The notes beneath the pieces were generated by a model. It saw only the letters and a list, made by a program, of their open reading frames with translations, ran no database searches and had not been told where the DNA came from. DNA of 64,000 bases from a virus. Location: positions 33,581 to 97,580 of the IMG/VR virus record IMGVR_UViG_3300017917_002969, one strand, 5' to 3'. Positions 1-64,000 of this stretch are shown here, in pieces. The position numbers were made by a program, and so were the translations under genes. Position 1 is the stretch's first letter. Each line of letters starts with the position of its first letter.

Positions 1-143
1 CCTTTTGGTACGACAATGATTAATTCATCTGGTTTTACAGTTTGTTCTTTAACGCTTTGTACAGCATTAGGGAAAAATTGTTTTGTATCATTAGTCAATT
101 CATGAACTGGAATGATAATAGAGATATTTGAGTTTGTAGTCAT
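1..143 (-). CDS. Glycosyltransferase family 2, 5' part only (runs off window start)
   Basis: Manual translation from ATG at 143: MTTNSNISIIIPVHELTNDTKQFFPNAVQSVKEQTVKPDELIIVVPK, a typical GT2 N-terminus. Confidence 0.75.
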   Translation of the reverse strand, partial: MTTNSNISIIIPVHELTNDTKQFFPNAVQSVKEQTVKPDELIIVVPK

Positions 144-158
144 TTTTTAACTATTTAA

Positions 159-1313
159 TTATTTGTTAGTTTCTTCAAGTGTAGCCAATTGTTTTTCCAT
201 ATTTGAAACAATATTGGTTAATTCAGTTTGTCTATTTGAGAATAGTTGGGAATAAACTGATGATAAAATTTCTTTTTGTTTTTCTTCAGTATATTGACCT
301 TGACTTGTTTTAATACTTTCCATTAAGTCAGTTGGTACTGAATCTTCAAACCAAAGTTTCATGTATGTTGCAATTAATTCTGGAATATTCAAACTAGTGT
401 TGGTCCAAACACCATTATTTTTAATAACTTTATTTCCTTCTTCATCTTTACCTTCCATCCATTCTGGAATAAGGTTAGGAATTTTACCAATTACTGGTGT
501 GTTAGTTTCAATAGCTTCTAACGGGAATGTACCAAAACCTGATTGGTCATCGACCCAAACAGCCAAACAAGATTTAGCCAACTCGCTAGCAAATTGTTTT
601 CTTGGTAGTCCTCTAAGTTCTTTGAAGGTAACCCATTTATAAAGTGGATATTGTAGATAAAACATTTTAGCTATTTTAGCAGCATCTCCTTGGTTTCTAG
701 TTAAGATAGCGATAATTGGTTGTTTTGGTTTATCACTAGGTTTAAAATAGCTAGGAATTGATACTGGGACAACATGTGTTTTAATTGATGGAAATATTGT
801 TTTAAGGTAGTTAGCTTGATATTCGCTAGTAGTGATAACATCATTAAAACCATAATCAGTATTCCATCTTTTACCAATTGGTAAAAGTTCCAACAAATAA
901 TCATAACTTTGAGATAACACAACTTTTTTACAAGGAAATCCTTTTACTTGGTCCATGATATTTGAAAAGATTTCTGGGATGATAATGAAATCAGCTGGAC
1001 TAATGCTAAGTTCTTGTTTTTCGATTGAAACGTGAGGTAATGAAGCATATTCTTCACCTAACCATTCAGCAATACCTTGTCCGTTTGCATCACCTCTTAG
1101 TTTATAATCATTCTTTTCATGTAAAATAGCTGCTTTGTATCCTAGCTCATTAAGTAATTTTACATGTTCATAAATGTTTGCAATACCAGCAGTTGGGTTT
1201 CCTTTGGTATCTAGTGTGAAAAAATACAAGGTAAAATCTTTATTATTAATTCTTTCGATAACGGACTTACCCTGATTGATTTGTTCTTCAAATTGTTTTT
1301 TGTTAACTTGCAT
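159..1313 (-). CDS. GT-B fold (GT4-like) glycosyltransferase
   Basis: AGIANIYEHV N-terminal loop; C-terminal GFGTFPLEAIETNTPVIG resembles the GT4 E-x7-E region. Confidence 0.7.
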   Translation of the reverse strand: MQVNKKQFEEQINQGKSVIERINNKDFTLYFFTLDTKGNPTAGIANIYEHVKLLNELGYKAAILHEKNDYKLRGDANGQGIAEWLGEEYASLPHVSIEKQELSISPADFIIIPEIFSNIMDQVKGFPCKKVVLSQSYDYLLELLPIGKRWNTDYGFNDVITTSEYQANYLKTIFPSIKTHVVPVSIPSYFKPSDKPKQPIIAILTRNQGDAAKIAKMFYLQYPLYKWVTFKELRGLPRKQFASELAKSCLAVWVDDQSGFGTFPLEAIETNTPVIGKIPNLIPEWMEGKDEEGNKVIKNNGVWTNTSLNIPELIATYMKLWFEDSVPTDLMESIKTSQGQYTEEKQKEILSSVYSQLFSNRQTELTNIVSNMEKQLATLEETNK

Positions 1314-1334
1314 TTTTAGTTATTTTATTTATTG

Positions 1335-1703
1335 TTATTCCTTTTCTTTTAAAATACCATAAGCGTATAAGGTATTAAAGGCTAATTGAAAAGAGAGAGG
1401 TTTTTTTGATAGGACTCTTTCAACACCTAATGACATATCTTCTGAGTCATCATCATCAATATTATCTATTAAGACATCTATCATTGTCCTGATTATTTCA
1501 TATTTTGGACCATCGATTTCTTTTGGTCTAGTTGTAAATTCGACAGTTTCTTCTTTACCAGTAACCGAACCTTCTTCATCGTAATATGTTTTTACATAGG
1601 TTGTTTCAACTTTATCGGTTAGCTTATAGTGTGTTTTGGGTGTCAAAGCTTTATCTAGAGCATTTAAATCGATATAAAAAATAGTTCCACCAAATTCAAT
1701 CAT
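1335..1703 (-). CDS. Hypothetical protein
   Basis: 122-aa ORF tightly packed in the operon. Confidence 0.7.
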   Translation of the reverse strand: MIEFGGTIFYIDLNALDKALTPKTHYKLTDKVETTYVKTYYDEEGSVTGKEETVEFTTRPKEIDGPKYEIIRTMIDVLIDNIDDDDSEDMSLGVERVLSKKPLSFQLAFNTLYAYGILKEKE

Positions 1704-1705
1704 AA

Positions 1706-2311
1706 TTAAATTTCTTCATATGTTGTTGTTATTGTTTGACTCAATATTTTATTTCTGAGTTCTTCATTTCTTATAAAATCTAAAATAGAATCTATTTCAT
1801 AATCAGCAAAAGTTTTTGTGTTGTAATTTGTTTTTACCTTTACACTAATTTTACCTTTTGGTTTAGCTTCTAGAGCTCTAGGATTTGCTGTGATTAGTAT
1901 ATCAATACCATCCCATTTATCTTCATACTTTGTAACAAATCTAATTTTTTTTGCTTTACAACCAGTTTTCGATAGAAAAAACAAAGTAGATGGGATTGCT
2001 TTATTTACTTCTCGACTAACAATTTCAATTTCATGTTCACCTTCATAATCAATTTCATTTAAAAAATCATTAAATTGATTCATCAATCCGTCAGATAGTT
2101 GGTCAGCATGACCAAAAATTTCTAGAGGAGCTTCCAAATACATAAAAGAATTTAACTTATCTATATTATCAAACTTAAAATAGTTTAATAAATCAAAATC
2201 AGTTATGTCTTTTTCAGTAATATTTGTTTCGGCAATATATTTGTTATACGTATAAGCAAATTGGCCGATGAAGTCCCTTAATACTTCATTTAAAGTTATA
2301 CCTATTTTCAT
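1706..2311 (-). CDS. HAD-superfamily 5'-nucleotidase-like protein with degenerate motif I
   Basis: MKIGITLNEVLRDF aligns with IGIDxDGVLxDF; later IVS motif and YN...ADYEI C-terminus. Confidence 0.55.
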   Translation of the reverse strand: MKIGITLNEVLRDFIGQFAYTYNKYIAETNITEKDITDFDLLNYFKFDNIDKLNSFMYLEAPLEIFGHADQLSDGLMNQFNDFLNEIDYEGEHEIEIVSREVNKAIPSTLFFLSKTGCKAKKIRFVTKYEDKWDGIDILITANPRALEAKPKGKISVKVKTNYNTKTFADYEIDSILDFIRNEELRNKILSQTITTTYEEI

Positions 2312-2364
2312 AAGCCCAATCTAAGAGCAAAATCTTAATAAGTAAAGTAAAATTAAAACAATTA

Positions 2365-3174
2365 CTAAAAAATTTTTTTAACTTGTTCAAGAAGTGTTTG
2401 TTTTTCTTGTTTTGGCACTATTTGCTGTTTTGGTTTTTCAGATTCTTTAAAGATTCCTATAAAATAACTAGTTAATCTATGTCTTACGATTTCAGATTCA
2501 CTAAATTCTATTACTTCAACTCCTTCTGTTGGTGAATTTTTGACATTTGTAATTAAGCGTTCTAATGAACTATCTTCTTTGTGTTTTAAATCAATTTGTC
2601 CACTATCACCTAAGACTATTGTTTTAGTATCATTTGAAAATCTAGTTAGGAAAGTTTTAGCATTGTCGTGAGTTATATTTTGAAATTCATCCACGATTAG
2701 AATGGTATTTTCCCATGACCTACCACGAATTTGTCCAAATACTTCAAATTCAATTAAACCAGCTTCTATAAGTTTATTTGTATTTGTCTCACCAATTAAT
2801 TTATAAAACGCATCCATAAATGACATCATATAGAATTTAAGTTTTTCTTTCTCATCACCAGGTAATATACCCAATTCTTCGTTTCTTAGTTGAACGACAG
2901 ATTTGACCAACTTAATTTTCTTGTAAATATTTGGTTTACTCTTTAATAGTATTAGGGCTTCAGCTACACTTAACAACGTTTTACCAGTACCAGCTGGGCC
3001 AGAACATATTGTAACGTCATTGTTTTTAATTGAGTTTGTGAGCTTTTTTTGGGTTTCGTTTTTGTGTTTTATGTCAACTTTAATTTTTGACAAGAGGCCG
3101 TTATTAAATCCTGTAAATATGTCTTGTACAATTTCGTCCTCATCCTTTTTTTTAACAACACTTTTTTTTGCCAT
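2365..3174 (-). CDS. phoH: PhoH-family ATPase
   Basis: GPAGTGKT Walker A, RGRS, DEFQN, GDSGQID, IVRH motifs. Confidence 0.93.
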   Translation of the reverse strand: MAKKSVVKKKDEDEIVQDIFTGFNNGLLSKIKVDIKHKNETQKKLTNSIKNNDVTICSGPAGTGKTLLSVAEALILLKSKPNIYKKIKLVKSVVQLRNEELGILPGDEKEKLKFYMMSFMDAFYKLIGETNTNKLIEAGLIEFEVFGQIRGRSWENTILIVDEFQNITHDNAKTFLTRFSNDTKTIVLGDSGQIDLKHKEDSSLERLITNVKNSPTEGVEVIEFSESEIVRHRLTSYFIGIFKESEKPKQQIVPKQEKQTLLEQVKKIF

Positions 3175-3198
3175 GCAACTGTTTTATTAATAAATATC

Positions 3199-4134
3199 TC
3201 AACTTCTAACGTTCGGATAATTTTTAACAAACCAATCAATAGTTTTTTTAATTCCAACATCAAATGGAGTGAATTTATAGTCTGGCAAAAAAGTCTTAAG
3301 TTTACTATTATCACTTGGTTTTCTGAATTGACCATCTGGTTTAGTATCATCAAAAATTATTTCACCTTTAAAATCCATATACTCAACTATAGTTTCAACG
3401 GCTTTTTTTATTGAAATTTCTTCAGAATTTGAGATAATTATTGGTTCATTTTCATTATAACCATTCAAAATAGATAAAGAAATCTTAGCAACATCTTCTG
3501 AATAAATGAATTCTCTTAGTGGGTTTCCAGAACCCCATACAACCAATGGTGTATTGTCTCTTTTTGCTAAATAACACTTATGAATTAATGATGGTATCAC
3601 ATGACCATTTTTTAAATTAAAATTATCATTTGGGCCATAAATATTAGTTGGTATAACGCAAGTATAATTTAAACCATATTGTTCTTTATAAGCTCTAACT
3701 TGTACTTCAGCCATTCTTTTAGCATAAGCATAAGCATCATTAGAATAGTGTGGTGGTCCTAAATGTATTTTATTTTCAGTTAAAGGGTAATCTATTTTAT
3801 CTGGAAAAACACATGTAGATAAAAAAACAATTAACTTTTTAATATCATATTTTCTACAAGCTTCTATAACATTTGTATTAATCATAATATTATCATAAAA
3901 AAACTCAGCTTTATGATTCATATTACCACCAAGACCACCAACTTTTGCGGCTGTGTGTATAACCTTATCAACAACATTTTCTTTTTCTATATTTTTATCT
4001 GTATAAAAAGAAAAAATTTCATCAACAGATTTTTTATCTCTAAGGTCACAAGTATTGGTGTTGAGACTTACTAAATCTCCTTTAAATTGTGAACCAACTA
4101 AGCCATTTCCTCCAGTTATTAAAAGTCTACCCAT
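3199..4134 (-). CDS. fcl: GDP-L-fucose synthase
   Basis: TGGNGLVG, AAKVGG, STCVFP, YAYAKR, NIYGPNDNF, HVIP, WGSGNPLREF; adjacent to gmd. Confidence 0.93.
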   Translation of the reverse strand: MGRLLITGGNGLVGSQFKGDLVSLNTNTCDLRDKKSVDEIFSFYTDKNIEKENVVDKVIHTAAKVGGLGGNMNHKAEFFYDNIMINTNVIEACRKYDIKKLIVFLSTCVFPDKIDYPLTENKIHLGPPHYSNDAYAYAKRMAEVQVRAYKEQYGLNYTCVIPTNIYGPNDNFNLKNGHVIPSLIHKCYLAKRDNTPLVVWGSGNPLREFIYSEDVAKISLSILNGYNENEPIIISNSEEISIKKAVETIVEYMDFKGEIIFDDTKPDGQFRKPSDNSKLKTFLPDYKFTPFDVGIKKTIDWFVKNYPNVRS

Positions 4135-5129
4135 GATAATTCTTTTTTATCAACTAGTTTATCTAACCAAAATTCTATCATTTCATCTAACATAGTCTCA
4201 AAATTATATTCTAATTCCCAACCTAAAATTGTTTTAGCTTTTGTAGCATCTCCTCTCAAATAATGAAGCTCTTCTGCTCTTTCAAATTTTTTATCTGTTT
4301 TAACATACTTTTCCACATCTAATTCTAGTTTATTAAAAACATATTTTACCAAGTCATAAACACTTTTTGACTCACCAGTAGCTAAAACATAATCATCTGG
4401 TTTATCTTGTTGTAGCATCAACCACATTCCTTTAACATAATCTTTAGCATGTCCCCAGTCTCTTTTAGCGTTTAAATTACCTAAAACCAATTCATCGGAC
4501 ATACCTAATTTAATCTTAACTGCTTCCAATACAACTTTATTAGTTACAAAGTTTATACCTCTTCTTGGACTTTCATGATTAAATAAAATTCCTGAGCAAA
4601 TAAACATATCATAAGCATTTCTATAATTATGGCATAAGCTATGCGCATATAATTTACTACATCCATATGGTGAAACAGGAACCATTGGTGTTGTTTCTCT
4701 TTGAAACATATCTTTATCACATGAGTTACCAAACATTTCAGAAGTAGCTGCGTGATATACTTTTGATTTTGGTGAAAATTTTCTAACAGCTTCAAGCACA
4801 GCTAAGGTACCACCAGAATTAACATCAAGCGTGTACTTTGGTAATTCAAAACTTATTTGAACGTGACTTTGGGCTGCTAAATGGTAAATTTCGTCTGGTT
4901 TCAACTCACTTATAATAGATTCAACACTAATAGGGTCTGTTAAATCCATGTAGTGTAACGTTATTAATTCTTTTGAACGTAGATGTTCAATTCTGGTAGT
5001 TTGTGATTCTGGAACTGAATTTCGTCTTATTGTTCCGTGGACAATATATTTTTTCTCAATTAATAATTCAGCCAAATATGAAGCATCTTGACCATTTGCA
5101 CCTACAATCAACGCTATTTTTTTCATCAT
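4119..5129 (-). CDS. gmd: GDP-mannose 4,6-dehydratase
   Basis: GANGQDASY, LAAQSHVQISF, TSEMFG, SPYGCSK, FNHESPRRG, GNLNAKRDWGHAKDYV. Confidence 0.96.
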   Translation of the reverse strand: MMKKIALIVGANGQDASYLAELLIEKKYIVHGTIRRNSVPESQTTRIEHLRSKELITLHYMDLTDPISVESIISELKPDEIYHLAAQSHVQISFELPKYTLDVNSGGTLAVLEAVRKFSPKSKVYHAATSEMFGNSCDKDMFQRETTPMVPVSPYGCSKLYAHSLCHNYRNAYDMFICSGILFNHESPRRGINFVTNKVVLEAVKIKLGMSDELVLGNLNAKRDWGHAKDYVKGMWLMLQQDKPDDYVLATGESKSVYDLVKYVFNKLELDVEKYVKTDKKFERAEELHYLRGDATKAKTILGWELEYNFETMLDEMIEFWLDKLVDKKELSWVDF

Positions 5130-5719
5130 AAAAATTTTTCTTTAAATACATCAACAGATATTAAATTTAAAGCTTCAACTCTACGTTTTTCTAAAAAACC
5201 ATATTCATAAATATTTTCATTTTCGTTAACTTTTAATAATTCTTGTTTACCTTTTTTAATAACACCACAACCCTCATCAGTATCAACCGTGTAAATTTCA
5301 ATATCTGAGTTTTCACTTCTTAATTGCACAATCGCTTTCCAAACATCTCCATGCCAAGCATTTGATACTCGTTCTCTTCTTTGTGTTATTTCAGTAATTG
5401 GGTTACAATCGTGAACAACAATAACACCATTTTCATTTAGATTGTTTAAAGAATTTATGATATCTCTATAAACTTGTTCGTGTAAATGTAAACCATCAAC
5501 AAAAACAATATCGTATTTTTGTGTGATATGTTTTTCAAAAAAATCATCCGATGTCATTTTATATGTTGTTTCAACATTTGGGTCAACACCATGTTTGGTT
5601 TGTATTTTTACCCCAACCCAGTTATATCCTGGTTGTGCTGGTGTGTTAACACCGATTTCTAAATAAGAAGTGTAATTGTTTTTTTCAATTAAACCATTGA
5701 TTATTTCTGTTCTAGTCAT
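5126..5719 (-). CDS. Class I SAM-dependent methyltransferase (probable sugar O-methyltransferase)
   Basis: YLEIGV, GVDP, DIVFVDGLH, GVIVVHD motifs; glycan-cluster context. Confidence 0.8.
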   Translation of the reverse strand: MTRTEIINGLIEKNNYTSYLEIGVNTPAQPGYNWVGVKIQTKHGVDPNVETTYKMTSDDFFEKHITQKYDIVFVDGLHLHEQVYRDIINSLNNLNENGVIVVHDCNPITEITQRRERVSNAWHGDVWKAIVQLRSENSDIEIYTVDTDEGCGVIKKGKQELLKVNENENIYEYGFLEKRRVEALNLISVDVFKEKFL

Positions 5720-5723
5720 AATT

Positions 5724-6530
5724 TTAATTTGTTATTTTTGAATATCTTTCTAAAATGTTAGTGTTATCTAATATTAATCTTTGTGGTGAAAAAGCGTAGT
5801 GAACAAATAAAGATTCACCAAAAATAATGTTTGGCATGTTTAATTCTTTTGGTTTGTCACTAGATAACCAAATTTCTTCTGCTGAGCCAACATCACCATT
5901 AAATGTTTTAAAAGTTTTACCTAACCAAGAAATACTATTGATTGAACATCTTTCAAAATTAGATAAAACCCAATTTTCTATAAAAAAATCAGTTGTTTTA
6001 TTTTGTTCTTGTTTTTTTAAAAATACATCGTGAAGATTTGCAGCAAAACCACCACTTCTCCAACCATTTTCATCTTCACAGTTGTAACTTACAGGTGCTA
6101 AACCAGACACAATGTTTTTTAATTGGTAGATGTGGGTTAATAATGCATTGTTAAGAATATTACCATAAACTAAAAAATATTGTTCGTTTTCTATTCTAAA
6201 TTCAAATAGGTTTTTTATAGAACCTTTTTCAATATAAACAACATCATCGTCTAAACGCAAATAAACTGTATTTTCATCAATACAATTTTTAAAAAATCTA
6301 CATATAGTTGCCGTATGACTACCATTAGGGTCTACTGGTACATCTGAATATTGTAACTTTATGTAGTCATAATGATTAGATAGAGTTTCTATATAATTAA
6401 TATCTTCTTGATTGTCAGTATTTACCCAAATCACCCATTCGTCAAATTCATCTTTACATTTATAAAGATTTTTGTGTAAAACTTCTAGGTATTTTTTTCT
6501 ACCAGCTGGTGTTACAATTATTTTTTTCAT
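5724..6530 (-). CDS. Putative GT-A glycosyltransferase
   Basis: IIVTPAGR start, YLRLDDDVVY DxD motif, VHYAF. Confidence 0.6.
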   Translation of the reverse strand: MKKIIVTPAGRKKYLEVLHKNLYKCKDEFDEWVIWVNTDNQEDINYIETLSNHYDYIKLQYSDVPVDPNGSHTATICRFFKNCIDENTVYLRLDDDVVYIEKGSIKNLFEFRIENEQYFLVYGNILNNALLTHIYQLKNIVSGLAPVSYNCEDENGWRSGGFAANLHDVFLKKQEQNKTTDFFIENWVLSNFERCSINSISWLGKTFKTFNGDVGSAEEIWLSSDKPKELNMPNIIFGESLFVHYAFSPQRLILDNTNILERYSKITN

Positions 6531-7621
6531 TATATAAAGTTTTTTGATTTTATTATTGCGGATGCTATTATCTGATGCATGTCATAATATTTATATTCAG
6601 CTAATCTACCACCAAATATAATATTTGGGAATGATTCTGATAGATTTTTATATTTAAGATATATTTCATTATTTTTATCGTCATTAATTGGGTAGAAAGG
6701 TATATCACCTCTTTTGTAATCTTTTGAATATTCTTTACTAATCCAAGTAACGTTGCTTTTAGCACCATCAAAATGTTTATGTTCTGTTATTCTAGTATAA
6801 GGAACTTCATAGTCGGTGTAGTTTACAATAGAACACCCTTGATAATCATCCATTTCGTGTTTTTCCATTATAAATTCCAAAGACCTATATTCTAATTCTC
6901 CAAACTTATAGTCAAAAAATTCATCAATTTTACCAGTAAAAACTATCTTATCAGCCATAGAATCCCATTTTTCCTTTTCACTAAAATAATCAACATCTAG
7001 TATAATGTCAATACCATTTAACATGTTTTCAAATAATTTCGTATAACCATTTATTGGCATACCTTGATATTTATCAAAAAAATAATTATTGTCAAAATTG
7101 GTTCTTATTGGAAGTCTTTTTATTATACTACTAGGTAAATTTTTAGGGTCCTTGTTCCACTGTTTCATTGTATATCCTTTAATGAATATTTCATAAATAT
7201 CAGAACCAACTTGTGATAAAACCCATTCCTCAAAATTTTTTGGGTCGTTATTTACAGTGACAACTTCTTTTAATTTTAGTTTAGCCTCTTCTGGTGTAGT
7301 AACACCCCATAATTGCTGCAATGTTAATAAGTTTATAGGAAAAGAAAAAATTTTTCCTTTGTAATTTACCATTGGTGAGTGTTTATAATTATTAAATTCA
7401 CCAAATTGTTGAATCCAATCCCAAATTTTCTTATCGTTTGTGTGAAAAATATGTGGGCCGTATGTGTGTATGTTTATATTGTCAATATTTTCAGTATAAC
7501 AATTTCCACCAATATGTTTACGTTTATCAATAACCAAACATTTTTTACCAGCCTTTGTTACTTCGTGTGCAAATGCGGCTCCAAATAAACCAGCACCAAC
7601 TATTAAAAAATCATATTTCAT
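6530..7621 (-). CDS. glf: UDP-galactopyranose mutase
   Basis: VGAGLFG FAD motif, HIGGNCY, YGPHIFHT, YTRITEHKHF, PFYP, GRLAEYKYYDMH. Confidence 0.96.
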   Translation of the reverse strand: MKYDFLIVGAGLFGAAFAHEVTKAGKKCLVIDKRKHIGGNCYTENIDNINIHTYGPHIFHTNDKKIWDWIQQFGEFNNYKHSPMVNYKGKIFSFPINLLTLQQLWGVTTPEEAKLKLKEVVTVNNDPKNFEEWVLSQVGSDIYEIFIKGYTMKQWNKDPKNLPSSIIKRLPIRTNFDNNYFFDKYQGMPINGYTKLFENMLNGIDIILDVDYFSEKEKWDSMADKIVFTGKIDEFFDYKFGELEYRSLEFIMEKHEMDDYQGCSIVNYTDYEVPYTRITEHKHFDGAKSNVTWISKEYSKDYKRGDIPFYPINDDKNNEIYLKYKNLSESFPNIIFGGRLAEYKYYDMHQIIASAIIKSKNFI

Positions 7622-8573
7622 CTCTAAAAATTATTTTTTTTATTTGTTCTAATTTTATATTGCTATATTCTACATTGTGAAATTTTTGGTAACCACTGCC
7701 AGATTTAAAATGTAAAATAGGTGCATCATTAATTGAGTGGTTTAAAAGTTGAATAATATCAATATGCACTGGGTCTTGAAAATGGTATGGGTCTACAAAT
7801 GTTTCTTTTAATTTTAACACCTTATCTACTAAATAATCAGAATAATTTTGATTTATTAATTCATAAGGGAATGACCTATCACCCATTTGAATAGTTTCTT
7901 TTATTTTTTTAGATGATAGTTCAAAAGAATAATTTATATTACCGTTCAAAACAAATTGGACCAAGTCATTTGTACAATTATAATAATTCCACATTTCAAA
8001 ATAACCATAATCCATTGGGTTTATTTTTTTAAGTAAATCTATTGTTTGACCTCCAACATCACTTATCCCATGAATATAGTCCCAATTAAAATACTGCGTT
8101 AAATTGTTACTGTTTAAAAACTCGTTATCAAACAATAAAACACCATCCCACATGTAGTAATAGTTGAAATTACCTTCATTTATTCTATGTATAGGTGTAT
8201 CTCTGTATTGTGGAGTAAAATAAAGTTTTTTTTCGTTCATTAAACCATTATAATCAATTTTGTTTATGAAAAACATATCTGAATGTATTAACATAAAATA
8301 ATCATTAGATGTTGCTTGAAAAATGTCTCTGAACCAATTAAGTTGTTCTACATAATATCTAGAAAATGGTACGTTTCTAGGCCCAGTATAATTAATACAC
8401 GTTATTTTATTTTCATAACAAATATTTTTTATTGTTTGAGCATGTTCGTTTGATGCATTTATTATTATAAATTCAGTTTCAGAATCAAACATATGTTTTT
8501 TATATGAATCTATTTGTAATTGAAGATACTCTGGATTTTTGTCTGGAAATGAAAATATTTTTAATTTTTTCAT
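7611..8573 (-). CDS. Putative GT-A glycosyltransferase
   Basis: LIHSDMFF, DVGG, LHFKSGS; cluster context. Confidence 0.5.
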   Translation of the reverse strand: MKKLKIFSFPDKNPEYLQLQIDSYKKHMFDSETEFIIINASNEHAQTIKNICYENKITCINYTGPRNVPFSRYYVEQLNWFRDIFQATSNDYFMLIHSDMFFINKIDYNGLMNEKKLYFTPQYRDTPIHRINEGNFNYYYMWDGVLLFDNEFLNSNNLTQYFNWDYIHGISDVGGQTIDLLKKINPMDYGYFEMWNYYNCTNDLVQFVLNGNINYSFELSSKKIKETIQMGDRSFPYELINQNYSDYLVDKVLKLKETFVDPYHFQDPVHIDIIQLLNHSINDAPILHFKSGSGYQKFHNVEYSNIKLEQIKKIIFRDEI

Positions 8574-8734
8574 ATTTTAAAATAAAATTTTATATATAGC
8601 TATTATTTTCTTATTTTTTTAGTGAGTAAATTATGTTATTTAAAATGTATAACCATACTGAAAGAATTTTGTTTATTTGGTTGCAATTAATTATTAATTA
8701 AAAATAATGTTTTACATAATATTGTGTAAAGAAA

Positions 8735-9574
8735 CTATTTTATTAAGTGTTTATATTTTTCTTTATTATCAATTATAAAATTTGGTAACAAAGAATTATT
8801 TATTTTTATAGAATAACCTCTACCAAAAACATCAAGACTGTTATTTATTTTAGTTTCTATAGTATTCTTTATAAAATCATTATTAAACTCTTGGTGTCCA
8901 TAAGATTCAATTTTTTCCCTAACCATTTTTTCACCGCCTTGGAATGTGAAATGCCAACCAGCATTTTCAACTAGTTTATACTGATTTCTATTAGGTGTTC
9001 TAATGTGATTTATACTATAGTTTTTTATATTTTTATATTTTGTACCTACAGTTCCATACCAATGTTCTGAAGATTCTAAGTTTAAATAATATGTAAAAAC
9101 TTTTTGATTTAATCTTAAATTACCATCAAAATTAAATTCATAATTTATATTTGGGTCCCATATTTCATCTAAATCAGACACAAAAACAAAATCATCATCA
9201 TTAGCTTCTATCAAACCTTTTTTAATACATTCTTTCTGATAAAATTCTCTTAACCAATGAACTTCATGTTTAGGAACATTAGGTGTTGTTAAACAATCAT
9301 CAATAATAGAATCTTGTAAAACATTTCCGTTTTTCATACTAGATAAATCAAAAGAATCTGGCATATCACTAACAATAATGTGTATTATTTTATGATTAAA
9401 CTTTTCGAATCTTTTTTTATTTTCTAAATAATATAAAGGTTTATGTTTTCCAGTAAATGTTTTAGTTGCTTCAACTAAAACAAAATAATCAACATAATCG
9501 TTAAGTATATTTAATCTAATCTCTAACAAATCTAGTTCGTTAAAAAAAATAAAAGTATCATAAATTTTTAGCAT
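8735..9574 (-). CDS. GT17-like (beta-1,4-GlcNAc-transferase family) glycosyltransferase
   Basis: DTFIFFNELDLLEIRL, VEATKTFTG, SDLDEI, GWHF, HQEFN motifs. Confidence 0.85.
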   Translation of the reverse strand: MLKIYDTFIFFNELDLLEIRLNILNDYVDYFVLVEATKTFTGKHKPLYYLENKKRFEKFNHKIIHIIVSDMPDSFDLSSMKNGNVLQDSIIDDCLTTPNVPKHEVHWLREFYQKECIKKGLIEANDDDFVFVSDLDEIWDPNINYEFNFDGNLRLNQKVFTYYLNLESSEHWYGTVGTKYKNIKNYSINHIRTPNRNQYKLVENAGWHFTFQGGEKMVREKIESYGHQEFNNDFIKNTIETKINNSLDVFGRGYSIKINNSLLPNFIIDNKEKYKHLIK

Positions 9575-9575
9575 T

Positions 9576-10280
9576 TTAAAATGATTTATGTATATAATAA
9601 GAGTTGTTTTTGATTATACCCCTATATTTTTTATTGGTAATTAAATAATTGGTTAAGCGATATTCAAACGAATTAACCCCATATTGTGGAAAATTATGTA
9701 ATGGGCTATCGTTGGTGAAATCAACTGACATACCTTTATTTTTTGATATAAAGTAAACTTGGTCACTAAAAATTTTAGATAAATAAAAATCATCGTGTTT
9801 TTTATCTATTGTTGCTTCTTCATGTTTTATTGTTTCAGGTAAAAAATTTAAGTCAGCCCAAAATAATGTGGTTGATATTATATCATCGTCATTATCAAAG
9901 GTTTTTATCGATTTTTTAAAAAAATCACTTAAATCTTCGGAATGAATTTCACAATCAGGACCAACATAAAAAATATGTTTTGTTTTACTTAACAGTAACC
10001 CACAATAATGTTGTACTGAGTAATAATATGATTTTTCATTTTGATTTACGTTCAAGTTAAAACGCTCATTAATCTCATCCAAATATTGGTTAGTATAATA
10101 GAAATCAAAATGTTTGTTAAATTTTTCTTTTAACAAATTAAATCTATCTAAACTTTCTATATTATTTATTAAGACTATTTTTTTAGTAATTAAATCATGA
10201 GAATAATTAAAAAACCAACCATCAAAATTTAAAACATGTTCAAAATCTTTTTCGTAAACTGTAGTAATTAAAGTAATCAT
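9576..10280 (-). CDS. Hypothetical, possible glycosyltransferase
   Basis: 234-aa ORF in the glycan cluster; FSDQVY and FE motifs, no firm family. Confidence 0.45.
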   Translation of the reverse strand: MITLITTVYEKDFEHVLNFDGWFFNYSHDLITKKIVLINNIESLDRFNLLKEKFNKHFDFYYTNQYLDEINERFNLNVNQNEKSYYYSVQHYCGLLLSKTKHIFYVGPDCEIHSEDLSDFFKKSIKTFDNDDDIISTTLFWADLNFLPETIKHEEATIDKKHDDFYLSKIFSDQVYFISKNKGMSVDFTNDSPLHNFPQYGVNSFEYRLTNYLITNKKYRGIIKNNSYYIHKSF

Positions 10281-10363
10281 CGTATTTCTTTTTTTACACG
10301 TTTCATAATCTCTAATAAAGCTAATTCACTAAAGACAATAAACGTATTATTAATTTTTACCAT
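10277..10363 (-). pseudogene. 28-codon relic of a GT17 gene 5' end
   Basis: MVKINNTFIVFSELALLEIMKRVKKEIR*; 13 of first 19 aa identical to the N-terminus of 8735..9574. Confidence 0.7.
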
Positions 10364-11243
10364 ATTGTTTTAATTTATATTCATTATGTTCTAACAAACA
10401 CTCATCATAATTATATAAAATATTATCTCTACCTAACCAATGTATGTTTCTATAGATATTATAACCACAACTCCAAAAACCATCTGAAATATTGTGCCTA
10501 GCCCAATATTTTGGTCCAATTACAAATTTTAAAGACTCACTAGTAAAAACTGGAAAAAATGCAAACGAACTATTAGACATAATTAAGTAGTTAGCATTTT
10601 TTATTATCGAATAGTCTTTAGCTATATCAAAATGATAAACTTCTAGATTTGGAAAATAATTTTTAGCAGAAGAAACGTCATCAGTTATAACCACAAATCT
10701 AAAATTTTTATTTATTTTTAACATATGTTTCATTGCGTTATACCAATATTCTTTATTTAAAAATAAATCAGCTACATTTCTGTATTCACCACCCCTAAAA
10801 TTAATTATACATATGTTTTCATTAGAAAAATCATAACATTCTTTTTCTGGTTTAATTTTAAACCATTTTTTTATCTCTTCTTTTCTATGGTAAAAATAAT
10901 TTTCAGATTGCATAACACCATCTATTTTCGTATTATCTTTAATGTCAATTAAATTTTTATCATATTCTCTTATATCACATTTAAAAATTGGATGGTATAA
11001 ATTTTTTTCAACATAATAGTTAACTATTTCATTAGGTAGTTCTATTGGTGGCCCACCTTCTGGACCGTATCCACCAATAACTTCACAACCCATATCTAAA
11101 TCCATAAAATCTAAACACTTGAATTTATCACCATTAATTATTCCAAATTGGTAATTATTATCTAAAGCAATTGTTCTGGTCGTAGCATAACAAAATAATT
11201 GATTTCCTAACCCTTGACCATTGTAAATTTCTGTAACTATCAT
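10350..11243 (-). CDS. GT11 (alpha-1,2-fucosyltransferase-like)
   Basis: GQGLGNQLF, NFRGGEY, VITDD, NSSF motifs. Confidence 0.8.
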   Translation of the reverse strand: MIVTEIYNGQGLGNQLFCYATTRTIALDNNYQFGIINGDKFKCLDFMDLDMGCEVIGGYGPEGGPPIELPNEIVNYYVEKNLYHPIFKCDIREYDKNLIDIKDNTKIDGVMQSENYFYHRKEEIKKWFKIKPEKECYDFSNENICIINFRGGEYRNVADLFLNKEYWYNAMKHMLKINKNFRFVVITDDVSSAKNYFPNLEVYHFDIAKDYSIIKNANYLIMSNSSFAFFPVFTSESLKFVIGPKYWARHNISDGFWSCGYNIYRNIHWLGRDNILYNYDECLLEHNEYKLKQYGKN

Positions 11244-11250
11244 ATTTTTT

Positions 11251-11871
11251 TTATTTTTTTATTATATTAACTCCATTATTACCACAGTCTAATAAGCCAG
11301 AGCCAGTCATATGACCAATTTCTGTTAAATCATGTTTCACCCATTTTAATGAATTCCACCAATTTAACATATTGTGATGTGAAGGTGAAAAAACATCATC
11401 ACATAGTATGTAACCATTATAATTCATTTTTTCAATTAAATTTGAGAATAAATTTTCATGTATGCCATCGTGCACAGTATCAAAAAAAATAAATTTACTA
11501 GCTAAAAATATTTCTTCTGATTCAGTTAATATATCTTTATTTTTAAATGATAAATTTGGATAATCTAACCCAAAAGGCGTGTGTTGATTTTCCCATAATA
11601 AACCGTTAAGGTTTTTATCCTCAATATCATAGGTTATCACCTTATTATTTTTGTTTTGGGCTAAGCATAATGCTGAAATACCTTGATGGGTACCAGCGTC
11701 AATTATTAAAGTATTATCAAACTTGTATGATAAATATGTTAATAATTTATAGTGTTGTAATGACGGTAATGTATTATTTTGTGCTGTTTGTATATGTCCA
11801 ATATTATCATAATATTTTAACAAAAAACTAACATCAGTGTTTAAAACATCGTTGTAATTAATTTCTATCAT
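11251..11871 (-). CDS. Class I SAM-dependent methyltransferase
   Basis: IIDAGTHQGISA, TYDI, FIFFDTVHDG, LCDD. Confidence 0.75.
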   Translation of the reverse strand: MIEINYNDVLNTDVSFLLKYYDNIGHIQTAQNNTLPSLQHYKLLTYLSYKFDNTLIIDAGTHQGISALCLAQNKNNKVITYDIEDKNLNGLLWENQHTPFGLDYPNLSFKNKDILTESEEIFLASKFIFFDTVHDGIHENLFSNLIEKMNYNGYILCDDVFSPSHHNMLNWWNSLKWVKHDLTEIGHMTGSGLLDCGNNGVNIIKK

Positions 11872-11874
11872 ATT

Positions 11875-12498
11875 TTATTTTTTATATTTGTGAAAACCAA
11901 AAGGTTCGTCAACATCTTCATCACAATTTGTTTCATGGCTGAACATTGCTGCTATTTCAGGTGTCGCAAATTTAACCCCATAATTTTCTAATTCTCTTCT
12001 GTAATAGTTACATAAAACACCATCTTCATTATAGAAGCCAGTTCCATTATCTGTAAATGGTAAATTTAAATCGTTTAAACAATTCATTAACTTTTTGCTT
12101 CTTAGAGTAAAACCACCGTTACCTACTCTAATATTCAAATCCCCATTGAAATGAACATTTTTAGGCCACGGTGCGCCAATGTAATCATAATTTAAAAACT
12201 CATCAATCCATTTATGTGGTCTTAAAACATAACCATCATATTGAACTACTAGAGCAAAATCACTTTTTATGAAGTTAGCTAGGTCAAATAACATGAACTT
12301 ACTATACTCGTCAATATTATTTATTTTAGGACAATAAATAAATGTGATGTTATCTGGTAAGTTATTTGGTTTTTCATGACTTATGAACAACGCTTCATAA
12401 AATTCAATCCCTTCCATAGATTTTTGAAGAGCGTTGATAGTTTCTTGAATTTTAACCGAACTAACAGATACCAAAGTTACATTACTTAATTTAATCAT
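11875..12498 (-). CDS. DUF5672-like putative glycosyltransferase
   Basis: QYDGYV, YDYIGAPW, VGNGGFTLRS, NED, FGFH motifs. Confidence 0.8.
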   Translation of the reverse strand: MIKLSNVTLVSVSSVKIQETINALQKSMEGIEFYEALFISHEKPNNLPDNITFIYCPKINNIDEYSKFMLFDLANFIKSDFALVVQYDGYVLRPHKWIDEFLNYDYIGAPWPKNVHFNGDLNIRVGNGGFTLRSKKLMNCLNDLNLPFTDNGTGFYNEDGVLCNYYRRELENYGVKFATPEIAAMFSHETNCDEDVDEPFGFHKYKK

Positions 12499-13187
12499 TT
12501 AAATTTATTTTTAACATAATTTAATTCTTTATTCATTAAATTTGCATTGACTAGTGTATTTGAAACTTGGTGACTTCCAGTTCTATTAACAACCGTAATA
12601 ATATCTAATATTTTTGGTTCTCCAAATTTTTCAAAACATCTTTTGTAATATTCACAATCCATTAACCAAATTAAATTTTCATCAAATAGAAAAGGGTTTT
12701 TATTTAATATAGTTAATACAGATGGTGAGCTTATTGTGTTTATACCTAAATGTATGTCTTCATTGTAAATAGGTTTAAAATCACGATAAAATGTAAAACC
12801 ATCATTTGAATGTTCGCACCTAGATACAAGCCATTTATCTTTTTTTAAGTCAAAATTATTTACCGTATTAAATAAACTATTATTGTCGTATAAAAAATCA
12901 TCTTGAAATAAAACCTTGATTAACTCACCATTAGAATTTAAAATACAATTATTTATGTTTGCCGATGAACTACCTACATTATTTAGGTTTTTTAAATATT
13001 TTATATTTAATACACTTTTGAAACTTTCACACGTTTTTTGTATTTCATCATTATATGAGTGGTCTGATACAACAATTTCAAAATCTTTAAATGTTTGATT
13101 AGTCAATATTTTTAAACTATGTTCTAAAAATATAGACCCATTACTCTTCATTTCATATGCTGGAATACAGATGCTTAAATAACTCAT
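12495..13187 (-). CDS. Glycosyltransferase family 2
   Basis: SICIPAY, FEIVVSD, LFQDD, MDCEY. Confidence 0.85.
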   Translation of the reverse strand: MSYLSICIPAYEMKSNGSIFLEHSLKILTNQTFKDFEIVVSDHSYNDEIQKTCESFKSVLNIKYLKNLNNVGSSSANINNCILNSNGELIKVLFQDDFLYDNNSLFNTVNNFDLKKDKWLVSRCEHSNDGFTFYRDFKPIYNEDIHLGINTISSPSVLTILNKNPFLFDENLIWLMDCEYYKRCFEKFGEPKILDIITVVNRTGSHQVSNTLVNANLMNKELNYVKNKFK

Positions 13188-13206
13188 ATTTAATTATAAT
13201 TATTCA

Positions 13207-13995
13207 TTAGTTATTGTCAATAGTTAACCAATTTTTTTGTATTACGTCATGATAATCTTTTGGTCCTAAAGGTCCAAACCATTTTTTTGGACCTATTTTA
13301 ATAGAATCAGGTGTTGTATTTAGATAAGCACCCCACCAACTAAAAGTACTGTTAGATAAAATGTTATTATTACACATTGTCATAATTGTTATATCTAATA
13401 TTTCATTTTTTAAATCTGGGAAAATATAATTTTCATCACTATGAAAACTATTTTTAACCCATTCCATATCATCAGACATAAAGATAAAATATGAATCACC
13501 AATAATTTCCATAGCATTTTTAAAATAATTAATTGAACAAACAGTATGATATTCAGAATTTTTTAGATAATCACCCCTTCTAATATTAATAGATGTTATT
13601 GGTTTTTGTTGAGTTTTAAAAATAGGTATTATTTCAGTTATAAGTTTTTTATCATCTTCAGATATATAAAACAAGTCACGTATTTCTTTTTCATAACCAA
13701 TAAAATATTTTTCACTTTGAAAAAACCCATTCAATAATATGTTTTTTTGATATACTAATTCTTTGTAACTAAATGTTGGTTCTGTATATATTATTGATGG
13801 TGTAAAATCATTTATTGTATTTATTTTTTTAAAAATATTATCTTTATATTTACTAGATACATAACCTTGATTTGGTGTGTGACATTGATTAAAATTAAAA
13901 ACGGACACATCATCATTATTAAGTGCTAATGCATGTGCTGCTGAAATTTGAAACATTTGGTTTCCTAAACCACCTTGTAATCTACAACTTACCAT
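13207..13995 (-). CDS. GT11 alpha-1,2-fucosyltransferase
   Basis: GGLGNQMFQ, GFFQSEKYF, NIRRGDY, SDD, NSTFSWWGAYL. Confidence 0.9.
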   Translation of the reverse strand: MVSCRLQGGLGNQMFQISAAHALALNNDDVSVFNFNQCHTPNQGYVSSKYKDNIFKKINTINDFTPSIIYTEPTFSYKELVYQKNILLNGFFQSEKYFIGYEKEIRDLFYISEDDKKLITEIIPIFKTQQKPITSINIRRGDYLKNSEYHTVCSINYFKNAMEIIGDSYFIFMSDDMEWVKNSFHSDENYIFPDLKNEILDITIMTMCNNNILSNSTFSWWGAYLNTTPDSIKIGPKKWFGPLGPKDYHDVIQKNWLTIDNN

Positions 13996-14695
13996 ATTTT
14001 TGTTTGTTTCTGATTTTTATTGCAATTTCATTTACCAAAGTTAAATCAACCTTGTGGTCGTTTAGAGGGTTTTCTTCATTATAGATATAATTTATTTCAT
14101 TCATAAAATAATATCTTTCTTCACCAGCCATTTCAAGCATAGGAAACATAAAAGATAAATCACCAGTTACTTTCCAATAAACACCAGTTTCATCTTTTAA
14201 ATCTTCTTGTTTAATTTTTCTCCATAAAAAAGCCCTCCATGTTCTTATATGTGAAGCTGTGAATCTAGAAGCTCTTAAGTTATCAAAATTAGTCTGTCTA
14301 GACGAAAAACCAATGCTTCCATTTGAATAACGAAAACTACCGTTAGCTATCCAAATATTTGGGTTTGAATATACTTTATTAATTCTAGATAATGTATTAC
14401 CATCTGGTAACCAATCATCACCATCAACCTCTATTATTATTTCATTATCAGATATTTTATCATTATTTCTGATTACTTGGTCATAGTTACCTGGTTGGTA
14501 AAATTTTGTTTTGTTTTCTATTAGAATAAATCTGTCATCACCTTGAATCATTTCTTTGATGATTTTTACAGTATTATCTGTTGACATATCGTCAGTAATG
14601 TAACACGTAAAATCACAAAACGTTTGACCCATAAGTGAACCAATACACTTTTCAATATAATTGGCACAGTTATATGCTGTTGTAAGTATAACCAT
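13982..14695 (-). CDS. Glycosyltransferase family 2
   Basis: TTAYN, DDMSTD, VDGDDW motifs. Confidence 0.88.
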   Translation of the reverse strand: MVILTTAYNCANYIEKCIGSLMGQTFCDFTCYITDDMSTDNTVKIIKEMIQGDDRFILIENKTKFYQPGNYDQVIRNNDKISDNEIIIEVDGDDWLPDGNTLSRINKVYSNPNIWIANGSFRYSNGSIGFSSRQTNFDNLRASRFTASHIRTWRAFLWRKIKQEDLKDETGVYWKVTGDLSFMFPMLEMAGEERYYFMNEINYIYNEENPLNDHKVDLTLVNEIAIKIRNKQKYGKL

Positions 14696-15444
14696 TATTT
14701 TAAAATTTGAATTCTTTTATTTAAGTATGTTTTATAATCAGCTTTTTGTTCGTCAACATTGAATAAATAATATAAACCAAAACCGTTTTGTATGTTAAAT
14801 TGACTTAACCTTTCACCTCTTATTTTATGTTTTAGCATATGATTTTCAATACCCAAAAATTTAAAATGTAACATTTTTAAAGATGGGTCTGTTGATAAAA
14901 TAACTTCACCTTGTGGTTGTGCTGAGTGACACCCAAAACCATAGTTTATATTGGTTATTTTATTACAATCAAACATCATAGGTTTATCCAACACATTTGT
15001 TTTAACACCAAACTTTACTTTTTCAAAAATGTTATCATTTGGTTTTAAATTTAAATCTTCGTCACCAACCATATGATAACCTTCTGGTTTAAATATTGTT
15101 ATACCATTTTCTTTTGATTTTATTAAAAAATCAACCATATTTTCATGGTATAAGAATTCATCAGCATCACCTAAAATGACATAATCAGCATACCCAACAC
15201 TAGATTTCCAAACATGGTTTTTTAACTTAATGTGCACACCATCATGAAATTCTTCATTAGAATCAAAAGGAATTATTTCAGTATTGGGGAATGATTCAAT
15301 AATTTCACAACTTTTATCGGTTGAATTATTGTCCAATATAATAATTTTTTCACAAAAACTAGAATAATATTTTAATAGATGTGGTAATATATTTTCTTCA
15401 TTATAACAAATAAAAAAAGCATGTACTATTGGTTTTTCAATCAT
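14695..15444 (-). CDS. Glycosyltransferase family 2-like
   Basis: CYNEE, DNNSTD, DADEF, GCH, LHFK. Confidence 0.82.
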   Translation of the reverse strand: MIEKPIVHAFFICYNEENILPHLLKYYSSFCEKIIILDNNSTDKSCEIIESFPNTEIIPFDSNEEFHDGVHIKLKNHVWKSSVGYADYVILGDADEFLYHENMVDFLIKSKENGITIFKPEGYHMVGDEDLNLKPNDNIFEKVKFGVKTNVLDKPMMFDCNKITNINYGFGCHSAQPQGEVILSTDPSLKMLHFKFLGIENHMLKHKIRGERLSQFNIQNGFGLYYLFNVDEQKADYKTYLNKRIQILK

Positions 15445-16403
15445 TTTTTTTCTTTTTTTTCGTATTTTTTATCTAATTCTTTTTGTCTATATTTTTCAAA
15501 AATATCTTCACCATTTATCTCAACTTTAGCTTTAAATTTAATAACATAATTTCCATCAAATTCGATTATCTTATCAAACAATAAATCAGTGTATTTGTAA
15601 AAATAAAAATCATCAACACCAACTGCACCATCTGTAATAAAAGATACAGTAGATATATCTAACATATTTACCAACATAGGATTTTTAATAGCTTTTTTGA
15701 TTTCTTTTATAAAAAACACACTAGTTTTATTATAATCTTTTGGGTACTTACTGACATAAAATTCTAATAACCTTGTATCATTATCAATATATCTAACAGT
15801 TAATTTTTTGGTGTATGCCTCAATATCAAATTTAGGTACAAATTTTCTCTCAACAATAATATGTCTTTTTGATTTATAAGTTGAATAATATTTGTCACCA
15901 GAAATAATCCCTAACGTAGTCGTACCGCTTTTTGTGTGTAGATTTTCTTCCTTTTCTTCAATACAATTATTTGATAGCGTATCACTAACACTTAATGTTA
16001 TTTCGTCATTATTAACACACATTTCTAACGGGTAAGTGTCATACTCGTCTAATTTTATATTTTCAAGTTCTTTGGTTTTATTTTTTGTATATGTTCTGGT
16101 TATTGGATAACCATCTTCATCATACCCAATTATTTCAGTTATATGACCAGAACTTTCCTTAAGAATTTTGTATGTTCTCCATCTTAAATTTCTTACTTCT
16201 TCACTGACTTCTCCTTGTATTAATGAATCAGCTAATTGACCTTGTGTATTTCTTCTTACGTAATTTACATCATCAGCTAAAGTTTCAGTTTTTTGTCCTA
16301 GTGCATTTTTTTCTACATTTGCTAAAGACAATGATAACTTAACCACATTTTTTTGAATTAATTTTTTTAACTTTTTAATCACAATTCTAAAATTTTTATC
16401 CAC
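15441..16403 (-). CDS. Hypothetical protein
   Basis: 320-aa ORF with no recognisable motif; true start may lie downstream. Confidence 0.65.
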   Translation of the reverse strand: MDKNFRIVIKKLKKLIQKNVVKLSLSLANVEKNALGQKTETLADDVNYVRRNTQGQLADSLIQGEVSEEVRNLRWRTYKILKESSGHITEIIGYDEDGYPITRTYTKNKTKELENIKLDEYDTYPLEMCVNNDEITLSVSDTLSNNCIEEKEENLHTKSGTTTLGIISGDKYYSTYKSKRHIIVERKFVPKFDIEAYTKKLTVRYIDNDTRLLEFYVSKYPKDYNKTSVFFIKEIKKAIKNPMLVNMLDISTVSFITDGAVGVDDFYFYKYTDLLFDKIIEFDGNYVIKFKAKVEINGEDIFEKYRQKELDKKYEKKEKK

Positions 16404-18385
16404 TCTTTTAAGATGTCGTTATTGCTAATATCTATATTATCATATTCGGTAGATTCATTACCATAAAAAGACACACCAGTTGATAAACATTCGTCTTTGA
16501 CTAAACAAGCAACTTCACTTTTAGATGAGTGATAAACTCGACCAATCATGTCATACATTTGTTGTTTATTCTCATAAAAACCCATTACAATTACTTTATC
16601 GCTTAACAGCGGTTTAACAAAATTATCATAATAAACACCGCCTATTTCACCGAATAAGTATATTTTTTCACAACCATCAACTAAGGCTCTATTTATCGAC
16701 ACATGTGTTTGTTTATTCTCATCAAAAGAGCCTATAACACCAGCAATTTTATCTAAACCAGTTTTGTCTCTTCTAATAAATTCTTGTTTAAAATTAGGTA
16801 TTATTTGATACGGGCCATTATAATCGCTATGGTATTTTCTATGTTTTTCGTTTAAGAAAACAACTTCATCCCAATATTTAGTTATTTTACCAACCTCGAA
16901 TAAGTTTTTTTCATGACATGATAACACTACTTTACCAGCATTTGGTCTTTTTGGTAAATTTATAAAGTGAGTTATTAACCTATCATTTGGTTTTACACTA
17001 AAAGTTTCATCTAGCACTCCGCTTTTACATTTATCCAAATGCCATTTATGAGGTCCATAAAACGTAGCATCGTATCCAGCGTTATTTAATTCTTTAGTAA
17101 GTCTTATTAAAGCAAAGGTAGAACCTCCTTTATCAGACCAACCACTAACTATTTTTATAGGGCCTTTAATATATTTGTTCAATTTTTTTCTAGTTACAAC
17201 TTTAGGTTCAAACATTTTTATATTATTGCTATCAATAGAAAACTTAGTTATTAAATTATTTTTAATAACATCATCTTTTGCAAAATAGCTAATAACCAAA
17301 GGGTCGGTAATTGGAGTGTTTTCAGGAGAACTTTCTACCGATACAAAATCAAAATCACCATAAAGCTTTTTAAAATGTTCAAATAATTGAGGATTTGTGA
17401 TGTATATCAAATCAAAGCTAGGTTCATTTATTTTATATAGATTATTTTCTTTGGATAATACGTAACCATTATCAGTATTAAAACCCCATTTACCGTCACC
17501 TAATTTAAACCCAGGTGGTTCTAATAAATTAGCAACTTTAATGTTGTTATTCTTGAACATTAATTCTTGCTTTTTATTTATCTTAGACATAACAGTCACT
17601 GAATGATTATTTTCTTTCAATTTTTTTATTATATTCAAAAAGTAAGTTTCGTTTTCACTATCATTTTCCAATGACATCGCTATGAATAAAATTTTTAATT
17701 TTTCATTTTTTCTTGTCTTTTTGTCTATTGTTACTGGTAATTTATCTTTAAACTTATCAACAAATTTTTGTCTATTGACTTCCCACTGTTCGTTAGTCAT
17801 ACCAACAGATTGGTGGTTAACCCTAATGATAGTTGTAACACCAATTTTAACACCTTCTAAAAAGTTTTCAAAACAAAAAGTAACATCATAGAAATGAAAA
17901 CCTTCAACATCTTCGTTAAAAGTCTTTTTTAACTTGGTTTTATCAACAGCAAAGAATAAACCATCAACTAATACCGTTTCTTCAATCTCTTTTCCTAAAT
18001 CATCAGAATAACTAGATAACCATGTCTTACCTTCATGAGTATGTTGAACTCTTCCATACATTTTTTTAGGATTCTCCCACCATTTTCCACTTTGTGAAAG
18101 ATATTTGGTCCCAGCAACACCTATGATTCCATATTCTTGGTTGTTGGACATCAGCTTTAATAACTTATGTCCCCATTGTTTGGTTTCAATCGTAATATCA
18201 TCATGACAAAACACAACAATATCATTTGTTGCTTGTTGTAAACCTCTATTGTAAGCCTTTGTTAACGCCTCTCCATTGTTTACAATTTCAATTATTTCTA
18301 AATGTTTATGTAACCCAGACGTTTTGATTAAATGTTCTTTATGTTCTGGTTTTGACTCTCTGGTGCAATATACTATTGTTAACAT
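16379..18385 (-). CDS. Multi-domain glycosyltransferase (N-terminal GT-A plus GT-B-like C-terminal region)
   Basis: CHDDI, VDGLF, FHFYD in the N-terminal 220 aa; SGWSDKGGSTFA and SEVACLVKDEC in the C-terminal part. Confidence 0.72.
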   Translation of the reverse strand: MLTIVYCTRESKPEHKEHLIKTSGLHKHLEIIEIVNNGEALTKAYNRGLQQATNDIVVFCHDDITIETKQWGHKLLKLMSNNQEYGIIGVAGTKYLSQSGKWWENPKKMYGRVQHTHEGKTWLSSYSDDLGKEIEETVLVDGLFFAVDKTKLKKTFNEDVEGFHFYDVTFCFENFLEGVKIGVTTIIRVNHQSVGMTNEQWEVNRQKFVDKFKDKLPVTIDKKTRKNEKLKILFIAMSLENDSENETYFLNIIKKLKENNHSVTVMSKINKKQELMFKNNNIKVANLLEPPGFKLGDGKWGFNTDNGYVLSKENNLYKINEPSFDLIYITNPQLFEHFKKLYGDFDFVSVESSPENTPITDPLVISYFAKDDVIKNNLITKFSIDSNNIKMFEPKVVTRKKLNKYIKGPIKIVSGWSDKGGSTFALIRLTKELNNAGYDATFYGPHKWHLDKCKSGVLDETFSVKPNDRLITHFINLPKRPNAGKVVLSCHEKNLFEVGKITKYWDEVVFLNEKHRKYHSDYNGPYQIIPNFKQEFIRRDKTGLDKIAGVIGSFDENKQTHVSINRALVDGCEKIYLFGEIGGVYYDNFVKPLLSDKVIVMGFYENKQQMYDMIGRVYHSSKSEVACLVKDECLSTGVSFYGNESTEYDNIDISNNDILKEWIKILEL

Positions 18386-19053
18386 TACTTTTTAAATCTA
18401 TTATATGCGTTATCAGTTATTCTAATGATATTTGCTTGACCTATAAATTCATCCAAATTAAGCGCATTAGAATAACTCATTGCTGAACGTAGATAAGCCT
18501 CAAAGTTTTCAACCCATTGTGCTAACCTATATTCAACTTTTCTAAATCTAATAACACCTTCTGAAGTTGTCAATACTTCTTTACCCCATTTTTTCTGAAC
18601 TTCTTTGGTGCTCATACCTCTGAATTTTTTAGTAACTGGTATCTTATTGTTATAAGCCCATTCAGCTATCTTTTGATTTACCTTAAGTTTACCCCACAAA
18701 TAGTTTTCACCACACGATTCTATTGCTTTGTTAAATAAGCTTCCAACCATTACATAATCAGCACCAAGGGCCAAAGCTTTAATAATGTCACTGTATGTTT
18801 GCATACCACCATCAGCCACAATCTTTGCAGGTTTATCTAACCACAAAGAAGTATTATAACATTCTTGAATTAAAGATGCCATAGGATAACCAACACCAGT
18901 ATGAACGGTTGTACTACAATTATGTACGATATGTTTATTAACATGGTACGAATGATTTTCATTAACAGTAATATCATATAACATATTATATGATTCTGTC
19001 TTAAAAGGCTCAATACTTTCTATTTCTTTTAGTTTATATTTTTTTAGTTTCAT
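18385..19053 (-). CDS. Split intein C-fragment (45 aa) fused to the C-terminal half of an IMPDH/GMP reductase
   Basis: YDITVNENHSY...IVHN|CSTTVHTGVG, then VADGG, DIIKALALGADYVMVG, FRGMS, SEG, LRSAMSY. Confidence 0.92.
   Translation of the reverse strand: MKLKKYKLKEIESIEPFKTESYNMLYDITVNENHSYHVNKHIVHNCSTTVHTGVGYPMASLIQECYNTSLWLDKPAKIVADGGMQTYSDIIKALALGADYVMVGSLFNKAIESCGENYLWGKLKVNQKIAEWAYNNKIPVTKKFRGMSTKEVQKKWGKEVLTTSEGVIRFRKVEYRLAQWVENFEAYLRSAMSYSNALNLDEFIGQANIIRITDNAYNRFKK
18919..19053 (-). mobile_element. Split intein, IntC
   Basis: Block F (YDITV..NHSY) and block G (HN followed by Cys+1). Confidence 0.92.
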
Positions 19054-20065
19054 CGTATATTTTTTTTAATTTATTTATGAAATTTAAAGATTTAACATGT
19101 TTATCGCTAACTCTAATTAATATAAAGTTATTTAATTTAGCTATTTTATTTTTTAATATATCATTAGTTTTAGCCTCATCTGATGAATGCCAAAACTCAC
19201 CATCTAATTCAATTAATATTTTCCCACCTAATTTATAATCAAAAACTTTTCCACCTAATTCAAAAGAACTTGAAACTGATTTACCAAAATAAAATTTTAA
19301 AACATTATAAAAATCAATTTCAATTTGGCTATGTTTAACAAATTTAACTTTTTTTAATTCATCAAATGTTAAATTTTCTTTTAAAAACCAACCAAGATAA
19401 TTTTTATTAATATCTAACCCAACGACTGTTATTATTTGATTAAATGTAACCTTATCGTTTTCTTTTAATAGTTCTTTAATTATTGGTAACGAATTATTTA
19501 AAAATTCAATAACATTATTATTAGGTGTTATTGGTTTATTTAACCATTTTGTTTTAGATTTCAAACATATTCGTTTAAAAATTTCTTTATTTTTAACCAA
19601 CCCAGCTTTAAACCAATAACTTTTTAATGTTCTAAAATCAATTGATATGTTTTTAGATAGGACACTGATTGGTTTATTTAAATTTATGAAATCATCATAC
19701 GTTTTTTTTAGTTCATCATATGTTATACCAGTTTTTTCCAATAAAAAGTTTAAATTATCATATTTTTCTTTCGATTTTTTTATTTTTAATAAAACATCAT
19801 TAGACTGAACTACAAAATTTTTATGATTCGAAAAATATTTTAAATATTTACCTTTATGAAATTTAGTTTTATTACCGCAACCGCAAGCGCAAACCCCTTC
19901 GTTATCCTTTAAAAAGTATTTAGTATAATATTCCTCGTTAGTCATATTATGTAACATTTTTAAATGATTACTAAAAGACAAAAAATTTTTATTATCAGTT
20001 TCTTTATCAAAGGTTTGGTTACATTCCAAACAAACACATTTTTCAAGAAAATATTTTTTTAGCAT
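19034..20065 (-). CDS. Free-standing homing endonuclease, Vsr/DUF559-like (EDxHD type) with N-terminal Zn-binding motifs
   Basis: CLEC...HLKMLH, CACGCG; C-terminal FDYK...IELDGEFWH...D..KN; lies between the split-intein halves. Confidence 0.82.
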   Translation of the reverse strand: MLKKYFLEKCVCLECNQTFDKETDNKNFLSFSNHLKMLHNMTNEEYYTKYFLKDNEGVCACGCGNKTKFHKGKYLKYFSNHKNFVVQSNDVLLKIKKSKEKYDNLNFLLEKTGITYDELKKTYDDFINLNKPISVLSKNISIDFRTLKSYWFKAGLVKNKEIFKRICLKSKTKWLNKPITPNNNVIEFLNNSLPIIKELLKENDKVTFNQIITVVGLDINKNYLGWFLKENLTFDELKKVKFVKHSQIEIDFYNVLKFYFGKSVSSSFELGGKVFDYKLGGKILIELDGEFWHSSDEAKTNDILKNKIAKLNNFILIRVSDKHVKSLNFINKLKKIYDETKKI

Positions 20066-20104
20066 ATCTAGTTTTGTTATAAATATGTCGAACTTATTAA
20101 AAAG

Positions 20105-20878
20105 TTAAACATTTTCCACATATTCCAATAAAAAATACTCGTTTGTTAAATTTTCAGCTTTAACCCACTCAGCATAATTATGAATATTATCATCATTAAT
20201 CAAATCAATATGTTTTTTACTCACAACATAATATTCATGCGTTTTTGTTGAAACCGAATCATTAATTTTAATTAATTCTTCTCTACTAGGATATGCAATA
20301 GTGCTAATAACTTCTTTGTATTCACCAGTATGTGTCAAAACAAAATCACCTATTATAACATCTTGAATCGATTTATTACCCGATTTTGTTGTTACAATGG
20401 AATTTTCTAAAAAACAACCACCACCATTTCCAATACCAACTCTAATATAATCTGCTCCAGCATCTGATAACTCACCATAAGTTTTTGGGTTAGCTATATT
20501 ACCAACCATCAGTGTTAAATTATTGTATTGTTTTTTTATTTTTTTGGTTGTCTCCAAAAGAGTATCCATGTGTCCATTGGCAATATCAATCAAATAAAAC
20601 CCATTTTTATCTAAGTCATCACTTAAATATTTTTCCCACATTTCTTGTAACGAATATGATTCAAAACCTATGTTAGTTTTTTCACCTCTAGGTAAACAAA
20701 CATTTATTTTTTGGTTGTAAAAAATTTGTTCATTACCAGAATTAATTACCATATCCATAGGTGCTGTTATCAAAGGTAAAAACCCATTATAATAAGGATT
20801 GATATCCTTTCGGCTATTTATTTTAGAAACTATCGCTGGTTCAATTAAAATATCGTTAAAATCAAATTTTTCAGTCAT
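20105..20878 (-). CDS. N-terminal half of IMPDH/GMP reductase fused to split intein N-fragment (103 aa)
   Basis: FDFNDILIEP, PLITAPMD, IDIANGH, VGNIA, GADYIRVGIGNGGG|CFLENSIV (intein block A). Confidence 0.92.
   Translation of the reverse strand: MTEKFDFNDILIEPAIVSKINSRKDINPYYNGFLPLITAPMDMVINSGNEQIFYNQKINVCLPRGEKTNIGFESYSLQEMWEKYLSDDLDKNGFYLIDIANGHMDTLLETTKKIKKQYNNLTLMVGNIANPKTYGELSDAGADYIRVGIGNGGGCFLENSIVTTKSGNKSIQDVIIGDFVLTHTGEYKEVISTIAYPSREELIKINDSVSTKTHEYYVVSKKHIDLINDDNIHNYAEWVKAENLTNEYFLLEYVENV
20108..20416 (-). mobile_element. Split intein, IntN
   Basis: Starts CFLENS, contains IGDFVLTHTG and block B TKTHEYY, ends WVKAENL...YVENV*. Confidence 0.92.
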
Positions 20879-20899
20879 TTTTTATTTTTTGTATGTTAA

Positions 20900-21481
20900 T
20901 TAATTTTTTCCAGTGCTACCAAAACCACCAGAACCTCTTTCTGTAGATGAATTAATATTATCAAGCTTTTCTAACTTAATAATATTCTTTGCTGTTACGG
21001 TAGCTATAACACCTTGAGCTACTCTATCACCATGATTGATAACAAAATCTTCTTCACCTAAATTGATAAGTATAATCTTTATTTCGCCACGGTAATCTGA
21101 ATCAACCGTTCCTGGTGTATTTAACACAGTAACACCGTTTTTAGCAGCCAAACCACTTCTCGGACGGACTTGGATTTCAAATCCATCTGGCAATTCAAAA
21201 AATAAACCAGTTGGTACCAAGGCTCTTTTGCCAGCCTTAATTGTCATTGGTTCAGAAAGATTTGCTCTAAAATCAAAACCAGATGAACCAGCTGTTGCAT
21301 ATTCTGGGTCTGGGTTGGTTGATTTATTTGCAAAACCTACTTTTAATTTAAAATAATCTGGGTCATAGAAAATTTCTGTTGGATAAGAAAATTCTCTGTC
21401 AAAGTCTTCTTGACTATATGAGTCATTTGGGTCAGATATTTGTAGGATTCTAGCCCTCATCCTTTCAACTAAATCGTTCAT
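20900..21481 (-). CDS. dut: Trimeric dUTPase
   Basis: SGFDF, RPRSGLA, GTVDSDYRGE, DRVAQ, RGSGGFGSTG. Confidence 0.96.
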   Translation of the reverse strand: MNDLVERMRARILQISDPNDSYSQEDFDREFSYPTEIFYDPDYFKLKVGFANKSTNPDPEYATAGSSGFDFRANLSEPMTIKAGKRALVPTGLFFELPDGFEIQVRPRSGLAAKNGVTVLNTPGTVDSDYRGEIKIILINLGEEDFVINHGDRVAQGVIATVTAKNIIKLEKLDNINSSTERGSGGFGSTGKN

Positions 21482-21486
21482 TATTT

Positions 21487-22050
21487 TTATTTTTTTATTT
21501 TTGAGCTTTTAATAGCTAGCATACTACCCATCTTAAGTAGTTCACCAACCATTGAATTATGGTAATCCGACATTTTATCATCAACTTTATCAAAGAAAAG
21601 AATTGCAGAATATTCCTCTTCAGTTAATTCAATTCCATGTGAAAGAATATAATAAGCACTTCTTTCACCTACTCTCATAGATACAAGGTCATCGTTAAAC
21701 TCATACATCTTACCTTGGTTCTTACGGTGCCATTCAGAGGTACATGGTTTATATAATTTAGCTTTACCAATGCCATGTAAAAGACATACTTTTAATAAGG
21801 ATGTTTGGTCAACCTTTTCTTCTTCTGGTAATGTGTTATTGATTTTTACAGCATATGAAGCCACTTTGAGTAAATGGTCAATAAGTCCGCCTTCAAAGGC
21901 GTTGTGATAATCAGCCATGCTGCTGGCTGGGGCTTTGATGAAATCTTCACCTAAAAAGGTCATAAGTTCATCATTCATGAAACCGTTTTTGGTCGCAGTT
22001 TCAAAGTATTTTTTAGTATTTGCAACTATTTTAGCTTGGTCTAAAGACAT
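21487..22050 (-). CDS. HD-domain (YhaM-like) protein with HD changed to HG
   Basis: APAS...HNAFEGGLIDH...LLHGIGK. Confidence 0.7.
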   Translation of the reverse strand: MSLDQAKIVANTKKYFETATKNGFMNDELMTFLGEDFIKAPASSMADYHNAFEGGLIDHLLKVASYAVKINNTLPEEEKVDQTSLLKVCLLHGIGKAKLYKPCTSEWHRKNQGKMYEFNDDLVSMRVGERSAYYILSHGIELTEEEYSAILFFDKVDDKMSDYHNSMVGELLKMGSMLAIKSSKIKK

Positions 22051-22081
22051 AATGCTAGTTTAGAAACTTCGTTATTTTATG

Positions 22082-22112
22082 CAAATATACAAAAAGTTTT
22101 CTAAACTAGCAA
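22082..22112 (-). promoter_or_regulatory. Bacteroidota housekeeping-type promoter
   Basis: Minus strand TTG (22112-22110), 20 nt, TATATTTG (22089-22082), upstream of ATG 22050. Confidence 0.7.
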
Positions 22113-22120
22113 GTAAATCT

Positions 22121-22783
22121 TTATCTTTTTAAAACACTCTTAAGGTTATTAATCAATTTTTCATGTTTTAACCTTTCTTCTTCCGAATCCCATTCTCTAA
22201 GTTGGTTTAAACTGACAATATTCACAATATTATCAACTGTATCAAAAAAATCCCCATCAGTTACAGTTTTTTTGTTTGATTTAGGTATTGTATCTGTAGT
22301 CCCTCCTACTTTTTTTTCTTGATTTTTAAGAGAATGTATAACCAAGTTATTTTCATCCATTATTATTCGATGAATACTTTTATTTTTTAAATGTAAGGTT
22401 TCATTATGGATATCGCAAATTTCTGGTTCATAAAAAAACGGTGTTTTAACAAGAAATTTAGACATGTTATTAACATTTTTACGACCTTCTATCAATTTTT
22501 GGTTTAAATAATTAACTTTAGGTTCGTTTTCATGATAGACTTTTTCGTGAAACATAATATCTTTTATTCTTTGAATACTTACTTTTTGTTTTTCTTCAAA
22601 TTCTTTTTTTTGTTTAGCAATTTTAATAGCATGTTCCCTTTTTAATCTAGGTTCAACGATTAAGCCATAGTAAAAAGGTTTTTTTACATAGTCAAACCAA
22701 AGGTTACTAAGATAAATCTTAATTTTTTTAATAATTGTTAACTGATTATTTTTCATAATTTTATACTGTTTTATATAGTTCAA
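22121..22783 (-). CDS. Hypothetical protein
   Basis: 220-aa Lys-rich ORF in the operon. Confidence 0.6.
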   Translation of the reverse strand: MNYIKQYKIMKNNQLTIIKKIKIYLSNLWFDYVKKPFYYGLIVEPRLKREHAIKIAKQKKEFEEKQKVSIQRIKDIMFHEKVYHENEPKVNYLNQKLIEGRKNVNNMSKFLVKTPFFYEPEICDIHNETLHLKNKSIHRIIMDENNLVIHSLKNQEKKVGGTTDTIPKSNKKTVTDGDFFDTVDNIVNIVSLNQLREWDSEEERLKHEKLINNLKSVLKR

Positions 22784-24026
22784 CTTTATTTTCTAATTCA
22801 CTCTTTTTAACAAGATTCAAATAAAGTTCTCTTCTTTTTTCCGTAACTTTATTTATTGAATAAGTATCTTTAACCGTATCAAAAAGGTTATTTTGAAGGG
22901 TTGTAATCATTTCTGGGTTGTTTACAAGCTTTTTAATTGCTCCAAACCAATCCTTATGGTTTTTAGTGCTATCAACCAAAATTGCATTAGCAGATGTATC
23001 AAATTCACCACCAAATTTAATGGCATGGTTCAAATCAATTTGATATGGGCCGTAGTTTTGAGCAATCAACGCTTTTTTATGGAACCCAGCTTCAATCACT
23101 TTTAATTGACTCTTAACCTTATTAAAGATGTTTTCTTCAAGAGGTGCAAGAGAAACATCAAATAAATTATAGTTGGTTGCATAGGTTGAAATATGCTTGG
23201 TCCAAACTCTACGATAAGGTTCATTAGCAACATTAGGAAATTCCGATTGTTCAAATTTTAACAAGAATTCTTTATATTCTGGACTAATAGATTTGTAATC
23301 ATCAGTAAAGATTCTTTCATACTGATACCAAACGCTTTCTTTTGGTAGAATATTTCTAACACGTTGCTGTTTTGTTACTGGGTCAATTTCTGTAAATTGT
23401 CCTCTTAAATCAAACCCACACAACACAAATTGCACTTTATCAAGAAAACCAGCTGTTTGAATTCTATTTACCAAACCTTCAAGTATTTTTAAATCATGTA
23501 AGTGTGACGAACCGCCAAGCCAACCAATCCTAATTCTATCAGAAGGTTCTAATTTTGGTCTAAATTGAGGTTCAGATGGGTCAATTGCATTTGGTAATAC
23601 AAATACATTCTTGTTAATCTTTTTGATTTCATCTGCAAAAACACTTGTTGTTGTTGTTACATAATTAGCAACCCTAACATTGTTTTTAATTTTCTCATCC
23701 AACTTTGCATTCTTGATTAAAAGATAGGCAGGGTGGTGTGGACCTGGAGCCCAATAGTCATCAATGTCCATTATTGATATAATACCCATTCTATCTAATT
23801 TTTTAGACAGTAGTTCCATTTCTTCATATGAACCAACAGTTCTATGATAATGGATAATATCGTATTGTTTTAACCAATCATCATTGTTTAGTTGTGGTTC
23901 GTAATCAATATGAACCATAAATTCTTCTGGATAATTATTTTCTAACGCAAGGTGAGGGTTTATTGACCGAAATGAACCCACACCAGTTCTATCGGATGGT
24001 ACTACTAAAATATTAAGTTTTCTCAT
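22761..24026 (-). CDS. GT-B (GT4-like) glycosyltransferase
   Basis: DRTGVGSFR, DIDDYW, LPNAID, RIGWLGGSSH, FNKVKSQLKVIEAG. Confidence 0.82.
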   Translation of the reverse strand: MRKLNILVVPSDRTGVGSFRSINPHLALENNYPEEFMVHIDYEPQLNNDDWLKQYDIIHYHRTVGSYEEMELLSKKLDRMGIISIMDIDDYWAPGPHHPAYLLIKNAKLDEKIKNNVRVANYVTTTTSVFADEIKKINKNVFVLPNAIDPSEPQFRPKLEPSDRIRIGWLGGSSHLHDLKILEGLVNRIQTAGFLDKVQFVLCGFDLRGQFTEIDPVTKQQRVRNILPKESVWYQYERIFTDDYKSISPEYKEFLLKFEQSEFPNVANEPYRRVWTKHISTYATNYNLFDVSLAPLEENIFNKVKSQLKVIEAGFHKKALIAQNYGPYQIDLNHAIKFGGEFDTSANAILVDSTKNHKDWFGAIKKLVNNPEMITTLQNNLFDTVKDTYSINKVTEKRRELYLNLVKKSELENKVELYKTV

Positions 24027-24088
24027 TTATTTGTTTTAAAACAGTATTATGAATACACCAATATAGACTTTTTAAAACATTTGTAAAT

Positions 24089-24115
24089 AAAAAAAGGGCC
24101 TTTCAGCCCTTTTTT
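24089..24115 (-). terminator. Intrinsic terminator (possibly bidirectional)
   Basis: AAAAAAGGGC-CTTTCA-GCCCTTTTTT just after the stop of 24122..24730. Confidence 0.8.
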
Positions 24116-24121
24116 CTTTAT

Positions 24122-24730
24122 TTATTTTTTCTTTACATTTAATTTTCCTTCATTTATTAAAGTATTAACTGTTTTCTTTACCGTTTGTTCTGTTAGTGTT
24201 TTTACAAACATCTTAGCAATCACTTCATTAACTCTTTTATCAATCATTTCGTTTAGTTCATCGACACTAATTGTAACCATACCAGACCCCCAATCTTGTT
24301 TTCTTGCACTTTCATTGATTTGTCTTGGTTGTTGAGTTGGTCTTTGAGCTGGTTTTTCAACCAAATCTTCTAACCCATCAAGACTAAACTTAGAAAATGA
24401 CAATGAAGCTTTTGGAATTGGTTTTTTAAGCATAGCTTCTTTTACAATAGGTGGTAATTTAGAATTCATTACATCTTCCTCAGTATAATCTCTAACATTT
24501 TGTTCTTCATGCAAAGCATATTTAGACATGTCTGGTGTGTGATATTCTGGCTCACGTTCGTCTCTTTCATCATAAATAGGTGTAGATGGTGCATATGTTG
24601 AGGACAATCCTTCAGTAACCCTATTAGCTTTTTTTTCTGGGAATTTCTCGTCCGCAGCTTTCATTATCTTTTTGGCATTACCTAAGATTGATTTAAGTTT
24701 ATTAATATCTACTGGTGCTGGTGTATCCAT
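24122..24730 (-). CDS. Hypothetical protein
   Basis: 202-aa ORF in a late-motif-led operon. Confidence 0.7.
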   Translation of the reverse strand: MDTPAPVDINKLKSILGNAKKIMKAADEKFPEKKANRVTEGLSSTYAPSTPIYDERDEREPEYHTPDMSKYALHEEQNVRDYTEEDVMNSKLPPIVKEAMLKKPIPKASLSFSKFSLDGLEDLVEKPAQRPTQQPRQINESARKQDWGSGMVTISVDELNEMIDKRVNEVIAKMFVKTLTEQTVKKTVNTLINEGKLNVKKK

Positions 24731-24731
24731 A

Positions 24732-25181
24732 TTATATATTTGGTTTTTGTGGTGATTGTGTTTGATTTACGTTCACTTTTTTCAAAACTTGTGAAAAACT
24801 ATTATCACCATCTTTATTATATTTTGGCAAATTTGCGTCAAAATCAGAAACTGGTCTAGCCCATCTAGCTTTTGTTGGGAACCACCCTTCTATTCTATCA
24901 AGTCTGAATATTTTCCAACCGTAACTTTCACCTTTTTTAGAAGCACCAAATATTTGATACGCTCTAATTGCTCTGTTACCAGCTTTAGTATATCCGTATT
25001 GATAAACTTGAATATATCTCTTGCTGGGTGGAACCCCTTCAAAATCTCGATATAGGATGTTAACATTATACTTTCCATCTATCGCAGCCTTAACCTTGTC
25101 TTCAGAAACGCTTTCAAAAAGAAAACGATTTCTTTCAACTTCTTCCAATATAAGTTCTTCGTATAGATTGTAAAGTTTCAT
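24732..25181 (-). CDS. Stand-alone WYL-like domain protein
   Basis: VNILY...KRYIQVY..G....IRAY...GWKIFRLDRI pattern; no HTH. Confidence 0.65.
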   Translation of the reverse strand: MKLYNLYEELILEEVERNRFLFESVSEDKVKAAIDGKYNVNILYRDFEGVPPSKRYIQVYQYGYTKAGNRAIRAYQIFGASKKGESYGWKIFRLDRIEGWFPTKARWARPVSDFDANLPKYNKDGDNSFSQVLKKVNVNQTQSPQKPNI

Positions 25182-25187
25182 TTAAAA

Positions 25188-25571
25188 TTATATTACTACT
25201 TGACCAATGTTTAATGATGTGTTTGGATGTGTGTAGTCACTTCCAGCTATCTGTGAAGGACCATAACCCCACAAACCAGCATTAAGAATGATTTCTGGAT
25301 TTCTACCAGAACCTCCATATAGTGCTTGGTTACCATTTATATCATAATCACCACCTACACCACGATAATTGTAGATATCTAGATATTGTCCAGAACCCTT
25401 ACCATAAACTGGTGTTGTTTGGTCAGATAACGCTCTTGTATGGGTAGCTGAATATTCGTTGGCTTGAGCAAAATTGTTATAAATGTTAGTTGGAATTAAG
25501 AATGCTCTTTGAGCGATAGCGGCTGCTTCCAAAGGTGTTTGTCCACCGTTATAAGGTACTCCTACTGGCAT
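25188..25571 (-). CDS. Hypothetical protein (Gly/Tyr/Asn-rich, possibly virion)
   Basis: 127-aa ORF. Confidence 0.65.
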   Translation of the reverse strand: MPVGVPYNGGQTPLEAAAIAQRAFLIPTNIYNNFAQANEYSATHTRALSDQTTPVYGKGSGQYLDIYNYRGVGGDYDINGNQALYGGSGRNPEIILNAGLWGYGPSQIAGSDYTHPNTSLNIGQVVI

Positions 25572-25573
25572 GG

Positions 25574-26023
25574 TTATAAATTTTGTTTTTTGTTGTTATT
25601 CATGTATTCTATTAAATATCTAATTTCAGAAATTTCTTTTGTTAACCCCTCATTGTAAACTTCTTTATTAGACATTATTTTACGATTTATACTACCTTTT
25701 GTAATCTTAGGAACACCACCAACTTTTGTTGGGTTGGCATTATCTTTATCTTTTTGGTGAGTTTTTATGAATTGATTTTCTCTTCCAGCATCCATACCAA
25801 TCTTTTTTTGTCTATAATTGGCTTCTTTGGCTGTTTTAACAAGATTTTCAACTTCTTTAAGTCTATTTTCACCACCTAATCGGTTATATTCTTCACAACC
25901 ATTATTTGTTTCACAAGTTTCTTTGGCTTTTTTAAGTCTAGATAATTCCATAGCAAAAGCTTGGTGATTTTTCTCTTCACCATCTTTGGTTTTATGGATA
26001 TCTTTGCTTATTTGTGAGTTCAT
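25574..26023 (-). CDS. Hypothetical protein
   Basis: 149-aa ORF. Confidence 0.65.
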   Translation of the reverse strand: MNSQISKDIHKTKDGEEKNHQAFAMELSRLKKAKETCETNNGCEEYNRLGGENRLKEVENLVKTAKEANYRQKKIGMDAGRENQFIKTHQKDKDNANPTKVGGVPKITKGSINRKIMSNKEVYNEGLTKEISEIRYLIEYMNNNKKQNL

Positions 26024-26024
26024 G

Positions 26025-26501
26025 TTAGATTTTTTTACTAGCTTGTTTTGCTTGAATGGCTTTTTTAAGTTCTTCTAGTTGTTTTTCTGTTAATTCAGCA
26101 TCTGTTATAGTATCCAATAATTTAGCAACTTTAGGATTGTAGTCTTTTGAAGTTACTTCAGAAGTTTTGCTTTTTTTAACTAGGTCTTCTATTTTTTCTT
26201 CAACAGCTTTTTTTGTCATTATATTACCTTTTTTCTCAGATTCAAATGTTACGATACCACCTTGGCTTCTTCTACCACCATAACTATAAACAGCAAACCA
26301 AGGAATATTTTGTCTATAAAGACCAAAAACTACGTCTGAGGTTGTTGAAACACCTTTTTCATAGTCTGAATAGTCATTGTATGCTTTTTGTACTGGCCCT
26401 GTTTCAATTTCTGAATTACCATTATATGGTTTATCATTACCCGTGGTATTGATATCTCCTCCAACAAGTTCTTCTAATTGTTTTTTATTCATTGTAGCCA
26501 T
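26025..26501 (-). CDS. Hypothetical protein
   Basis: 158-aa ORF, first gene of the leftward unit. Confidence 0.65.
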   Translation of the reverse strand: MATMNKKQLEELVGGDINTTGNDKPYNGNSEIETGPVQKAYNDYSDYEKGVSTTSDVVFGLYRQNIPWFAVYSYGGRRSQGGIVTFESEKKGNIMTKKAVEEKIEDLVKKSKTSEVTSKDYNPKVAKLLDTITDAELTEKQLEELKKAIQAKQASKKI

Positions 26502-26512
26502 AAATCGTTTTT

Positions 26513-26548
26513 CTTATAAATATATTCAAAACGTAGAATATTTATAAG
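26513..26548. promoter_or_regulatory. Back-to-back putative late promoters at the strand switch
   Basis: 11-bp inverted repeat CTTATAAATAT (26513-26523) / ATATTTATAAG (26538-26548) places an ATATTTAT motif before each divergent gene. Confidence 0.65.
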
Positions 26549-26562
26549 TAAACTCAGAAAAC

Positions 26563-28383
26563 ATGTCATTTATAACCAAATTAGACTTTTCAAGCAATAG
26601 ACAAGTTAAACAATTCCCAGAAACCTTCACCGTTCTATCTGGTGGTACAAAATTTGGAGTACCATATAGTGGTTTGGCTACTGGACCAGACTTAACAACA
26701 ACTGCTGTTACTCAAACATATACAAACTTAGTAAGCACATTTTCTGGTAATACTGGAACAACAGTATTTTCTTGGTACGACCCTAACATGGCTTTAGGTG
26801 AACCTTACTTATCCGCAATTACACCATCAACCAGTGCTATAACCCAAAATACTGGGGTAATCTTTACCGCAAATACATTAGGAACTACGATTGACGGCTA
26901 TACCTATGCTATAGATTATAGTGGGGTTAGCTTTGACCTTGTTGGTTTGGCTATGATTGATTTAGGTGGTGGTAACTATAGTGGTAGTGTTCATACAAAT
27001 ACTTTAGAATATTATTCTGCTGGAACCATAGATTATAGTGGAAGAACAATATGGGTTGATGTATCTGGAATAACAAGAACTGAAGATTTGATAATTACAA
27101 ATTCGCCAGTAGTTGGTTATGTTTGGAAATGTGTTGATGGTGAAGGTAAAGGAGCTTGGGCTCCAGATGCATCAGGGAATACAACTTATTGGACGGCTGG
27201 AACACTTACAAATTCAATCATACCAATAAATAATTCTTCTAAAAACAATAAATTAGGTATAAATATTGACCCTCAAACAGCCTTTGATTTGATGGCTACT
27301 GACGGTAGTGTACGATTATTGCTTTCTGAATCAATTGCTAGTAATGGTTTTACAACCAGTGGAACAACTTCTGGTTATACACAGATTGGTGTTACAACCA
27401 AATCAAACAATACTGGTGGGTTTGGTTTGTCTATTGGTAGTATAGGTAGTGAAGCGTCTATACCAACTTATGGGCAAACTGGAACAACTTTTATTTTTTC
27501 AAGCGGAGAAAGCAACGGGTTAAATATTATCAAAAATTCTGGGGCTCCATATACTAATAACGATAATTATATAAGATTTTATGCTGGTGGAAACGTTAGT
27601 ACTATTATTAATGCGCACATGCATATTCAAGGTAGTGGTATTACTCAAGGGTATATTGGTCTCAATACATTAACACCAACACAAAGAATTGATGTGAATG
27701 GTAGTGCAAGATTTAGAAGTGTTCAATCACTAGGTGGTGGGAGCGTCTCATTATATATTGATACTGATGGAACTTTATCTTTAACAGCATCAGATGAAAG
27801 ATTAAAAGAAAATATAACACCAATAACAAATGCGTTAGAAACCGTAAAATCATTAAAAGGTGTTAATTTTAATTGGAAAAGTAATGGACAACCTTCATTA
27901 GGTTTTATTGCACAAGATGTTAACTTAGTGGAACCAAAATTAGTATTTACCAACGAAAATACTGAAGAAAAATATATGGGTGTTAATTATGAAATAATAA
28001 CAGCCCTTTTGGTAGAAGCCATTAAAGAACTTACATCTGGCTCAACAGTTTCTGGTAATACATATCTTGAAACGCAGAGTATAATAGCTGAGGACAACAA
28101 TATAGATTTAAACTATGGTGGAAACCAACAAACAGCTTTTGAGGGTGGTATCAGAGTATTACATGCATTAGGACAAGATTTATCTGCTGAATTACTTACG
28201 GATGAAGATGGAAATTGGAGAACAAATAATGATTTCAAACCGAAAGCAATTACTATACCAATATTTACACCATTAAATTCAACTGATAAAAGCGGAAACG
28301 TTGGAAATATAACAAGGGATGAGGATTATTTATACGTTAAAACATCCGATGGTTGGAGAAGAAGTCGTTTAGAAAGTTTTTAA
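26563..28383 (+). CDS. Tail fibre/spike protein with peptidase S74 intramolecular chaperone domain
   Basis: GLNTLTPTQRIDVNG, SDERLKENI, GFIAQDV, GVNYE. Confidence 0.82.
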   Translation: MSFITKLDFSSNRQVKQFPETFTVLSGGTKFGVPYSGLATGPDLTTTAVTQTYTNLVSTFSGNTGTTVFSWYDPNMALGEPYLSAITPSTSAITQNTGVIFTANTLGTTIDGYTYAIDYSGVSFDLVGLAMIDLGGGNYSGSVHTNTLEYYSAGTIDYSGRTIWVDVSGITRTEDLIITNSPVVGYVWKCVDGEGKGAWAPDASGNTTYWTAGTLTNSIIPINNSSKNNKLGINIDPQTAFDLMATDGSVRLLLSESIASNGFTTSGTTSGYTQIGVTTKSNNTGGFGLSIGSIGSEASIPTYGQTGTTFIFSSGESNGLNIIKNSGAPYTNNDNYIRFYAGGNVSTIINAHMHIQGSGITQGYIGLNTLTPTQRIDVNGSARFRSVQSLGGGSVSLYIDTDGTLSLTASDERLKENITPITNALETVKSLKGVNFNWKSNGQPSLGFIAQDVNLVEPKLVFTNENTEEKYMGVNYEIITALLVEAIKELTSGSTVSGNTYLETQSIIAEDNNIDLNYGGNQQTAFEGGIRVLHALGQDLSAELLTDEDGNWRTNNDFKPKAITIPIFTPLNSTDKSGNVGNITRDEDYLYVKTSDGWRRSRLESF

Positions 28384-28386
28384 TAT

Positions 28387-31359
28387 ATGTCATTAATACG
28401 TGAAACCAAATTAAATCCTGTACCAATACAAACTGGATATGGTGTCCCATCACACATATCACCAGCTGGTTCTTTTTATTTTGACTTTAATACTGGTATT
28501 GAATATCAAAATAAAGACGGTGTTAATAATTGGGTTCAATTTTTTGATGGTACAAATAGGGCTACAGATGTGTATGTTACAGGTGGTACGTATTCGTCTG
28601 GTTCGGCCACATTTACCAATAACACAGGTGGCACATTTAGTGTTACTGGATTTACAACTTCTGCTAGTCTTTTAGGTTCTTATTTACCACTTAGTGGTGG
28701 AACTGTAACTGGTAATACAATATTCACATCTGGTTTAACGGCAAATACGCTAAACATAACTAATTATATTGATTTTAACACAGGTACAACAAACCCAACA
28801 CCATTAGGTGGTAGAGTATTTTTTGATAATGGCACAAAGGCTTTAAGTTATTATGACATATTAGGAAGCAACGTACCGATTGCAATGGGACAACAGTTAT
28901 ATACTAGAGTTTATAACGCAACTGGTTCACAAATAGATAAAGGTAAGGTAATTTCAATTACTGGTACATCAAATGGTTTACCTAGTGCTACGCTAGCTGT
29001 TAACACACATGCCATAAATTCTGCAAAACCAATTGGTTTGGCGGCAGAAAATATAGCTAACAATTCAGAAGGTTTGGTTTTAAATAATGGTATTTTAAGT
29101 GGTATCACGTTAAACACCTTTTCAAATGGTGATACATTGTATTTATCGGATACGGTACCTGGTGGTTATGTATCTACAACATCATCCTTGGCATTTACTG
29201 CAAGAACTAACGAAATTGGTTATGTTATCCAAACAGGAACAACTACTGGTAAGATTTATGTTAACATCAACAATGAAGATAGCAATCTTAGTTTAACTGA
29301 TATTGAAAGAAATATTCTTGAGGGTAATGTCATATCAACTGGGACATATGCATTTACTGGTTTAACAAGAGTATCAAATACATTATTTTCTATTGCCACA
29401 ATGAGTGGTTGGGTTGTTAAGAATACGAATGGGTATGCTACATTACCAGAGGTTATAAACGTTATTTATAGTGGTACAACTGGTATAACAACACCATATC
29501 TAACCACAGCTGACGCAACATATGTTTTGATAACAAGTGCAGCAACTGTAACATTACAATCAACTTTTCCAACTCCACAAGAAAGAAGACAAAACATATA
29601 TTTGGGTAAAGTAGTACATCCAAATAGAAGTACTATTCTAAATGTAAACAACACGGTAGATTTTGACGTTAGTCCGATGTCAGCACTTCGTGATATGTGG
29701 ACATCATTTAAACTTATTAATGTTGGTATTATACCTAGCGCAAATGGTGCAAACTTAAATATAAACACGTCAGCTGGTACACTTTGGGGTAACGGAATTG
29801 GATGGGTCACAAATCAGCTTAATCCTAATAGTGTTAGTTTATCTGGAAAATCACCAGCATCGTTTGCATATAGAACACAAACAGGTGGTACAGGAACAGA
29901 AACCACCACAATTGATACTTTAAATTATGATGTTGGTGGAGTTATTACAAATGTTCCAGGTGCTGGTAACTTTACAACGCAAAGAATTTATCAATTCCCG
30001 ACTGGATTGGTGAGGATACAATATGGTCAACATTATTATCCAACGTTAGCAAAAGCATTGGCTGAATTGCCAAATGAAACATTTGTTGAATACTCAAACA
30101 ACAGAGATAATGGTATTCTTATTGGTTATTTAACAGTAAAAGATGGAACAACAGATTTGTCAAATACCAACGATGCTATTTTTACATTTGTTTCTAAATT
30201 TGGTGAGGCTTTAGGTGGTACAGCTGGTTTGTCAACAACAACACTTCAGCAAGCGTATGATAATAGTACAACACCAGAAATCATTATAAATGCAGCCTTA
30301 GATGGTTTAACCATAAAAAACGGTACTGGAAATCCAGACGCAACAACACATTTATTGGAAGGGCAAAATACCGCTGGGGCTGTAACATCATTTATTACAG
30401 CTGCTGGCGGTTTTAGTGGTTCTAGCGTATCCGCAATTACAATTACAACACCTAGTTTTACAGCTAATGCAAATGGTTTGACGGCTAGTACAATATCAGC
30501 TACAACATATCAAAATTTACCAATAGATATACGCACAAGTGGAGCCACATATTCAAATAATACTTTTACATTTACCAATAATACTGGAGGTACATTTAAT
30601 GTGTTATTTAATACTTTAACTGGTTTAACTGTAAATGGTAGTTTATTAGTAACTGGTACAACATATCTTGGTAACGGAACATTTACAAAAGCAGGTAATG
30701 CTACTGGTGATATTCTTCTAGATAATAGTGCAACAGACACTCCTGGTATTTTGTTTTATTACGCAAATAATTCAAACTACGGTATTGATAGTTGGAATGG
30801 GTCATATGATGTACTAAGCGGTCAGTTATTACGTTTTACAAATAAATTAAATGAAACAGGTGGGGCTGTAAAGGCGGCAATAGATACTTCAGGTAATATG
30901 GCAGTTGGTGGTTTTATAAAAGCAAATGCGTGGAGAGCTGGTCAAGTAGTAAACGATATTATGTTAAGTAATACTGAAGTAACTATTAGCACAACAACTA
31001 TTGCAACTAGTACTTCGGATACTGATTTTTTAACATACAGTTACACACCAGTAAGCTCTACAAGTTATTTGGTTATTCATTATCATTTGGCAGATTATAG
31101 GTTTGATAGTGGAACTGGTAATGATTCATATTTTTCTAGAATAAAGGTAGATGGTGCTGAAATTACATATTCAAGACAAAGTACTGTTAACGGAAACCGT
31201 TCTGGAGTTCTTTTCCCTCTAACTGGAAGGTATACAAATTCTAGCACAACCGCTAAATCAATAGTTGTTGCATGTCGTAGAGATTCTGCCGATGATAATA
31301 TAACAATAACAAATTCATCTAGTTCAATGTGGTTGAGGATAACAGAAATAGCTAGATAA
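28387..31359 (+). CDS. Large Thr/Gly-rich fibre or decoration protein
   Basis: YLPLSGGTVTG and TISATTYQNLP modules shared with other fibres here; capsid-fibre-like segment (KPIGLAAENIANN...LYLS). Confidence 0.7.
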   Translation: MSLIRETKLNPVPIQTGYGVPSHISPAGSFYFDFNTGIEYQNKDGVNNWVQFFDGTNRATDVYVTGGTYSSGSATFTNNTGGTFSVTGFTTSASLLGSYLPLSGGTVTGNTIFTSGLTANTLNITNYIDFNTGTTNPTPLGGRVFFDNGTKALSYYDILGSNVPIAMGQQLYTRVYNATGSQIDKGKVISITGTSNGLPSATLAVNTHAINSAKPIGLAAENIANNSEGLVLNNGILSGITLNTFSNGDTLYLSDTVPGGYVSTTSSLAFTARTNEIGYVIQTGTTTGKIYVNINNEDSNLSLTDIERNILEGNVISTGTYAFTGLTRVSNTLFSIATMSGWVVKNTNGYATLPEVINVIYSGTTGITTPYLTTADATYVLITSAATVTLQSTFPTPQERRQNIYLGKVVHPNRSTILNVNNTVDFDVSPMSALRDMWTSFKLINVGIIPSANGANLNINTSAGTLWGNGIGWVTNQLNPNSVSLSGKSPASFAYRTQTGGTGTETTTIDTLNYDVGGVITNVPGAGNFTTQRIYQFPTGLVRIQYGQHYYPTLAKALAELPNETFVEYSNNRDNGILIGYLTVKDGTTDLSNTNDAIFTFVSKFGEALGGTAGLSTTTLQQAYDNSTTPEIIINAALDGLTIKNGTGNPDATTHLLEGQNTAGAVTSFITAAGGFSGSSVSAITITTPSFTANANGLTASTISATTYQNLPIDIRTSGATYSNNTFTFTNNTGGTFNVLFNTLTGLTVNGSLLVTGTTYLGNGTFTKAGNATGDILLDNSATDTPGILFYYANNSNYGIDSWNGSYDVLSGQLLRFTNKLNETGGAVKAAIDTSGNMAVGGFIKANAWRAGQVVNDIMLSNTEVTISTTTIATSTSDTDFLTYSYTPVSSTSYLVIHYHLADYRFDSGTGNDSYFSRIKVDGAEITYSRQSTVNGNRSGVLFPLTGRYTNSSTTAKSIVVACRRDSADDNITITNSSSSMWLRITEIAR

Positions 31360-31412
31360 TCTTCAGATTAACAAACTAAAGAATAAGTAGAATATTTATT
31401 AGGAAACATTAA

Positions 31413-33359
31413 ATGGGTAACATAAAAAACTTTAATTTTAATAAACTACGTGTAAGGTTGTCAAATAGCGACTTTTGGGATTTCTTTTTAGCGGCAGATG
31501 ACAGTCCTTTACAAGGTAGTGGTCCCGTATCATCTGGTGATTGTTTTGTTGTCCATTATGATTTTAACAATGTTTCTATTTACCCAGATAGTGCAACAAC
31601 TGCTTCTACTATATATAGTCTAGTTAGTTGGTCTGGAGCAACCAATACTGGTTATACTTTTAGTTCAATTGGTTTAACTGGTATCGATAACGGACTTATT
31701 ACATTTGAAAAAGACCCATTAGACCCGACAAATCAGAATTTGGTTGAGGCTTTGACTGGTTCTACGTTGATAATACCGTCTGGTGATACAAGATTAATGA
31801 TGCATTTGGTCACTGGTACAACTGGTGATTATGTTTATCCAACAGAAAGGATTAGCAACCCAACTGGCTCTAGTGGTGATTATGTTCAATTTTGTGGTGG
31901 ATTCTATCAAGGATTTTATAAGATTGATGGAAGTTCATATGAAGTATTACCAACGAGGGTAAATCAAGGGTGGGTTGCTGAATTTTGGGTTAATAAACAA
32001 AACATATGTGGTCAAATAACTGGAACAACACTTAATGATGAATATCCCAATAATAAAGGGTTTTTCTTTTATATGGGAACACGTGCTGAAAATAAGTTCT
32101 GGAATCAGTTTTATGGTAATAATACTGGTTGTACTAGTGCTTGTACCGTAAATACAGCTACTACGGAATGTAGTGGATTTACTGGTAGTGCAACAACATG
32201 GTGTACAATACCAAAAGAAAAAGACATTACACTAATTGGTGATTATGGTTTTGGAATCCCATTAAATCCTCCTAGAGTGGACATAACATTAGTAACTAAC
32301 CCATTCTTGATATACGGCAGAGCATATGATTCAAGCGCTCCAAGATTAAGTGGTGTTACAGATAGTATAATACCATCTGGAATCACAAACACTAGTTCTG
32401 ATAACGCTGGTTGTGGTTCTACAAACATATACAGTTATATGTTTAGTACTAATGGATGTGATTTATCAAGCAATGATGGTCTTGGTACTAAAACAGTGTG
32501 TTCATATAGTGGTGGTGGGATTTCAGTTGGTAGAACAAGAGAAGTATCAATTAGCGACCAAAATCCATTTTTAATATATGGTAGAGGTTCTGGTGCTATT
32601 AGTGGTTGTTCATGTAGCGCATGTTGTGGTCCACTTGATGGGTTAGGAAGTGAAACTGTATGTTCTTATGGTCGTGGAAAAACTGAAGAGGTTGAAATAG
32701 ATTATAATTTGGATATAATTGACAATGCGATTGGTTTTAGAATAACAGATGATGGTAGAATTGGTTATAGAATGCTTACAGTAACTGGAACTTGCTATAC
32801 TGCGGCTACAGGTCAAAGACTATATACTAGCGGTGTTACGATTCAAGAGGGTTATTCATCAGCAAATACGGTAAATCCAAATGAATGGACATACATAGCT
32901 ATTAGATATAAAACAAACTACGAGGATAATTGCACACTTAAGTTACCAAAACACAGAAAGGGTAAGTTGATGTTTTATGTTAATGCTAAATTAAAATATA
33001 CCATAAACGAATTTCCAGAATTTATCGCTAGAAAACTAGATGAATATAAAGGAAAGCAAGTAGGGGTACCTTTTAATTTTAGTTTAGGAGGTGGAAGTCA
33101 AGGGCTTATTGATAGTCAAACATTTGACGGACCAGATATGGAAGATAGAGGTTTACCCATAGAAGAAAACTTTGCTGGTACGTTTATTGGTGGAATTTCT
33201 CAATTTAAATTCAATATTTGTGATTTAAGTTATGCCCAAATACAATATAATTATTTGTCAGATTTTTCAAGATATTACCCATCAACCACAAACCTTCTTT
33301 TAACAGAAAGCGCATATCTTTTATTACAAGAAAATGCATTTGGTATTATTTGGTTGTAA
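31413..33359 (+). CDS. Virion protein with LamG/ConA-like segments and a Cys-rich insert
   Basis: GWVAEFWV, WTYIAI, LMFYVNAKL, FIGGISQF pattern; C-terminal LLTE..YLLLQE. Confidence 0.6.
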   Translation: MGNIKNFNFNKLRVRLSNSDFWDFFLAADDSPLQGSGPVSSGDCFVVHYDFNNVSIYPDSATTASTIYSLVSWSGATNTGYTFSSIGLTGIDNGLITFEKDPLDPTNQNLVEALTGSTLIIPSGDTRLMMHLVTGTTGDYVYPTERISNPTGSSGDYVQFCGGFYQGFYKIDGSSYEVLPTRVNQGWVAEFWVNKQNICGQITGTTLNDEYPNNKGFFFYMGTRAENKFWNQFYGNNTGCTSACTVNTATTECSGFTGSATTWCTIPKEKDITLIGDYGFGIPLNPPRVDITLVTNPFLIYGRAYDSSAPRLSGVTDSIIPSGITNTSSDNAGCGSTNIYSYMFSTNGCDLSSNDGLGTKTVCSYSGGGISVGRTREVSISDQNPFLIYGRGSGAISGCSCSACCGPLDGLGSETVCSYGRGKTEEVEIDYNLDIIDNAIGFRITDDGRIGYRMLTVTGTCYTAATGQRLYTSGVTIQEGYSSANTVNPNEWTYIAIRYKTNYEDNCTLKLPKHRKGKLMFYVNAKLKYTINEFPEFIARKLDEYKGKQVGVPFNFSLGGGSQGLIDSQTFDGPDMEDRGLPIEENFAGTFIGGISQFKFNICDLSYAQIQYNYLSDFSRYYPSTTNLLLTESAYLLLQENAFGIIWL

Positions 33360-33423
33360 AAATAAGTCCAAATGATTTATATTTTTATTTTATGTTTGAT
33401 ATTTATTATAAATTAACTTTAAA

Positions 33424-33717
33424 ATGTCAAATAAGAAAATATCACAACTTAATGTCAATTCAAACCCAACACCTTCGGATGCGTTTGCCATTGTAAATAG
33501 TGGAGAAACAAAACAAATTTCATTAAGTGCTGTAACCGAATATGTTAATTTTCAAAGTTTGGCAAATTTGGGGTTTATTATTAGACCAAGACCAATTAAT
33601 CAAGATGTTACTCTACCAGAAAATTCTGAAGTGTTATATTTTGACCTTCTTGAAATGGGAAATGGAAGTACATTAAGTATTCCAAATACAACTATAATAA
33701 AAATAAAAACAGAATAA
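33424..33717 (+). CDS. Small fibre-associated protein
   Basis: MSNKKISQL N-terminus typical of phage fibre adaptors. Confidence 0.6.
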   Translation: MSNKKISQLNVNSNPTPSDAFAIVNSGETKQISLSAVTEYVNFQSLANLGFIIRPRPINQDVTLPENSEVLYFDLLEMGNGSTLSIPNTTIIKIKTE

Positions 33718-33730
33718 AAGTAAAATAAAA

Positions 33731-35275
33731 ATGAGTCAACTTTTAGTAAATAATATAAACCCATACAGTGGTTCACAATTAACTTTAAATGGTGTTATAA
33801 TAGGCAATGGCACATTGTCAGCAACAACTTATTTAAACGTACCAACAACAACTTTTAGTGGTGGAACTGTTTCTGGTCTAACAGCAACAACAGTTAGTGC
33901 AACAACTTATTTGAACCTACCAGTTAGTAATAGTAATTTTCTACCATTATCTGGAGGTACAGTAACTGGTTCAACTATATTTAATAGTGGGTTAAATTCA
34001 AATAGCATATCAGCTACCACTATATCAGCCACTACATTTTATGGTGATGGTAGCAACCTTACTGGTATTAGTTCTGGAGCTGCATTTACTGGAGGTACAG
34101 TAAGTGGTGCAAGTATATTTACAAATGGATTAACAGCTAGTACTATATCAGCTACTACTTATCAAAATTTACCAACTAGTACTATAGCAACAAGCGGAAG
34201 TACAATTTACACCACATCACCATCCACTAGTAATTTTTCAACAGGCAACAGTATATTTTTTGGTAATAATGCTGGCAATCAAGCAACAAGTGCATCGTTT
34301 TCAAACTTTTTTGGAAGATGGGCTGGGTCTGGCGCAACTAGTGCAAGTGTTTCTAACTTTATTGGTGCTTCTGCTGGTCAAGGGGCAACTAGCGCAAGTA
34401 ATTCAAACTTTTTTGGTTCTGCTGCTGGTTCTCAAGCAATTTTAGCAAGTTATTCTAACTTTTTTGGTGCTGGTGCTGGTCAAGGGGCAACAAGTGCAAG
34501 TAATTCAAACTTTTTTGGTAATCAAGCTGGTTATCAAGCAACTGGTGTAAGTGCTTCTAACTTTATAGGTGCTAGTGCTGGTGCTCAAGCAACTGATGCA
34601 TATGATTCAACGTTTATTGGTACATATGCTGGTTATCAAGCAACTAACGCAAATAGGTCTAATTTTATTGGTTATTATGCTGGTTTTCAAGCAACTAACG
34701 CAAGTGGTTCAAACTTTTTAGGTCTTGATGCTGGTCGGGGAGCAACTAACGCAAATGGTTCTAACTTTATTGGTGGTTCTGCTGGTAATGGGGCAACTGG
34801 CGCTAGTAATTCAATATTTATCGGACCTTTTGCTGGTTATTTTGCTGAAACAGCTAACAGAAGTATATTTATAGGTGTTAATGCTGGTAATAATGATGAT
34901 GTTAATAATAGCGGAGGAAAATGGTCGATACTTATTGGGGCCTCAACTAGCACTGGCGGTTTTTCTAATAGCATTGCATTGGGTGCTAGTGCTACAAATA
35001 CATCTGAAAATCAATTTTTAATTGCTCCATCAATAACTGGAACCGTGACAAATGGTTCTATTGGTGCTGGTGTGTCAGCAATTAATAATTCAGCAGTGTT
35101 ACAAGCGGATTCAACAACCAAGGGTTTCTTGCCTCCAAGAATGACAGGTGCAGAAGCTGAAGCTATTGTAAGTCCAGCAGAAGGTTTAATAGTATATGCT
35201 ACAGTTAGTGGTAGTACTATTACAACTAAAGGATGGTGGGGTTATGATGGTTCAACGTGGGTAAAATTAAATTAA
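33731..35275 (+). CDS. Fibre/adhesin with about 13 17-aa solenoid repeats
   Basis: S(N/T)F(F/I)GxxAGxxAT repeats; C-terminal STTKGFLPPRMT...EGLIVY...WGYDGSTW module. Confidence 0.78.
   Translation: MSQLLVNNINPYSGSQLTLNGVIIGNGTLSATTYLNVPTTTFSGGTVSGLTATTVSATTYLNLPVSNSNFLPLSGGTVTGSTIFNSGLNSNSISATTISATTFYGDGSNLTGISSGAAFTGGTVSGASIFTNGLTASTISATTYQNLPTSTIATSGSTIYTTSPSTSNFSTGNSIFFGNNAGNQATSASFSNFFGRWAGSGATSASVSNFIGASAGQGATSASNSNFFGSAAGSQAILASYSNFFGAGAGQGATSASNSNFFGNQAGYQATGVSASNFIGASAGAQATDAYDSTFIGTYAGYQATNANRSNFIGYYAGFQATNASGSNFLGLDAGRGATNANGSNFIGGSAGNGATGASNSIFIGPFAGYFAETANRSIFIGVNAGNNDDVNNSGGKWSILIGASTSTGGFSNSIALGASATNTSENQFLIAPSITGTVTNGSIGAGVSAINNSAVLQADSTTKGFLPPRMTGAEAEAIVSPAEGLIVYATVSGSTITTKGWWGYDGSTWVKLN
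34250..34900 (+). repeat. 51-bp coding tandem repeat, about 13 units
   Basis: Recurring tcaaacttt(t/a)ttgg...gctgg at 51-nt period. Confidence 0.85.
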
Positions 35276-35308
35276 AATTAAATAAATGGTAAGTTTAAAT
35301 AAAAACAA

Positions 35309-38074
35309 ATGGCAAATGGTTTAACATTAAGAACATTAATAAGCCCATATGGTGATACAACAAAGGGTAGTGTGTTGAGTCATCAAGAGGTTGATGGAGA
35401 TTTTATATATCTTAAGGGTCAAGTAATATACACATCGACTACAGATACAAATGGAACCATACTTACCAAATACAATGGTGATAATATTAACATATTTGAT
35501 ACACATATTACTGGTGGTACTTTTGATAGCGTAACTGGTATAATTACGTTTAGAAATAATACAGGAAATCCAGCCAATGATTTTGAAGTGACTGGTTTAA
35601 CAGGTTCAACATCACCAATAACCCTTGAATTAAATAACTCTTTATTTTCAACAGCAATTGATGGTGGTTTACAAGCCACAAATGCAACAAATTCAAACTT
35701 TTTTGGTCTTAGTGCTGGTACTCTATCTACCAATGCAAGCGGTTCAACATTTATTGGTTATAAAGCTGGTTATAGCGCACCAGATGCTCCTGATTCAAAT
35801 TTTTTAGGATATGAGGCTGGTTATCAAGCAACAACTGCAAATAATTCAAACTTTTTTGGTAAAAAAGCTGGTTATCAAGCAACTGGTGCAAGTGCTTCTA
35901 ACTTTATCGGACTTAGTGCTGGTTGTGGAGCAACTGACTCAGGTGGGTCAAACTTTATTGGTGTTGGTGCTGGTTTAAATGCTACAAATGCGGCTGGGTC
36001 AAACTTTATTGGTTCTAATGCTGGTTCTCAAGCAACAAATGCATATACTTCAAACTTTATAGGACTTGGTGCTGGTTTTCAAGCAATAAATGCAAATGAC
36101 TCTAATTTTATTGGAAATTCTGCTGGTTATGGAGCAACTGGTGCAAGTATTTCTACATTTATTGGTGCAGAAGCTGGTTTTCAAGCAATAAATGCCAGTG
36201 GTTCAACATTTATTGGTGTTGGTGCTGGTTCTGGAGCAACCAACGCAAGTGATTCTATGTTCTTTGGTACTTCAGCTGGTCAAGGGGCAACCGATGCCAG
36301 TGGTTCAATATTTATTGGTTATGAAAGTGGTTATGAGGCAACTGATGCTTATGTAGGAACATTTATTGGACCACAAGCTGGGTACCAAGCAACAAATGCC
36401 TTTGGTTCAGTATTTATAGGTGGTGTGGCTGGGGGTTTGGCAGCAAACGCCTTTGTTTCAACATTTATTGGTGCATATGCTGGTCAAGGGGCAACTGATG
36501 CAAATAGGTCAACATTTATTGGTTATGAAACTGGTTATGAGGCAACCAATGCAAGCGGTTCAACATTTATTGGTTATCAAACAGGTACTGGAGCTACTAA
36601 CGCTTCATTTTCATTATTTATGGGTTTTAATTCTGGTATTAATGCAATAAATGCAAAAAATTCTGTTTTTCTAGGTACTGGAAGTGGTTCTGGGGCGACT
36701 AATGCTAATAATTCAAACTTTATAGGTATTAATGCTGGTAATTCAGCGTCAGCTGCAACTTATTCAAACTTTATTGGTTCACAAGCTGGTTTAGGGGCTA
36801 TTAGCGGTAGTAGTTCAAACTTTTTTGGTTATAGAGCTGGTGAAGGGGCAACTAATGCTAATAATTCAAACTTTTTAGGTGAAGAGGCTGGTTTTGGAGC
36901 ACTAAGTGCATATAATTCAACATTTATGGGTTATGAAGCTGGTTATAGAGCAATTAATGCTGATTCATCTGTTTTTATAGGATATCAAGCTGGTTTTAAT
37001 GGGTCAGCCCACACCGATTCAAACTTTATTGGTTACCAAGCTGGTTATAGATTAAATTCAACTGGAAGTTCTGCCAACTCAAACTTTTTTGGTTATAGAG
37101 CTGGATACATAACAGGTGCTAATGGAAACATTAATAACTCAAACTTTTTAGGTGAAGAGGCTGGTAGCGGTGCGATTGGTGCAACCAATTCAAACTTTTT
37201 TGGTAATCAGGCTGGTTATTTGGCAACAAGTTCATCTAATTCAAACTTTTTTGGTGATTCTGCTGGTTATGGGGCAACAGGTGCAGATAATTCAAACTTT
37301 TTTGGTAATTCTGCTGGTCTAAATGCTGATAATGCTAATGATTCAAACTTTATTGGTTATAGAGCTGGTTATGGAGCGAATGGTGCAGATAAATCAAACT
37401 TTTTTGGTTATAGAGCTGGTAATCAGGCAACAAATTCAAGCTATTCAAACTTTATTGGAGAAGATGCTGGTTTTGGAGCAACAAATTCAAGCTATTCAAA
37501 CTTTATTGGTCAACAGGCTGGTAATTCAGCGTCAGATTCAACTCATTCAAACTTTATTGGTTATGAAGCTGGTCAAAAGGCAACTGGTTCAACTGGTTCA
37601 AACTTTATTGGTTATCAAGCTGGTTCTAGTGCTGATATAAAAGGATATGGTGACTACAATATAGCGATTGGTTACAAGGCTGGTTATGTTTTTACTGGTC
37701 AAACAAGTATTGGTGATAATAACATCATAATAGGTAACAGTATAACACTTTCTGGTGGTTCACAAAATGGGTTAAACATAGGTGGTGTTATTTTTGGTAC
37801 AGGAATGAATTCACAAACTACAAGTCCTCAAACATCAAATAGTGGTGTGACATCAAATTCGGCTGCAATTGGTATTAGAGTTATATCACCTACCGCAACA
37901 CTTGATGTTAGTGGTACAACTGGTTATAATCAGTTTAGAATGAGAACATCATATACACCTAGTACTAGTGGTGATACAAACGGTAATATTGGTGACATTG
38001 CTTGGGATAATAATTATGTTTATGTTAAAACAAACCTTGGTTGGGGTAGGGCAGCATTAAGTTACGCATTTTAA
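35309..38074 (+). CDS. Fibre/adhesin with about 38 17-aa solenoid repeats
   Basis: N-terminal KGSVLSHQEVDGDF fibre-attachment-like motif; repeat array; C-terminal GNIGDIAWDNNYVYVKT..W. Confidence 0.8.
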   Translation: MANGLTLRTLISPYGDTTKGSVLSHQEVDGDFIYLKGQVIYTSTTDTNGTILTKYNGDNINIFDTHITGGTFDSVTGIITFRNNTGNPANDFEVTGLTGSTSPITLELNNSLFSTAIDGGLQATNATNSNFFGLSAGTLSTNASGSTFIGYKAGYSAPDAPDSNFLGYEAGYQATTANNSNFFGKKAGYQATGASASNFIGLSAGCGATDSGGSNFIGVGAGLNATNAAGSNFIGSNAGSQATNAYTSNFIGLGAGFQAINANDSNFIGNSAGYGATGASISTFIGAEAGFQAINASGSTFIGVGAGSGATNASDSMFFGTSAGQGATDASGSIFIGYESGYEATDAYVGTFIGPQAGYQATNAFGSVFIGGVAGGLAANAFVSTFIGAYAGQGATDANRSTFIGYETGYEATNASGSTFIGYQTGTGATNASFSLFMGFNSGINAINAKNSVFLGTGSGSGATNANNSNFIGINAGNSASAATYSNFIGSQAGLGAISGSSSNFFGYRAGEGATNANNSNFLGEEAGFGALSAYNSTFMGYEAGYRAINADSSVFIGYQAGFNGSAHTDSNFIGYQAGYRLNSTGSSANSNFFGYRAGYITGANGNINNSNFLGEEAGSGAIGATNSNFFGNQAGYLATSSSNSNFFGDSAGYGATGADNSNFFGNSAGLNADNANDSNFIGYRAGYGANGADKSNFFGYRAGNQATNSSYSNFIGEDAGFGATNSSYSNFIGQQAGNSASDSTHSNFIGYEAGQKATGSTGSNFIGYQAGSSADIKGYGDYNIAIGYKAGYVFTGQTSIGDNNIIIGNSITLSGGSQNGLNIGGVIFGTGMNSQTTSPQTSNSGVTSNSAAIGIRVISPTATLDVSGTTGYNQFRMRTSYTPSTSGDTNGNIGDIAWDNNYVYVKTNLGWGRAALSYAF
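35693..37657 (+). repeat. 51-bp coding tandem repeat, about 38 units
   Basis: Counted from the translation; e.g. identical 32-mers at 37427-37458 and 37478-37509. Confidence 0.9.
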
Positions 38075-38104
38075 CTAATAAGAATATTTATATTAATAGT
38101 TTGT

Positions 38105-38476
38105 ATGGAATTTTTCATTAATAAAAACGCAACACTCCCTGTTCTAAAACTTGAATTAATTCAGGATGGACGTAATGATTTTAACAATTTTTACGATTTA
38201 ATTCAGAATGCTAGTATTTATTTCACAATGACAGATGTAATAACTGGTGTTAAACGTATTGCTAAGAAATCAACTGGTCTACAACAAGTAATCCCAGAAA
38301 GTTGTGTTGGTGAAGAATTTTACTTGATATATCAGTTTACAGAAAGAGATACAGCAATTGCTGGTAGATATGTAGCTCAGTTTACAATAGAATTTTTAGA
38401 TGGTAGTGGAACCCTTGTGGTCCCTATAAGAGAAGAACTGTTCGTGAATATACTAGATGGTTCAATTAAAAAATGA
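38105..38476 (+). CDS. BppU-like Ig-fold baseplate/fibre adaptor
   Basis: FFINKNATLP...YQF...DT...G.Y.AQF.I.F..G....P pattern. Confidence 0.55.
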   Translation: MEFFINKNATLPVLKLELIQDGRNDFNNFYDLIQNASIYFTMTDVITGVKRIAKKSTGLQQVIPESCVGEEFYLIYQFTERDTAIAGRYVAQFTIEFLDGSGTLVVPIREELFVNILDGSIKK

Positions 38477-38482
38477 GATAAA

Positions 38483-38585
38483 TTTGCATTTATCAATTTA
38501 AAATAGTAACTTTGTAACGGTTACAAAGTTAAAAAATATTTTCATACAAACTACTTGTCTAATCAAAGGTTAATTCGTACCTTTG
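38483..38585 (+). promoter_or_regulatory. Tandem Bacteroidota-type promoters for DNA polymerase
   Basis: TTTG(38483-86)-20nt-TAACTTTG(38507-14) and TTG(38555-57)-20nt-TACCTTTG(38578-85). Confidence 0.78.
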
Positions 38586-38599
38586 TATAAATTATATTA

Positions 38600-41500
38600 A
38601 TGAGTGAAGTAAAACAAGGTGTTACAAACGAACAAATTGAACAGTTTTTACAAGGTTCTGACCCACAAAAATACATTGTAGCGGTAGAAGCTGAATTTAA
38701 CACACCAACAGTTACATTGGTTATTAGTGAACCAAATCAAGAAAAAAGACTGGAACAACACAAATATCAACCATTCTTGTGGTTCAAACAAGACGTTGTT
38801 GATAAGTTGTATGGTGGAAAACGGATGAAAATCATGGAGGCTTGCCAAAAGCACGAAGTAAAAATAACCAAATTACGTACTTGGAATGAGGAAGGATATT
38901 CACCTATACGTATGGAAAATGGTTATAAATATTTAGCCAAGTGTAAGCGTTCATACAATGACCTTATAAATTTCTTTAAAGAAGGTGGTGTAGATGTTTT
39001 TAATAAAGAAACATCTAAACTATTTGTTATGTTCAGTCCTACTGAACAATTCTTGATTCAAACAGGTAAACGATTATTTAAAGGAATGGAAGACTATGAC
39101 GATGTTCATAGGTTCCAATTCGACTTGGAAACAGAAGGATTATTTGCGTCAACAAACGCAATCTTTCAAATAGGTTTAAGAGATAATAGAGGTATTGAAC
39201 ATGTATTTGAAACAACTGGTGAAACTCTACAAGAAAGAAGAAATAGTGAAAGAGAAAACATTGAGAAATTCTTTAAAGCAATTGATGTAATTAGACCAGA
39301 TATTATTACTGGTTACAACTCAGAGAACTTTGACTGGCCATATCTATTTGATAGAGCTGAAAGGCTTGGAATGGATATTAGAGATTTAGCAATTACCCTT
39401 AATCGTATATCAAAGATTAAAAGAAAACCAGCAACACTTAAATTAGGTGGTGAAACGGAAGCTTATAACCAAACACATATGTATGGTTATAATATCATAG
39501 ACATTTCACACGCTGTCCGTAGGGCTATGGCAATTAACTCTGAAATAAAAGCTTGGGGTTTGAAATACATAACACAATATTCAGGTATTGCAAAACAAAA
39601 TAGGGTTTACGTTCCAGGTGATAAGATTAATTCTACATGGGCCGATAAAGAAAACAAATACGCATTTAATGATACAAATGGTGATTGGTATAAGATAAGT
39701 GAAAAATACCCACTTAAAGAAGGATATACGACAGTAACTGGCGCATATATTGTTCAGCGTTATCTTTGTGATGACTTGTGGGAAACAGAACAAGTTGATT
39801 ACATATATAACCAAGCATCATTCCTTATCGCAAAGATGTTACCAACGACATTTATGCGTTCATCAACAATGGGTACCGCTGGTCAATGGAAACTTATAAT
39901 GTCTGCATGGTCTTATCAAAATAATTTGGCTATTCCAGAAACACAACCAAAGCGTGATTTCACTGGTGGTCTTTCAAGACTATTGGAAGTGGGTTACGCT
40001 AAGAATGTTGTGAAGCTTGACTTTGCGGCTCTATATCCTAAGACACAATTGACTTGGTTGATATTCCCTGATTTGGATATTAGTGGGGTAATGAAAGGTA
40101 TTTTAACGTATGTTGTAGATACACGTGACCATTTTAAATTCTTGACTGGTACAGAGAAAAAGAAAGCTAAAAAACTACAAGCTAAATTAGACGAGAATAA
40201 AGCAAACATGACAGCAGATGAAATAGCTGCATTGAAAGCTGAAATATCTGAACATAAACGTTTATCTGGGCTTTATGACAAGAAACAGTTACCATTAAAG
40301 ATTCTGGCCAACTCATGGTTTGGTTCTTATGGTGCGCCTTATATTTTTAACTGGGGTGATACTGATTCTGCGGAAGAAACAACTTGCCGTGGTCGTCAAT
40401 CGCTTCGTCTTATGGTTCGTCACTTCACTGAAAAACACGGTTTTAAGCCGCTTGTGGGTGACACTGATGGTTTTAACTTTGCATTCCCAGATAATATAGA
40501 TAATATAAGGTATGTTGCTAAAGGAAATCATTGGAAGACGACTAACGATGCTGGAAAAGAACTTGTTGGCTTGGATGCGGTATTGGCTGAGTTTAACGAA
40601 AACTACATGGAAGGTCGTATGGGTTTGGATATTGATGATGTATGTAATTCAACTATCAACTTTGCACGTAAGAACTACGCTAATGATATTGATGGAAAGA
40701 TTAAACTTGTTGGTAACTCTATCAAGTCTAAGAAGATGTCTGTTTATATCGAAGAATTTTTAGGTAAAGCTATTCGTATGTTATTGGATGGTGATGGTTA
40801 TTCGTTTATAAACCATTATTATGATTATGTGGATAAGATTTACAATTATCAAATACCATTGGTTAAGATTGCTACCAAAGCTAAGGTTAAATCTAACATA
40901 GCTGAATACAAGAAAAAATCAATGATAAAGAATAAGGCAGGTAATCCTATGCCTAAGCAAGCTCACATGGAATTGGCAATTAAAGCTGAGTTAAATGTAA
41001 CACTTGGTGACGTTCTTTATTATGTAAATACTGGTACATCGAAATCACAAGGTGATTTGCAAACCGTTGATAAGAATAAGATGACCAAGAAAGAAAGGGA
41101 AGCTTATTTCAAAGAACATGGCGAGTATCCTAAACCAAATAAGGTTACTGAATTAAATTGTAGATTATTAGATTCACAAGTTGTTGAAAGAGATTTGGAA
41201 GCAGTTAAGGAATTAGAGATGGTTAGGAAAGCAATATTGGTTGAAGACTTAGATGAAGAAAGTAAAGTTTCTTTACAAGCAAGAATTGATGAACTTAATG
41301 AAGGTTTGTTTATCGATGATTATAACGTTGCTCGTTATTTGGAAGCATTTAACAAGAAAGTTAAACCATTGTTGGTTTGTTTTAGACCAGAAATTCGTGA
41401 GAAGATTTTATTAACCATTGTTAAAGAAAAGAACAAACAAACAAAAAAAGTTACCGAAAAACTTAAAGAACGTGTTGTTTTTACAAGAGGTGAATGTGAA

Positions 41501-42313
41501 CTGGTATCTGGTATGCCATTTAAAGATGGTGACCAAGATTCATATGAAGACCTTATGGTTATGGAAGACAAGGAGATTAAATTCTGGGATAAGGTAAACA
41601 AGATACCTAACTATATGGAACCAGAGGAATGGGAAACAATTAGAGCTGATTATCATGTAAGAATGGCTATTGCTAAAGCAGAAGGAATAGAAAATGAAAA
41701 GAAGGCTCTAGATGACATATTTAAGCGTTTAGAACTAAAAGACCTTAAGCTTATTGATAAGGAATTTAAACTACCAATAGAAATATTCATTATCGCTGAC
41801 ATAAGTAATGACATGAGTGGTAATTTGATTTCTAGAAAATGGAATGAAGTTGTTGCTAATGTGGATGATATCTTTAAGTATCAAAAGGAAGCGATTGAAC
41901 GCAACAAATATTATAAGTTGATTGGTATAGAAAACGAAGACAATCGTTATGAACTTTGGTTAGAATACATTACTGAACAAAAAGTATTGAGTGGTGAGAC
42001 AGGTACGTTTGTTGAACAAGAGTTTGTTGAAGTTCTTGATAAACCTAAAGAAGAAATAATTATATTGCTAACTGAACAAGCAAAAGAGGTTGAACTACCA
42101 AAAGAAGAAGTTAAAAAGAAAAAGTTTTCCGAGACTTCTGATGACGATGATGAATTAGAAATCGAGGAAGATGAAGATGGTAATATTACAAGAAATGATG
42201 AGATTCTTAATCTTGACGATGAATTTGATGACACATATGGTGAACGTCCAGATGGATATGTATTTGAAGATAAGGAAGAAAATATTGTAGAAGAGGATGG
42301 ATGGCCATTCTAA
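38600..42313 (+). CDS. Family B DNA polymerase with 3'-5' exonuclease and long acidic C-terminal extension
   Basis: FDLETE, GYNSENFDW, YLCDD; LDFAALYP, KILANSWFG, GDTDG, KNYA. Confidence 0.95.
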   Translation: MSEVKQGVTNEQIEQFLQGSDPQKYIVAVEAEFNTPTVTLVISEPNQEKRLEQHKYQPFLWFKQDVVDKLYGGKRMKIMEACQKHEVKITKLRTWNEEGYSPIRMENGYKYLAKCKRSYNDLINFFKEGGVDVFNKETSKLFVMFSPTEQFLIQTGKRLFKGMEDYDDVHRFQFDLETEGLFASTNAIFQIGLRDNRGIEHVFETTGETLQERRNSERENIEKFFKAIDVIRPDIITGYNSENFDWPYLFDRAERLGMDIRDLAITLNRISKIKRKPATLKLGGETEAYNQTHMYGYNIIDISHAVRRAMAINSEIKAWGLKYITQYSGIAKQNRVYVPGDKINSTWADKENKYAFNDTNGDWYKISEKYPLKEGYTTVTGAYIVQRYLCDDLWETEQVDYIYNQASFLIAKMLPTTFMRSSTMGTAGQWKLIMSAWSYQNNLAIPETQPKRDFTGGLSRLLEVGYAKNVVKLDFAALYPKTQLTWLIFPDLDISGVMKGILTYVVDTRDHFKFLTGTEKKKAKKLQAKLDENKANMTADEIAALKAEISEHKRLSGLYDKKQLPLKILANSWFGSYGAPYIFNWGDTDSAEETTCRGRQSLRLMVRHFTEKHGFKPLVGDTDGFNFAFPDNIDNIRYVAKGNHWKTTNDAGKELVGLDAVLAEFNENYMEGRMGLDIDDVCNSTINFARKNYANDIDGKIKLVGNSIKSKKMSVYIEEFLGKAIRMLLDGDGYSFINHYYDYVDKIYNYQIPLVKIATKAKVKSNIAEYKKKSMIKNKAGNPMPKQAHMELAIKAELNVTLGDVLYYVNTGTSKSQGDLQTVDKNKMTKKEREAYFKEHGEYPKPNKVTELNCRLLDSQVVERDLEAVKELEMVRKAILVEDLDEESKVSLQARIDELNEGLFIDDYNVARYLEAFNKKVKPLLVCFRPEIREKILLTIVKEKNKQTKKVTEKLKERVVFTRGECELVSGMPFKDGDQDSYEDLMVMEDKEIKFWDKVNKIPNYMEPEEWETIRADYHVRMAIAKAEGIENEKKALDDIFKRLELKDLKLIDKEFKLPIEIFIIADISNDMSGNLISRKWNEVVANVDDIFKYQKEAIERNKYYKLIGIENEDNRYELWLEYITEQKVLSGETGTFVEQEFVEVLDKPKEEIIILLTEQAKEVELPKEEVKKKKFSETSDDDDELEIEEDEDGNITRNDEILNLDDEFDDTYGERPDGYVFEDKEENIVEEDGWPF

Positions 42314-42317
42314 AAAC

Positions 42318-42344
42318 AAAAGGGACCAATCGGTCCCTTTTTTT
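42318..42344. terminator. Intrinsic terminator between convergent genes
   Basis: AAAAGGGACC-AATC-GGTCCCTTTTTTT. Confidence 0.85.
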
Positions 42345-42345
42345 A

Positions 42346-43488
42346 TTAATACACCCAAAAACCTAGCGGGTGGTGTTTTAGGTTTCTGTTTAGATATTCT
42401 GCCTCGTTTGCTGCACGTTCTAATTGTGATGTACTAGATAAACGAACTAGTCTAGCATCAAGTCTTTCAAGAACCAGTTTTTTTTCTTCATTACCTTCAC
42501 TTAATAGTGTATCGTAATCCATAGTTCTTTCAGCTTCTGGTGGGCCTACAATTCCACCAAATTTACCTCTAACTCTACCTAATGCTCTTTTGCCCTCAGC
42601 AACAAATAATTGACGGATAAGAACCTTGGTAGGTTCATTAAAGTCTGCATAATCTAATTTTGCTAAAGGCACTTGATTTGGTAACTTGATAACATCTGGG
42701 TTATCCAATAAACACTGATTAGGGTCACCTTGTGTTGTATCATAATAAAAATACCAAACTTGGCAACCAGTTAAGTTAATTGAGCTACCAACACCACCAA
42801 TACCTTGACCGAAAGAAAATCTTGAACCTGGGGTGCTTAACAAATGTAATAATTTTGTCCCATCTGGACCAGCAGTAACCTTATAAACCAATTCGCTTCT
42901 GATGATACGGTTTTTAAGGTTCATATCAGCTGCTGTTAATAAAATATCAAATGCTGGTGCAATGTAATAACCCATACGGGCAAAACCTGGACCACCCGTA
43001 CCAGTACCACCACCTACTTGAGCGAAGCCACCACCAAAACCATAATCAATAGCACCATAGTTAGCCAATAACGCTTGGCTAGTTGCAGGTGGAGTTATCC
43101 ATAATACTTCATTGATTTCACGGCCAGCTGGAATTTGATATACTTGACGGCCAGCTTCTAATTCAACATAGTCTTTCTTTAATTCCCATGGACCATTGGT
43201 TTGTAGACCAACTTGTTTTGAATAGGCATAGGTTGCTTTTTGAACATAATCAAGACTCCTAACACTTAAAGCAAAAGCCATGTCAAGAGTTGTTATGTTT
43301 TGACCATATAGTGATTGCCATTGATGTTCTATTAACCATTCTTGCACGTATTGTGCATAGTCTTCAATAGCGATTTCAAGTAGGGTACATAATTGGTCAT
43401 CAGTTAGTTCAATTTGACGGATAGGTGCACCTAACGAATGTCTAAATTGTCTAAATAATTTTTCTCTTTCTTCAATATTTACTGGCAT
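42346..43488 (-). CDS. Neck/head-tail adaptor protein (T4 gp13-like)
   Basis: LGAPIRQIELTDDQL, KRALGRVRGKF, EGNEEK..L patterns. Confidence 0.72.
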   Translation of the reverse strand: MPVNIEEREKLFRQFRHSLGAPIRQIELTDDQLCTLLEIAIEDYAQYVQEWLIEHQWQSLYGQNITTLDMAFALSVRSLDYVQKATYAYSKQVGLQTNGPWELKKDYVELEAGRQVYQIPAGREINEVLWITPPATSQALLANYGAIDYGFGGGFAQVGGGTGTGGPGFARMGYYIAPAFDILLTAADMNLKNRIIRSELVYKVTAGPDGTKLLHLLSTPGSRFSFGQGIGGVGSSINLTGCQVWYFYYDTTQGDPNQCLLDNPDVIKLPNQVPLAKLDYADFNEPTKVLIRQLFVAEGKRALGRVRGKFGGIVGPPEAERTMDYDTLLSEGNEEKKLVLERLDARLVRLSSTSQLERAANEAEYLNRNLKHHPLGFWVY

Positions 43489-43527
43489 AGTTACTCCTTT
43501 TACCTATAAATATCGTAAAAAATTTAA

Positions 43528-43785
43528 TTATGCAATAAGCTTCTTAACTATTTGAGAGGCTTCTAAAATACTTTTAAAACTAACTTCTGGAACAAGTAAT
43601 TGATTACCTACTCTAACGATTGGTACCATTTCAGATTTGGTGATTTCGTGTATTTTTTCGTATTCCTTTTCGTATTCTGGAAGGTTAACGTTAATATCTG
43701 TAAACTCTATACCTTCTTTGGTTAGAATTTCTTTAAGCTCTGAGCAGTATGGGCATTCTGGAATGCTATAAATATACACCATCAT
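43528..43785 (-). CDS. Glutaredoxin/NrdH-like redoxin
   Basis: YS..ECPYC, MVP motifs. Confidence 0.9.
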   Translation of the reverse strand: MMVYIYSIPECPYCSELKEILTKEGIEFTDINVNLPEYEKEYEKIHEITKSEMVPIVRVGNQLLVPEVSFKSILEASQIVKKLIA

Positions 43786-45626
43786 AATTCATCCATTAAT
43801 TTATTTGTCATTATTTCTGTTATTTCTTCTTCAGTTAATTTTTTATCGCCCATTATTGTTGAAATAATATCTTTCTTATTATTAAGTATGTTCCACATTC
43901 TTATTGAAATAGTATCCTCAAAAAGTTGATAATAAACATTAACATCATTCTTTTGGCCAATCCTAAACGCTCTATCTTCTGCTTGTTCGTTGTCGCCTGG
44001 AACCCATGAAAACGAATTAAAGACGACAACAGTGGCTTCTGTTAGTGTAATAGCAACACCAGCTGATTGAATGTTACCAATAAATACTTTCGTTTTAGCA
44101 TTCTTTTGAAAAGCATCTACAGAACGTTGTTTGTCCTTGGCAGACATTGAACCATTATGTCTTACAGCGATTTTACCAAAGTGTTCAGCAAGAATATCTT
44201 GTTCTTCATTGAATGAGGTAAATATAATTACCTTTCTACCCATCTCTATAGCGTTTTCAACCATTTCAATAGTGTGTGGAATAGCAACTTCAGCTATGAA
44301 CTGACGCAATAGTATCAATTCTACAAGGTCTCTTTGTAGGTTACCATTCTTTTTGCCTTCAACTATTCTTTTTTCAAGGTATTCTTCCCATAAAGCCTCA
44401 TATTCTTTCCATTGTTTTGCATCCAATCTGTGATACATAGGTGTAATAACCTTATCTGGCATATCTAAAACATCCGTTTTAAGCCTTCTTAAGATAATAT
44501 TTTTGGTTTTGGCCGCTAATTCGTCCAAATTGCTGGCTCCATCAGTTAACCATATCTGTCTTTTTTGACCATTTTTAAGCGTTCTGTAGAATTTTCTAGC
44601 ATCACAGTATCTAACAGCATAGTGTTTCCAATTTTCGGCCAATGGAGACTTGATTATTTTCAACAAATTAAAGAAGTCCATAGGTCTATTGGCCACTGGG
44701 GTACCAGTTAGCAACCAAACCTTCTGAATACCATGTTTAACGGACAATTCGACCATAATTTTACCACGAATGCTATCATTATTTTTCAAATAATGAGCTT
44801 CATCTATGATTGCAAGGTCAAATTTTGCGTTTGCAAGTTCTCTACTAACTGTTGAAAGTTCTTCTGGGGTTAATTGTCTTTTGTTTTCCACCAAAGTATG
44901 GAAATTCTTAAGAATATCAAAGTTTATGATAGTAAATTTAGCTTGATTCCATCTTCTACCCTCAACAATTGCTGTTTTATCACAGAAAACATTGATTTCA
45001 CGTTCCCAATTTATTTTTGCAGATGATGGGCATACTACAAGTATTTTTTTAGCGCCACTTTCAATAGCAGCAATGATTGATTGGATGCTTTTCCCAAGAC
45101 CCATATCATCTGCCAATATGCAACCATTTCGAGAAAGCAAAAATTTAATACCTTCTTCTTGGTGCTTATACAATTTTTTGCCTTGTTTGGCCAAAACCTT
45201 ATTATATTTCTCAAAGTCTAGTTCTACGTTAATTGGTTCAAAATAAGGGTCATCGGTTACTTGTGTTTTTGGTAACCAATACATCTTAGATTCTTTTTGG
45301 TTTTGTTTTAGCTTACCATATATGTGAAAAGACTTATCAGTTTCGGCTAATATGAATTCTATTAACACTTTTTCTGGTGTAAAAGATAGTTCATCTTGCT
45401 TTTGTAGTTCTTCACCCAAGTACTTTGTAATACCAATTACTCTGTTTATATATTGCGGCTCACGATTATAATTTTCTAAGATATATTTTGATTGATTTTC
45501 AGTTAGCAGAATTTTTTTGTTTTTTAGGTATTCGTTCTTTAATTTCAACAAATACGGATTAATACCGCTATAGTTTTCCAATAGCGATAATGCTGAATGT
45601 CCTTTTAGGTCTTCCAAATTAATCAT
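43782..45626 (-). CDS. SNF2-family (SMARCAL1/HARP-like) helicase
   Basis: LADDMGLGKS, DEAH, LTGTP, RRLK, QAEDRAFRIGQ. Confidence 0.93.
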   Translation of the reverse strand: MINLEDLKGHSALSLLENYSGINPYLLKLKNEYLKNKKILLTENQSKYILENYNREPQYINRVIGITKYLGEELQKQDELSFTPEKVLIEFILAETDKSFHIYGKLKQNQKESKMYWLPKTQVTDDPYFEPINVELDFEKYNKVLAKQGKKLYKHQEEGIKFLLSRNGCILADDMGLGKSIQSIIAAIESGAKKILVVCPSSAKINWEREINVFCDKTAIVEGRRWNQAKFTIINFDILKNFHTLVENKRQLTPEELSTVSRELANAKFDLAIIDEAHYLKNNDSIRGKIMVELSVKHGIQKVWLLTGTPVANRPMDFFNLLKIIKSPLAENWKHYAVRYCDARKFYRTLKNGQKRQIWLTDGASNLDELAAKTKNIILRRLKTDVLDMPDKVITPMYHRLDAKQWKEYEALWEEYLEKRIVEGKKNGNLQRDLVELILLRQFIAEVAIPHTIEMVENAIEMGRKVIIFTSFNEEQDILAEHFGKIAVRHNGSMSAKDKQRSVDAFQKNAKTKVFIGNIQSAGVAITLTEATVVVFNSFSWVPGDNEQAEDRAFRIGQKNDVNVYYQLFEDTISIRMWNILNNKKDIISTIMGDKKLTEEEITEIMTNKLMDEL

Positions 45627-45713
45627 ATACCTGGTAAATATAGTAAATTTTCTTTAGAAAATCAAGTCTTTATTTTAGATTAATGAAAAGGAAAGTATTT
45701 ATATAAAAAAGCT

Positions 45714-46235
45714 ATGAAAAACCAGAAATTTACACCAATAACTAGAATAAATAAGTTCTTTTCAGAAGAAGATTTTGAGCTAGAAATTTCTATGGGTAGA
45801 GAAGTGATTGAAGGGGACGGCAATTTTACCGTTATTTTATATAGGATTGATAGGCAACTTACAGAGTATGATGATGTTTATGGTGAAGCTTCAAAAGATG
45901 GTATCAGATTTTTCCCACCAATTGAATTGAAAGTAGTTCCTATTTTGGAAGAACCAGAAAATAAAACATACAACACAAATGGTAGTGCGAGATATTTACA
46001 AGATGGTCCTTTTACCTTTGGTGTGTATCAAAGTCAATTAGATGAATTAGACACTGAAATTAGTTATGGTGACTATATAGGGTATGCTGTTAGTGAGAAT
46101 GAGATTAGGTATTATAGTGTGGTAAATGATGGTGTTAAGAATTTTGACAACAAACATACAATCATGGGATATAAAGGCGCCTTTAGGACTATTAAATGTG
46201 CTGCTGTAGATAATACAGAGTTTCGTGGTGTGTAA
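45714..46235 (+). CDS. Head completion/neck protein (T4 gp14-like)
   Basis: YDDVYGE, GDYI motifs; position in the neck module. Confidence 0.6.
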   Translation: MKNQKFTPITRINKFFSEEDFELEISMGREVIEGDGNFTVILYRIDRQLTEYDDVYGEASKDGIRFFPPIELKVVPILEEPENKTYNTNGSARYLQDGPFTFGVYQSQLDELDTEISYGDYIGYAVSENEIRYYSVVNDGVKNFDNKHTIMGYKGAFRTIKCAAVDNTEFRGV

Positions 46236-46264
46236 TTAGGATATTTATAAAATAAATGTGAAAT

Positions 46265-47323
46265 ATGGCAATGCCAAAAGGATATAAAACGAACATTAAC
46301 ATTGTTAATGGTAAGATTGGCCCAGAAAGGAGACAAGAAATTCTTGATGGAATAGCTAATCCTGGCACATTTCTACCAAGAGGTGTTTCCATTGAAGATA
46401 TGGACCAAACGTTTATTGAATTTGTAAACTCACCAGAAGGTGTTTCAATATCAATAGACGGAGAAAAAGTACCTGTTTTATTTTTAACAATTCAAAGATG
46501 GAGTGAGTTTACCAAAAATTGGTCATTTACTGACGAATATAAAGACATTCAAATGCCATTTATTACGATAGTTAGAAAGCCAGATGTTCAGCAAGGTCAA
46601 AATCAAGCTGGATTGTGGAATATTCCAGGTCGTAGAACATATACCTATATGAAAGTTCCTACTTGGGACGGTGTTAGACGTGGTGTTGATTTGTATAAGG
46701 TTCCACAACCAACTCCAGTAGATATTACATATGAAGTTAGGTTGTTCACGAATAGGATGAAGGATTTAAATAAGTTTAATAATACAATACAAAGAGCGTT
46801 TCAATCAAGACAATTTTATATCAATGTTAAAGGACATCCTATGCCATTGATTTTGGAATCAATTGGTGATGAAAGTAATATTGATGACTTTGAGAGTAGA
46901 AGGTTTTATGTACAATTGTTTGAAATAAAACTGATGGGTTATATATTAGATGAAGAGGATTTTGAAATTGTACCAACATTTAATAGAACAGTAATGGCGT
47001 TGGAATTGGATGAGAACAGAATTCTTAATCAAGTTATATTCGACCCATATGTTCAAGGTAATCAAGTTGTTTATAATTTTGTATGGAAACCTAGGTCTGA
47101 TTATCAATTCACATTTACAGCTACAAATGATGTTGCATTTACACAATTAACAAACATTGAGAACTTAACTAGAATTGTGATTAATGTTAATAGTGTTGTT
47201 GTATTTGATGGTACGGTTTTAAACAGTCCTTTGGTTTTATATCAAAATGACGTTGTAAAAATAAGGGTTTATAAAAACTTTCTAACACTTGGAAAGTTCA
47301 CATTAATAGGTAGTTTAGCATAA
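46265..47323 (+). CDS. Tail terminator/sheath stabiliser (T4 gp15-like)
   Basis: VPVLF....RW, MPFITI, PTPVDITY motifs. Confidence 0.62.
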   Translation: MAMPKGYKTNINIVNGKIGPERRQEILDGIANPGTFLPRGVSIEDMDQTFIEFVNSPEGVSISIDGEKVPVLFLTIQRWSEFTKNWSFTDEYKDIQMPFITIVRKPDVQQGQNQAGLWNIPGRRTYTYMKVPTWDGVRRGVDLYKVPQPTPVDITYEVRLFTNRMKDLNKFNNTIQRAFQSRQFYINVKGHPMPLILESIGDESNIDDFESRRFYVQLFEIKLMGYILDEEDFEIVPTFNRTVMALELDENRILNQVIFDPYVQGNQVVYNFVWKPRSDYQFTFTATNDVAFTQLTNIENLTRIVINVNSVVVFDGTVLNSPLVLYQNDVVKIRVYKNFLTLGKFTLIGSLA

Positions 47324-50300
47324 TGAGTCACGTAGGAAGAGGATATGATGTTAATCAAACATTTATTGTAGAGCCACTAGATAATGGTATACCAATATTT
47401 AGTGCTTGTACAGCAATATACGCTAATTTTATCACATCATGTGACGGAAATACTAGTATATCTTTAGATGATGGTATTATAAATTTTGATGGTGTTTTAA
47501 ATACAAATAGTGATTTGAGTGCAAATACTATTTTTGCTTCAACTTATTATGGTGATGGAAGCAACTTAACAAACATTAATTTTGGTACTATTGTTACTGG
47601 ATTAACCATAAATGGAGATTTGACTGTTACTGGTAATACATTATTAAATGGATTGACTGGTAATATTATATCTGCTACTACTATAAGTGCTAATACAATA
47701 TCAGCAACTACAATTAGTGGAATTACTTTTTATGGTGATGGTAGCAACTTAACAAATATTAATTTTGGAACTACTGTTACTGGATTAACCGTCAATGGTG
47801 ATTTAACTGTTACTGGTAATACATTATTAAATGGTTTAACTGCAAATACAATTAGTGCTACTACATATCAAAATTTACCTGTAACAGCAGATACATTTAC
47901 AACAGATTTCACTTATTCAAGCAATACTTTTACAATATTTAGAAATCAAGGTCTTTCTGCACTTACAGCAACAATTGACGTAATGAGTGGTTTAACTATT
48001 AATGGGGACTTAACGGTAACAGGTAATACAACGTTACAATCAATTAGTGCTAATACAATAACTGGTGATACATTTTTTTCAGGTAGCACACCATTAACAA
48101 CAATAATTAATAACATTGCGAGTTTATACTCTGGGTCAAGTAGTGCTGATTATTTGGCTTTATCAGGTGGAACCGTAACTGGTAGTACTACATTTACAAA
48201 TGGTTTAACAGTAAATAATTCATTATTATTATCTGGAGCATCAAACCCTTTAACAATAAAAGGGTTGTTATCATCAAATGATACAACACTAATAAGCATA
48301 GATAATAATGGTATTATTCATACATTACCAACAAGCGCTATTACTGGAACCACATCTATTAGTAATGCTGCTACTGGTGGTACTTATTCTAATGGAACAA
48401 TTAGCTTATCTGGTACTGGAACATTAGGTACAATTACTGGTTTTACTGATTTTTATGTAACTGGTTTTACGTTATCAAATTCTGATTTAATTCTTAAACA
48501 AAATATATCAGATTCATATTCTGCATTTACTGTTAATTTACCATTTTTACCATTAACTGGAGGCACATTGACTGGTTCACTTACTGCACCAACTTATTAT
48601 GGTGATGGAAGCAACTTAACGGGTATATCAAGAGGTGGTTCTGGTGGACAACTTTATTATTTTAATATTTCAAATTTACAATCACCTTACTACGAACTTT
48701 CTACATCTGCAACAACAACATCAGAACAAACAATTTCAGCAACAACAGGTTCGTATGGTACTGTTTTGGTTGGAGGTTTTATGACACCAGTTGGTGTCCC
48801 TAATACAACTAGCATACCTGCTGGTATTTTAAGTTTTTATTTACATTCTTATGATGGTGGTAATAACCATAATTTTAATATTTATTGCCAATTATATAAG
48901 AGAGATACTGGAGGTACAGAAACATTACTATTTACATCAGACCAATCTGCCGTTATTGGTAATGTTGTTTCAATGGTTATTACCGATGGATATTTTTCAG
49001 GTGCAACACTTGACGCATCCGATAGGTTGGTTGTTAAGGTTTATGGTGAAAACTTGACCAATCAAACAAGAACGATTTATTTTGTAAGTGAAGGGTCTCA
49101 ACATTATAGTTTTGCTCTGACAACAATACCAATTTTTTTAGATACATATGTTACAGGTTTTACATATTCAAATAATGTATTCACTATTAAACAAAATAAT
49201 AGTCAACCTGATTTACCATTAACAATAAACTCTGTTACAGGATGGACTGTTAATGGTAATTTAACCGTAACTGGTAATACATCATTAAAAGAATTAACTG
49301 CATCAACAATATCTGCAACAACATATTATAATATTCCATTATTTAGTGGTGGAACCATTACAGGTCTTACAGTAAATGGTAATTTAATTGTAACTGGTGC
49401 TACCAGTTTTACAAATGGTTTAACTGCAAATACAATTAGTGCTACTACATATCAAAATTTACCTGTAACAGCAGATACATTTACAACAGGTTTCACATAT
49501 ACAGCAAATACACTTACAATATTCAGAAATCAAGGTCTTTCTGCACTTACAGCAACAATTGATGTTATGACAGGTTTGACAATTAATGGTAATTTAATTG
49601 TAACTGGTAACACAACATTACAATCATTAAGTTCAACAACAATAAGTGGAAACACTTTTATTTCAGGTAATACTCAGCTAAGCACAGTTATTAATAACAT
49701 TGCAAGCCAATATGACCCATCAGGTAGATTTTTAAACTTATCAGGTGGAACTGTAACTGGTAATACTACATTTATAAATGGATTAAGTGGAAGTAGCATA
49801 ACAGCTACTACTTATTTTTCAGGTTCAACTCCGCTAACCAGTGTTATTGATAATATAGCAAGTCAATATAATCCATCAGGTAGATTCTTATCATTAAGTG
49901 GTGGTACAGTAACTGGTAGTACAAGTTTTACAGCTGGATTGAATGCGAATACAATTAGTGCTACAACATATCAAAACTTACCTGTAACAGCAGATACATT
50001 TACAACAGATTTCACTTATTCAAGCAATACTTTTACAATAAGTAGAAATCAGGGATTATCAGCATTAACAGCATCCATCAACACAATGACTGGTTTAACT
50101 GTGAATGGAACGTTAAATGCTACTACAATATCCGCTACAACAATATCTGCTACCACGTTTTATGGTAATGGAAGTAATTTAACAGGTATTAGTTCTAGTG
50201 GTACATTTACTGGTGGTACGGTAAATGGTAGTACAGTATTTACAAATGGGTTGAGTGCTAATACATTTAATATAACAACAATACCAACAAATAACAATAG

Positions 50301-50415
50301 TAACACTCAAATATTAAGTAGAAATTCAACAACAGGAAATATTGAATATACTGATAGTACTAGTATAGGACTTACTTTTAATAACATTCAAAGAATTGCG
50401 TTTTTAAAGATATGA
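47323..50415 (+). CDS. Long Thr/Gly-rich modular fibre protein
   Basis: Repeated YGDGSNLT, GLTxNGxLxVTGNT, TISATTYQNLP, LSGGTVTG modules. Confidence 0.75.
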   Translation: MSHVGRGYDVNQTFIVEPLDNGIPIFSACTAIYANFITSCDGNTSISLDDGIINFDGVLNTNSDLSANTIFASTYYGDGSNLTNINFGTIVTGLTINGDLTVTGNTLLNGLTGNIISATTISANTISATTISGITFYGDGSNLTNINFGTTVTGLTVNGDLTVTGNTLLNGLTANTISATTYQNLPVTADTFTTDFTYSSNTFTIFRNQGLSALTATIDVMSGLTINGDLTVTGNTTLQSISANTITGDTFFSGSTPLTTIINNIASLYSGSSSADYLALSGGTVTGSTTFTNGLTVNNSLLLSGASNPLTIKGLLSSNDTTLISIDNNGIIHTLPTSAITGTTSISNAATGGTYSNGTISLSGTGTLGTITGFTDFYVTGFTLSNSDLILKQNISDSYSAFTVNLPFLPLTGGTLTGSLTAPTYYGDGSNLTGISRGGSGGQLYYFNISNLQSPYYELSTSATTTSEQTISATTGSYGTVLVGGFMTPVGVPNTTSIPAGILSFYLHSYDGGNNHNFNIYCQLYKRDTGGTETLLFTSDQSAVIGNVVSMVITDGYFSGATLDASDRLVVKVYGENLTNQTRTIYFVSEGSQHYSFALTTIPIFLDTYVTGFTYSNNVFTIKQNNSQPDLPLTINSVTGWTVNGNLTVTGNTSLKELTASTISATTYYNIPLFSGGTITGLTVNGNLIVTGATSFTNGLTANTISATTYQNLPVTADTFTTGFTYTANTLTIFRNQGLSALTATIDVMTGLTINGNLIVTGNTTLQSLSSTTISGNTFISGNTQLSTVINNIASQYDPSGRFLNLSGGTVTGNTTFINGLSGSSITATTYFSGSTPLTSVIDNIASQYNPSGRFLSLSGGTVTGSTSFTAGLNANTISATTYQNLPVTADTFTTDFTYSSNTFTISRNQGLSALTASINTMTGLTVNGTLNATTISATTISATTFYGNGSNLTGISSSGTFTGGTVNGSTVFTNGLSANTFNITTIPTNNNSNTQILSRNSTTGNIEYTDSTSIGLTFNNIQRIAFLKI
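47829..50040 (+). repeat. Dispersed identical DNA blocks within the fibre gene
   Basis: 77 bp identical 47829-47905 = 49413-49489; 63 bp identical 47875-47937 = 49978-50040. Confidence 0.85.
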
Positions 50416-51251
50416 TTATTTTAACAAACACAACGGATAAGATTCAAGTTTCTTTAGGTTCAGCAGTTGCTACAACACAATTAAGATGTTATGCGTCTTA
50501 TAGAGATACAACATCAACTACAATAACACCTAATAGAAATGTTGTTTTAACCAATGGTGTTACCCCTGTAGATTTGGTTGGTTCACCAGCTTCATCAACC
50601 CAAAGAGTTGTTGATTATTTAAGTGTATATAATGCAGATACAGCATCAGCGACTGTTACCGTTAATTTTAATGATAATGGAACTTTATATAATCTTGCTG
50701 TTATAATATTAGGTGTTGGTGAAAAATTGGAGTATCAAGAAGGTGAAGGATTCAAAGTATTATCAACAATAGGTGCTTATAGGATTGCAAGCAACCCATC
50801 AAGTATTACAGAAAAGACTGCATTAAGTTTTGTTTATATGGGTTCAGATTCTACGGGTCCTACTTCAACTAGCTTTATAGATATCACTAATTTAAGTTTT
50901 TCAGTTATTGCGAATAAAACATATTGGTTTAGATTTGTAATACCGTATACCGCAGCAAACCTTACTGTAGGTGCTAAATTTGCAATAAATGGACCTGCTA
51001 ATCCAACATTTTTAATTTATCAAACAGAAAACACCAATGGAACTGGTGTACAAACTTATAATAGAGGTATAATATCATATGATGGTACTACAACATCAGC
51101 TAACGCAGCAACACTAGTTTCTAATTTAGCTATAATAGAAGGGATTATTACCCCATCAGTTAATGGTACAGTAATAGCTAGAATTGGAAGTGAAGCGACA
51201 CAAACATCAACACCAAAAGCTGGTTCTTTTGTAAAATATTTAGAAATTTAA
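50412..51251 (+). CDS. Fibre tip/receptor-binding-like protein, paralogue 1
   Basis: Shared N-domain (TDKIQ, YRDTT, VGSPASSTQRV, EKLEYQEG) plus variable beta-rich C-domain. Confidence 0.6.
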   Translation: MIILTNTTDKIQVSLGSAVATTQLRCYASYRDTTSTTITPNRNVVLTNGVTPVDLVGSPASSTQRVVDYLSVYNADTASATVTVNFNDNGTLYNLAVIILGVGEKLEYQEGEGFKVLSTIGAYRIASNPSSITEKTALSFVYMGSDSTGPTSTSFIDITNLSFSVIANKTYWFRFVIPYTAANLTVGAKFAINGPANPTFLIYQTENTNGTGVQTYNRGIISYDGTTTSANAATLVSNLAIIEGIITPSVNGTVIARIGSEATQTSTPKAGSFVKYLEI

Positions 51252-51252
51252 T

Positions 51253-51396
51253 ATGAAAGTAGGTGATGTAATATTAATAGATAGACTAGAATGGACAATA
51301 TGGTTAATTGAAGATAATGTTTACCATATAAAAAATAATAAAGGTAATGGTATGTGTGGAGACTTATATTGGTTAAATTCATTAATAGATATATGA
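51253..51396 (+). CDS. Small 47-aa protein, below the ORF track cutoff
   Basis: MKVGDVILIDRLEWTIWLIEDNVYHIKNNKGNGMCGDLYWLNSLIDI*; fills the gap, ATGA overlap with the next start. Confidence 0.65.
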   Translation: MKVGDVILIDRLEWTIWLIEDNVYHIKNNKGNGMCGDLYWLNSLIDI

Positions 51397-52247
51397 TTAT
51401 TTTATCAAATACAACAGACAAGATTCAGGCGGTATTAACCAATGCTGTGACAACAAATCAATTAAGTTGTCTTGCAGTCTATAGAGACACCACATCTACG
51501 TCTATCACACCATTAAGAAATGTTTTATTAACCAATGGTGTTACTCCTGTAGATTTTGTTGGTTCACCAGCTTCATCAACCCAAAGAGTTATTGATTATT
51601 TAAGTATATTCAATAGAGATACCGCAGTTGCTGAAGTAACAATAAGATTTGTAGATAATGTTACTAACTATCGTTTATTTGTTGTTAGACTAGCCCCAAA
51701 TGAAAAGTTAGAATATCAAGAAGGTTATGGTTTTAAAGTTATTTCTAACGGTTATTCAATAAAACAAACAACAACTTTTGATTCACCGACAACAAATACA
51801 AACCTTAGCATGTTTGTATTAAAAAATGATATAACACTTTCACCAAGTGTTGCAAATGCTTACCTTGATATACCATCATTAACGTTCCCTGTGGTAGCAA
51901 ACAGTAAAGTTTATTTTAAGTTTTTTATAATATATACTACGGACAATACAACTACTGGTACAAGATTTAATATTTTAGGTCCTTCAGCTAGTGGTCTGAT
52001 AACTTATCAAACATTTAATTCTTTAACATCCACATCAATTACTATAGCAACAGGTCAAAATACTTATTTGAACGTTACTAGTAGCAATGCCACATCTGCA
52101 AATAAAGATGGTAACACAGTTAATGTTGAAGGGTATATTTATCCTGATACAAACGGGATTGTTATACCATCATTTGGTTGTGAGGTTTCACTTGGCTCAG
52201 TGACAATAAAATCAAATTCGTTTGTACAATATCATCAAATAGCATAG
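51393..52247 (+). CDS. Fibre tip/receptor-binding-like protein, paralogue 2 (start corrected to ATG 51393)
   Basis: MIILSNTTDKIQ matches the starts of paralogues 1 and 3. Confidence 0.62.
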   Translation: MIILSNTTDKIQAVLTNAVTTNQLSCLAVYRDTTSTSITPLRNVLLTNGVTPVDFVGSPASSTQRVIDYLSIFNRDTAVAEVTIRFVDNVTNYRLFVVRLAPNEKLEYQEGYGFKVISNGYSIKQTTTFDSPTTNTNLSMFVLKNDITLSPSVANAYLDIPSLTFPVVANSKVYFKFFIIYTTDNTTTGTRFNILGPSASGLITYQTFNSLTSTSITIATGQNTYLNVTSSNATSANKDGNTVNVEGYIYPDTNGIVIPSFGCEVSLGSVTIKSNSFVQYHQIA

Positions 52248-52249
52248 TT

Positions 52250-53098
52250 ATGATTATTTTAAATAGCACAGACAAGATTCAAATTAAATTAAGTAGAAAC
52301 ATAGTACTTAATCCATTAGAATGTTACGTTTCATATAGAGATACTACATCATCAACAATAACACCAAGTAGAAACTTTATAACTATAAGCGGTACATCGG
52401 CTGTAGATTTGGTTGGTTCACCAGCTTCATCAACCCAAAGAGTTGTTGATTATTTAAGTATACATAATCCAGATATTTCAGCTAACACTGTTACAGTACA
52501 ATTTGATGTTAGTAGTACACCGTATGAATTAACAGTAACCTCATTGCAAATCGGTGAAAAACTAGAATATCAAGAAGGGGTTGGTTTTAAATCTATTGAT
52601 GACTATGGCGCATTAAAAACAGGTAATAAATTAGGATATAACAACATAGCTGGTTTAAGTTCGGTAACAATAAATTCAGATGTTGTTAATTCAAATGCTG
52701 TTGCAAATACGATTGCTGATATTACTGGATTAAGTTTTTCAGTAACCAGTGGTGCAACTTATTGGTTTAGATTTGTAATACCTTTTACATCAGCGGCTAG
52801 TACCACGGGCTCTAGGTTTTCAATTAGTGGAGCGAGTACTTCAGCATTATATTTTCAAAGCCAATACCCTTCAAGTATTACAGCTCAAGCGACAAATGTG
52901 GGTCTATCCGCATTTGATACTCCAGCTGCCGCTACTACTACTTCACCAACTACGCTGGTCGGACTTGCTATTATTGAGGGTGTTGCAACATTCTCTGCAA
53001 ATGGTACATTAATTGGTAGGTTTTCATCTGAAGTTGCGAACTCAGCGATAACAGTAAAAGCTGGTGCAACCGTTTATTATAAACAACTTAATCCTTAA
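52250..53098 (+). CDS. Fibre tip/receptor-binding-like protein, paralogue 3
   Basis: Same N-domain; C-domain with DITGLSFSV..G.TYWFRF. Confidence 0.6.
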   Translation: MIILNSTDKIQIKLSRNIVLNPLECYVSYRDTTSSTITPSRNFITISGTSAVDLVGSPASSTQRVVDYLSIHNPDISANTVTVQFDVSSTPYELTVTSLQIGEKLEYQEGVGFKSIDDYGALKTGNKLGYNNIAGLSSVTINSDVVNSNAVANTIADITGLSFSVTSGATYWFRFVIPFTSAASTTGSRFSISGASTSALYFQSQYPSSITAQATNVGLSAFDTPAAATTTSPTTLVGLAIIEGVATFSANGTLIGRFSSEVANSAITVKAGATVYYKQLNP

Positions 53099-53251
53099 TT
53101 AATTTTCACCATACAAATCTTTTTTAGGGGTACAAGCATCCCTAATTAATTTTTCTACAAACGAAAACATTTTAAGACCATTTTGCTCACAATACTTCTT
53201 TAATAATTGATGGGTTTTTTCTGTTATCTTAATGTTTTTATCTCGTTTCAT
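53099..53251 (-). CDS. 50-aa ribbon-helix-helix DNA-binding protein, below the ORF track cutoff
   Basis: MKRDKNIKITEKTHQLLKKYCEQNGLKMFSFVEKLIRDACTPKKDLYGEN*: alternating beta-strand, helix, NG turn, helix. Confidence 0.75.
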   Translation of the reverse strand: MKRDKNIKITEKTHQLLKKYCEQNGLKMFSFVEKLIRDACTPKKDLYGEN

Positions 53252-53267
53252 AACCTATTTATATATA

Positions 53268-53298
53268 AGTATGATAAAAGTATGATTATTTTCATACT
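53268..53298. promoter_or_regulatory. Operator-like array of AGTATGA boxes
   Basis: AGTATGA at 53268-74 and 53279-85, inverted TCATACT at 53292-98. Confidence 0.6.
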
Positions 53299-53392
53299 AA
53301 AATAAATATATCTTAATAACTGGGTCTCTTTTTGAAAAAAAGCTAATATTTATAATAAACTAAACGATAAAGTAAACGTAAAACACAAAAAC

Positions 53393-56242
53393 ATGGCAAA
53401 TTCAGTATTCGTTAGTCCAGGTGTTTATACATCAGAAAGGGATTTATCATTCATTACACGTCAAGTAGGTGTAACAACACTTGGATTGGTTGGTGAGACC
53501 ACTATTGGTCCTGCTTTCCAACCAATATTTGTTAGCAACTATGGTGAATTTCAATCTTTTTTTGGTGGATGCAATGCGACTAAAGTAAAAGACACAGGTG
53601 CTCCTCAGTATGAGTTACCCTATATTGCAAAATCATATTTAAGTCAATCTAATCAATTATTTGTTACCAGAGTATTAGGTTTATCTGGTTATGATGCTGG
53701 ATTAGCTTGGGCAATCACTCTTGATTCAGCAATAAACACATCAAGTTCTGGTACAACTGGAGGTGGTAGTACATATTCACCACTCATAACTTTCTCAGCA
53801 ACATCTGCTGGAACTATAACATCTTTGGTGTCTAATGACCCATTTGTTCAATCATTTATTAATGATGGAACACTAACAGTTGACCTTGCATTCTTAAGTT
53901 CAGCATCAACAGGTGCTACCGCAAATATCGGACCTGTTTTCAGCAAGTCTGGTAGCAACTTTAGTGGTGTTTCTTTCAATCTTTATGTTAATGCTACTAG
54001 TTACACAGGTGCTGGTATGACAGCTCCTATTACTGGTACCACTACTGGTGTTACCGTATATTATTCTGGAAGTTCATATTCTGAAGTTGAAAATAAAGTT
54101 GTTGCATTGCTTCGTTCAAGAGGATATGTTGACGTAACAGACCAATCAGTTGTATTTGAAGTTAGTGCTGCTACAAATGTTAGTATTAGTGGTGCTTATA
54201 CTGGTGCAACTACTGACCCTCTTGGTCTTTTTGCGTTTACTGGTACTTCAACAATTCAAGGTGCATTTGAATACCAAGTTTCTATGGATAGAACTCAGAG
54301 AAACTATTTACCAAAAGTATTAGGTAGAACTGCTCAAGATGGTAACACAGCTATATTTGTTGAAGAACTTTATGATGTAATGTTTAGAGAATATTTAGCT
54401 GAGAACAAGATTAGAGGTATAAAACAATCTCTTATACAATACTATGATGACTTTTCTGATTACCTTAATGAATTTCAACCAGCTGTTACACCATATGTTG
54501 TATCAGAATTGCGTGGTAATAAAGTATTAAGATTATTTAGATTCTGGACTATTTCTGATGGTAATGCTGCTAACGAACAATTTAAGATTTCTATTACAAA
54601 TATCAAACCTGACACAAAAGAATTTGATGTTAGAATTAGAGGTTACTATGACACAGATGCACAACCAGTAATACTTGAATCATTTACACGTTGTTCTATG
54701 GACCCAACTTCTAACAATTACATTGCTAGAAGAATTGGTACTATCGATGGAAATTATGTATCAAGGTCTTCATATGTTTTGGTTGAATTAGATGATACTT
54801 CAGATACTAGCGATGCTTTCCCAGCTGGTTTTATTGGTTATCCAATTCGTAATTACCAAACAAATAGCAATCCAACAGTAGGAGACCCTACTATCATGTA
54901 TAAGACATCTTATGGTGCTTTTGAAAATAAGCGTAAATATTATTTAGGTATTTCTGAAACCGTAGGTATTGATTCTGACTTGTTTGATTATAAGGGTGTT
55001 CCAACAACAAGTAGTCCAGATATTTGGACTGGTTTAACCCATGGTTTCCACATGGATAGCGGAGCTACTCAAGTTACAATTGATAATGTATTTATCACAA
55101 TAAATAATAGTGGTACTACATATAGCCCAACATTCGTGTTTGATACTGGTGATGCTCAGTTTAGAACTGAAGCTGGTTTGATTGGTGGACCTTATGAATA
55201 TGTATATTCTCGTAAATTCACACTTGTTCCTTTCGGTGGTTTTGACGGATGGAATGTGTATAACACAAGAAGAAGCAATACAGATAGATATTTAATCAAT
55301 GGAACATACGGTATAGCTGGTTTGAATAGCGGTTCATTTAAACAAAGAACACTATCAAATGGTGACTTGGGTATCAACTCTGACTACTATGCTTATTTGG
55401 AAGCTATTTGGACATTTAGAAATCCTGAAGCTGTAAACATCAACGTATTTGCCACTCCAGGTATTGATGCGTTTGATAATACAAACTTAATTGAAGCTAC
55501 AATTGATATGATTGAAACTGATAGAGCTGACTCGTTATATATCATGACAACACCTGATTTCTATGATGATTCAATCTTGACAGTGGATGATGTTGCTGAT
55601 AGAATGGCTGATATGTATGATAGCAATTATTCTTGTACTTACTGGCCATGGATTCAAATCAACGACTCTGAAAACAACGTATTGGTTTGGGTTCCACCTA
55701 CAAGAGATGTGGTTAGAAATATCGCTTTAACTGATAACATTGCTTTCCCTTGGTTTGCGGTTGCTGGTATTCAGCGTGGTGATGTTGACGCTATTCAAGC
55801 TCGTAAGAAACTTACTCTTTCTGAGAGAGATACTCTTTACGAAAATAGAATCAACCCAATTGCTACATTTACAAGTGATGGTATCAAAATTTGGGGTAAC
55901 AAAACTCTTCAAGTTAAAGAAACTGCACTAAACAGAATAAACGTTAGAAGACTATTGCTACAAGCTCGTAAGCTTATCTCTGCTGTTGCTATCAGACTCC
56001 TATTTGAACAGAATGATACAGTTGTAAGAAACCAATTCTTGGCACTTGTTAATCCAATATTGGATAACATTAGAACCGAAAGAGGTTTAACTGACTTCCG
56101 TGTTGTTCTTTCAAACGACCCAGAAGACATCGACAGAAATCAATTAACTGGTCAAATCTTCTTGAAACCAACAAGAAGTCTTGAATTCATCCAAATTGAG
56201 TTCGTTATTATGAACACTGGTGCTTCGTTTGATAACATTTAA
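53393..56242 (+). CDS. Contractile tail sheath protein (gp18-like)
   Basis: FVSPGVYTSERDLS, YWPW, PWFAVAG..RG, INPI, WGNKTL, RINVRRL, KPTRSLEFI. Confidence 0.96.
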   Translation: MANSVFVSPGVYTSERDLSFITRQVGVTTLGLVGETTIGPAFQPIFVSNYGEFQSFFGGCNATKVKDTGAPQYELPYIAKSYLSQSNQLFVTRVLGLSGYDAGLAWAITLDSAINTSSSGTTGGGSTYSPLITFSATSAGTITSLVSNDPFVQSFINDGTLTVDLAFLSSASTGATANIGPVFSKSGSNFSGVSFNLYVNATSYTGAGMTAPITGTTTGVTVYYSGSSYSEVENKVVALLRSRGYVDVTDQSVVFEVSAATNVSISGAYTGATTDPLGLFAFTGTSTIQGAFEYQVSMDRTQRNYLPKVLGRTAQDGNTAIFVEELYDVMFREYLAENKIRGIKQSLIQYYDDFSDYLNEFQPAVTPYVVSELRGNKVLRLFRFWTISDGNAANEQFKISITNIKPDTKEFDVRIRGYYDTDAQPVILESFTRCSMDPTSNNYIARRIGTIDGNYVSRSSYVLVELDDTSDTSDAFPAGFIGYPIRNYQTNSNPTVGDPTIMYKTSYGAFENKRKYYLGISETVGIDSDLFDYKGVPTTSSPDIWTGLTHGFHMDSGATQVTIDNVFITINNSGTTYSPTFVFDTGDAQFRTEAGLIGGPYEYVYSRKFTLVPFGGFDGWNVYNTRRSNTDRYLINGTYGIAGLNSGSFKQRTLSNGDLGINSDYYAYLEAIWTFRNPEAVNINVFATPGIDAFDNTNLIEATIDMIETDRADSLYIMTTPDFYDDSILTVDDVADRMADMYDSNYSCTYWPWIQINDSENNVLVWVPPTRDVVRNIALTDNIAFPWFAVAGIQRGDVDAIQARKKLTLSERDTLYENRINPIATFTSDGIKIWGNKTLQVKETALNRINVRRLLLQARKLISAVAIRLLFEQNDTVVRNQFLALVNPILDNIRTERGLTDFRVVLSNDPEDIDRNQLTGQIFLKPTRSLEFIQIEFVIMNTGASFDNI

Positions 56243-56260
56243 TAATAACAACAAAAATAT

Positions 56261-56288
56261 AAAAAGGCCCCTATACAGGGGCTTTTTT
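56261..56288 (+). terminator. Intrinsic terminator after the sheath gene
   Basis: GCCCCT-ATAC-AGGGGC followed by TTTTTT. Confidence 0.82.
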
Positions 56289-56320
56289 ATTTTAAAAAGA
56301 TATTTATTGTAAAACTAGTT

Positions 56321-57451
56321 ATGAAAATAAAAATAACAGAACAACAATATAAGAATATTATAATAAAGGAACAAGAAAGCCGTTTAAACGAAGCGTTTAA
56401 CTCCAATGCTGAATTGCTTGAAGAGGGTTGGAAAGAGGTTTTATTAGGTGTTGCAATGTTGTTAGGGGTTGGTCTGTCTGGACCAAATAAATCAATGGCT
56501 AGTAATGCTTTGACTGATGAAGCTACTATGGCTCAGATAAAAGCAACTTTGGAGGATGAAGATAAAACTAAAGAATTAGCAAAAGCTTTTGCTGAAAAAG
56601 GTATGAAAGACCCAAATTCTTTAATGGCAAAGAATGCACAAAAATTAGTTGATAATTTTAACAAATTAGCTAATGAAAACGATTTGACTTATAAAATAAG
56701 TAATAAGGTTGTTAATAATCTAGAAAGTCTTAGTGGTGAACTTGGTGTTGGTTATGCTTTGAAAAAAGCTGATATTAAAACAGACACAATTAAAGGTCAA
56801 GCTAAAACAAAAACCGTAATTGTTAAAGATACTATTGAAATGTCGTTTGGAAATGATAATACATTTATTACAGGTGGTTTTACACTTAGTTCAAATGGTG
56901 TTAATAACATAGTTAAAACCTTAGAAAGTATTAAAAACGCAAATGGTACTATAATTTCAGCTAAAATAGAATCATCAACAGATGCAGAAAGCGTACCAAA
57001 ATACAGAGGTGATGGTGATTTAACTGGTAATATAAAGTTAGCAACTCTTAGAACAAAAAGCATCGCTGATTTGTTACAGAATGTTGATGAGGATATTAAT
57101 ATTACACATAGAGAAATACCTGACAATGGTTCTGATGTAGTTAGTGCAAAACAATTTAAGAATGCAGCTTCAAACCCAGAAGAATTGGAGAAATTAAGAA
57201 AAATGACTGCTGATTTTAGATATGTTAAGTTAACATTAGTTGTTGAGTTTGAACAAAAAGTAGAAGAAGTTACCAAACCAGAAGAAGTTGTTAGAAACTA
57301 TAGATTTGAATTGGTTAAGGTTTTTGATGTTGATAAAGGAGATAATGGTGGAAGTAGTAGAATTAATAAAGGTGGTTTAGGAATTAGATTTCCACATAAA
57401 AAAGTTAGTTGTACTTCAGGCAAAAAAATAAAATGCTTTACTAAGTTTTAG
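56321..57451 (+). CDS. Protein with hydrophobic segment and OmpA/MotB-like C-terminal domain
   Basis: GWKEVLLGVAMLLGVGLSG; F.TG...LS...IESSTD...NIKLATLRTKSIADLL...FRYV. Confidence 0.55.
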   Translation: MKIKITEQQYKNIIIKEQESRLNEAFNSNAELLEEGWKEVLLGVAMLLGVGLSGPNKSMASNALTDEATMAQIKATLEDEDKTKELAKAFAEKGMKDPNSLMAKNAQKLVDNFNKLANENDLTYKISNKVVNNLESLSGELGVGYALKKADIKTDTIKGQAKTKTVIVKDTIEMSFGNDNTFITGGFTLSSNGVNNIVKTLESIKNANGTIISAKIESSTDAESVPKYRGDGDLTGNIKLATLRTKSIADLLQNVDEDINITHREIPDNGSDVVSAKQFKNAASNPEELEKLRKMTADFRYVKLTLVVEFEQKVEEVTKPEEVVRNYRFELVKVFDVDKGDNGGSSRINKGGLGIRFPHKKVSCTSGKKIKCFTKF

Positions 57452-57464
57452 TAAAACGTTATCC

Positions 57465-57480
57465 AGTTCCACGTGGAACA
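57465..57480. promoter_or_regulatory. parS-like palindrome
   Basis: AGTTCCACGTGGAACA; perfect 14-bp palindrome, 15/16 match to TGTTCCACGTGGAACA. Confidence 0.72.
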
Positions 57481-57485
57481 AATAT

Positions 57486-57773
57486 TTAGAAATTTTTTTC
57501 TATTATGTCGTAAATTAAATTTACGATTTCACAAACACCAAAGGTTAGATTCCATTCACCATCTTTTAAATTCATTGATTCTATTTCTGAAATATATAAT
57601 TCATGAAGTTTATGATTATCTATTTCTAGATTGTTTTTTCTTAAAACTAATGTAATAGTGCTGCAAACTAAATGACTATCTACATATGTAATCCAGTCAC
57701 ATTGTTCAAGAATGTCATTTAATTGAGCATCGTAATGCTTTTTAAGCTCTTCTTTTGATAATGGTAGTTTCAT
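57486..57773 (-). CDS. Hypothetical protein (counter-oriented insertion in the tail module)
   Basis: 95-aa ORF with its own upstream AT-rich promoter-like region. Confidence 0.65.
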   Translation of the reverse strand: MKLPLSKEELKKHYDAQLNDILEQCDWITYVDSHLVCSTITLVLRKNNLEIDNHKLHELYISEIESMNLKDGEWNLTFGVCEIVNLIYDIIEKNF

Positions 57774-57923
57774 AATATATAAATATACTAATTTTTTTTC
57801 AAAAAATCAAGTAAATTTTTGAAATTCACCATATTTATTTCATACACAGGGTGGATTATGTAAAAAAAGTAAACACCTGTATATTTATTAATAAATAAAT
57901 AAAAAAAATTAAAAAAATAGAAC

Positions 57924-58412
57924 ATGGCTGATTTACTAATGAAAATGCCTTTGCCTTACGAACCTAAAAGAAAGAATCGTTGGCTTATAACATTCCCTTC
58001 TGACCTTGGGATTCAACAATGGTGGTTAGCTTCAGCTTCAAGACCATCAATTACACAAAATGAAACTGAAATTCCATTCCTTAATACATCTACATGGGTT
58101 ATTGGTCGTTTCACTTGGGAATCAATTGATGTGACTTTCCGTGACCCAATCGGTCCTTCTGCTTCTCAAGCAATTATGGAATGGGTACGTCTTCATTCAG
58201 AATCTATCACAGGTCGTCAAGGTTATGCAGCTGGTTACAAGCGTCCAGTAGAACTTGAAATGCTTGACCCAACTGGTGTTGTTGTTGAAAAATGGTTGTT
58301 GGATGGTACAATGCTTACGAACGTAAGTTTCGGTGACCTTTCAATGGATGACGATGCGATTGCGGAAATTACAGCAACGCTTAGGTTTGACCGTGCGATA
58401 CTTTTGTTTTGA
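57924..58412 (+). CDS. Tail tube protein (gp19-like)
   Basis: YEPKRKNRW, GRFTWESIDVTFRDPI, EWV, LDPTGVVVEKW, FGDL. Confidence 0.92.
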   Translation: MADLLMKMPLPYEPKRKNRWLITFPSDLGIQQWWLASASRPSITQNETEIPFLNTSTWVIGRFTWESIDVTFRDPIGPSASQAIMEWVRLHSESITGRQGYAAGYKRPVELEMLDPTGVVVEKWLLDGTMLTNVSFGDLSMDDDAIAEITATLRFDRAILLF

Positions 58413-58454
58413 TTTCTTATTAAAATCGCTTTATCAAATACTTAACTTGTAAAG

Positions 58455-58500
58455 ATTCTTTTAATATATTTGTTATTAACAACAAGTATATTAAAAGAAT
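58455..58500. other. Long AT-rich hairpin between the tube paralogues
   Basis: ATTCTTTTAATATA-TTTGTT / AACAAG-TATATTAAAAGAAT, 6-nt loop. Confidence 0.6.
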
Positions 58501-58580
58501 TTTTATTTATGACCATTTACAAAAAAAATAAGAAACTTATATTTATTGATAAAGTTATAACATTTATATAAACGTTTTAT

Positions 58581-59093
58581 ATGGCTAAAAAAAGTTCAAA
58601 TAAATTAGCTGATGCATCTAAAGAGATGTTTAAAAAGACAATAAAACAAGCTAGTGAAATTGGTAAGGGGATTGATGGAAGTATTGGAAAAATATACGAT
58701 AGTGAAGCAAATAAAGATTTAATTTACTACGAACCAAAAAAGAATAATAGATGGGTTCTTGATTTTCCGTCTGAACTTAACATACCAAACTGGGTGGTTA
58801 AAAATATAGATAGACCAGCATATCCCTTTAATAGTGGAGAAATGGTTCATATTTCATTATACGACCCTATTGTTCCATCTACTACTAAATCAATTGTTAA
58901 ATTTTTAGAAAATCAAAAACCATTTACATTTACTTTAAATATATTGGACCCAACTGGTATTGTTGTTGAAAAATGGGAATTTAGTGGATGCTTAATAACA
59001 AATGTTAGGTGGTCAGATTTAGGATATGATGACGATTCCCCAAGCACTTTATTAGTTGGAATAACATATAGCAAAATAAAGATTAATGAATAA
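58581..59093 (+). CDS. Second tail tube-like paralogue with N-terminal extension
   Basis: YEPKKNNRW, LYDPI, LDPTGIVVEKW. Confidence 0.8.
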   Translation: MAKKSSNKLADASKEMFKKTIKQASEIGKGIDGSIGKIYDSEANKDLIYYEPKKNNRWVLDFPSELNIPNWVVKNIDRPAYPFNSGEMVHISLYDPIVPSTTKSIVKFLENQKPFTFTLNILDPTGIVVEKWEFSGCLITNVRWSDLGYDDDSPSTLLVGITYSKIKINE

Positions 59094-60348
59094 TAGACCA
59101 AACGTTATCCCTACAAAGGAACAAAAAGAAGCTGCTGAAGAAAGAAATAAATTAGCAGAATTTGAGGCTGAGAAAGCTCAGGCGACACAAGAAATTTACA
59201 CCAACGCTAAATTTTCACAAGATTTATCAAATAATCATGTGGATGCTGTTGAGTTAATGAGAAGAAGGACAGAAGCACAACTTCAGATGAAAAAAGAAGT
59301 TGGTATTGTTCAAGACCAATTTTATGCTGAACAGAAACCAACAAGACCATTGACAAAAAATGAAGAAGAAATCATTGAGATTAGGAAGAGAGCTGAAGAA
59401 CAAATAAAAGTTCGTGATGAGTTGATGGCCAGAAACGCTGAACAAATACAAAAAAATCAAAAACAAACTGAAGAAGTATCAGTAAAAAAAGAGATACCAA
59501 AATATATGCAAACAACACCAAGTTCACCAAATCAACAACAAAATAAGGTTGTTGAAAATTACGGAAAAAATCCGTCTAATATTAATCCTTATATTGTTGA
59601 ATTAAGTCAACCAAACTTTAATTCTCCATTTGATGTGATACCGTTGCCTTCTGAGGGTAAGCTTTATGGTATGAAAAAACCTAGTGTTAGAGTATCGTTT
59701 ATGACAACTGCTGATGAAAATATCCTTACAAGTCCTAATTTGCTTAAGAGTGGACAATTTTTACCAATTTTAATTAATAGAAAATTGTTAGAACCAGAAA
59801 TAAGATATACTGATTTACATATTGGTGATAGGAATGCAATCATGATTTGGTTAAGGGCTACTGGTTATGGTGAAATGTATCCAGTAACCATGCTTGATGA
59901 AAATAATGAAGTGTTTGAAACTGAAATAAATCTTAATGATTTAAAATACAAGAAATTAGGTGCTGAACCAGATGCTGAAGGATTATTTGATTTCAGATTT
60001 CCATTATGCAAAGCTGTTATTAAATTTAAACTATTAACTTGTGGTGATGTAGATGATATTGAAAGTAGAATTGAGGCTGAAAAGGAAGCTGAATTACCAG
60101 TCAATAATACTTCAACTTATATGTTAGAAAAACAGATTGTAGAAATCAATGGTTCTAGGGATAGAAACATTATCAAAGAATTTGCTAGCAATATCAGAAT
60201 TCGTGATGCAAAAGAATTTAAAGATTATGTTGAACAAATAGAAAGCGGAATCGACTTAAATATCGAGGTTAGGACTCCAGGGGGTGGTTCCATAAAAACC
60301 TTTCTTCCACTTAACATCAACTTTTTTTGGCCTAACTTCGGATTATAA
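59086..60348 (+). CDS. Tail assembly chaperone/baseplate hub assembly protein with coiled-coil N-terminal extension
   Basis: FDVIPLPSEGKLY, MTTADENIL, GDRNAIMIWLR..GYG, FFWP end; lies between tube and tape measure. Confidence 0.75.
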   Translation: MNNRPNVIPTKEQKEAAEERNKLAEFEAEKAQATQEIYTNAKFSQDLSNNHVDAVELMRRRTEAQLQMKKEVGIVQDQFYAEQKPTRPLTKNEEEIIEIRKRAEEQIKVRDELMARNAEQIQKNQKQTEEVSVKKEIPKYMQTTPSSPNQQQNKVVENYGKNPSNINPYIVELSQPNFNSPFDVIPLPSEGKLYGMKKPSVRVSFMTTADENILTSPNLLKSGQFLPILINRKLLEPEIRYTDLHIGDRNAIMIWLRATGYGEMYPVTMLDENNEVFETEINLNDLKYKKLGAEPDAEGLFDFRFPLCKAVIKFKLLTCGDVDDIESRIEAEKEAELPVNNTSTYMLEKQIVEINGSRDRNIIKEFASNIRIRDAKEFKDYVEQIESGIDLNIEVRTPGGGSIKTFLPLNINFFWPNFGL

Positions 60349-60607
60349 GATTCCTTTGTTAGAGGAAATTTATATCTGTATGCAACACCTTAAAGGGGTT
60401 AGTTATTCAGATGTAATGACAATGCCAACTTATGAAAGAAGATTTTTCTTAGGTTTGCTTACAAAAGATGCAAGAGAGCGAGAGGAAAAAATGGAGGAAA
60501 TGCGTCAGAATTACCAAAATAACAATGCTAGAGGAACCAAAACAACTCGTATAAGTGGTGATGCGCTTAAATCGAGATTTAATAGTGGTGATATATCTCT
60601 TCAGTAA
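60329..60607 (+). CDS. Downstream chaperone segment, probably reached by frameshift (track start TTG 60356)
   Basis: +1 frame open from 60296; reads FFGLTSDYKIPLLEEIY...SYSDVMTMPTYERRFF. Confidence 0.65.
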   Translation, partial: GLTSDYKIPLLEEIYICMQHLKGVSYSDVMTMPTYERRFFLGLLTKDAREREEKMEEMRQNYQNNNARGTKTTRISGDALKSRFNSGDISLQ

Positions 60608-60608
60608 T

Positions 60609-60633
60609 AAAATGCCCATTATTTGGGCATTTT
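60609..60633 (+). terminator. Probable intrinsic terminator
   Basis: AAAATGCCCA-TTATT-TGGGCATTTT. Confidence 0.7.
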
Positions 60634-60667
60634 TCTTTTATTGGATATTTATTTAAAAACAAATAAG

Positions 60668-61684
60668 ATGAAAATAATCGTTAACGAACGTCAATATAAT
60701 TTGATTAAAGAGTTTATCGAGGAGGTTAAAAAAAAATCATATCCTAGAGGGGTTATGGTTAAATTGGGTAGACACATTAACAATTTATTGGGGAATATTT
60801 CACAAGGGAAGGAAACTGAATTTATACTAGCTAATAATGTTAAAGTTGTTTTAAAATGTCTTAGTGACGATAATAACATTTATAAATTTCAAGTTATTGA
60901 AGATAAGAATAACATATTTGGTGGAGTAGTTAATTTAGCAATTGAAATAAATCCAGGTAATGGTGACCCAAATAGACCTGAAGATGAATATAATAAAAAT
61001 AGCAAAATAATAAAATCAGGTCAAAATCCAAACAACTATACTTTGGTATTTACTAAATTAGTTGGTTCAAAAAAAACTATTGAGTTACAAAATATTGTAA
61101 GTGCAAAAGTTGTCACAGAACCAGAAGAACCTCAACCAGAAGAACCAGAAGAACCACAAGAGCCTACTGATGATAAAACTAACGAAAAAGATTTAACATA
61201 TGATGCTAAGGCTGCGTATGATAGAATACTTAGTGACCCTAAATTAAAAGACGCTTTTTATAAACAACCAAGTTTTTGGGAATTATTTAAAGCTGAGTTA
61301 ACTGGTAAAAAACCTAAAGGTAGCGGAATAATAACAGCGTTAGATATTCTTGATAAGTATGATTTAAGACGTTATGATGAAACAATAGGTGCTAAATTTA
61401 TTCCAAACCAAAAAGTTACTATTAAATTTTTAGAAGATTATAAAATTAATTTTGATAAGAACAAAACAATTACTTTTGATAAAAATACTGAGTATACTTT
61501 AAAAGTAAGACCAAGAAAAAGCGGAAAACAAATTTTGGATGGTGCAAATTATTACATTGTAGTAAGTGGTGAAGTTAATGATGAAAATCTTCCAGATACT
61601 TTTTACACAGAAAGAGGGAGGATAAAATATAAGTTCACTGTTATAGAAGGAGAAAAATCACCTGGTTATAAACCAAAAATTTAA
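60668..61684 (+). CDS. Hypothetical protein, possible internal virion protein (start corrected to ATG 60668)
   Basis: MKIIVNERQYNLIKE start resembles the 56321 gene; ATATTTAT at 60645; PEEPQ linker. Confidence 0.65.
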   Translation: MKIIVNERQYNLIKEFIEEVKKKSYPRGVMVKLGRHINNLLGNISQGKETEFILANNVKVVLKCLSDDNNIYKFQVIEDKNNIFGGVVNLAIEINPGNGDPNRPEDEYNKNSKIIKSGQNPNNYTLVFTKLVGSKKTIELQNIVSAKVVTEPEEPQPEEPEEPQEPTDDKTNEKDLTYDAKAAYDRILSDPKLKDAFYKQPSFWELFKAELTGKKPKGSGIITALDILDKYDLRRYDETIGAKFIPNQKVTIKFLEDYKINFDKNKTITFDKNTEYTLKVRPRKSGKQILDGANYYIVVSGEVNDENLPDTFYTERGRIKYKFTVIEGEKSPGYKPKI

Positions 61685-61696
61685 ATTTAATAATGT

Positions 61697-64000
61697 ATGG
61701 CATTGTCTGATGAACAAAGGGAAATAATAAAAGCTTTAGAAAGAGAAGCTAAACTAAGAAGAGAAATTTCATCTAGTATTGAAAGCTATGTAGAAGCTGT
61801 TAAAGATTCTAAAAAACTTTCTGAAGAAATTGCAAACCTTAATAGATTAGAAGGCGAATATCAACAAAAAATTACGGCTAGTTTAGCAGCGGGTGACCAT
61901 CAAGCTTATATTGAAAATTTAAAAATAGTCTCAGCGTTACAAGAACAAAGCGCTTTATTAACTAAAAACAAAAAGATTTTAGATGACACCATAAAAAGTG
62001 TTGATAAATATAAGCTTTTAGTTGATAGAGGACTAACAAAAAGCATGATTGGTCTTGGTAAAGCCATATCTAATTTACCAAATATTGTTGAAGGCGGTTT
62101 AAATAAATTAAGAGGGTTTGGTTTGTTTGAAATGGATAAAGCAATTAGAACCACTGCTTTAAATATTGGTTTAGCTGGCAAGCAATCCGATGCATTAAGA
62201 GTTAATATTAAATCAGCAGCAGAGAATTCAATCATGTTTGGTGCTAATATGCAAGAAATTGCACAATATCAAGCGCAATATAGTGAAGAAACAGGTCGTG
62301 CATTAATGCTTGGTCAAAAAAGTTTAGAATCAATAGCTGAAATTGCTAAAGGAACTGGTTTGGGTTCTGAGGGTGCCGCACAAATGGCTGCAAGTTTTGA
62401 GCAACAAGGTATATCAGCTGAAAGAACCAAGGATTTTGTTGAAGCAGCAGTTAATAAGGCTGCAAAAATGGGTCTTAACTCTTCTAAGGTTATTAAGAAC
62501 ATGCAATCCAATATGAAATTATTGAACAGATATAATTTCAAAGGAGGTGTTAAAGGTCTTCAAAGAATGGCTGAGACAACAACCAAATTGGGAATTGATA
62601 TGGATTCTGTTTCTGGAATGGCTGATAAATTATTTGACATTGAAGGTGCTGTTGAAATGTCAGCTCAATTGCAGGTAATGGGTGGAGCATGGGCTCAAAT
62701 GAGCGACCCTTTTAAGTTGATGTATATGGCTCGTAATGATATGGCTGGTCTTACTGAAGAAGTCGCTAAAGCTGCTGCAACAACTGCTACATTTAATAGC
62801 AAAACTGGTGATTTTGATATTTCTGCTATGCAAATGAACATTCTTAGAAAAGTAGCAGAAGCTACTGGTGTATCTCTTGAAACTTTGACTACTGCTGCTA
62901 AGAATGCTGCTAAGTTTACAAAAATAAAAGGTCAAATATCATTTAATGCTGACCCAGAAAGTAAAGAATTTTTAGAGAATACTGCACAACTTGATAAAGA
63001 AGGTAAAGCGTATATTGAAATGGTTGTTGATGGAAAATCAACAAAAAGGTATCTAAATCAATTAGATAATACACAATTAAAAAATTTAATGGCTGAAGAT
63101 AAAAAACTTAAAGAGAGAGCAGAAGCTGCAATGACATTTGATGATACATTAAAAGCAGCAATTGATAGATTTAAAATGGCGTTATTACCATTGATTGAAA
63201 GTTTTGGTAAAGAAGGTGGGTTAATAGATGGTTTACAAAAGTTTATTAAAAAAGCAGAAACAGATGGTTGGTTTAAAAAAATTGGAGAATTTGCTGAAAC
63301 TGTTGGTAAATTAATAAACACAGTTGGTAAGTTTATTTTAGAGTGGCCTAGAGCAACATTAGGTTTATTATTATTACCAAAAGTTCTTGAATTGGCTTTT
63401 GGTGCATATAAGTGGTATGAATATGGTAAAATATTAGGACAAGGTTTTTTATCCACAACTGGTGGTGCTGGTGGTGCTGGTGGTTTTGGAACTAGAAATA
63501 TGTCTGCTATGAATCGAATGGGTTTAGGGACTATGGGTAAATTTGGTGCTAATTTTAAAGGGGCGCTAGGTTCAGCTGGAACAATTGCTGGTGGTGTTTT
63601 ATCTGGTGCTATAGGAGGATATAGTGAATATTCTGAACAAAAAGAAAAGGGTAAAACTACTTCAGAGGCAGTTGGTAGAGGTTTATTAAAAGGCGCTGGA
63701 GCTGGTCTTGGTGCTTGGGGAGGCGCTGCGGCTGGTGCTTCATTGGGGGCTTTTGGTGGGCCTTTAGCACCAGTTACTGTACCGTTAGGTGCATTGATAG
63801 GTGGTGGATTAGGAGCTTTGGGTGGAGGTTATTTTTCTGATTTAGATACATATGGTGTAAAAGACGGTATATTTGGTGGGACACAAAAAAGGGCGATAAT
63901 GCAAGGTGGTAGAATAACACCAATTGATAATAAAGATGACATACTTGCAATGAAACCTGGAGGTATTGTTGATAATATGATGAATAAAAACACTGGTCCA
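61697..64000 (+). CDS. Tape measure protein, partial (runs off window end)
   Basis: MALSDEQREIIKALERE... Ala-rich helical sequence then Gly-rich hydrophobic segments; position after the chaperone. Confidence 0.82.
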   Translation, partial: MALSDEQREIIKALEREAKLRREISSSIESYVEAVKDSKKLSEEIANLNRLEGEYQQKITASLAAGDHQAYIENLKIVSALQEQSALLTKNKKILDDTIKSVDKYKLLVDRGLTKSMIGLGKAISNLPNIVEGGLNKLRGFGLFEMDKAIRTTALNIGLAGKQSDALRVNIKSAAENSIMFGANMQEIAQYQAQYSEETGRALMLGQKSLESIAEIAKGTGLGSEGAAQMAASFEQQGISAERTKDFVEAAVNKAAKMGLNSSKVIKNMQSNMKLLNRYNFKGGVKGLQRMAETTTKLGIDMDSVSGMADKLFDIEGAVEMSAQLQVMGGAWAQMSDPFKLMYMARNDMAGLTEEVAKAAATTATFNSKTGDFDISAMQMNILRKVAEATGVSLETLTTAAKNAAKFTKIKGQISFNADPESKEFLENTAQLDKEGKAYIEMVVDGKSTKRYLNQLDNTQLKNLMAEDKKLKERAEAAMTFDDTLKAAIDRFKMALLPLIESFGKEGGLIDGLQKFIKKAETDGWFKKIGEFAETVGKLINTVGKFILEWPRATLGLLLLPKVLELAFGAYKWYEYGKILGQGFLSTTGGAGGAGGFGTRNMSAMNRMGLGTMGKFGANFKGALGSAGTIAGGVLSGAIGGYSEYSEQKEKGKTTSEAVGRGLLKGAGAGLGAWGGAAAGASLGAFGGPLAPVTVPLGALIGGGLGALGGGYFSDLDTYGVKDGIFGGTQKRAIMQGGRITPIDNKDDILAMKPGGIVDNMMNKNTGP

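Follow-up and report, generated by a model that had tools for sequence, protein, structure and literature searches.

Does a four-residue motif that recurs in the outer proteins of an uncultured jumbo phage mark sites of sugar attachment? To address this question, we analyzed a window of 64,000 nt (IMGVR_UViG_3300017917_002969, positions 33,581 to 97,580) and scored the motif [ST][GA]xT in seven motif-rich virion proteins against the other 48 window proteins. The family of phages carrying the recurrent motif consists of jumbo phages of about 300-360 kb that probably infect Bacteroidota, and phage T4, Microcystis phage Mel-JY01 and Flavobacterium phage immuto were used as outgroups and comparators. 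The coordinates of all features are collected in Table 1.

Table 1. Features of the window, with counts of [ST][GA]xT sites for virion proteins
Feature	Position	Strand	Sites	Remarks
Accessory glycan genes, whole block	3199..16403	-		No membrane segment in any
Epimerase/reductase	3199..4134	-		Accessory glycan gene
GDP-mannose 4,6-dehydratase	4119..5129	-		Accessory glycan gene
Methyltransferase	5126..5719	-		Accessory glycan gene
UDP-galactopyranose mutase	6530..7621	-		Accessory glycan gene
GT17-like protein	8735..9574	-		Accessory glycan gene
DUF5672	11875..12498	-		Accessory glycan gene
GT2	12495..13187	-		Accessory glycan gene
GT11	13207..13995	-		Accessory glycan gene
GT2	13982..14695	-		Accessory glycan gene
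GT2_4	14695..15444	-		Accessory glycan gene
668-aa fusion of two glycosyltransferases	16379..18385	-		N-terminal PF13712 (GT-A), C-terminal GT4-like (GT-B)
dUTPase/dCTP-deaminase-like gene	20900..21481	-		Predicted operon with glycosyltransferase island
Promoter-like site, Bacteroidota-type	22050..22112	-		TTG, 17-23 bases, TAnnTTTG; predicted from sequence only
Tail fibre, 606 aa	26563..28383	+	18	C-terminal Peptidase_S74 intramolecular chaperone (aa 410-461); PHROG tail fibre families
Fibre protein	28387..31359	+	24	z 6.2-7.1; repeat modules common to 33731 and 47323 fibres
648-aa non-repetitive protein	31413..33359	+	18	z 10-12.7
Fibre	33731..35275	+	15	N-terminal module units, e.g. LSGGTVTG, ISATTY.NLP
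Fibre	35309..38074	+	17	SNFIGY.AG-type repeats, also present in 33731
Fibre, 1030 aa	47323..50415	+	65	z 16-18
Three S/T-rich paralogous tip proteins	50412..53098	+	4 in total (4.0 expected)	Internal negative control
Late-promoter-like ATATTTAT	53346..53353	+		47 nt upstream of sheath start
Tail sheath	53393..56242	+	11	C-terminal core (aa about 660-948) T4 gp18-like
Tail tube	57924..58412	+	0 (0.24 expected)	Negative control with little statistical power

Enrichment of the motif is real, independent of composition and limited to a few proteins of the tail and its fibres. Pooled over the seven virion proteins, 168 sites were found where 33.7 were expected (5.0x), compared with 11 sites against 12.8 expected (0.86x) for the remaining 48 window proteins. 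The initial annotation, which had proposed the motif as a glycosylation sequon, named loss of the excess upon correction for composition as grounds against its own reading; the excess persisted after whole-protein shuffles as well as shuffles inside 40-, 20- and 10-residue blocks, with z scores between 4.0 (sheath, lowest) and 18 (47323 fibre, highest). Its hand counts were reproduced for the 606-aa fibre, the 648-aa protein, the sheath, the tube and the 1237-aa polymerase (2 sites), and the "many more" sites it reported for the 28387, 33731 and 47323 fibres are present in the numbers given in Table 1, where the 35309 fibre, absent from its list, is added. Position 4 is Thr, without an excess for Ser or Val/Ile, position 1 is Ser/Thr, position 2 is Gly/Ala and the spacing is exact. 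Within the seven proteins, no enrichment was observed for Ser at position 4 ([ST][GA]xS, 1.05x), Ser at position 2 ([ST]SxT, 0.81x), Asp/Asn at position 1 ([DN][GA]xT, 1.19x), the reversed motif (1.39x) or altered spacings (0.86-1.6x). The excess is likewise confined to about 10 proteins in a 306-kb relative (G001), the other 349 ORFs of which carry 91 sites against 80 expected. No excess was seen in T4 gp34, gp37, gp12 and gp18, in the homologous sheath of Mel-JY01 (1 site, 1.5 expected) or in the immuto sheath (3 sites, 2.7 expected). Within the particle itself, the major capsid protein is not enriched (4 sites, 1.7 expected) and neither are the tube and the S/T-rich tip proteins. A "coat over the virion", as initially suggested, is thus too broad a description, and the putative decoration seems restricted to part of the particle.

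At least four settings without detectable mutual sequence similarity contain the motif: a shared fibre module, the S74 fibre, a protein of lectin fold and the outer regions of the sheath. Judged by conservation among homologues, the motif positions are under purifying selection within surface domains that are otherwise variable. The sheath layout described initially was confirmed, with eight sites in a first region (aa 119, 138, 170, 173, 214, 218, 258 and 270; region aa 119-273), three in a second (aa 546, 556 and 573; region aa 546-576) and none in aa 601-949, all 11 falling in lineage-specific outer regions. Where the sheath is variable, 81% of homologues retain Thr at position 4, compared with 45% for other Thr residues (p 4e-4); for Ser/Thr at position 1 the value is 77% compared with 57%. 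S/T and G/A interchange in the same columns. The 648-aa protein at 31413 has a predicted model (AF2, pTM 0.70) that matches concanavalin-A-like lectin jelly-rolls, with Foldseek matches to CBM40 and PilC lectin modules (E 3e-4 to 7e-4), and it is probably a receptor-binding protein. Members of its family (n=36) carry 4-23 sites where 1-2 are expected; their conserved motif columns again show S/T and G/A swaps around a near-invariant Thr, and variable columns add 5.3 sites per protein compared with 1.4 expected for the whole protein. The claim that x varies freely holds for the sheath, where x is at background conservation; it does not hold for three adjacent sites in the 31413 family, where x is a conserved Cys, or for sheath site 546, where x is Leu/Met. 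In the 26563 fibre (z 7.8-9.5), 16 of the sites precede the chaperone.

A serious though doubtful alternative gives the motif a structural role only. In this view, hydrophobic-[ST]-[GA]-x-T would be a beta-turn or strand-cap unit, specific to the lineage, from a solenoid-like repeat of the fibres; it would have spread by module exchange among outer proteins that later diverged past BLAST detection, and the glycan genes nearby would serve the host envelope, DNA or another acceptor. In the 47323 fibre, many sites form hydrophobic-[ST]-[GA]-x-T series that repeat every five residues, and spacing peaks lie at 5, 10, 11 and 15; runs of four such units occur in fibres, with hydrophobic flanks at -1 (68%) and, in repeat fibres, at +4. 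The motif is one unit of this repeat in the 28387, 33731 and 47323 fibres, the three richest, which share homologous modules and hold 104 of the 168 sites; these units come with hydrophobic flanks, and structure explains those 104 sites well enough. The initial verdict that a recognition signal fits "better than a structural repeat" fails for these fibres, and the accompanying appeal to unrelated folds is too general, given these homologous modules and a further one shared by the 33731 and 35309 fibres. For the 33731 N-terminal module 945 relatives were found, and the best 120 of the 945 have the motif at about 6x. At the [ST]-G positions, the unit also appears similar to the pentapeptide-repeat consensus. 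In the sheath, the excess lies entirely within about eight positionally conserved columns, a point against a sequon in that a structural role predicts it equally, and if all 65 sites were modified, a trimeric fibre of 1030 aa would be decorated very densely. Mapping onto confident parts of predicted models, for which surface loops had been expected, placed some sites in loops and others at strand starts, mid-strand or in a short helix; position 4 lies at most one residue from a strand start in about 8 of 26 mapped sites by hand count, compared with roughly 14% expected. Several observations speak against a purely structural origin. If the element were generally favourable, an excess would be expected in the remaining proteome and in further beta-rich surface proteins of phages as well, which is not the case, and the expected turn or cap substitutes (Asp/Asn at position 1, Ser at position 2, Val/Ile/Ser at position 4) reach only 0.8-1.2x. 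That Gly and Ala interchange in individual columns speaks against a backbone conformation open to Gly alone, the secondary-structure settings are mixed, and the sheath domain modeled confidently by AF2 (aa 101-350) includes helices and long strands and is unlike a fibre repeat. No Pfam pentapeptide or other repeat match was obtained at E <= 0.01.

Adjoining the fibre operon is a glycan island with at least nine glycosyltransferase (GT) domains and sugar-nucleotide genes. The island proposed initially is real and its enzymes are exclusively soluble; since membrane segments are lacking, it encodes no flippase, polymerase or lipid-carrier transferase. TPR or other protein-binding domains are absent from every GT in the window. 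The accessory content differs among relatives, whereas PF13712 was present in all five complete family genomes scored, with varying fused partners, and is the sole such domain among five island genes tested. PF13712 was not found in four outgroups poor in the motif; other GT2 genes are present in two of them. The apparent co-occurrence of motif and PF13712 in relatives, being limited to one clade, amounts to one evolutionary contrast. Following the promoter-like site, the predicted operon runs through the dUTPase-like gene and a split IMPDH into the island. The island has the same gene order in G001, and in three complete genomes (G035, G037 and G038) the PF13712 GT is directly preceded by a gene that is dUTPase-like or matches one in size and position. 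Further late-promoter-like copies lie 21-47 nt before the genes at 26563, 31413, 46265, 56321, 57924 and 58581; no island gene has this motif in its own upstream region, the sole island copy being inside the gene at 5126..5719. The island thus looks early-transcribed together with nucleotide-metabolism genes, a linkage that also suits a purely structural motif and could point towards a nucleotide or DNA role.

Whatever the motif is, we consider it rather unlikely that the island serves to glycosylate phage DNA or to remodel glycans on the host surface. The PF13712 gene does follow a dUTPase/dCTP-deaminase-like gene in the relatives examined, the protein encoded at 8735..9574 weakly matches T4 beta-glucosyltransferase (E 5e-4, 20 bits, below the cut-off of 27), and peripheral O-antigen GTs are likewise soluble. 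DNA-hypermodifying phage GT sets are also known (bioRxiv 10.1101/2023.12.21.572611, PMC13326640). However, the thymidylate synthase homologue has canonical dUMP-type active-site residues (criteria of PMC13326640) and therefore suggests no obvious DNA acceptor pathway, and Tet_JBP matched in none of three complete genomes in a search run without a positive control. The GT domains together with deoxyhexose, galactofuranose and methylation genes far exceed known DNA-glycan needs, and the genes expected for a surface polymer (flippase, polymerase, ligase) are missing from the island. Another lineage-specific factor might read the motif, through Ser/Thr phosphorylation, acylation, ester cross-links or docking of a fibre-assembly chaperone or partner. 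This is improbable, even though the motif is sharp, hydroxyl-specific, restricted to the outer proteins of one particle and without a chemical tie to sugar in the data: Pfam scans of the window returned no kinase, acyltransferase or similar enzyme, a large GT arsenal adjoins, and a chaperone site would be unexpected in sheath, lectin-like protein and fibres alike, given how far these three differ in architecture.

Based on motif statistics, conservation and the adjoining soluble GT island, we tentatively favour, at slightly less than an even chance, reading hydrophobic-[Ser/Thr]-[Gly/Ala]-x-Thr as the acceptor motif of a phage-encoded cytoplasmic protein O-glycosylation system acting on fibres, outer sheath and lectin-like protein. 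The motif may thus mark sugar-attachment sites, much as first proposed, with the lack of a GT carrying a protein-recognition domain as one point against such a system. Soluble enzymes from the early operon would supply sugar nucleotides, with the GDP-mannose dehydratase and epimerase/reductase pair suggesting GDP-fucose or a related 6-deoxyhexose and the mutase suggesting UDP-galactofuranose. The conserved PF13712 GT-A domain would be the initiating enzyme, transferring the first sugar onto a motif hydroxyl, presumably of nascent or newly folded structural proteins, and the fused and neighbouring GTs and methyltransferases, which vary between relatives, would extend it to a strain-specific glycan. 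Recognition may depend on a strand-loop-strand setting rather than on bare sequence; the repeats of the fibres would then combine a structural function with that of an acceptor array.

Among known systems, the glycans of mycobacteriophages are reportedly attached at the C termini of capsid and tail-tube subunits, whereas here the tube lacks the motif, the capsid shows no enrichment and the numerous sites lie internally and follow a defined pattern of four residues. The host is also of Gram-negative type (probably Bacteroidota) and the GT set much larger. Common to both are phage-encoded soluble GTs adjoining structural genes, a proposed target among the phage's own virion proteins and a glycan that would face outwards; a summary of virion O-glycosylation by phage-encoded glycosyltransferases in mycobacteriophages (Freeman et al. 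2023) is included in PMC12619734. SgtA of Clostridioides difficile, a soluble GT-A with TPR, attaches beta-O-GlcNAc to Thr of the Gly-Pro-Thr collagen-like repeats of BclA3 (PMC7157674). It resembles the proposed system in its soluble GT-A, in a Gly-x-Thr acceptor much repeated in a surface fibre protein and in extension of the glycan by other enzymes, but a search of the phage GTs yielded no TPR domain, their putative acceptors do not resemble collagen, and the phage motif needs Ser/Thr three residues before Thr and accepts Ala for Gly. The autotransporter heptosyltransferases Aah and TibC act on AIDA-I and TibA (PMC3835316, PMC4358343) and likewise represent cytoplasmic Ser/Thr hyperglycosylation at many sites of a repetitive beta-helical surface protein. 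They are iron-containing dodecameric heptosyltransferases of which no homologue was seen here, and Aah works without a sequence consensus whereas the phage motif is sharp. General O-glycosylation in Bacteroidota, the probable host phylum, also uses a short sequon, D-(S/T)-(A/I/L/V/M/T), to direct O-glycosylation of many proteins, but it acts outside the cytoplasm on lipid-linked glycans, machinery not encoded here, and its sequon is not enriched in the motif-rich phage proteins. Finally, pentapeptide-repeat and beta-solenoid proteins also repeat every five residues, place [ST]-[G] after a central hydrophobic residue and complete one coil with a run of four units. The phage repeats differ in lacking a Pfam match, in their short runs and in Thr instead of the usual Asp/Asn, and the phage motif is found outside repeats too, in globular domains.

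The initial annotation had proposed [ST][GA]xT (positions 1 to 4: Ser/Thr, Gly/Ala, x and Thr) as an O-glycosylation sequon of virion proteins, and our recount reproduced its site counts as well as the placement of the eleven sites in the tail sheath. Seven structural proteins are enriched, namely the fibres starting at 26563 (carrying an S74 chaperone), 28387, 33731, 35309 and 47323, the 648-aa lectin-like protein at 31413 and the sheath. Pooled, they hold 168 motif sites compared with 33.7 expected while 11 compared with 12.8 occur in the 48 remaining window proteins, in line with the claimed difference between structural and other proteins. The excess also survived correction for composition, both by whole-protein shuffling and by shuffling in blocks of 40, 20 or 10 residues. 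Shuffle z scores were 4.0-5.5 for the sheath, about 5-6 for the 33731 and 35309 fibres, 6-7 for 28387, 8-9.5 for 26563, 10-12.7 for 31413 and 16-18 for 47323. As z stays at 4-18 under global and local shuffles, a composition artefact is ruled out.

The motif is sharply defined. Its observed/expected ratio is 5.0, compared with 1.05 for Ser at position 4, 0.85 for Val/Ile at position 4, 0.81 for Ser at position 2, 1.19 for Asp/Asn at position 1, 1.39 for the reversed motif and 0.86-1.6 when the motif parts are separated by one residue more or fewer. In the non-repetitive proteins, Thr is found at +3 after 48% of [ST][GA] dipeptides and Ser/Thr before 65% of [GA]xT. Codons at motif positions are the same as for those residues elsewhere, except for a preference for ACT at position-1 Thr. 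The signal therefore lies at the protein level, and a DNA-level repeat or codon artefact is ruled out. The known Bacteroidota sequon D-(S/T)-(A/I/L/V/M/T) was rejected as an explanation because its counts are near expectation in all seven proteins.

The source contig (97.6 kb, viral, 31% G+C), whose right-hand 64 kb are analyzed here, has a CheckV completeness of 29%. At least 217 IMG/VR contigs carry the same sheath at 69-85% identity, including six complete genomes of 304-362 kb, two of them with terminal repeats; the phage therefore belongs to a family of jumbo myoviruses. Freshwater and marine samples were the source of these contigs. Its sheath has a T4 gp18-like C-terminal core, and the contig encodes a gp23-type capsid protein together with a portal and a terminase with inserted elements. 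Large inserts are present in the latter two and in the thymidylate synthase homologue, and the genome appears rich in inteins or homing elements. Further, an IMP dehydrogenase/GMP reductase-like gene lies in two separate halves, which are adjacent in the related genome G001 without the intervening ORF. Sites resembling Bacteroidota promoters (TTG, 17-23 bases, TAnnTTTG) sit before an early-looking operon starting at 22050 and before the DNA polymerase gene; they hint at the host phylum and are compatible with a Bacteroidota host. The motif ATATTTAT, found upstream of the structural genes 26563, 31413, 46265, 53393, 56321, 57924 and 58581, is probably the late promoter of the phage family. One additional copy, 85 nt ahead of the GDP-mannose dehydratase gene, could serve the two deoxyhexose genes as an island-internal late promoter, or could be a chance occurrence in AT-rich sequence. 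A literature search returned no paper on the [ST][GA]xT motif or on glycosylation in this phage family. Core glycosyltransferases of unknown role have been described in a 'moraphage' paper on large aquatic Bacteroidota phages, which may or may not be this lineage (PMC12619734).

Positions of features in the window and, where prefixed, in the source contig (G000) or a related genome (G001)
Feature	Position	Strand	Remarks
Glycan island	3199-18385	-	soluble glycan genes
PF13712 enzyme	16379-18385	-	668 aa, fusion of two glycosyltransferases
Most conserved island gene between G000 and G001	9576-10280	-	234 aa, no Pfam match, 93% identical to G001 homologue
Tail sheath	53393-56242
Tail tube	57924-58412
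Tandem SNFIGY.AG-type repeats	fibres 35309-38074 and 33731-35275 (aa 173-470)		no Pfam match
Bacteroidota-type promoter-like sites	22112(-), 38484/38555(+)
ATATTTAT copies	26538, 31392, 38084, 43513(-), 46241, 53346, 56300, 57881, 58539, 26523(-), 3197(-), 20086(-)		21-47 nt 5' of start codons; structural genes and few others
Additional ATATTTAT copy	5214	-	inside gene 5126-5719
Split IMPDH-like gene	18385-20878	-	N-terminal half 20105-20878, ending in a Hint domain; C-terminal half 18385-19053; unrelated 343-aa ORF between
93-aa ORF	G000:C1:3350-3631		3 motif copies versus 0.34 expected
Thymidylate synthase homologue	G000:C1:118-2169		left of window, as are terminase and portal; inserts within one 696-aa open frame
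Terminase large subunit	G000:C1:12552-15602		1016 aa, large insert
Portal	G000:C1:15917-19264		1115 aa, large insert, HNH match
Second G001 cluster	G001:C1:154944-169303		loci L091, L092; five motif-enriched proteins (289-1223 aa)

Among outgroup phages, T4 showed no motif excess in gp34, gp37, gp12, gp18 and fifteen other proteins. The sheath of Microcystis phage Mel-JY01, which is 37.5% identical to the window sheath over 58% of its length, has 1 site compared with 1.5 expected and none at the conserved columns. In case of Flavobacterium phage immuto, the sheath has 3 sites compared with 2.7 expected and the fibres reach at most 2.5-fold enrichment (about 2.5-fold in one), while the sheath of the uncultured phage LR756508 is mildly enriched (5 versus 1.1). 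T4, Mel-JY01 and immuto thus show that sheaths, fibres and beta-rich surface proteins do not generally carry the motif in excess, and from these controls the motif is specific to this lineage. Within the 306-kb genome G001, the excess is limited to about ten proteins in two clusters, one with fibres and sheath, and the remaining 349 ORFs hold 91 sites compared with 80 expected. The second cluster lies about 40 kb downstream of the sheath and beyond the end of the G000 contig; none of its five proteins has a PHROG match. Separately, a 93-aa ORF of the source contig carries several motif copies (table).

All 65 distinct sheath homologues carry 3-14 sites, mostly 8-12, compared with about 2.5 expected, and eight alignment columns hold the motif in 52-100% of sequences. 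At these columns, Ser and Thr swap at position 1 and Gly and Ala at position 2 while the position-4 Thr is nearly invariant. In variable sheath regions (54-66% identity), position-4 Thr is retained in 81% of homologues compared with 45% for other Thr (p 4e-4) and position-1 Ser/Thr in 77% compared with 57% (p 0.02), with conservation of x not above background. The sheath excess lies wholly in conserved columns, the 2.6 sites per protein in variable columns equalling the composition expectation. The 31413 family (36 sequences, mean identity 58%) has 4-23 sites compared with 1-2 expected, on average 8.2 in conserved and 5.3 in variable columns, some of the latter possibly reflecting alignment slippage. 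At aa 238-265 of the 31413 protein, a Cys conserved in this family serves as x in three adjacent motifs (T-G-C-T, S-[GA]-C-T and S-G-C-T); this cluster falls in a loop that is modelled poorly and hints at disulfides or a metal site.

The motif had been described as spread across unrelated folds, which holds for only part of the proteins. The fibres 28387, 33731 and 47323 have common repeat modules, and 33731 and 35309 share another. The 26563 fibre, the 31413 protein and the outer sheath regions, with 47 sites in three further contexts, have no detectable similarity to one another or to the fibre modules. In the fibres 28387, 33731 and 47323, which account for 104 of the 168 sites, a hydrophobic residue precedes the motif in 68% of cases and is commonly found at +4 too. 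Distances between neighbouring sites peak at 5, 10, 11 and 15 residues, with runs of two to four five-residue units and none longer, a pattern not seen in the sheath or the 31413 protein. For these three fibres a structural repeat suffices as explanation, contrary to the earlier preference for a recognition signal. Pfam gave no pentapeptide or other repeat match for any fibre at E <= 0.01, PDB sequence searches with the fibres and the 31413 protein gave no match, and neither did tblastn of the 47323 fibre against isolated phages. The 33731 and 28387 fibres matched solely via non-repeat domains. A protein-atlas search with the fibre module yielded weak leads only (bactofilin, BppL_N at 0.87). 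Of its relatives 945 were found, and all 30 mid-size IMG/VR contigs with the module, sought as carriers lacking glycosyltransferases, were 9-27% fragments of the same jumbo group. The SNFIGY.AG-type repeats common to two fibres presumably resemble the head repeats of trimeric autotransporter adhesins.

The proposed coat over the whole virion was not borne out, as the tip paralogues (4 sites versus 4.0 expected), the tube (0) and the major capsid protein (4 versus 1.7, all internal) are unenriched; the three tip paralogues are S/T-rich and yet show no excess. The picture is instead one of a tail and fibres with putative decoration. Structure models placed only part of the sites in loops, as had been expected of all, and others in strands, at strand starts or in a helix. 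The sheath model is confident for aa 101-350 only (pLDDT 73-91), a region that holds eight sites: 138 and 173 lie just before or at strand starts, 119 at a loop-strand junction, 214 and 218 within a long strand, 170 and 258 in loops and 270 in a short helix. When the complete sheath model was searched with VIA-align, poorly predicted helices dominated the outcome. The 31413 model (pTM 0.70) has its matches among lectin jelly-rolls of the concanavalin-A-like type, CBM40 and the PilC lectin module included, which supports the earlier 'LamG-like' label at the level of predicted fold; its sites are mostly in loops or at most one residue from a strand start. Across both models, position 4 is beside a strand start in about 8 of 26 sites compared with roughly 14% expected, a weak tendency in the models with no single structural context.

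The glycan island lies about 8 kb from the fibre operon. Pfam identified a GDP-mannose 4,6-dehydratase and partner epimerase/reductase, a UDP-galactopyranose mutase, a methyltransferase and glycosyltransferases (GT17-like, DUF5672, GT11, GT2_4, two further GT2 and one PF13712 protein). No island protein has membrane-like segments, and there is therefore no flippase, polymerase, lipid-carrier transferase or oligosaccharyltransferase. In the PF13712 enzyme, PF13712/PF00535 covers aa 18-211, the second half is GT4-like and membrane segments are absent. The island is largely syntenic in G001. Five complete genomes lack the 9576, DUF5672 and GT17-like genes, and the dehydratase is found in four of five; of the island genes tested, only the PF13712 domain is present in all five, fused to GT2, GT4 or a short extension. 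Directly upstream, three of the five have a gene that is dUTPase-like or agrees with such a gene in size and position. T4, Mel-JY01, immuto and LR756508 lack PF13712, with Mel-JY01 and immuto having two other GT2 genes each, and tblastn of the domain against isolated phages gave no match. A representatives search returned 3118 relatives without genomic context. Related-locus searches with two distant representatives yielded nothing for one and, for the other, a divergent contig from within the same broad lineage, which likewise encodes an enriched lectin-like protein (7 versus 0.9). As to the expected co-occurrence of motif and glycosyltransferase, PF13712 is present in five of five complete genomes tested and in none of four outgroups; since all positive genomes fall in one clade, this is a single contrast. 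Judged from the genes, a conserved enzyme with variable extenders is the pattern to expect if the acceptor is conserved and the glycan diversifies.

Lineage and hydroxyl specificity, sharp definition and conservation across unrelated outer domains of a single particle speak for a lineage-specific factor that would act on these proteins, and folding physics alone would hardly explain the motif. Because of the neighbouring genes, a glycosyltransferase is the obvious candidate. We regard an O-glycosylation sequon bearing a putative glycan as a serious possibility, if not quite a probable one; against it count the location of most sites in repeats, their positional conservation and the lack of a protein-binding domain in any glycosyltransferase. 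These same repeats, in three homologous fibres, and the positional conservation would be accounted for by a purely structural motif, which we consider somewhat less likely given that beta-rich surface proteins of the outgroups show no excess. That some other factor reads the motif seems improbable.

The island may alternatively glycosylate phage DNA. This would fit the dUTPase linkage, the apparent early transcription of the island and a PF09198 (T4 beta-glucosyltransferase) match of the 8735-9574 protein, which at 20 bits is below the cut-off of 27 and whose gene is missing from five complete relatives. Under the residue criteria of PMC13326640, the thymidylate synthase homologue is of the canonical dUMP type, with the Asp of VDTFLG, the Asn of PFNIASY and the Leu of LPPCH. 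As a Tet_JBP search, run without a positive control, also gave no match, there is no visible pathway to a hydroxylated base. The island may also remodel host glycans, because peripheral glycosyltransferases are soluble too. Returning to the sequon, a tentative model is that the jumbo phages of this family, found worldwide and with genomes of 300-360 kb, have their own cytoplasmic O-glycosylation. The sequon [S/T]-[G/A]-x-T, as a rule preceded by a hydrophobic residue, would receive a glycan begun by the conserved PF13712 glycosyltransferase and diversified by variable fused and neighbouring enzymes, so that fibres, sheath surface and receptor-binding proteins would carry sugar coats that differ from strain to strain.

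Should the motif prove to be a sequon, virion glycosylation in tailed phages would have its first defined acceptor motif, as well as its first example outside actinobacteriophages, and there would be a role for the unexplained large glycan islands of many environmental jumbo and T4-like phages. Sugar-shielded tails and fibres would be predicted, with consequences for host range, protease and grazer resistance and particle stickiness, and a compact cytoplasmic sequon-plus-enzyme pair would become available for glycoengineering. If structural, the motif is still a sharply specified, lineage-wide fibre building block not in Pfam.

Compared with known systems, T-even DNA glucosylation involves a dCMP hydroxymethylase whereas the homologue found here keeps dUMP-type residues. 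The general O-glycosylation sequon of Bacteroidota is unenriched in the window proteins. Pentapeptide and beta-solenoid repeats have a five-residue period with a central hydrophobic residue, kept up over many consecutive units; the fibres show spacing peaks at 5, 10 and 15 in runs of two to four units, and gave no Pfam match to these families. In mycobacteriophage-type virion glycosylation, glycosyltransferases adjoin structural genes, as they do here. Its acceptors are reportedly the C-termini of the major capsid and tail-tube proteins; in contrast, the phage described here has no tube sites and internal capsid sites only. As precedents for a glycosyltransferase, Aah and TibC act on strand-loop-strand motifs of beta-helical adhesins (PMC3835316), and SgtA acts on Gly-Pro-Thr repeats (PMC7157674). 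The SgtA acceptor Thr lies in collagen-like Gly-x-Thr triplets while the motif here is G/A-x-T, without Gly-X-Y arrays and with a spacing peak at 5 rather than 3. SgtA-type enzymes use a TPR domain for the protein substrate, for which the PF13712 protein and its relatives gave no match, and they share with the PF13712 protein a soluble GT-A catalytic domain.
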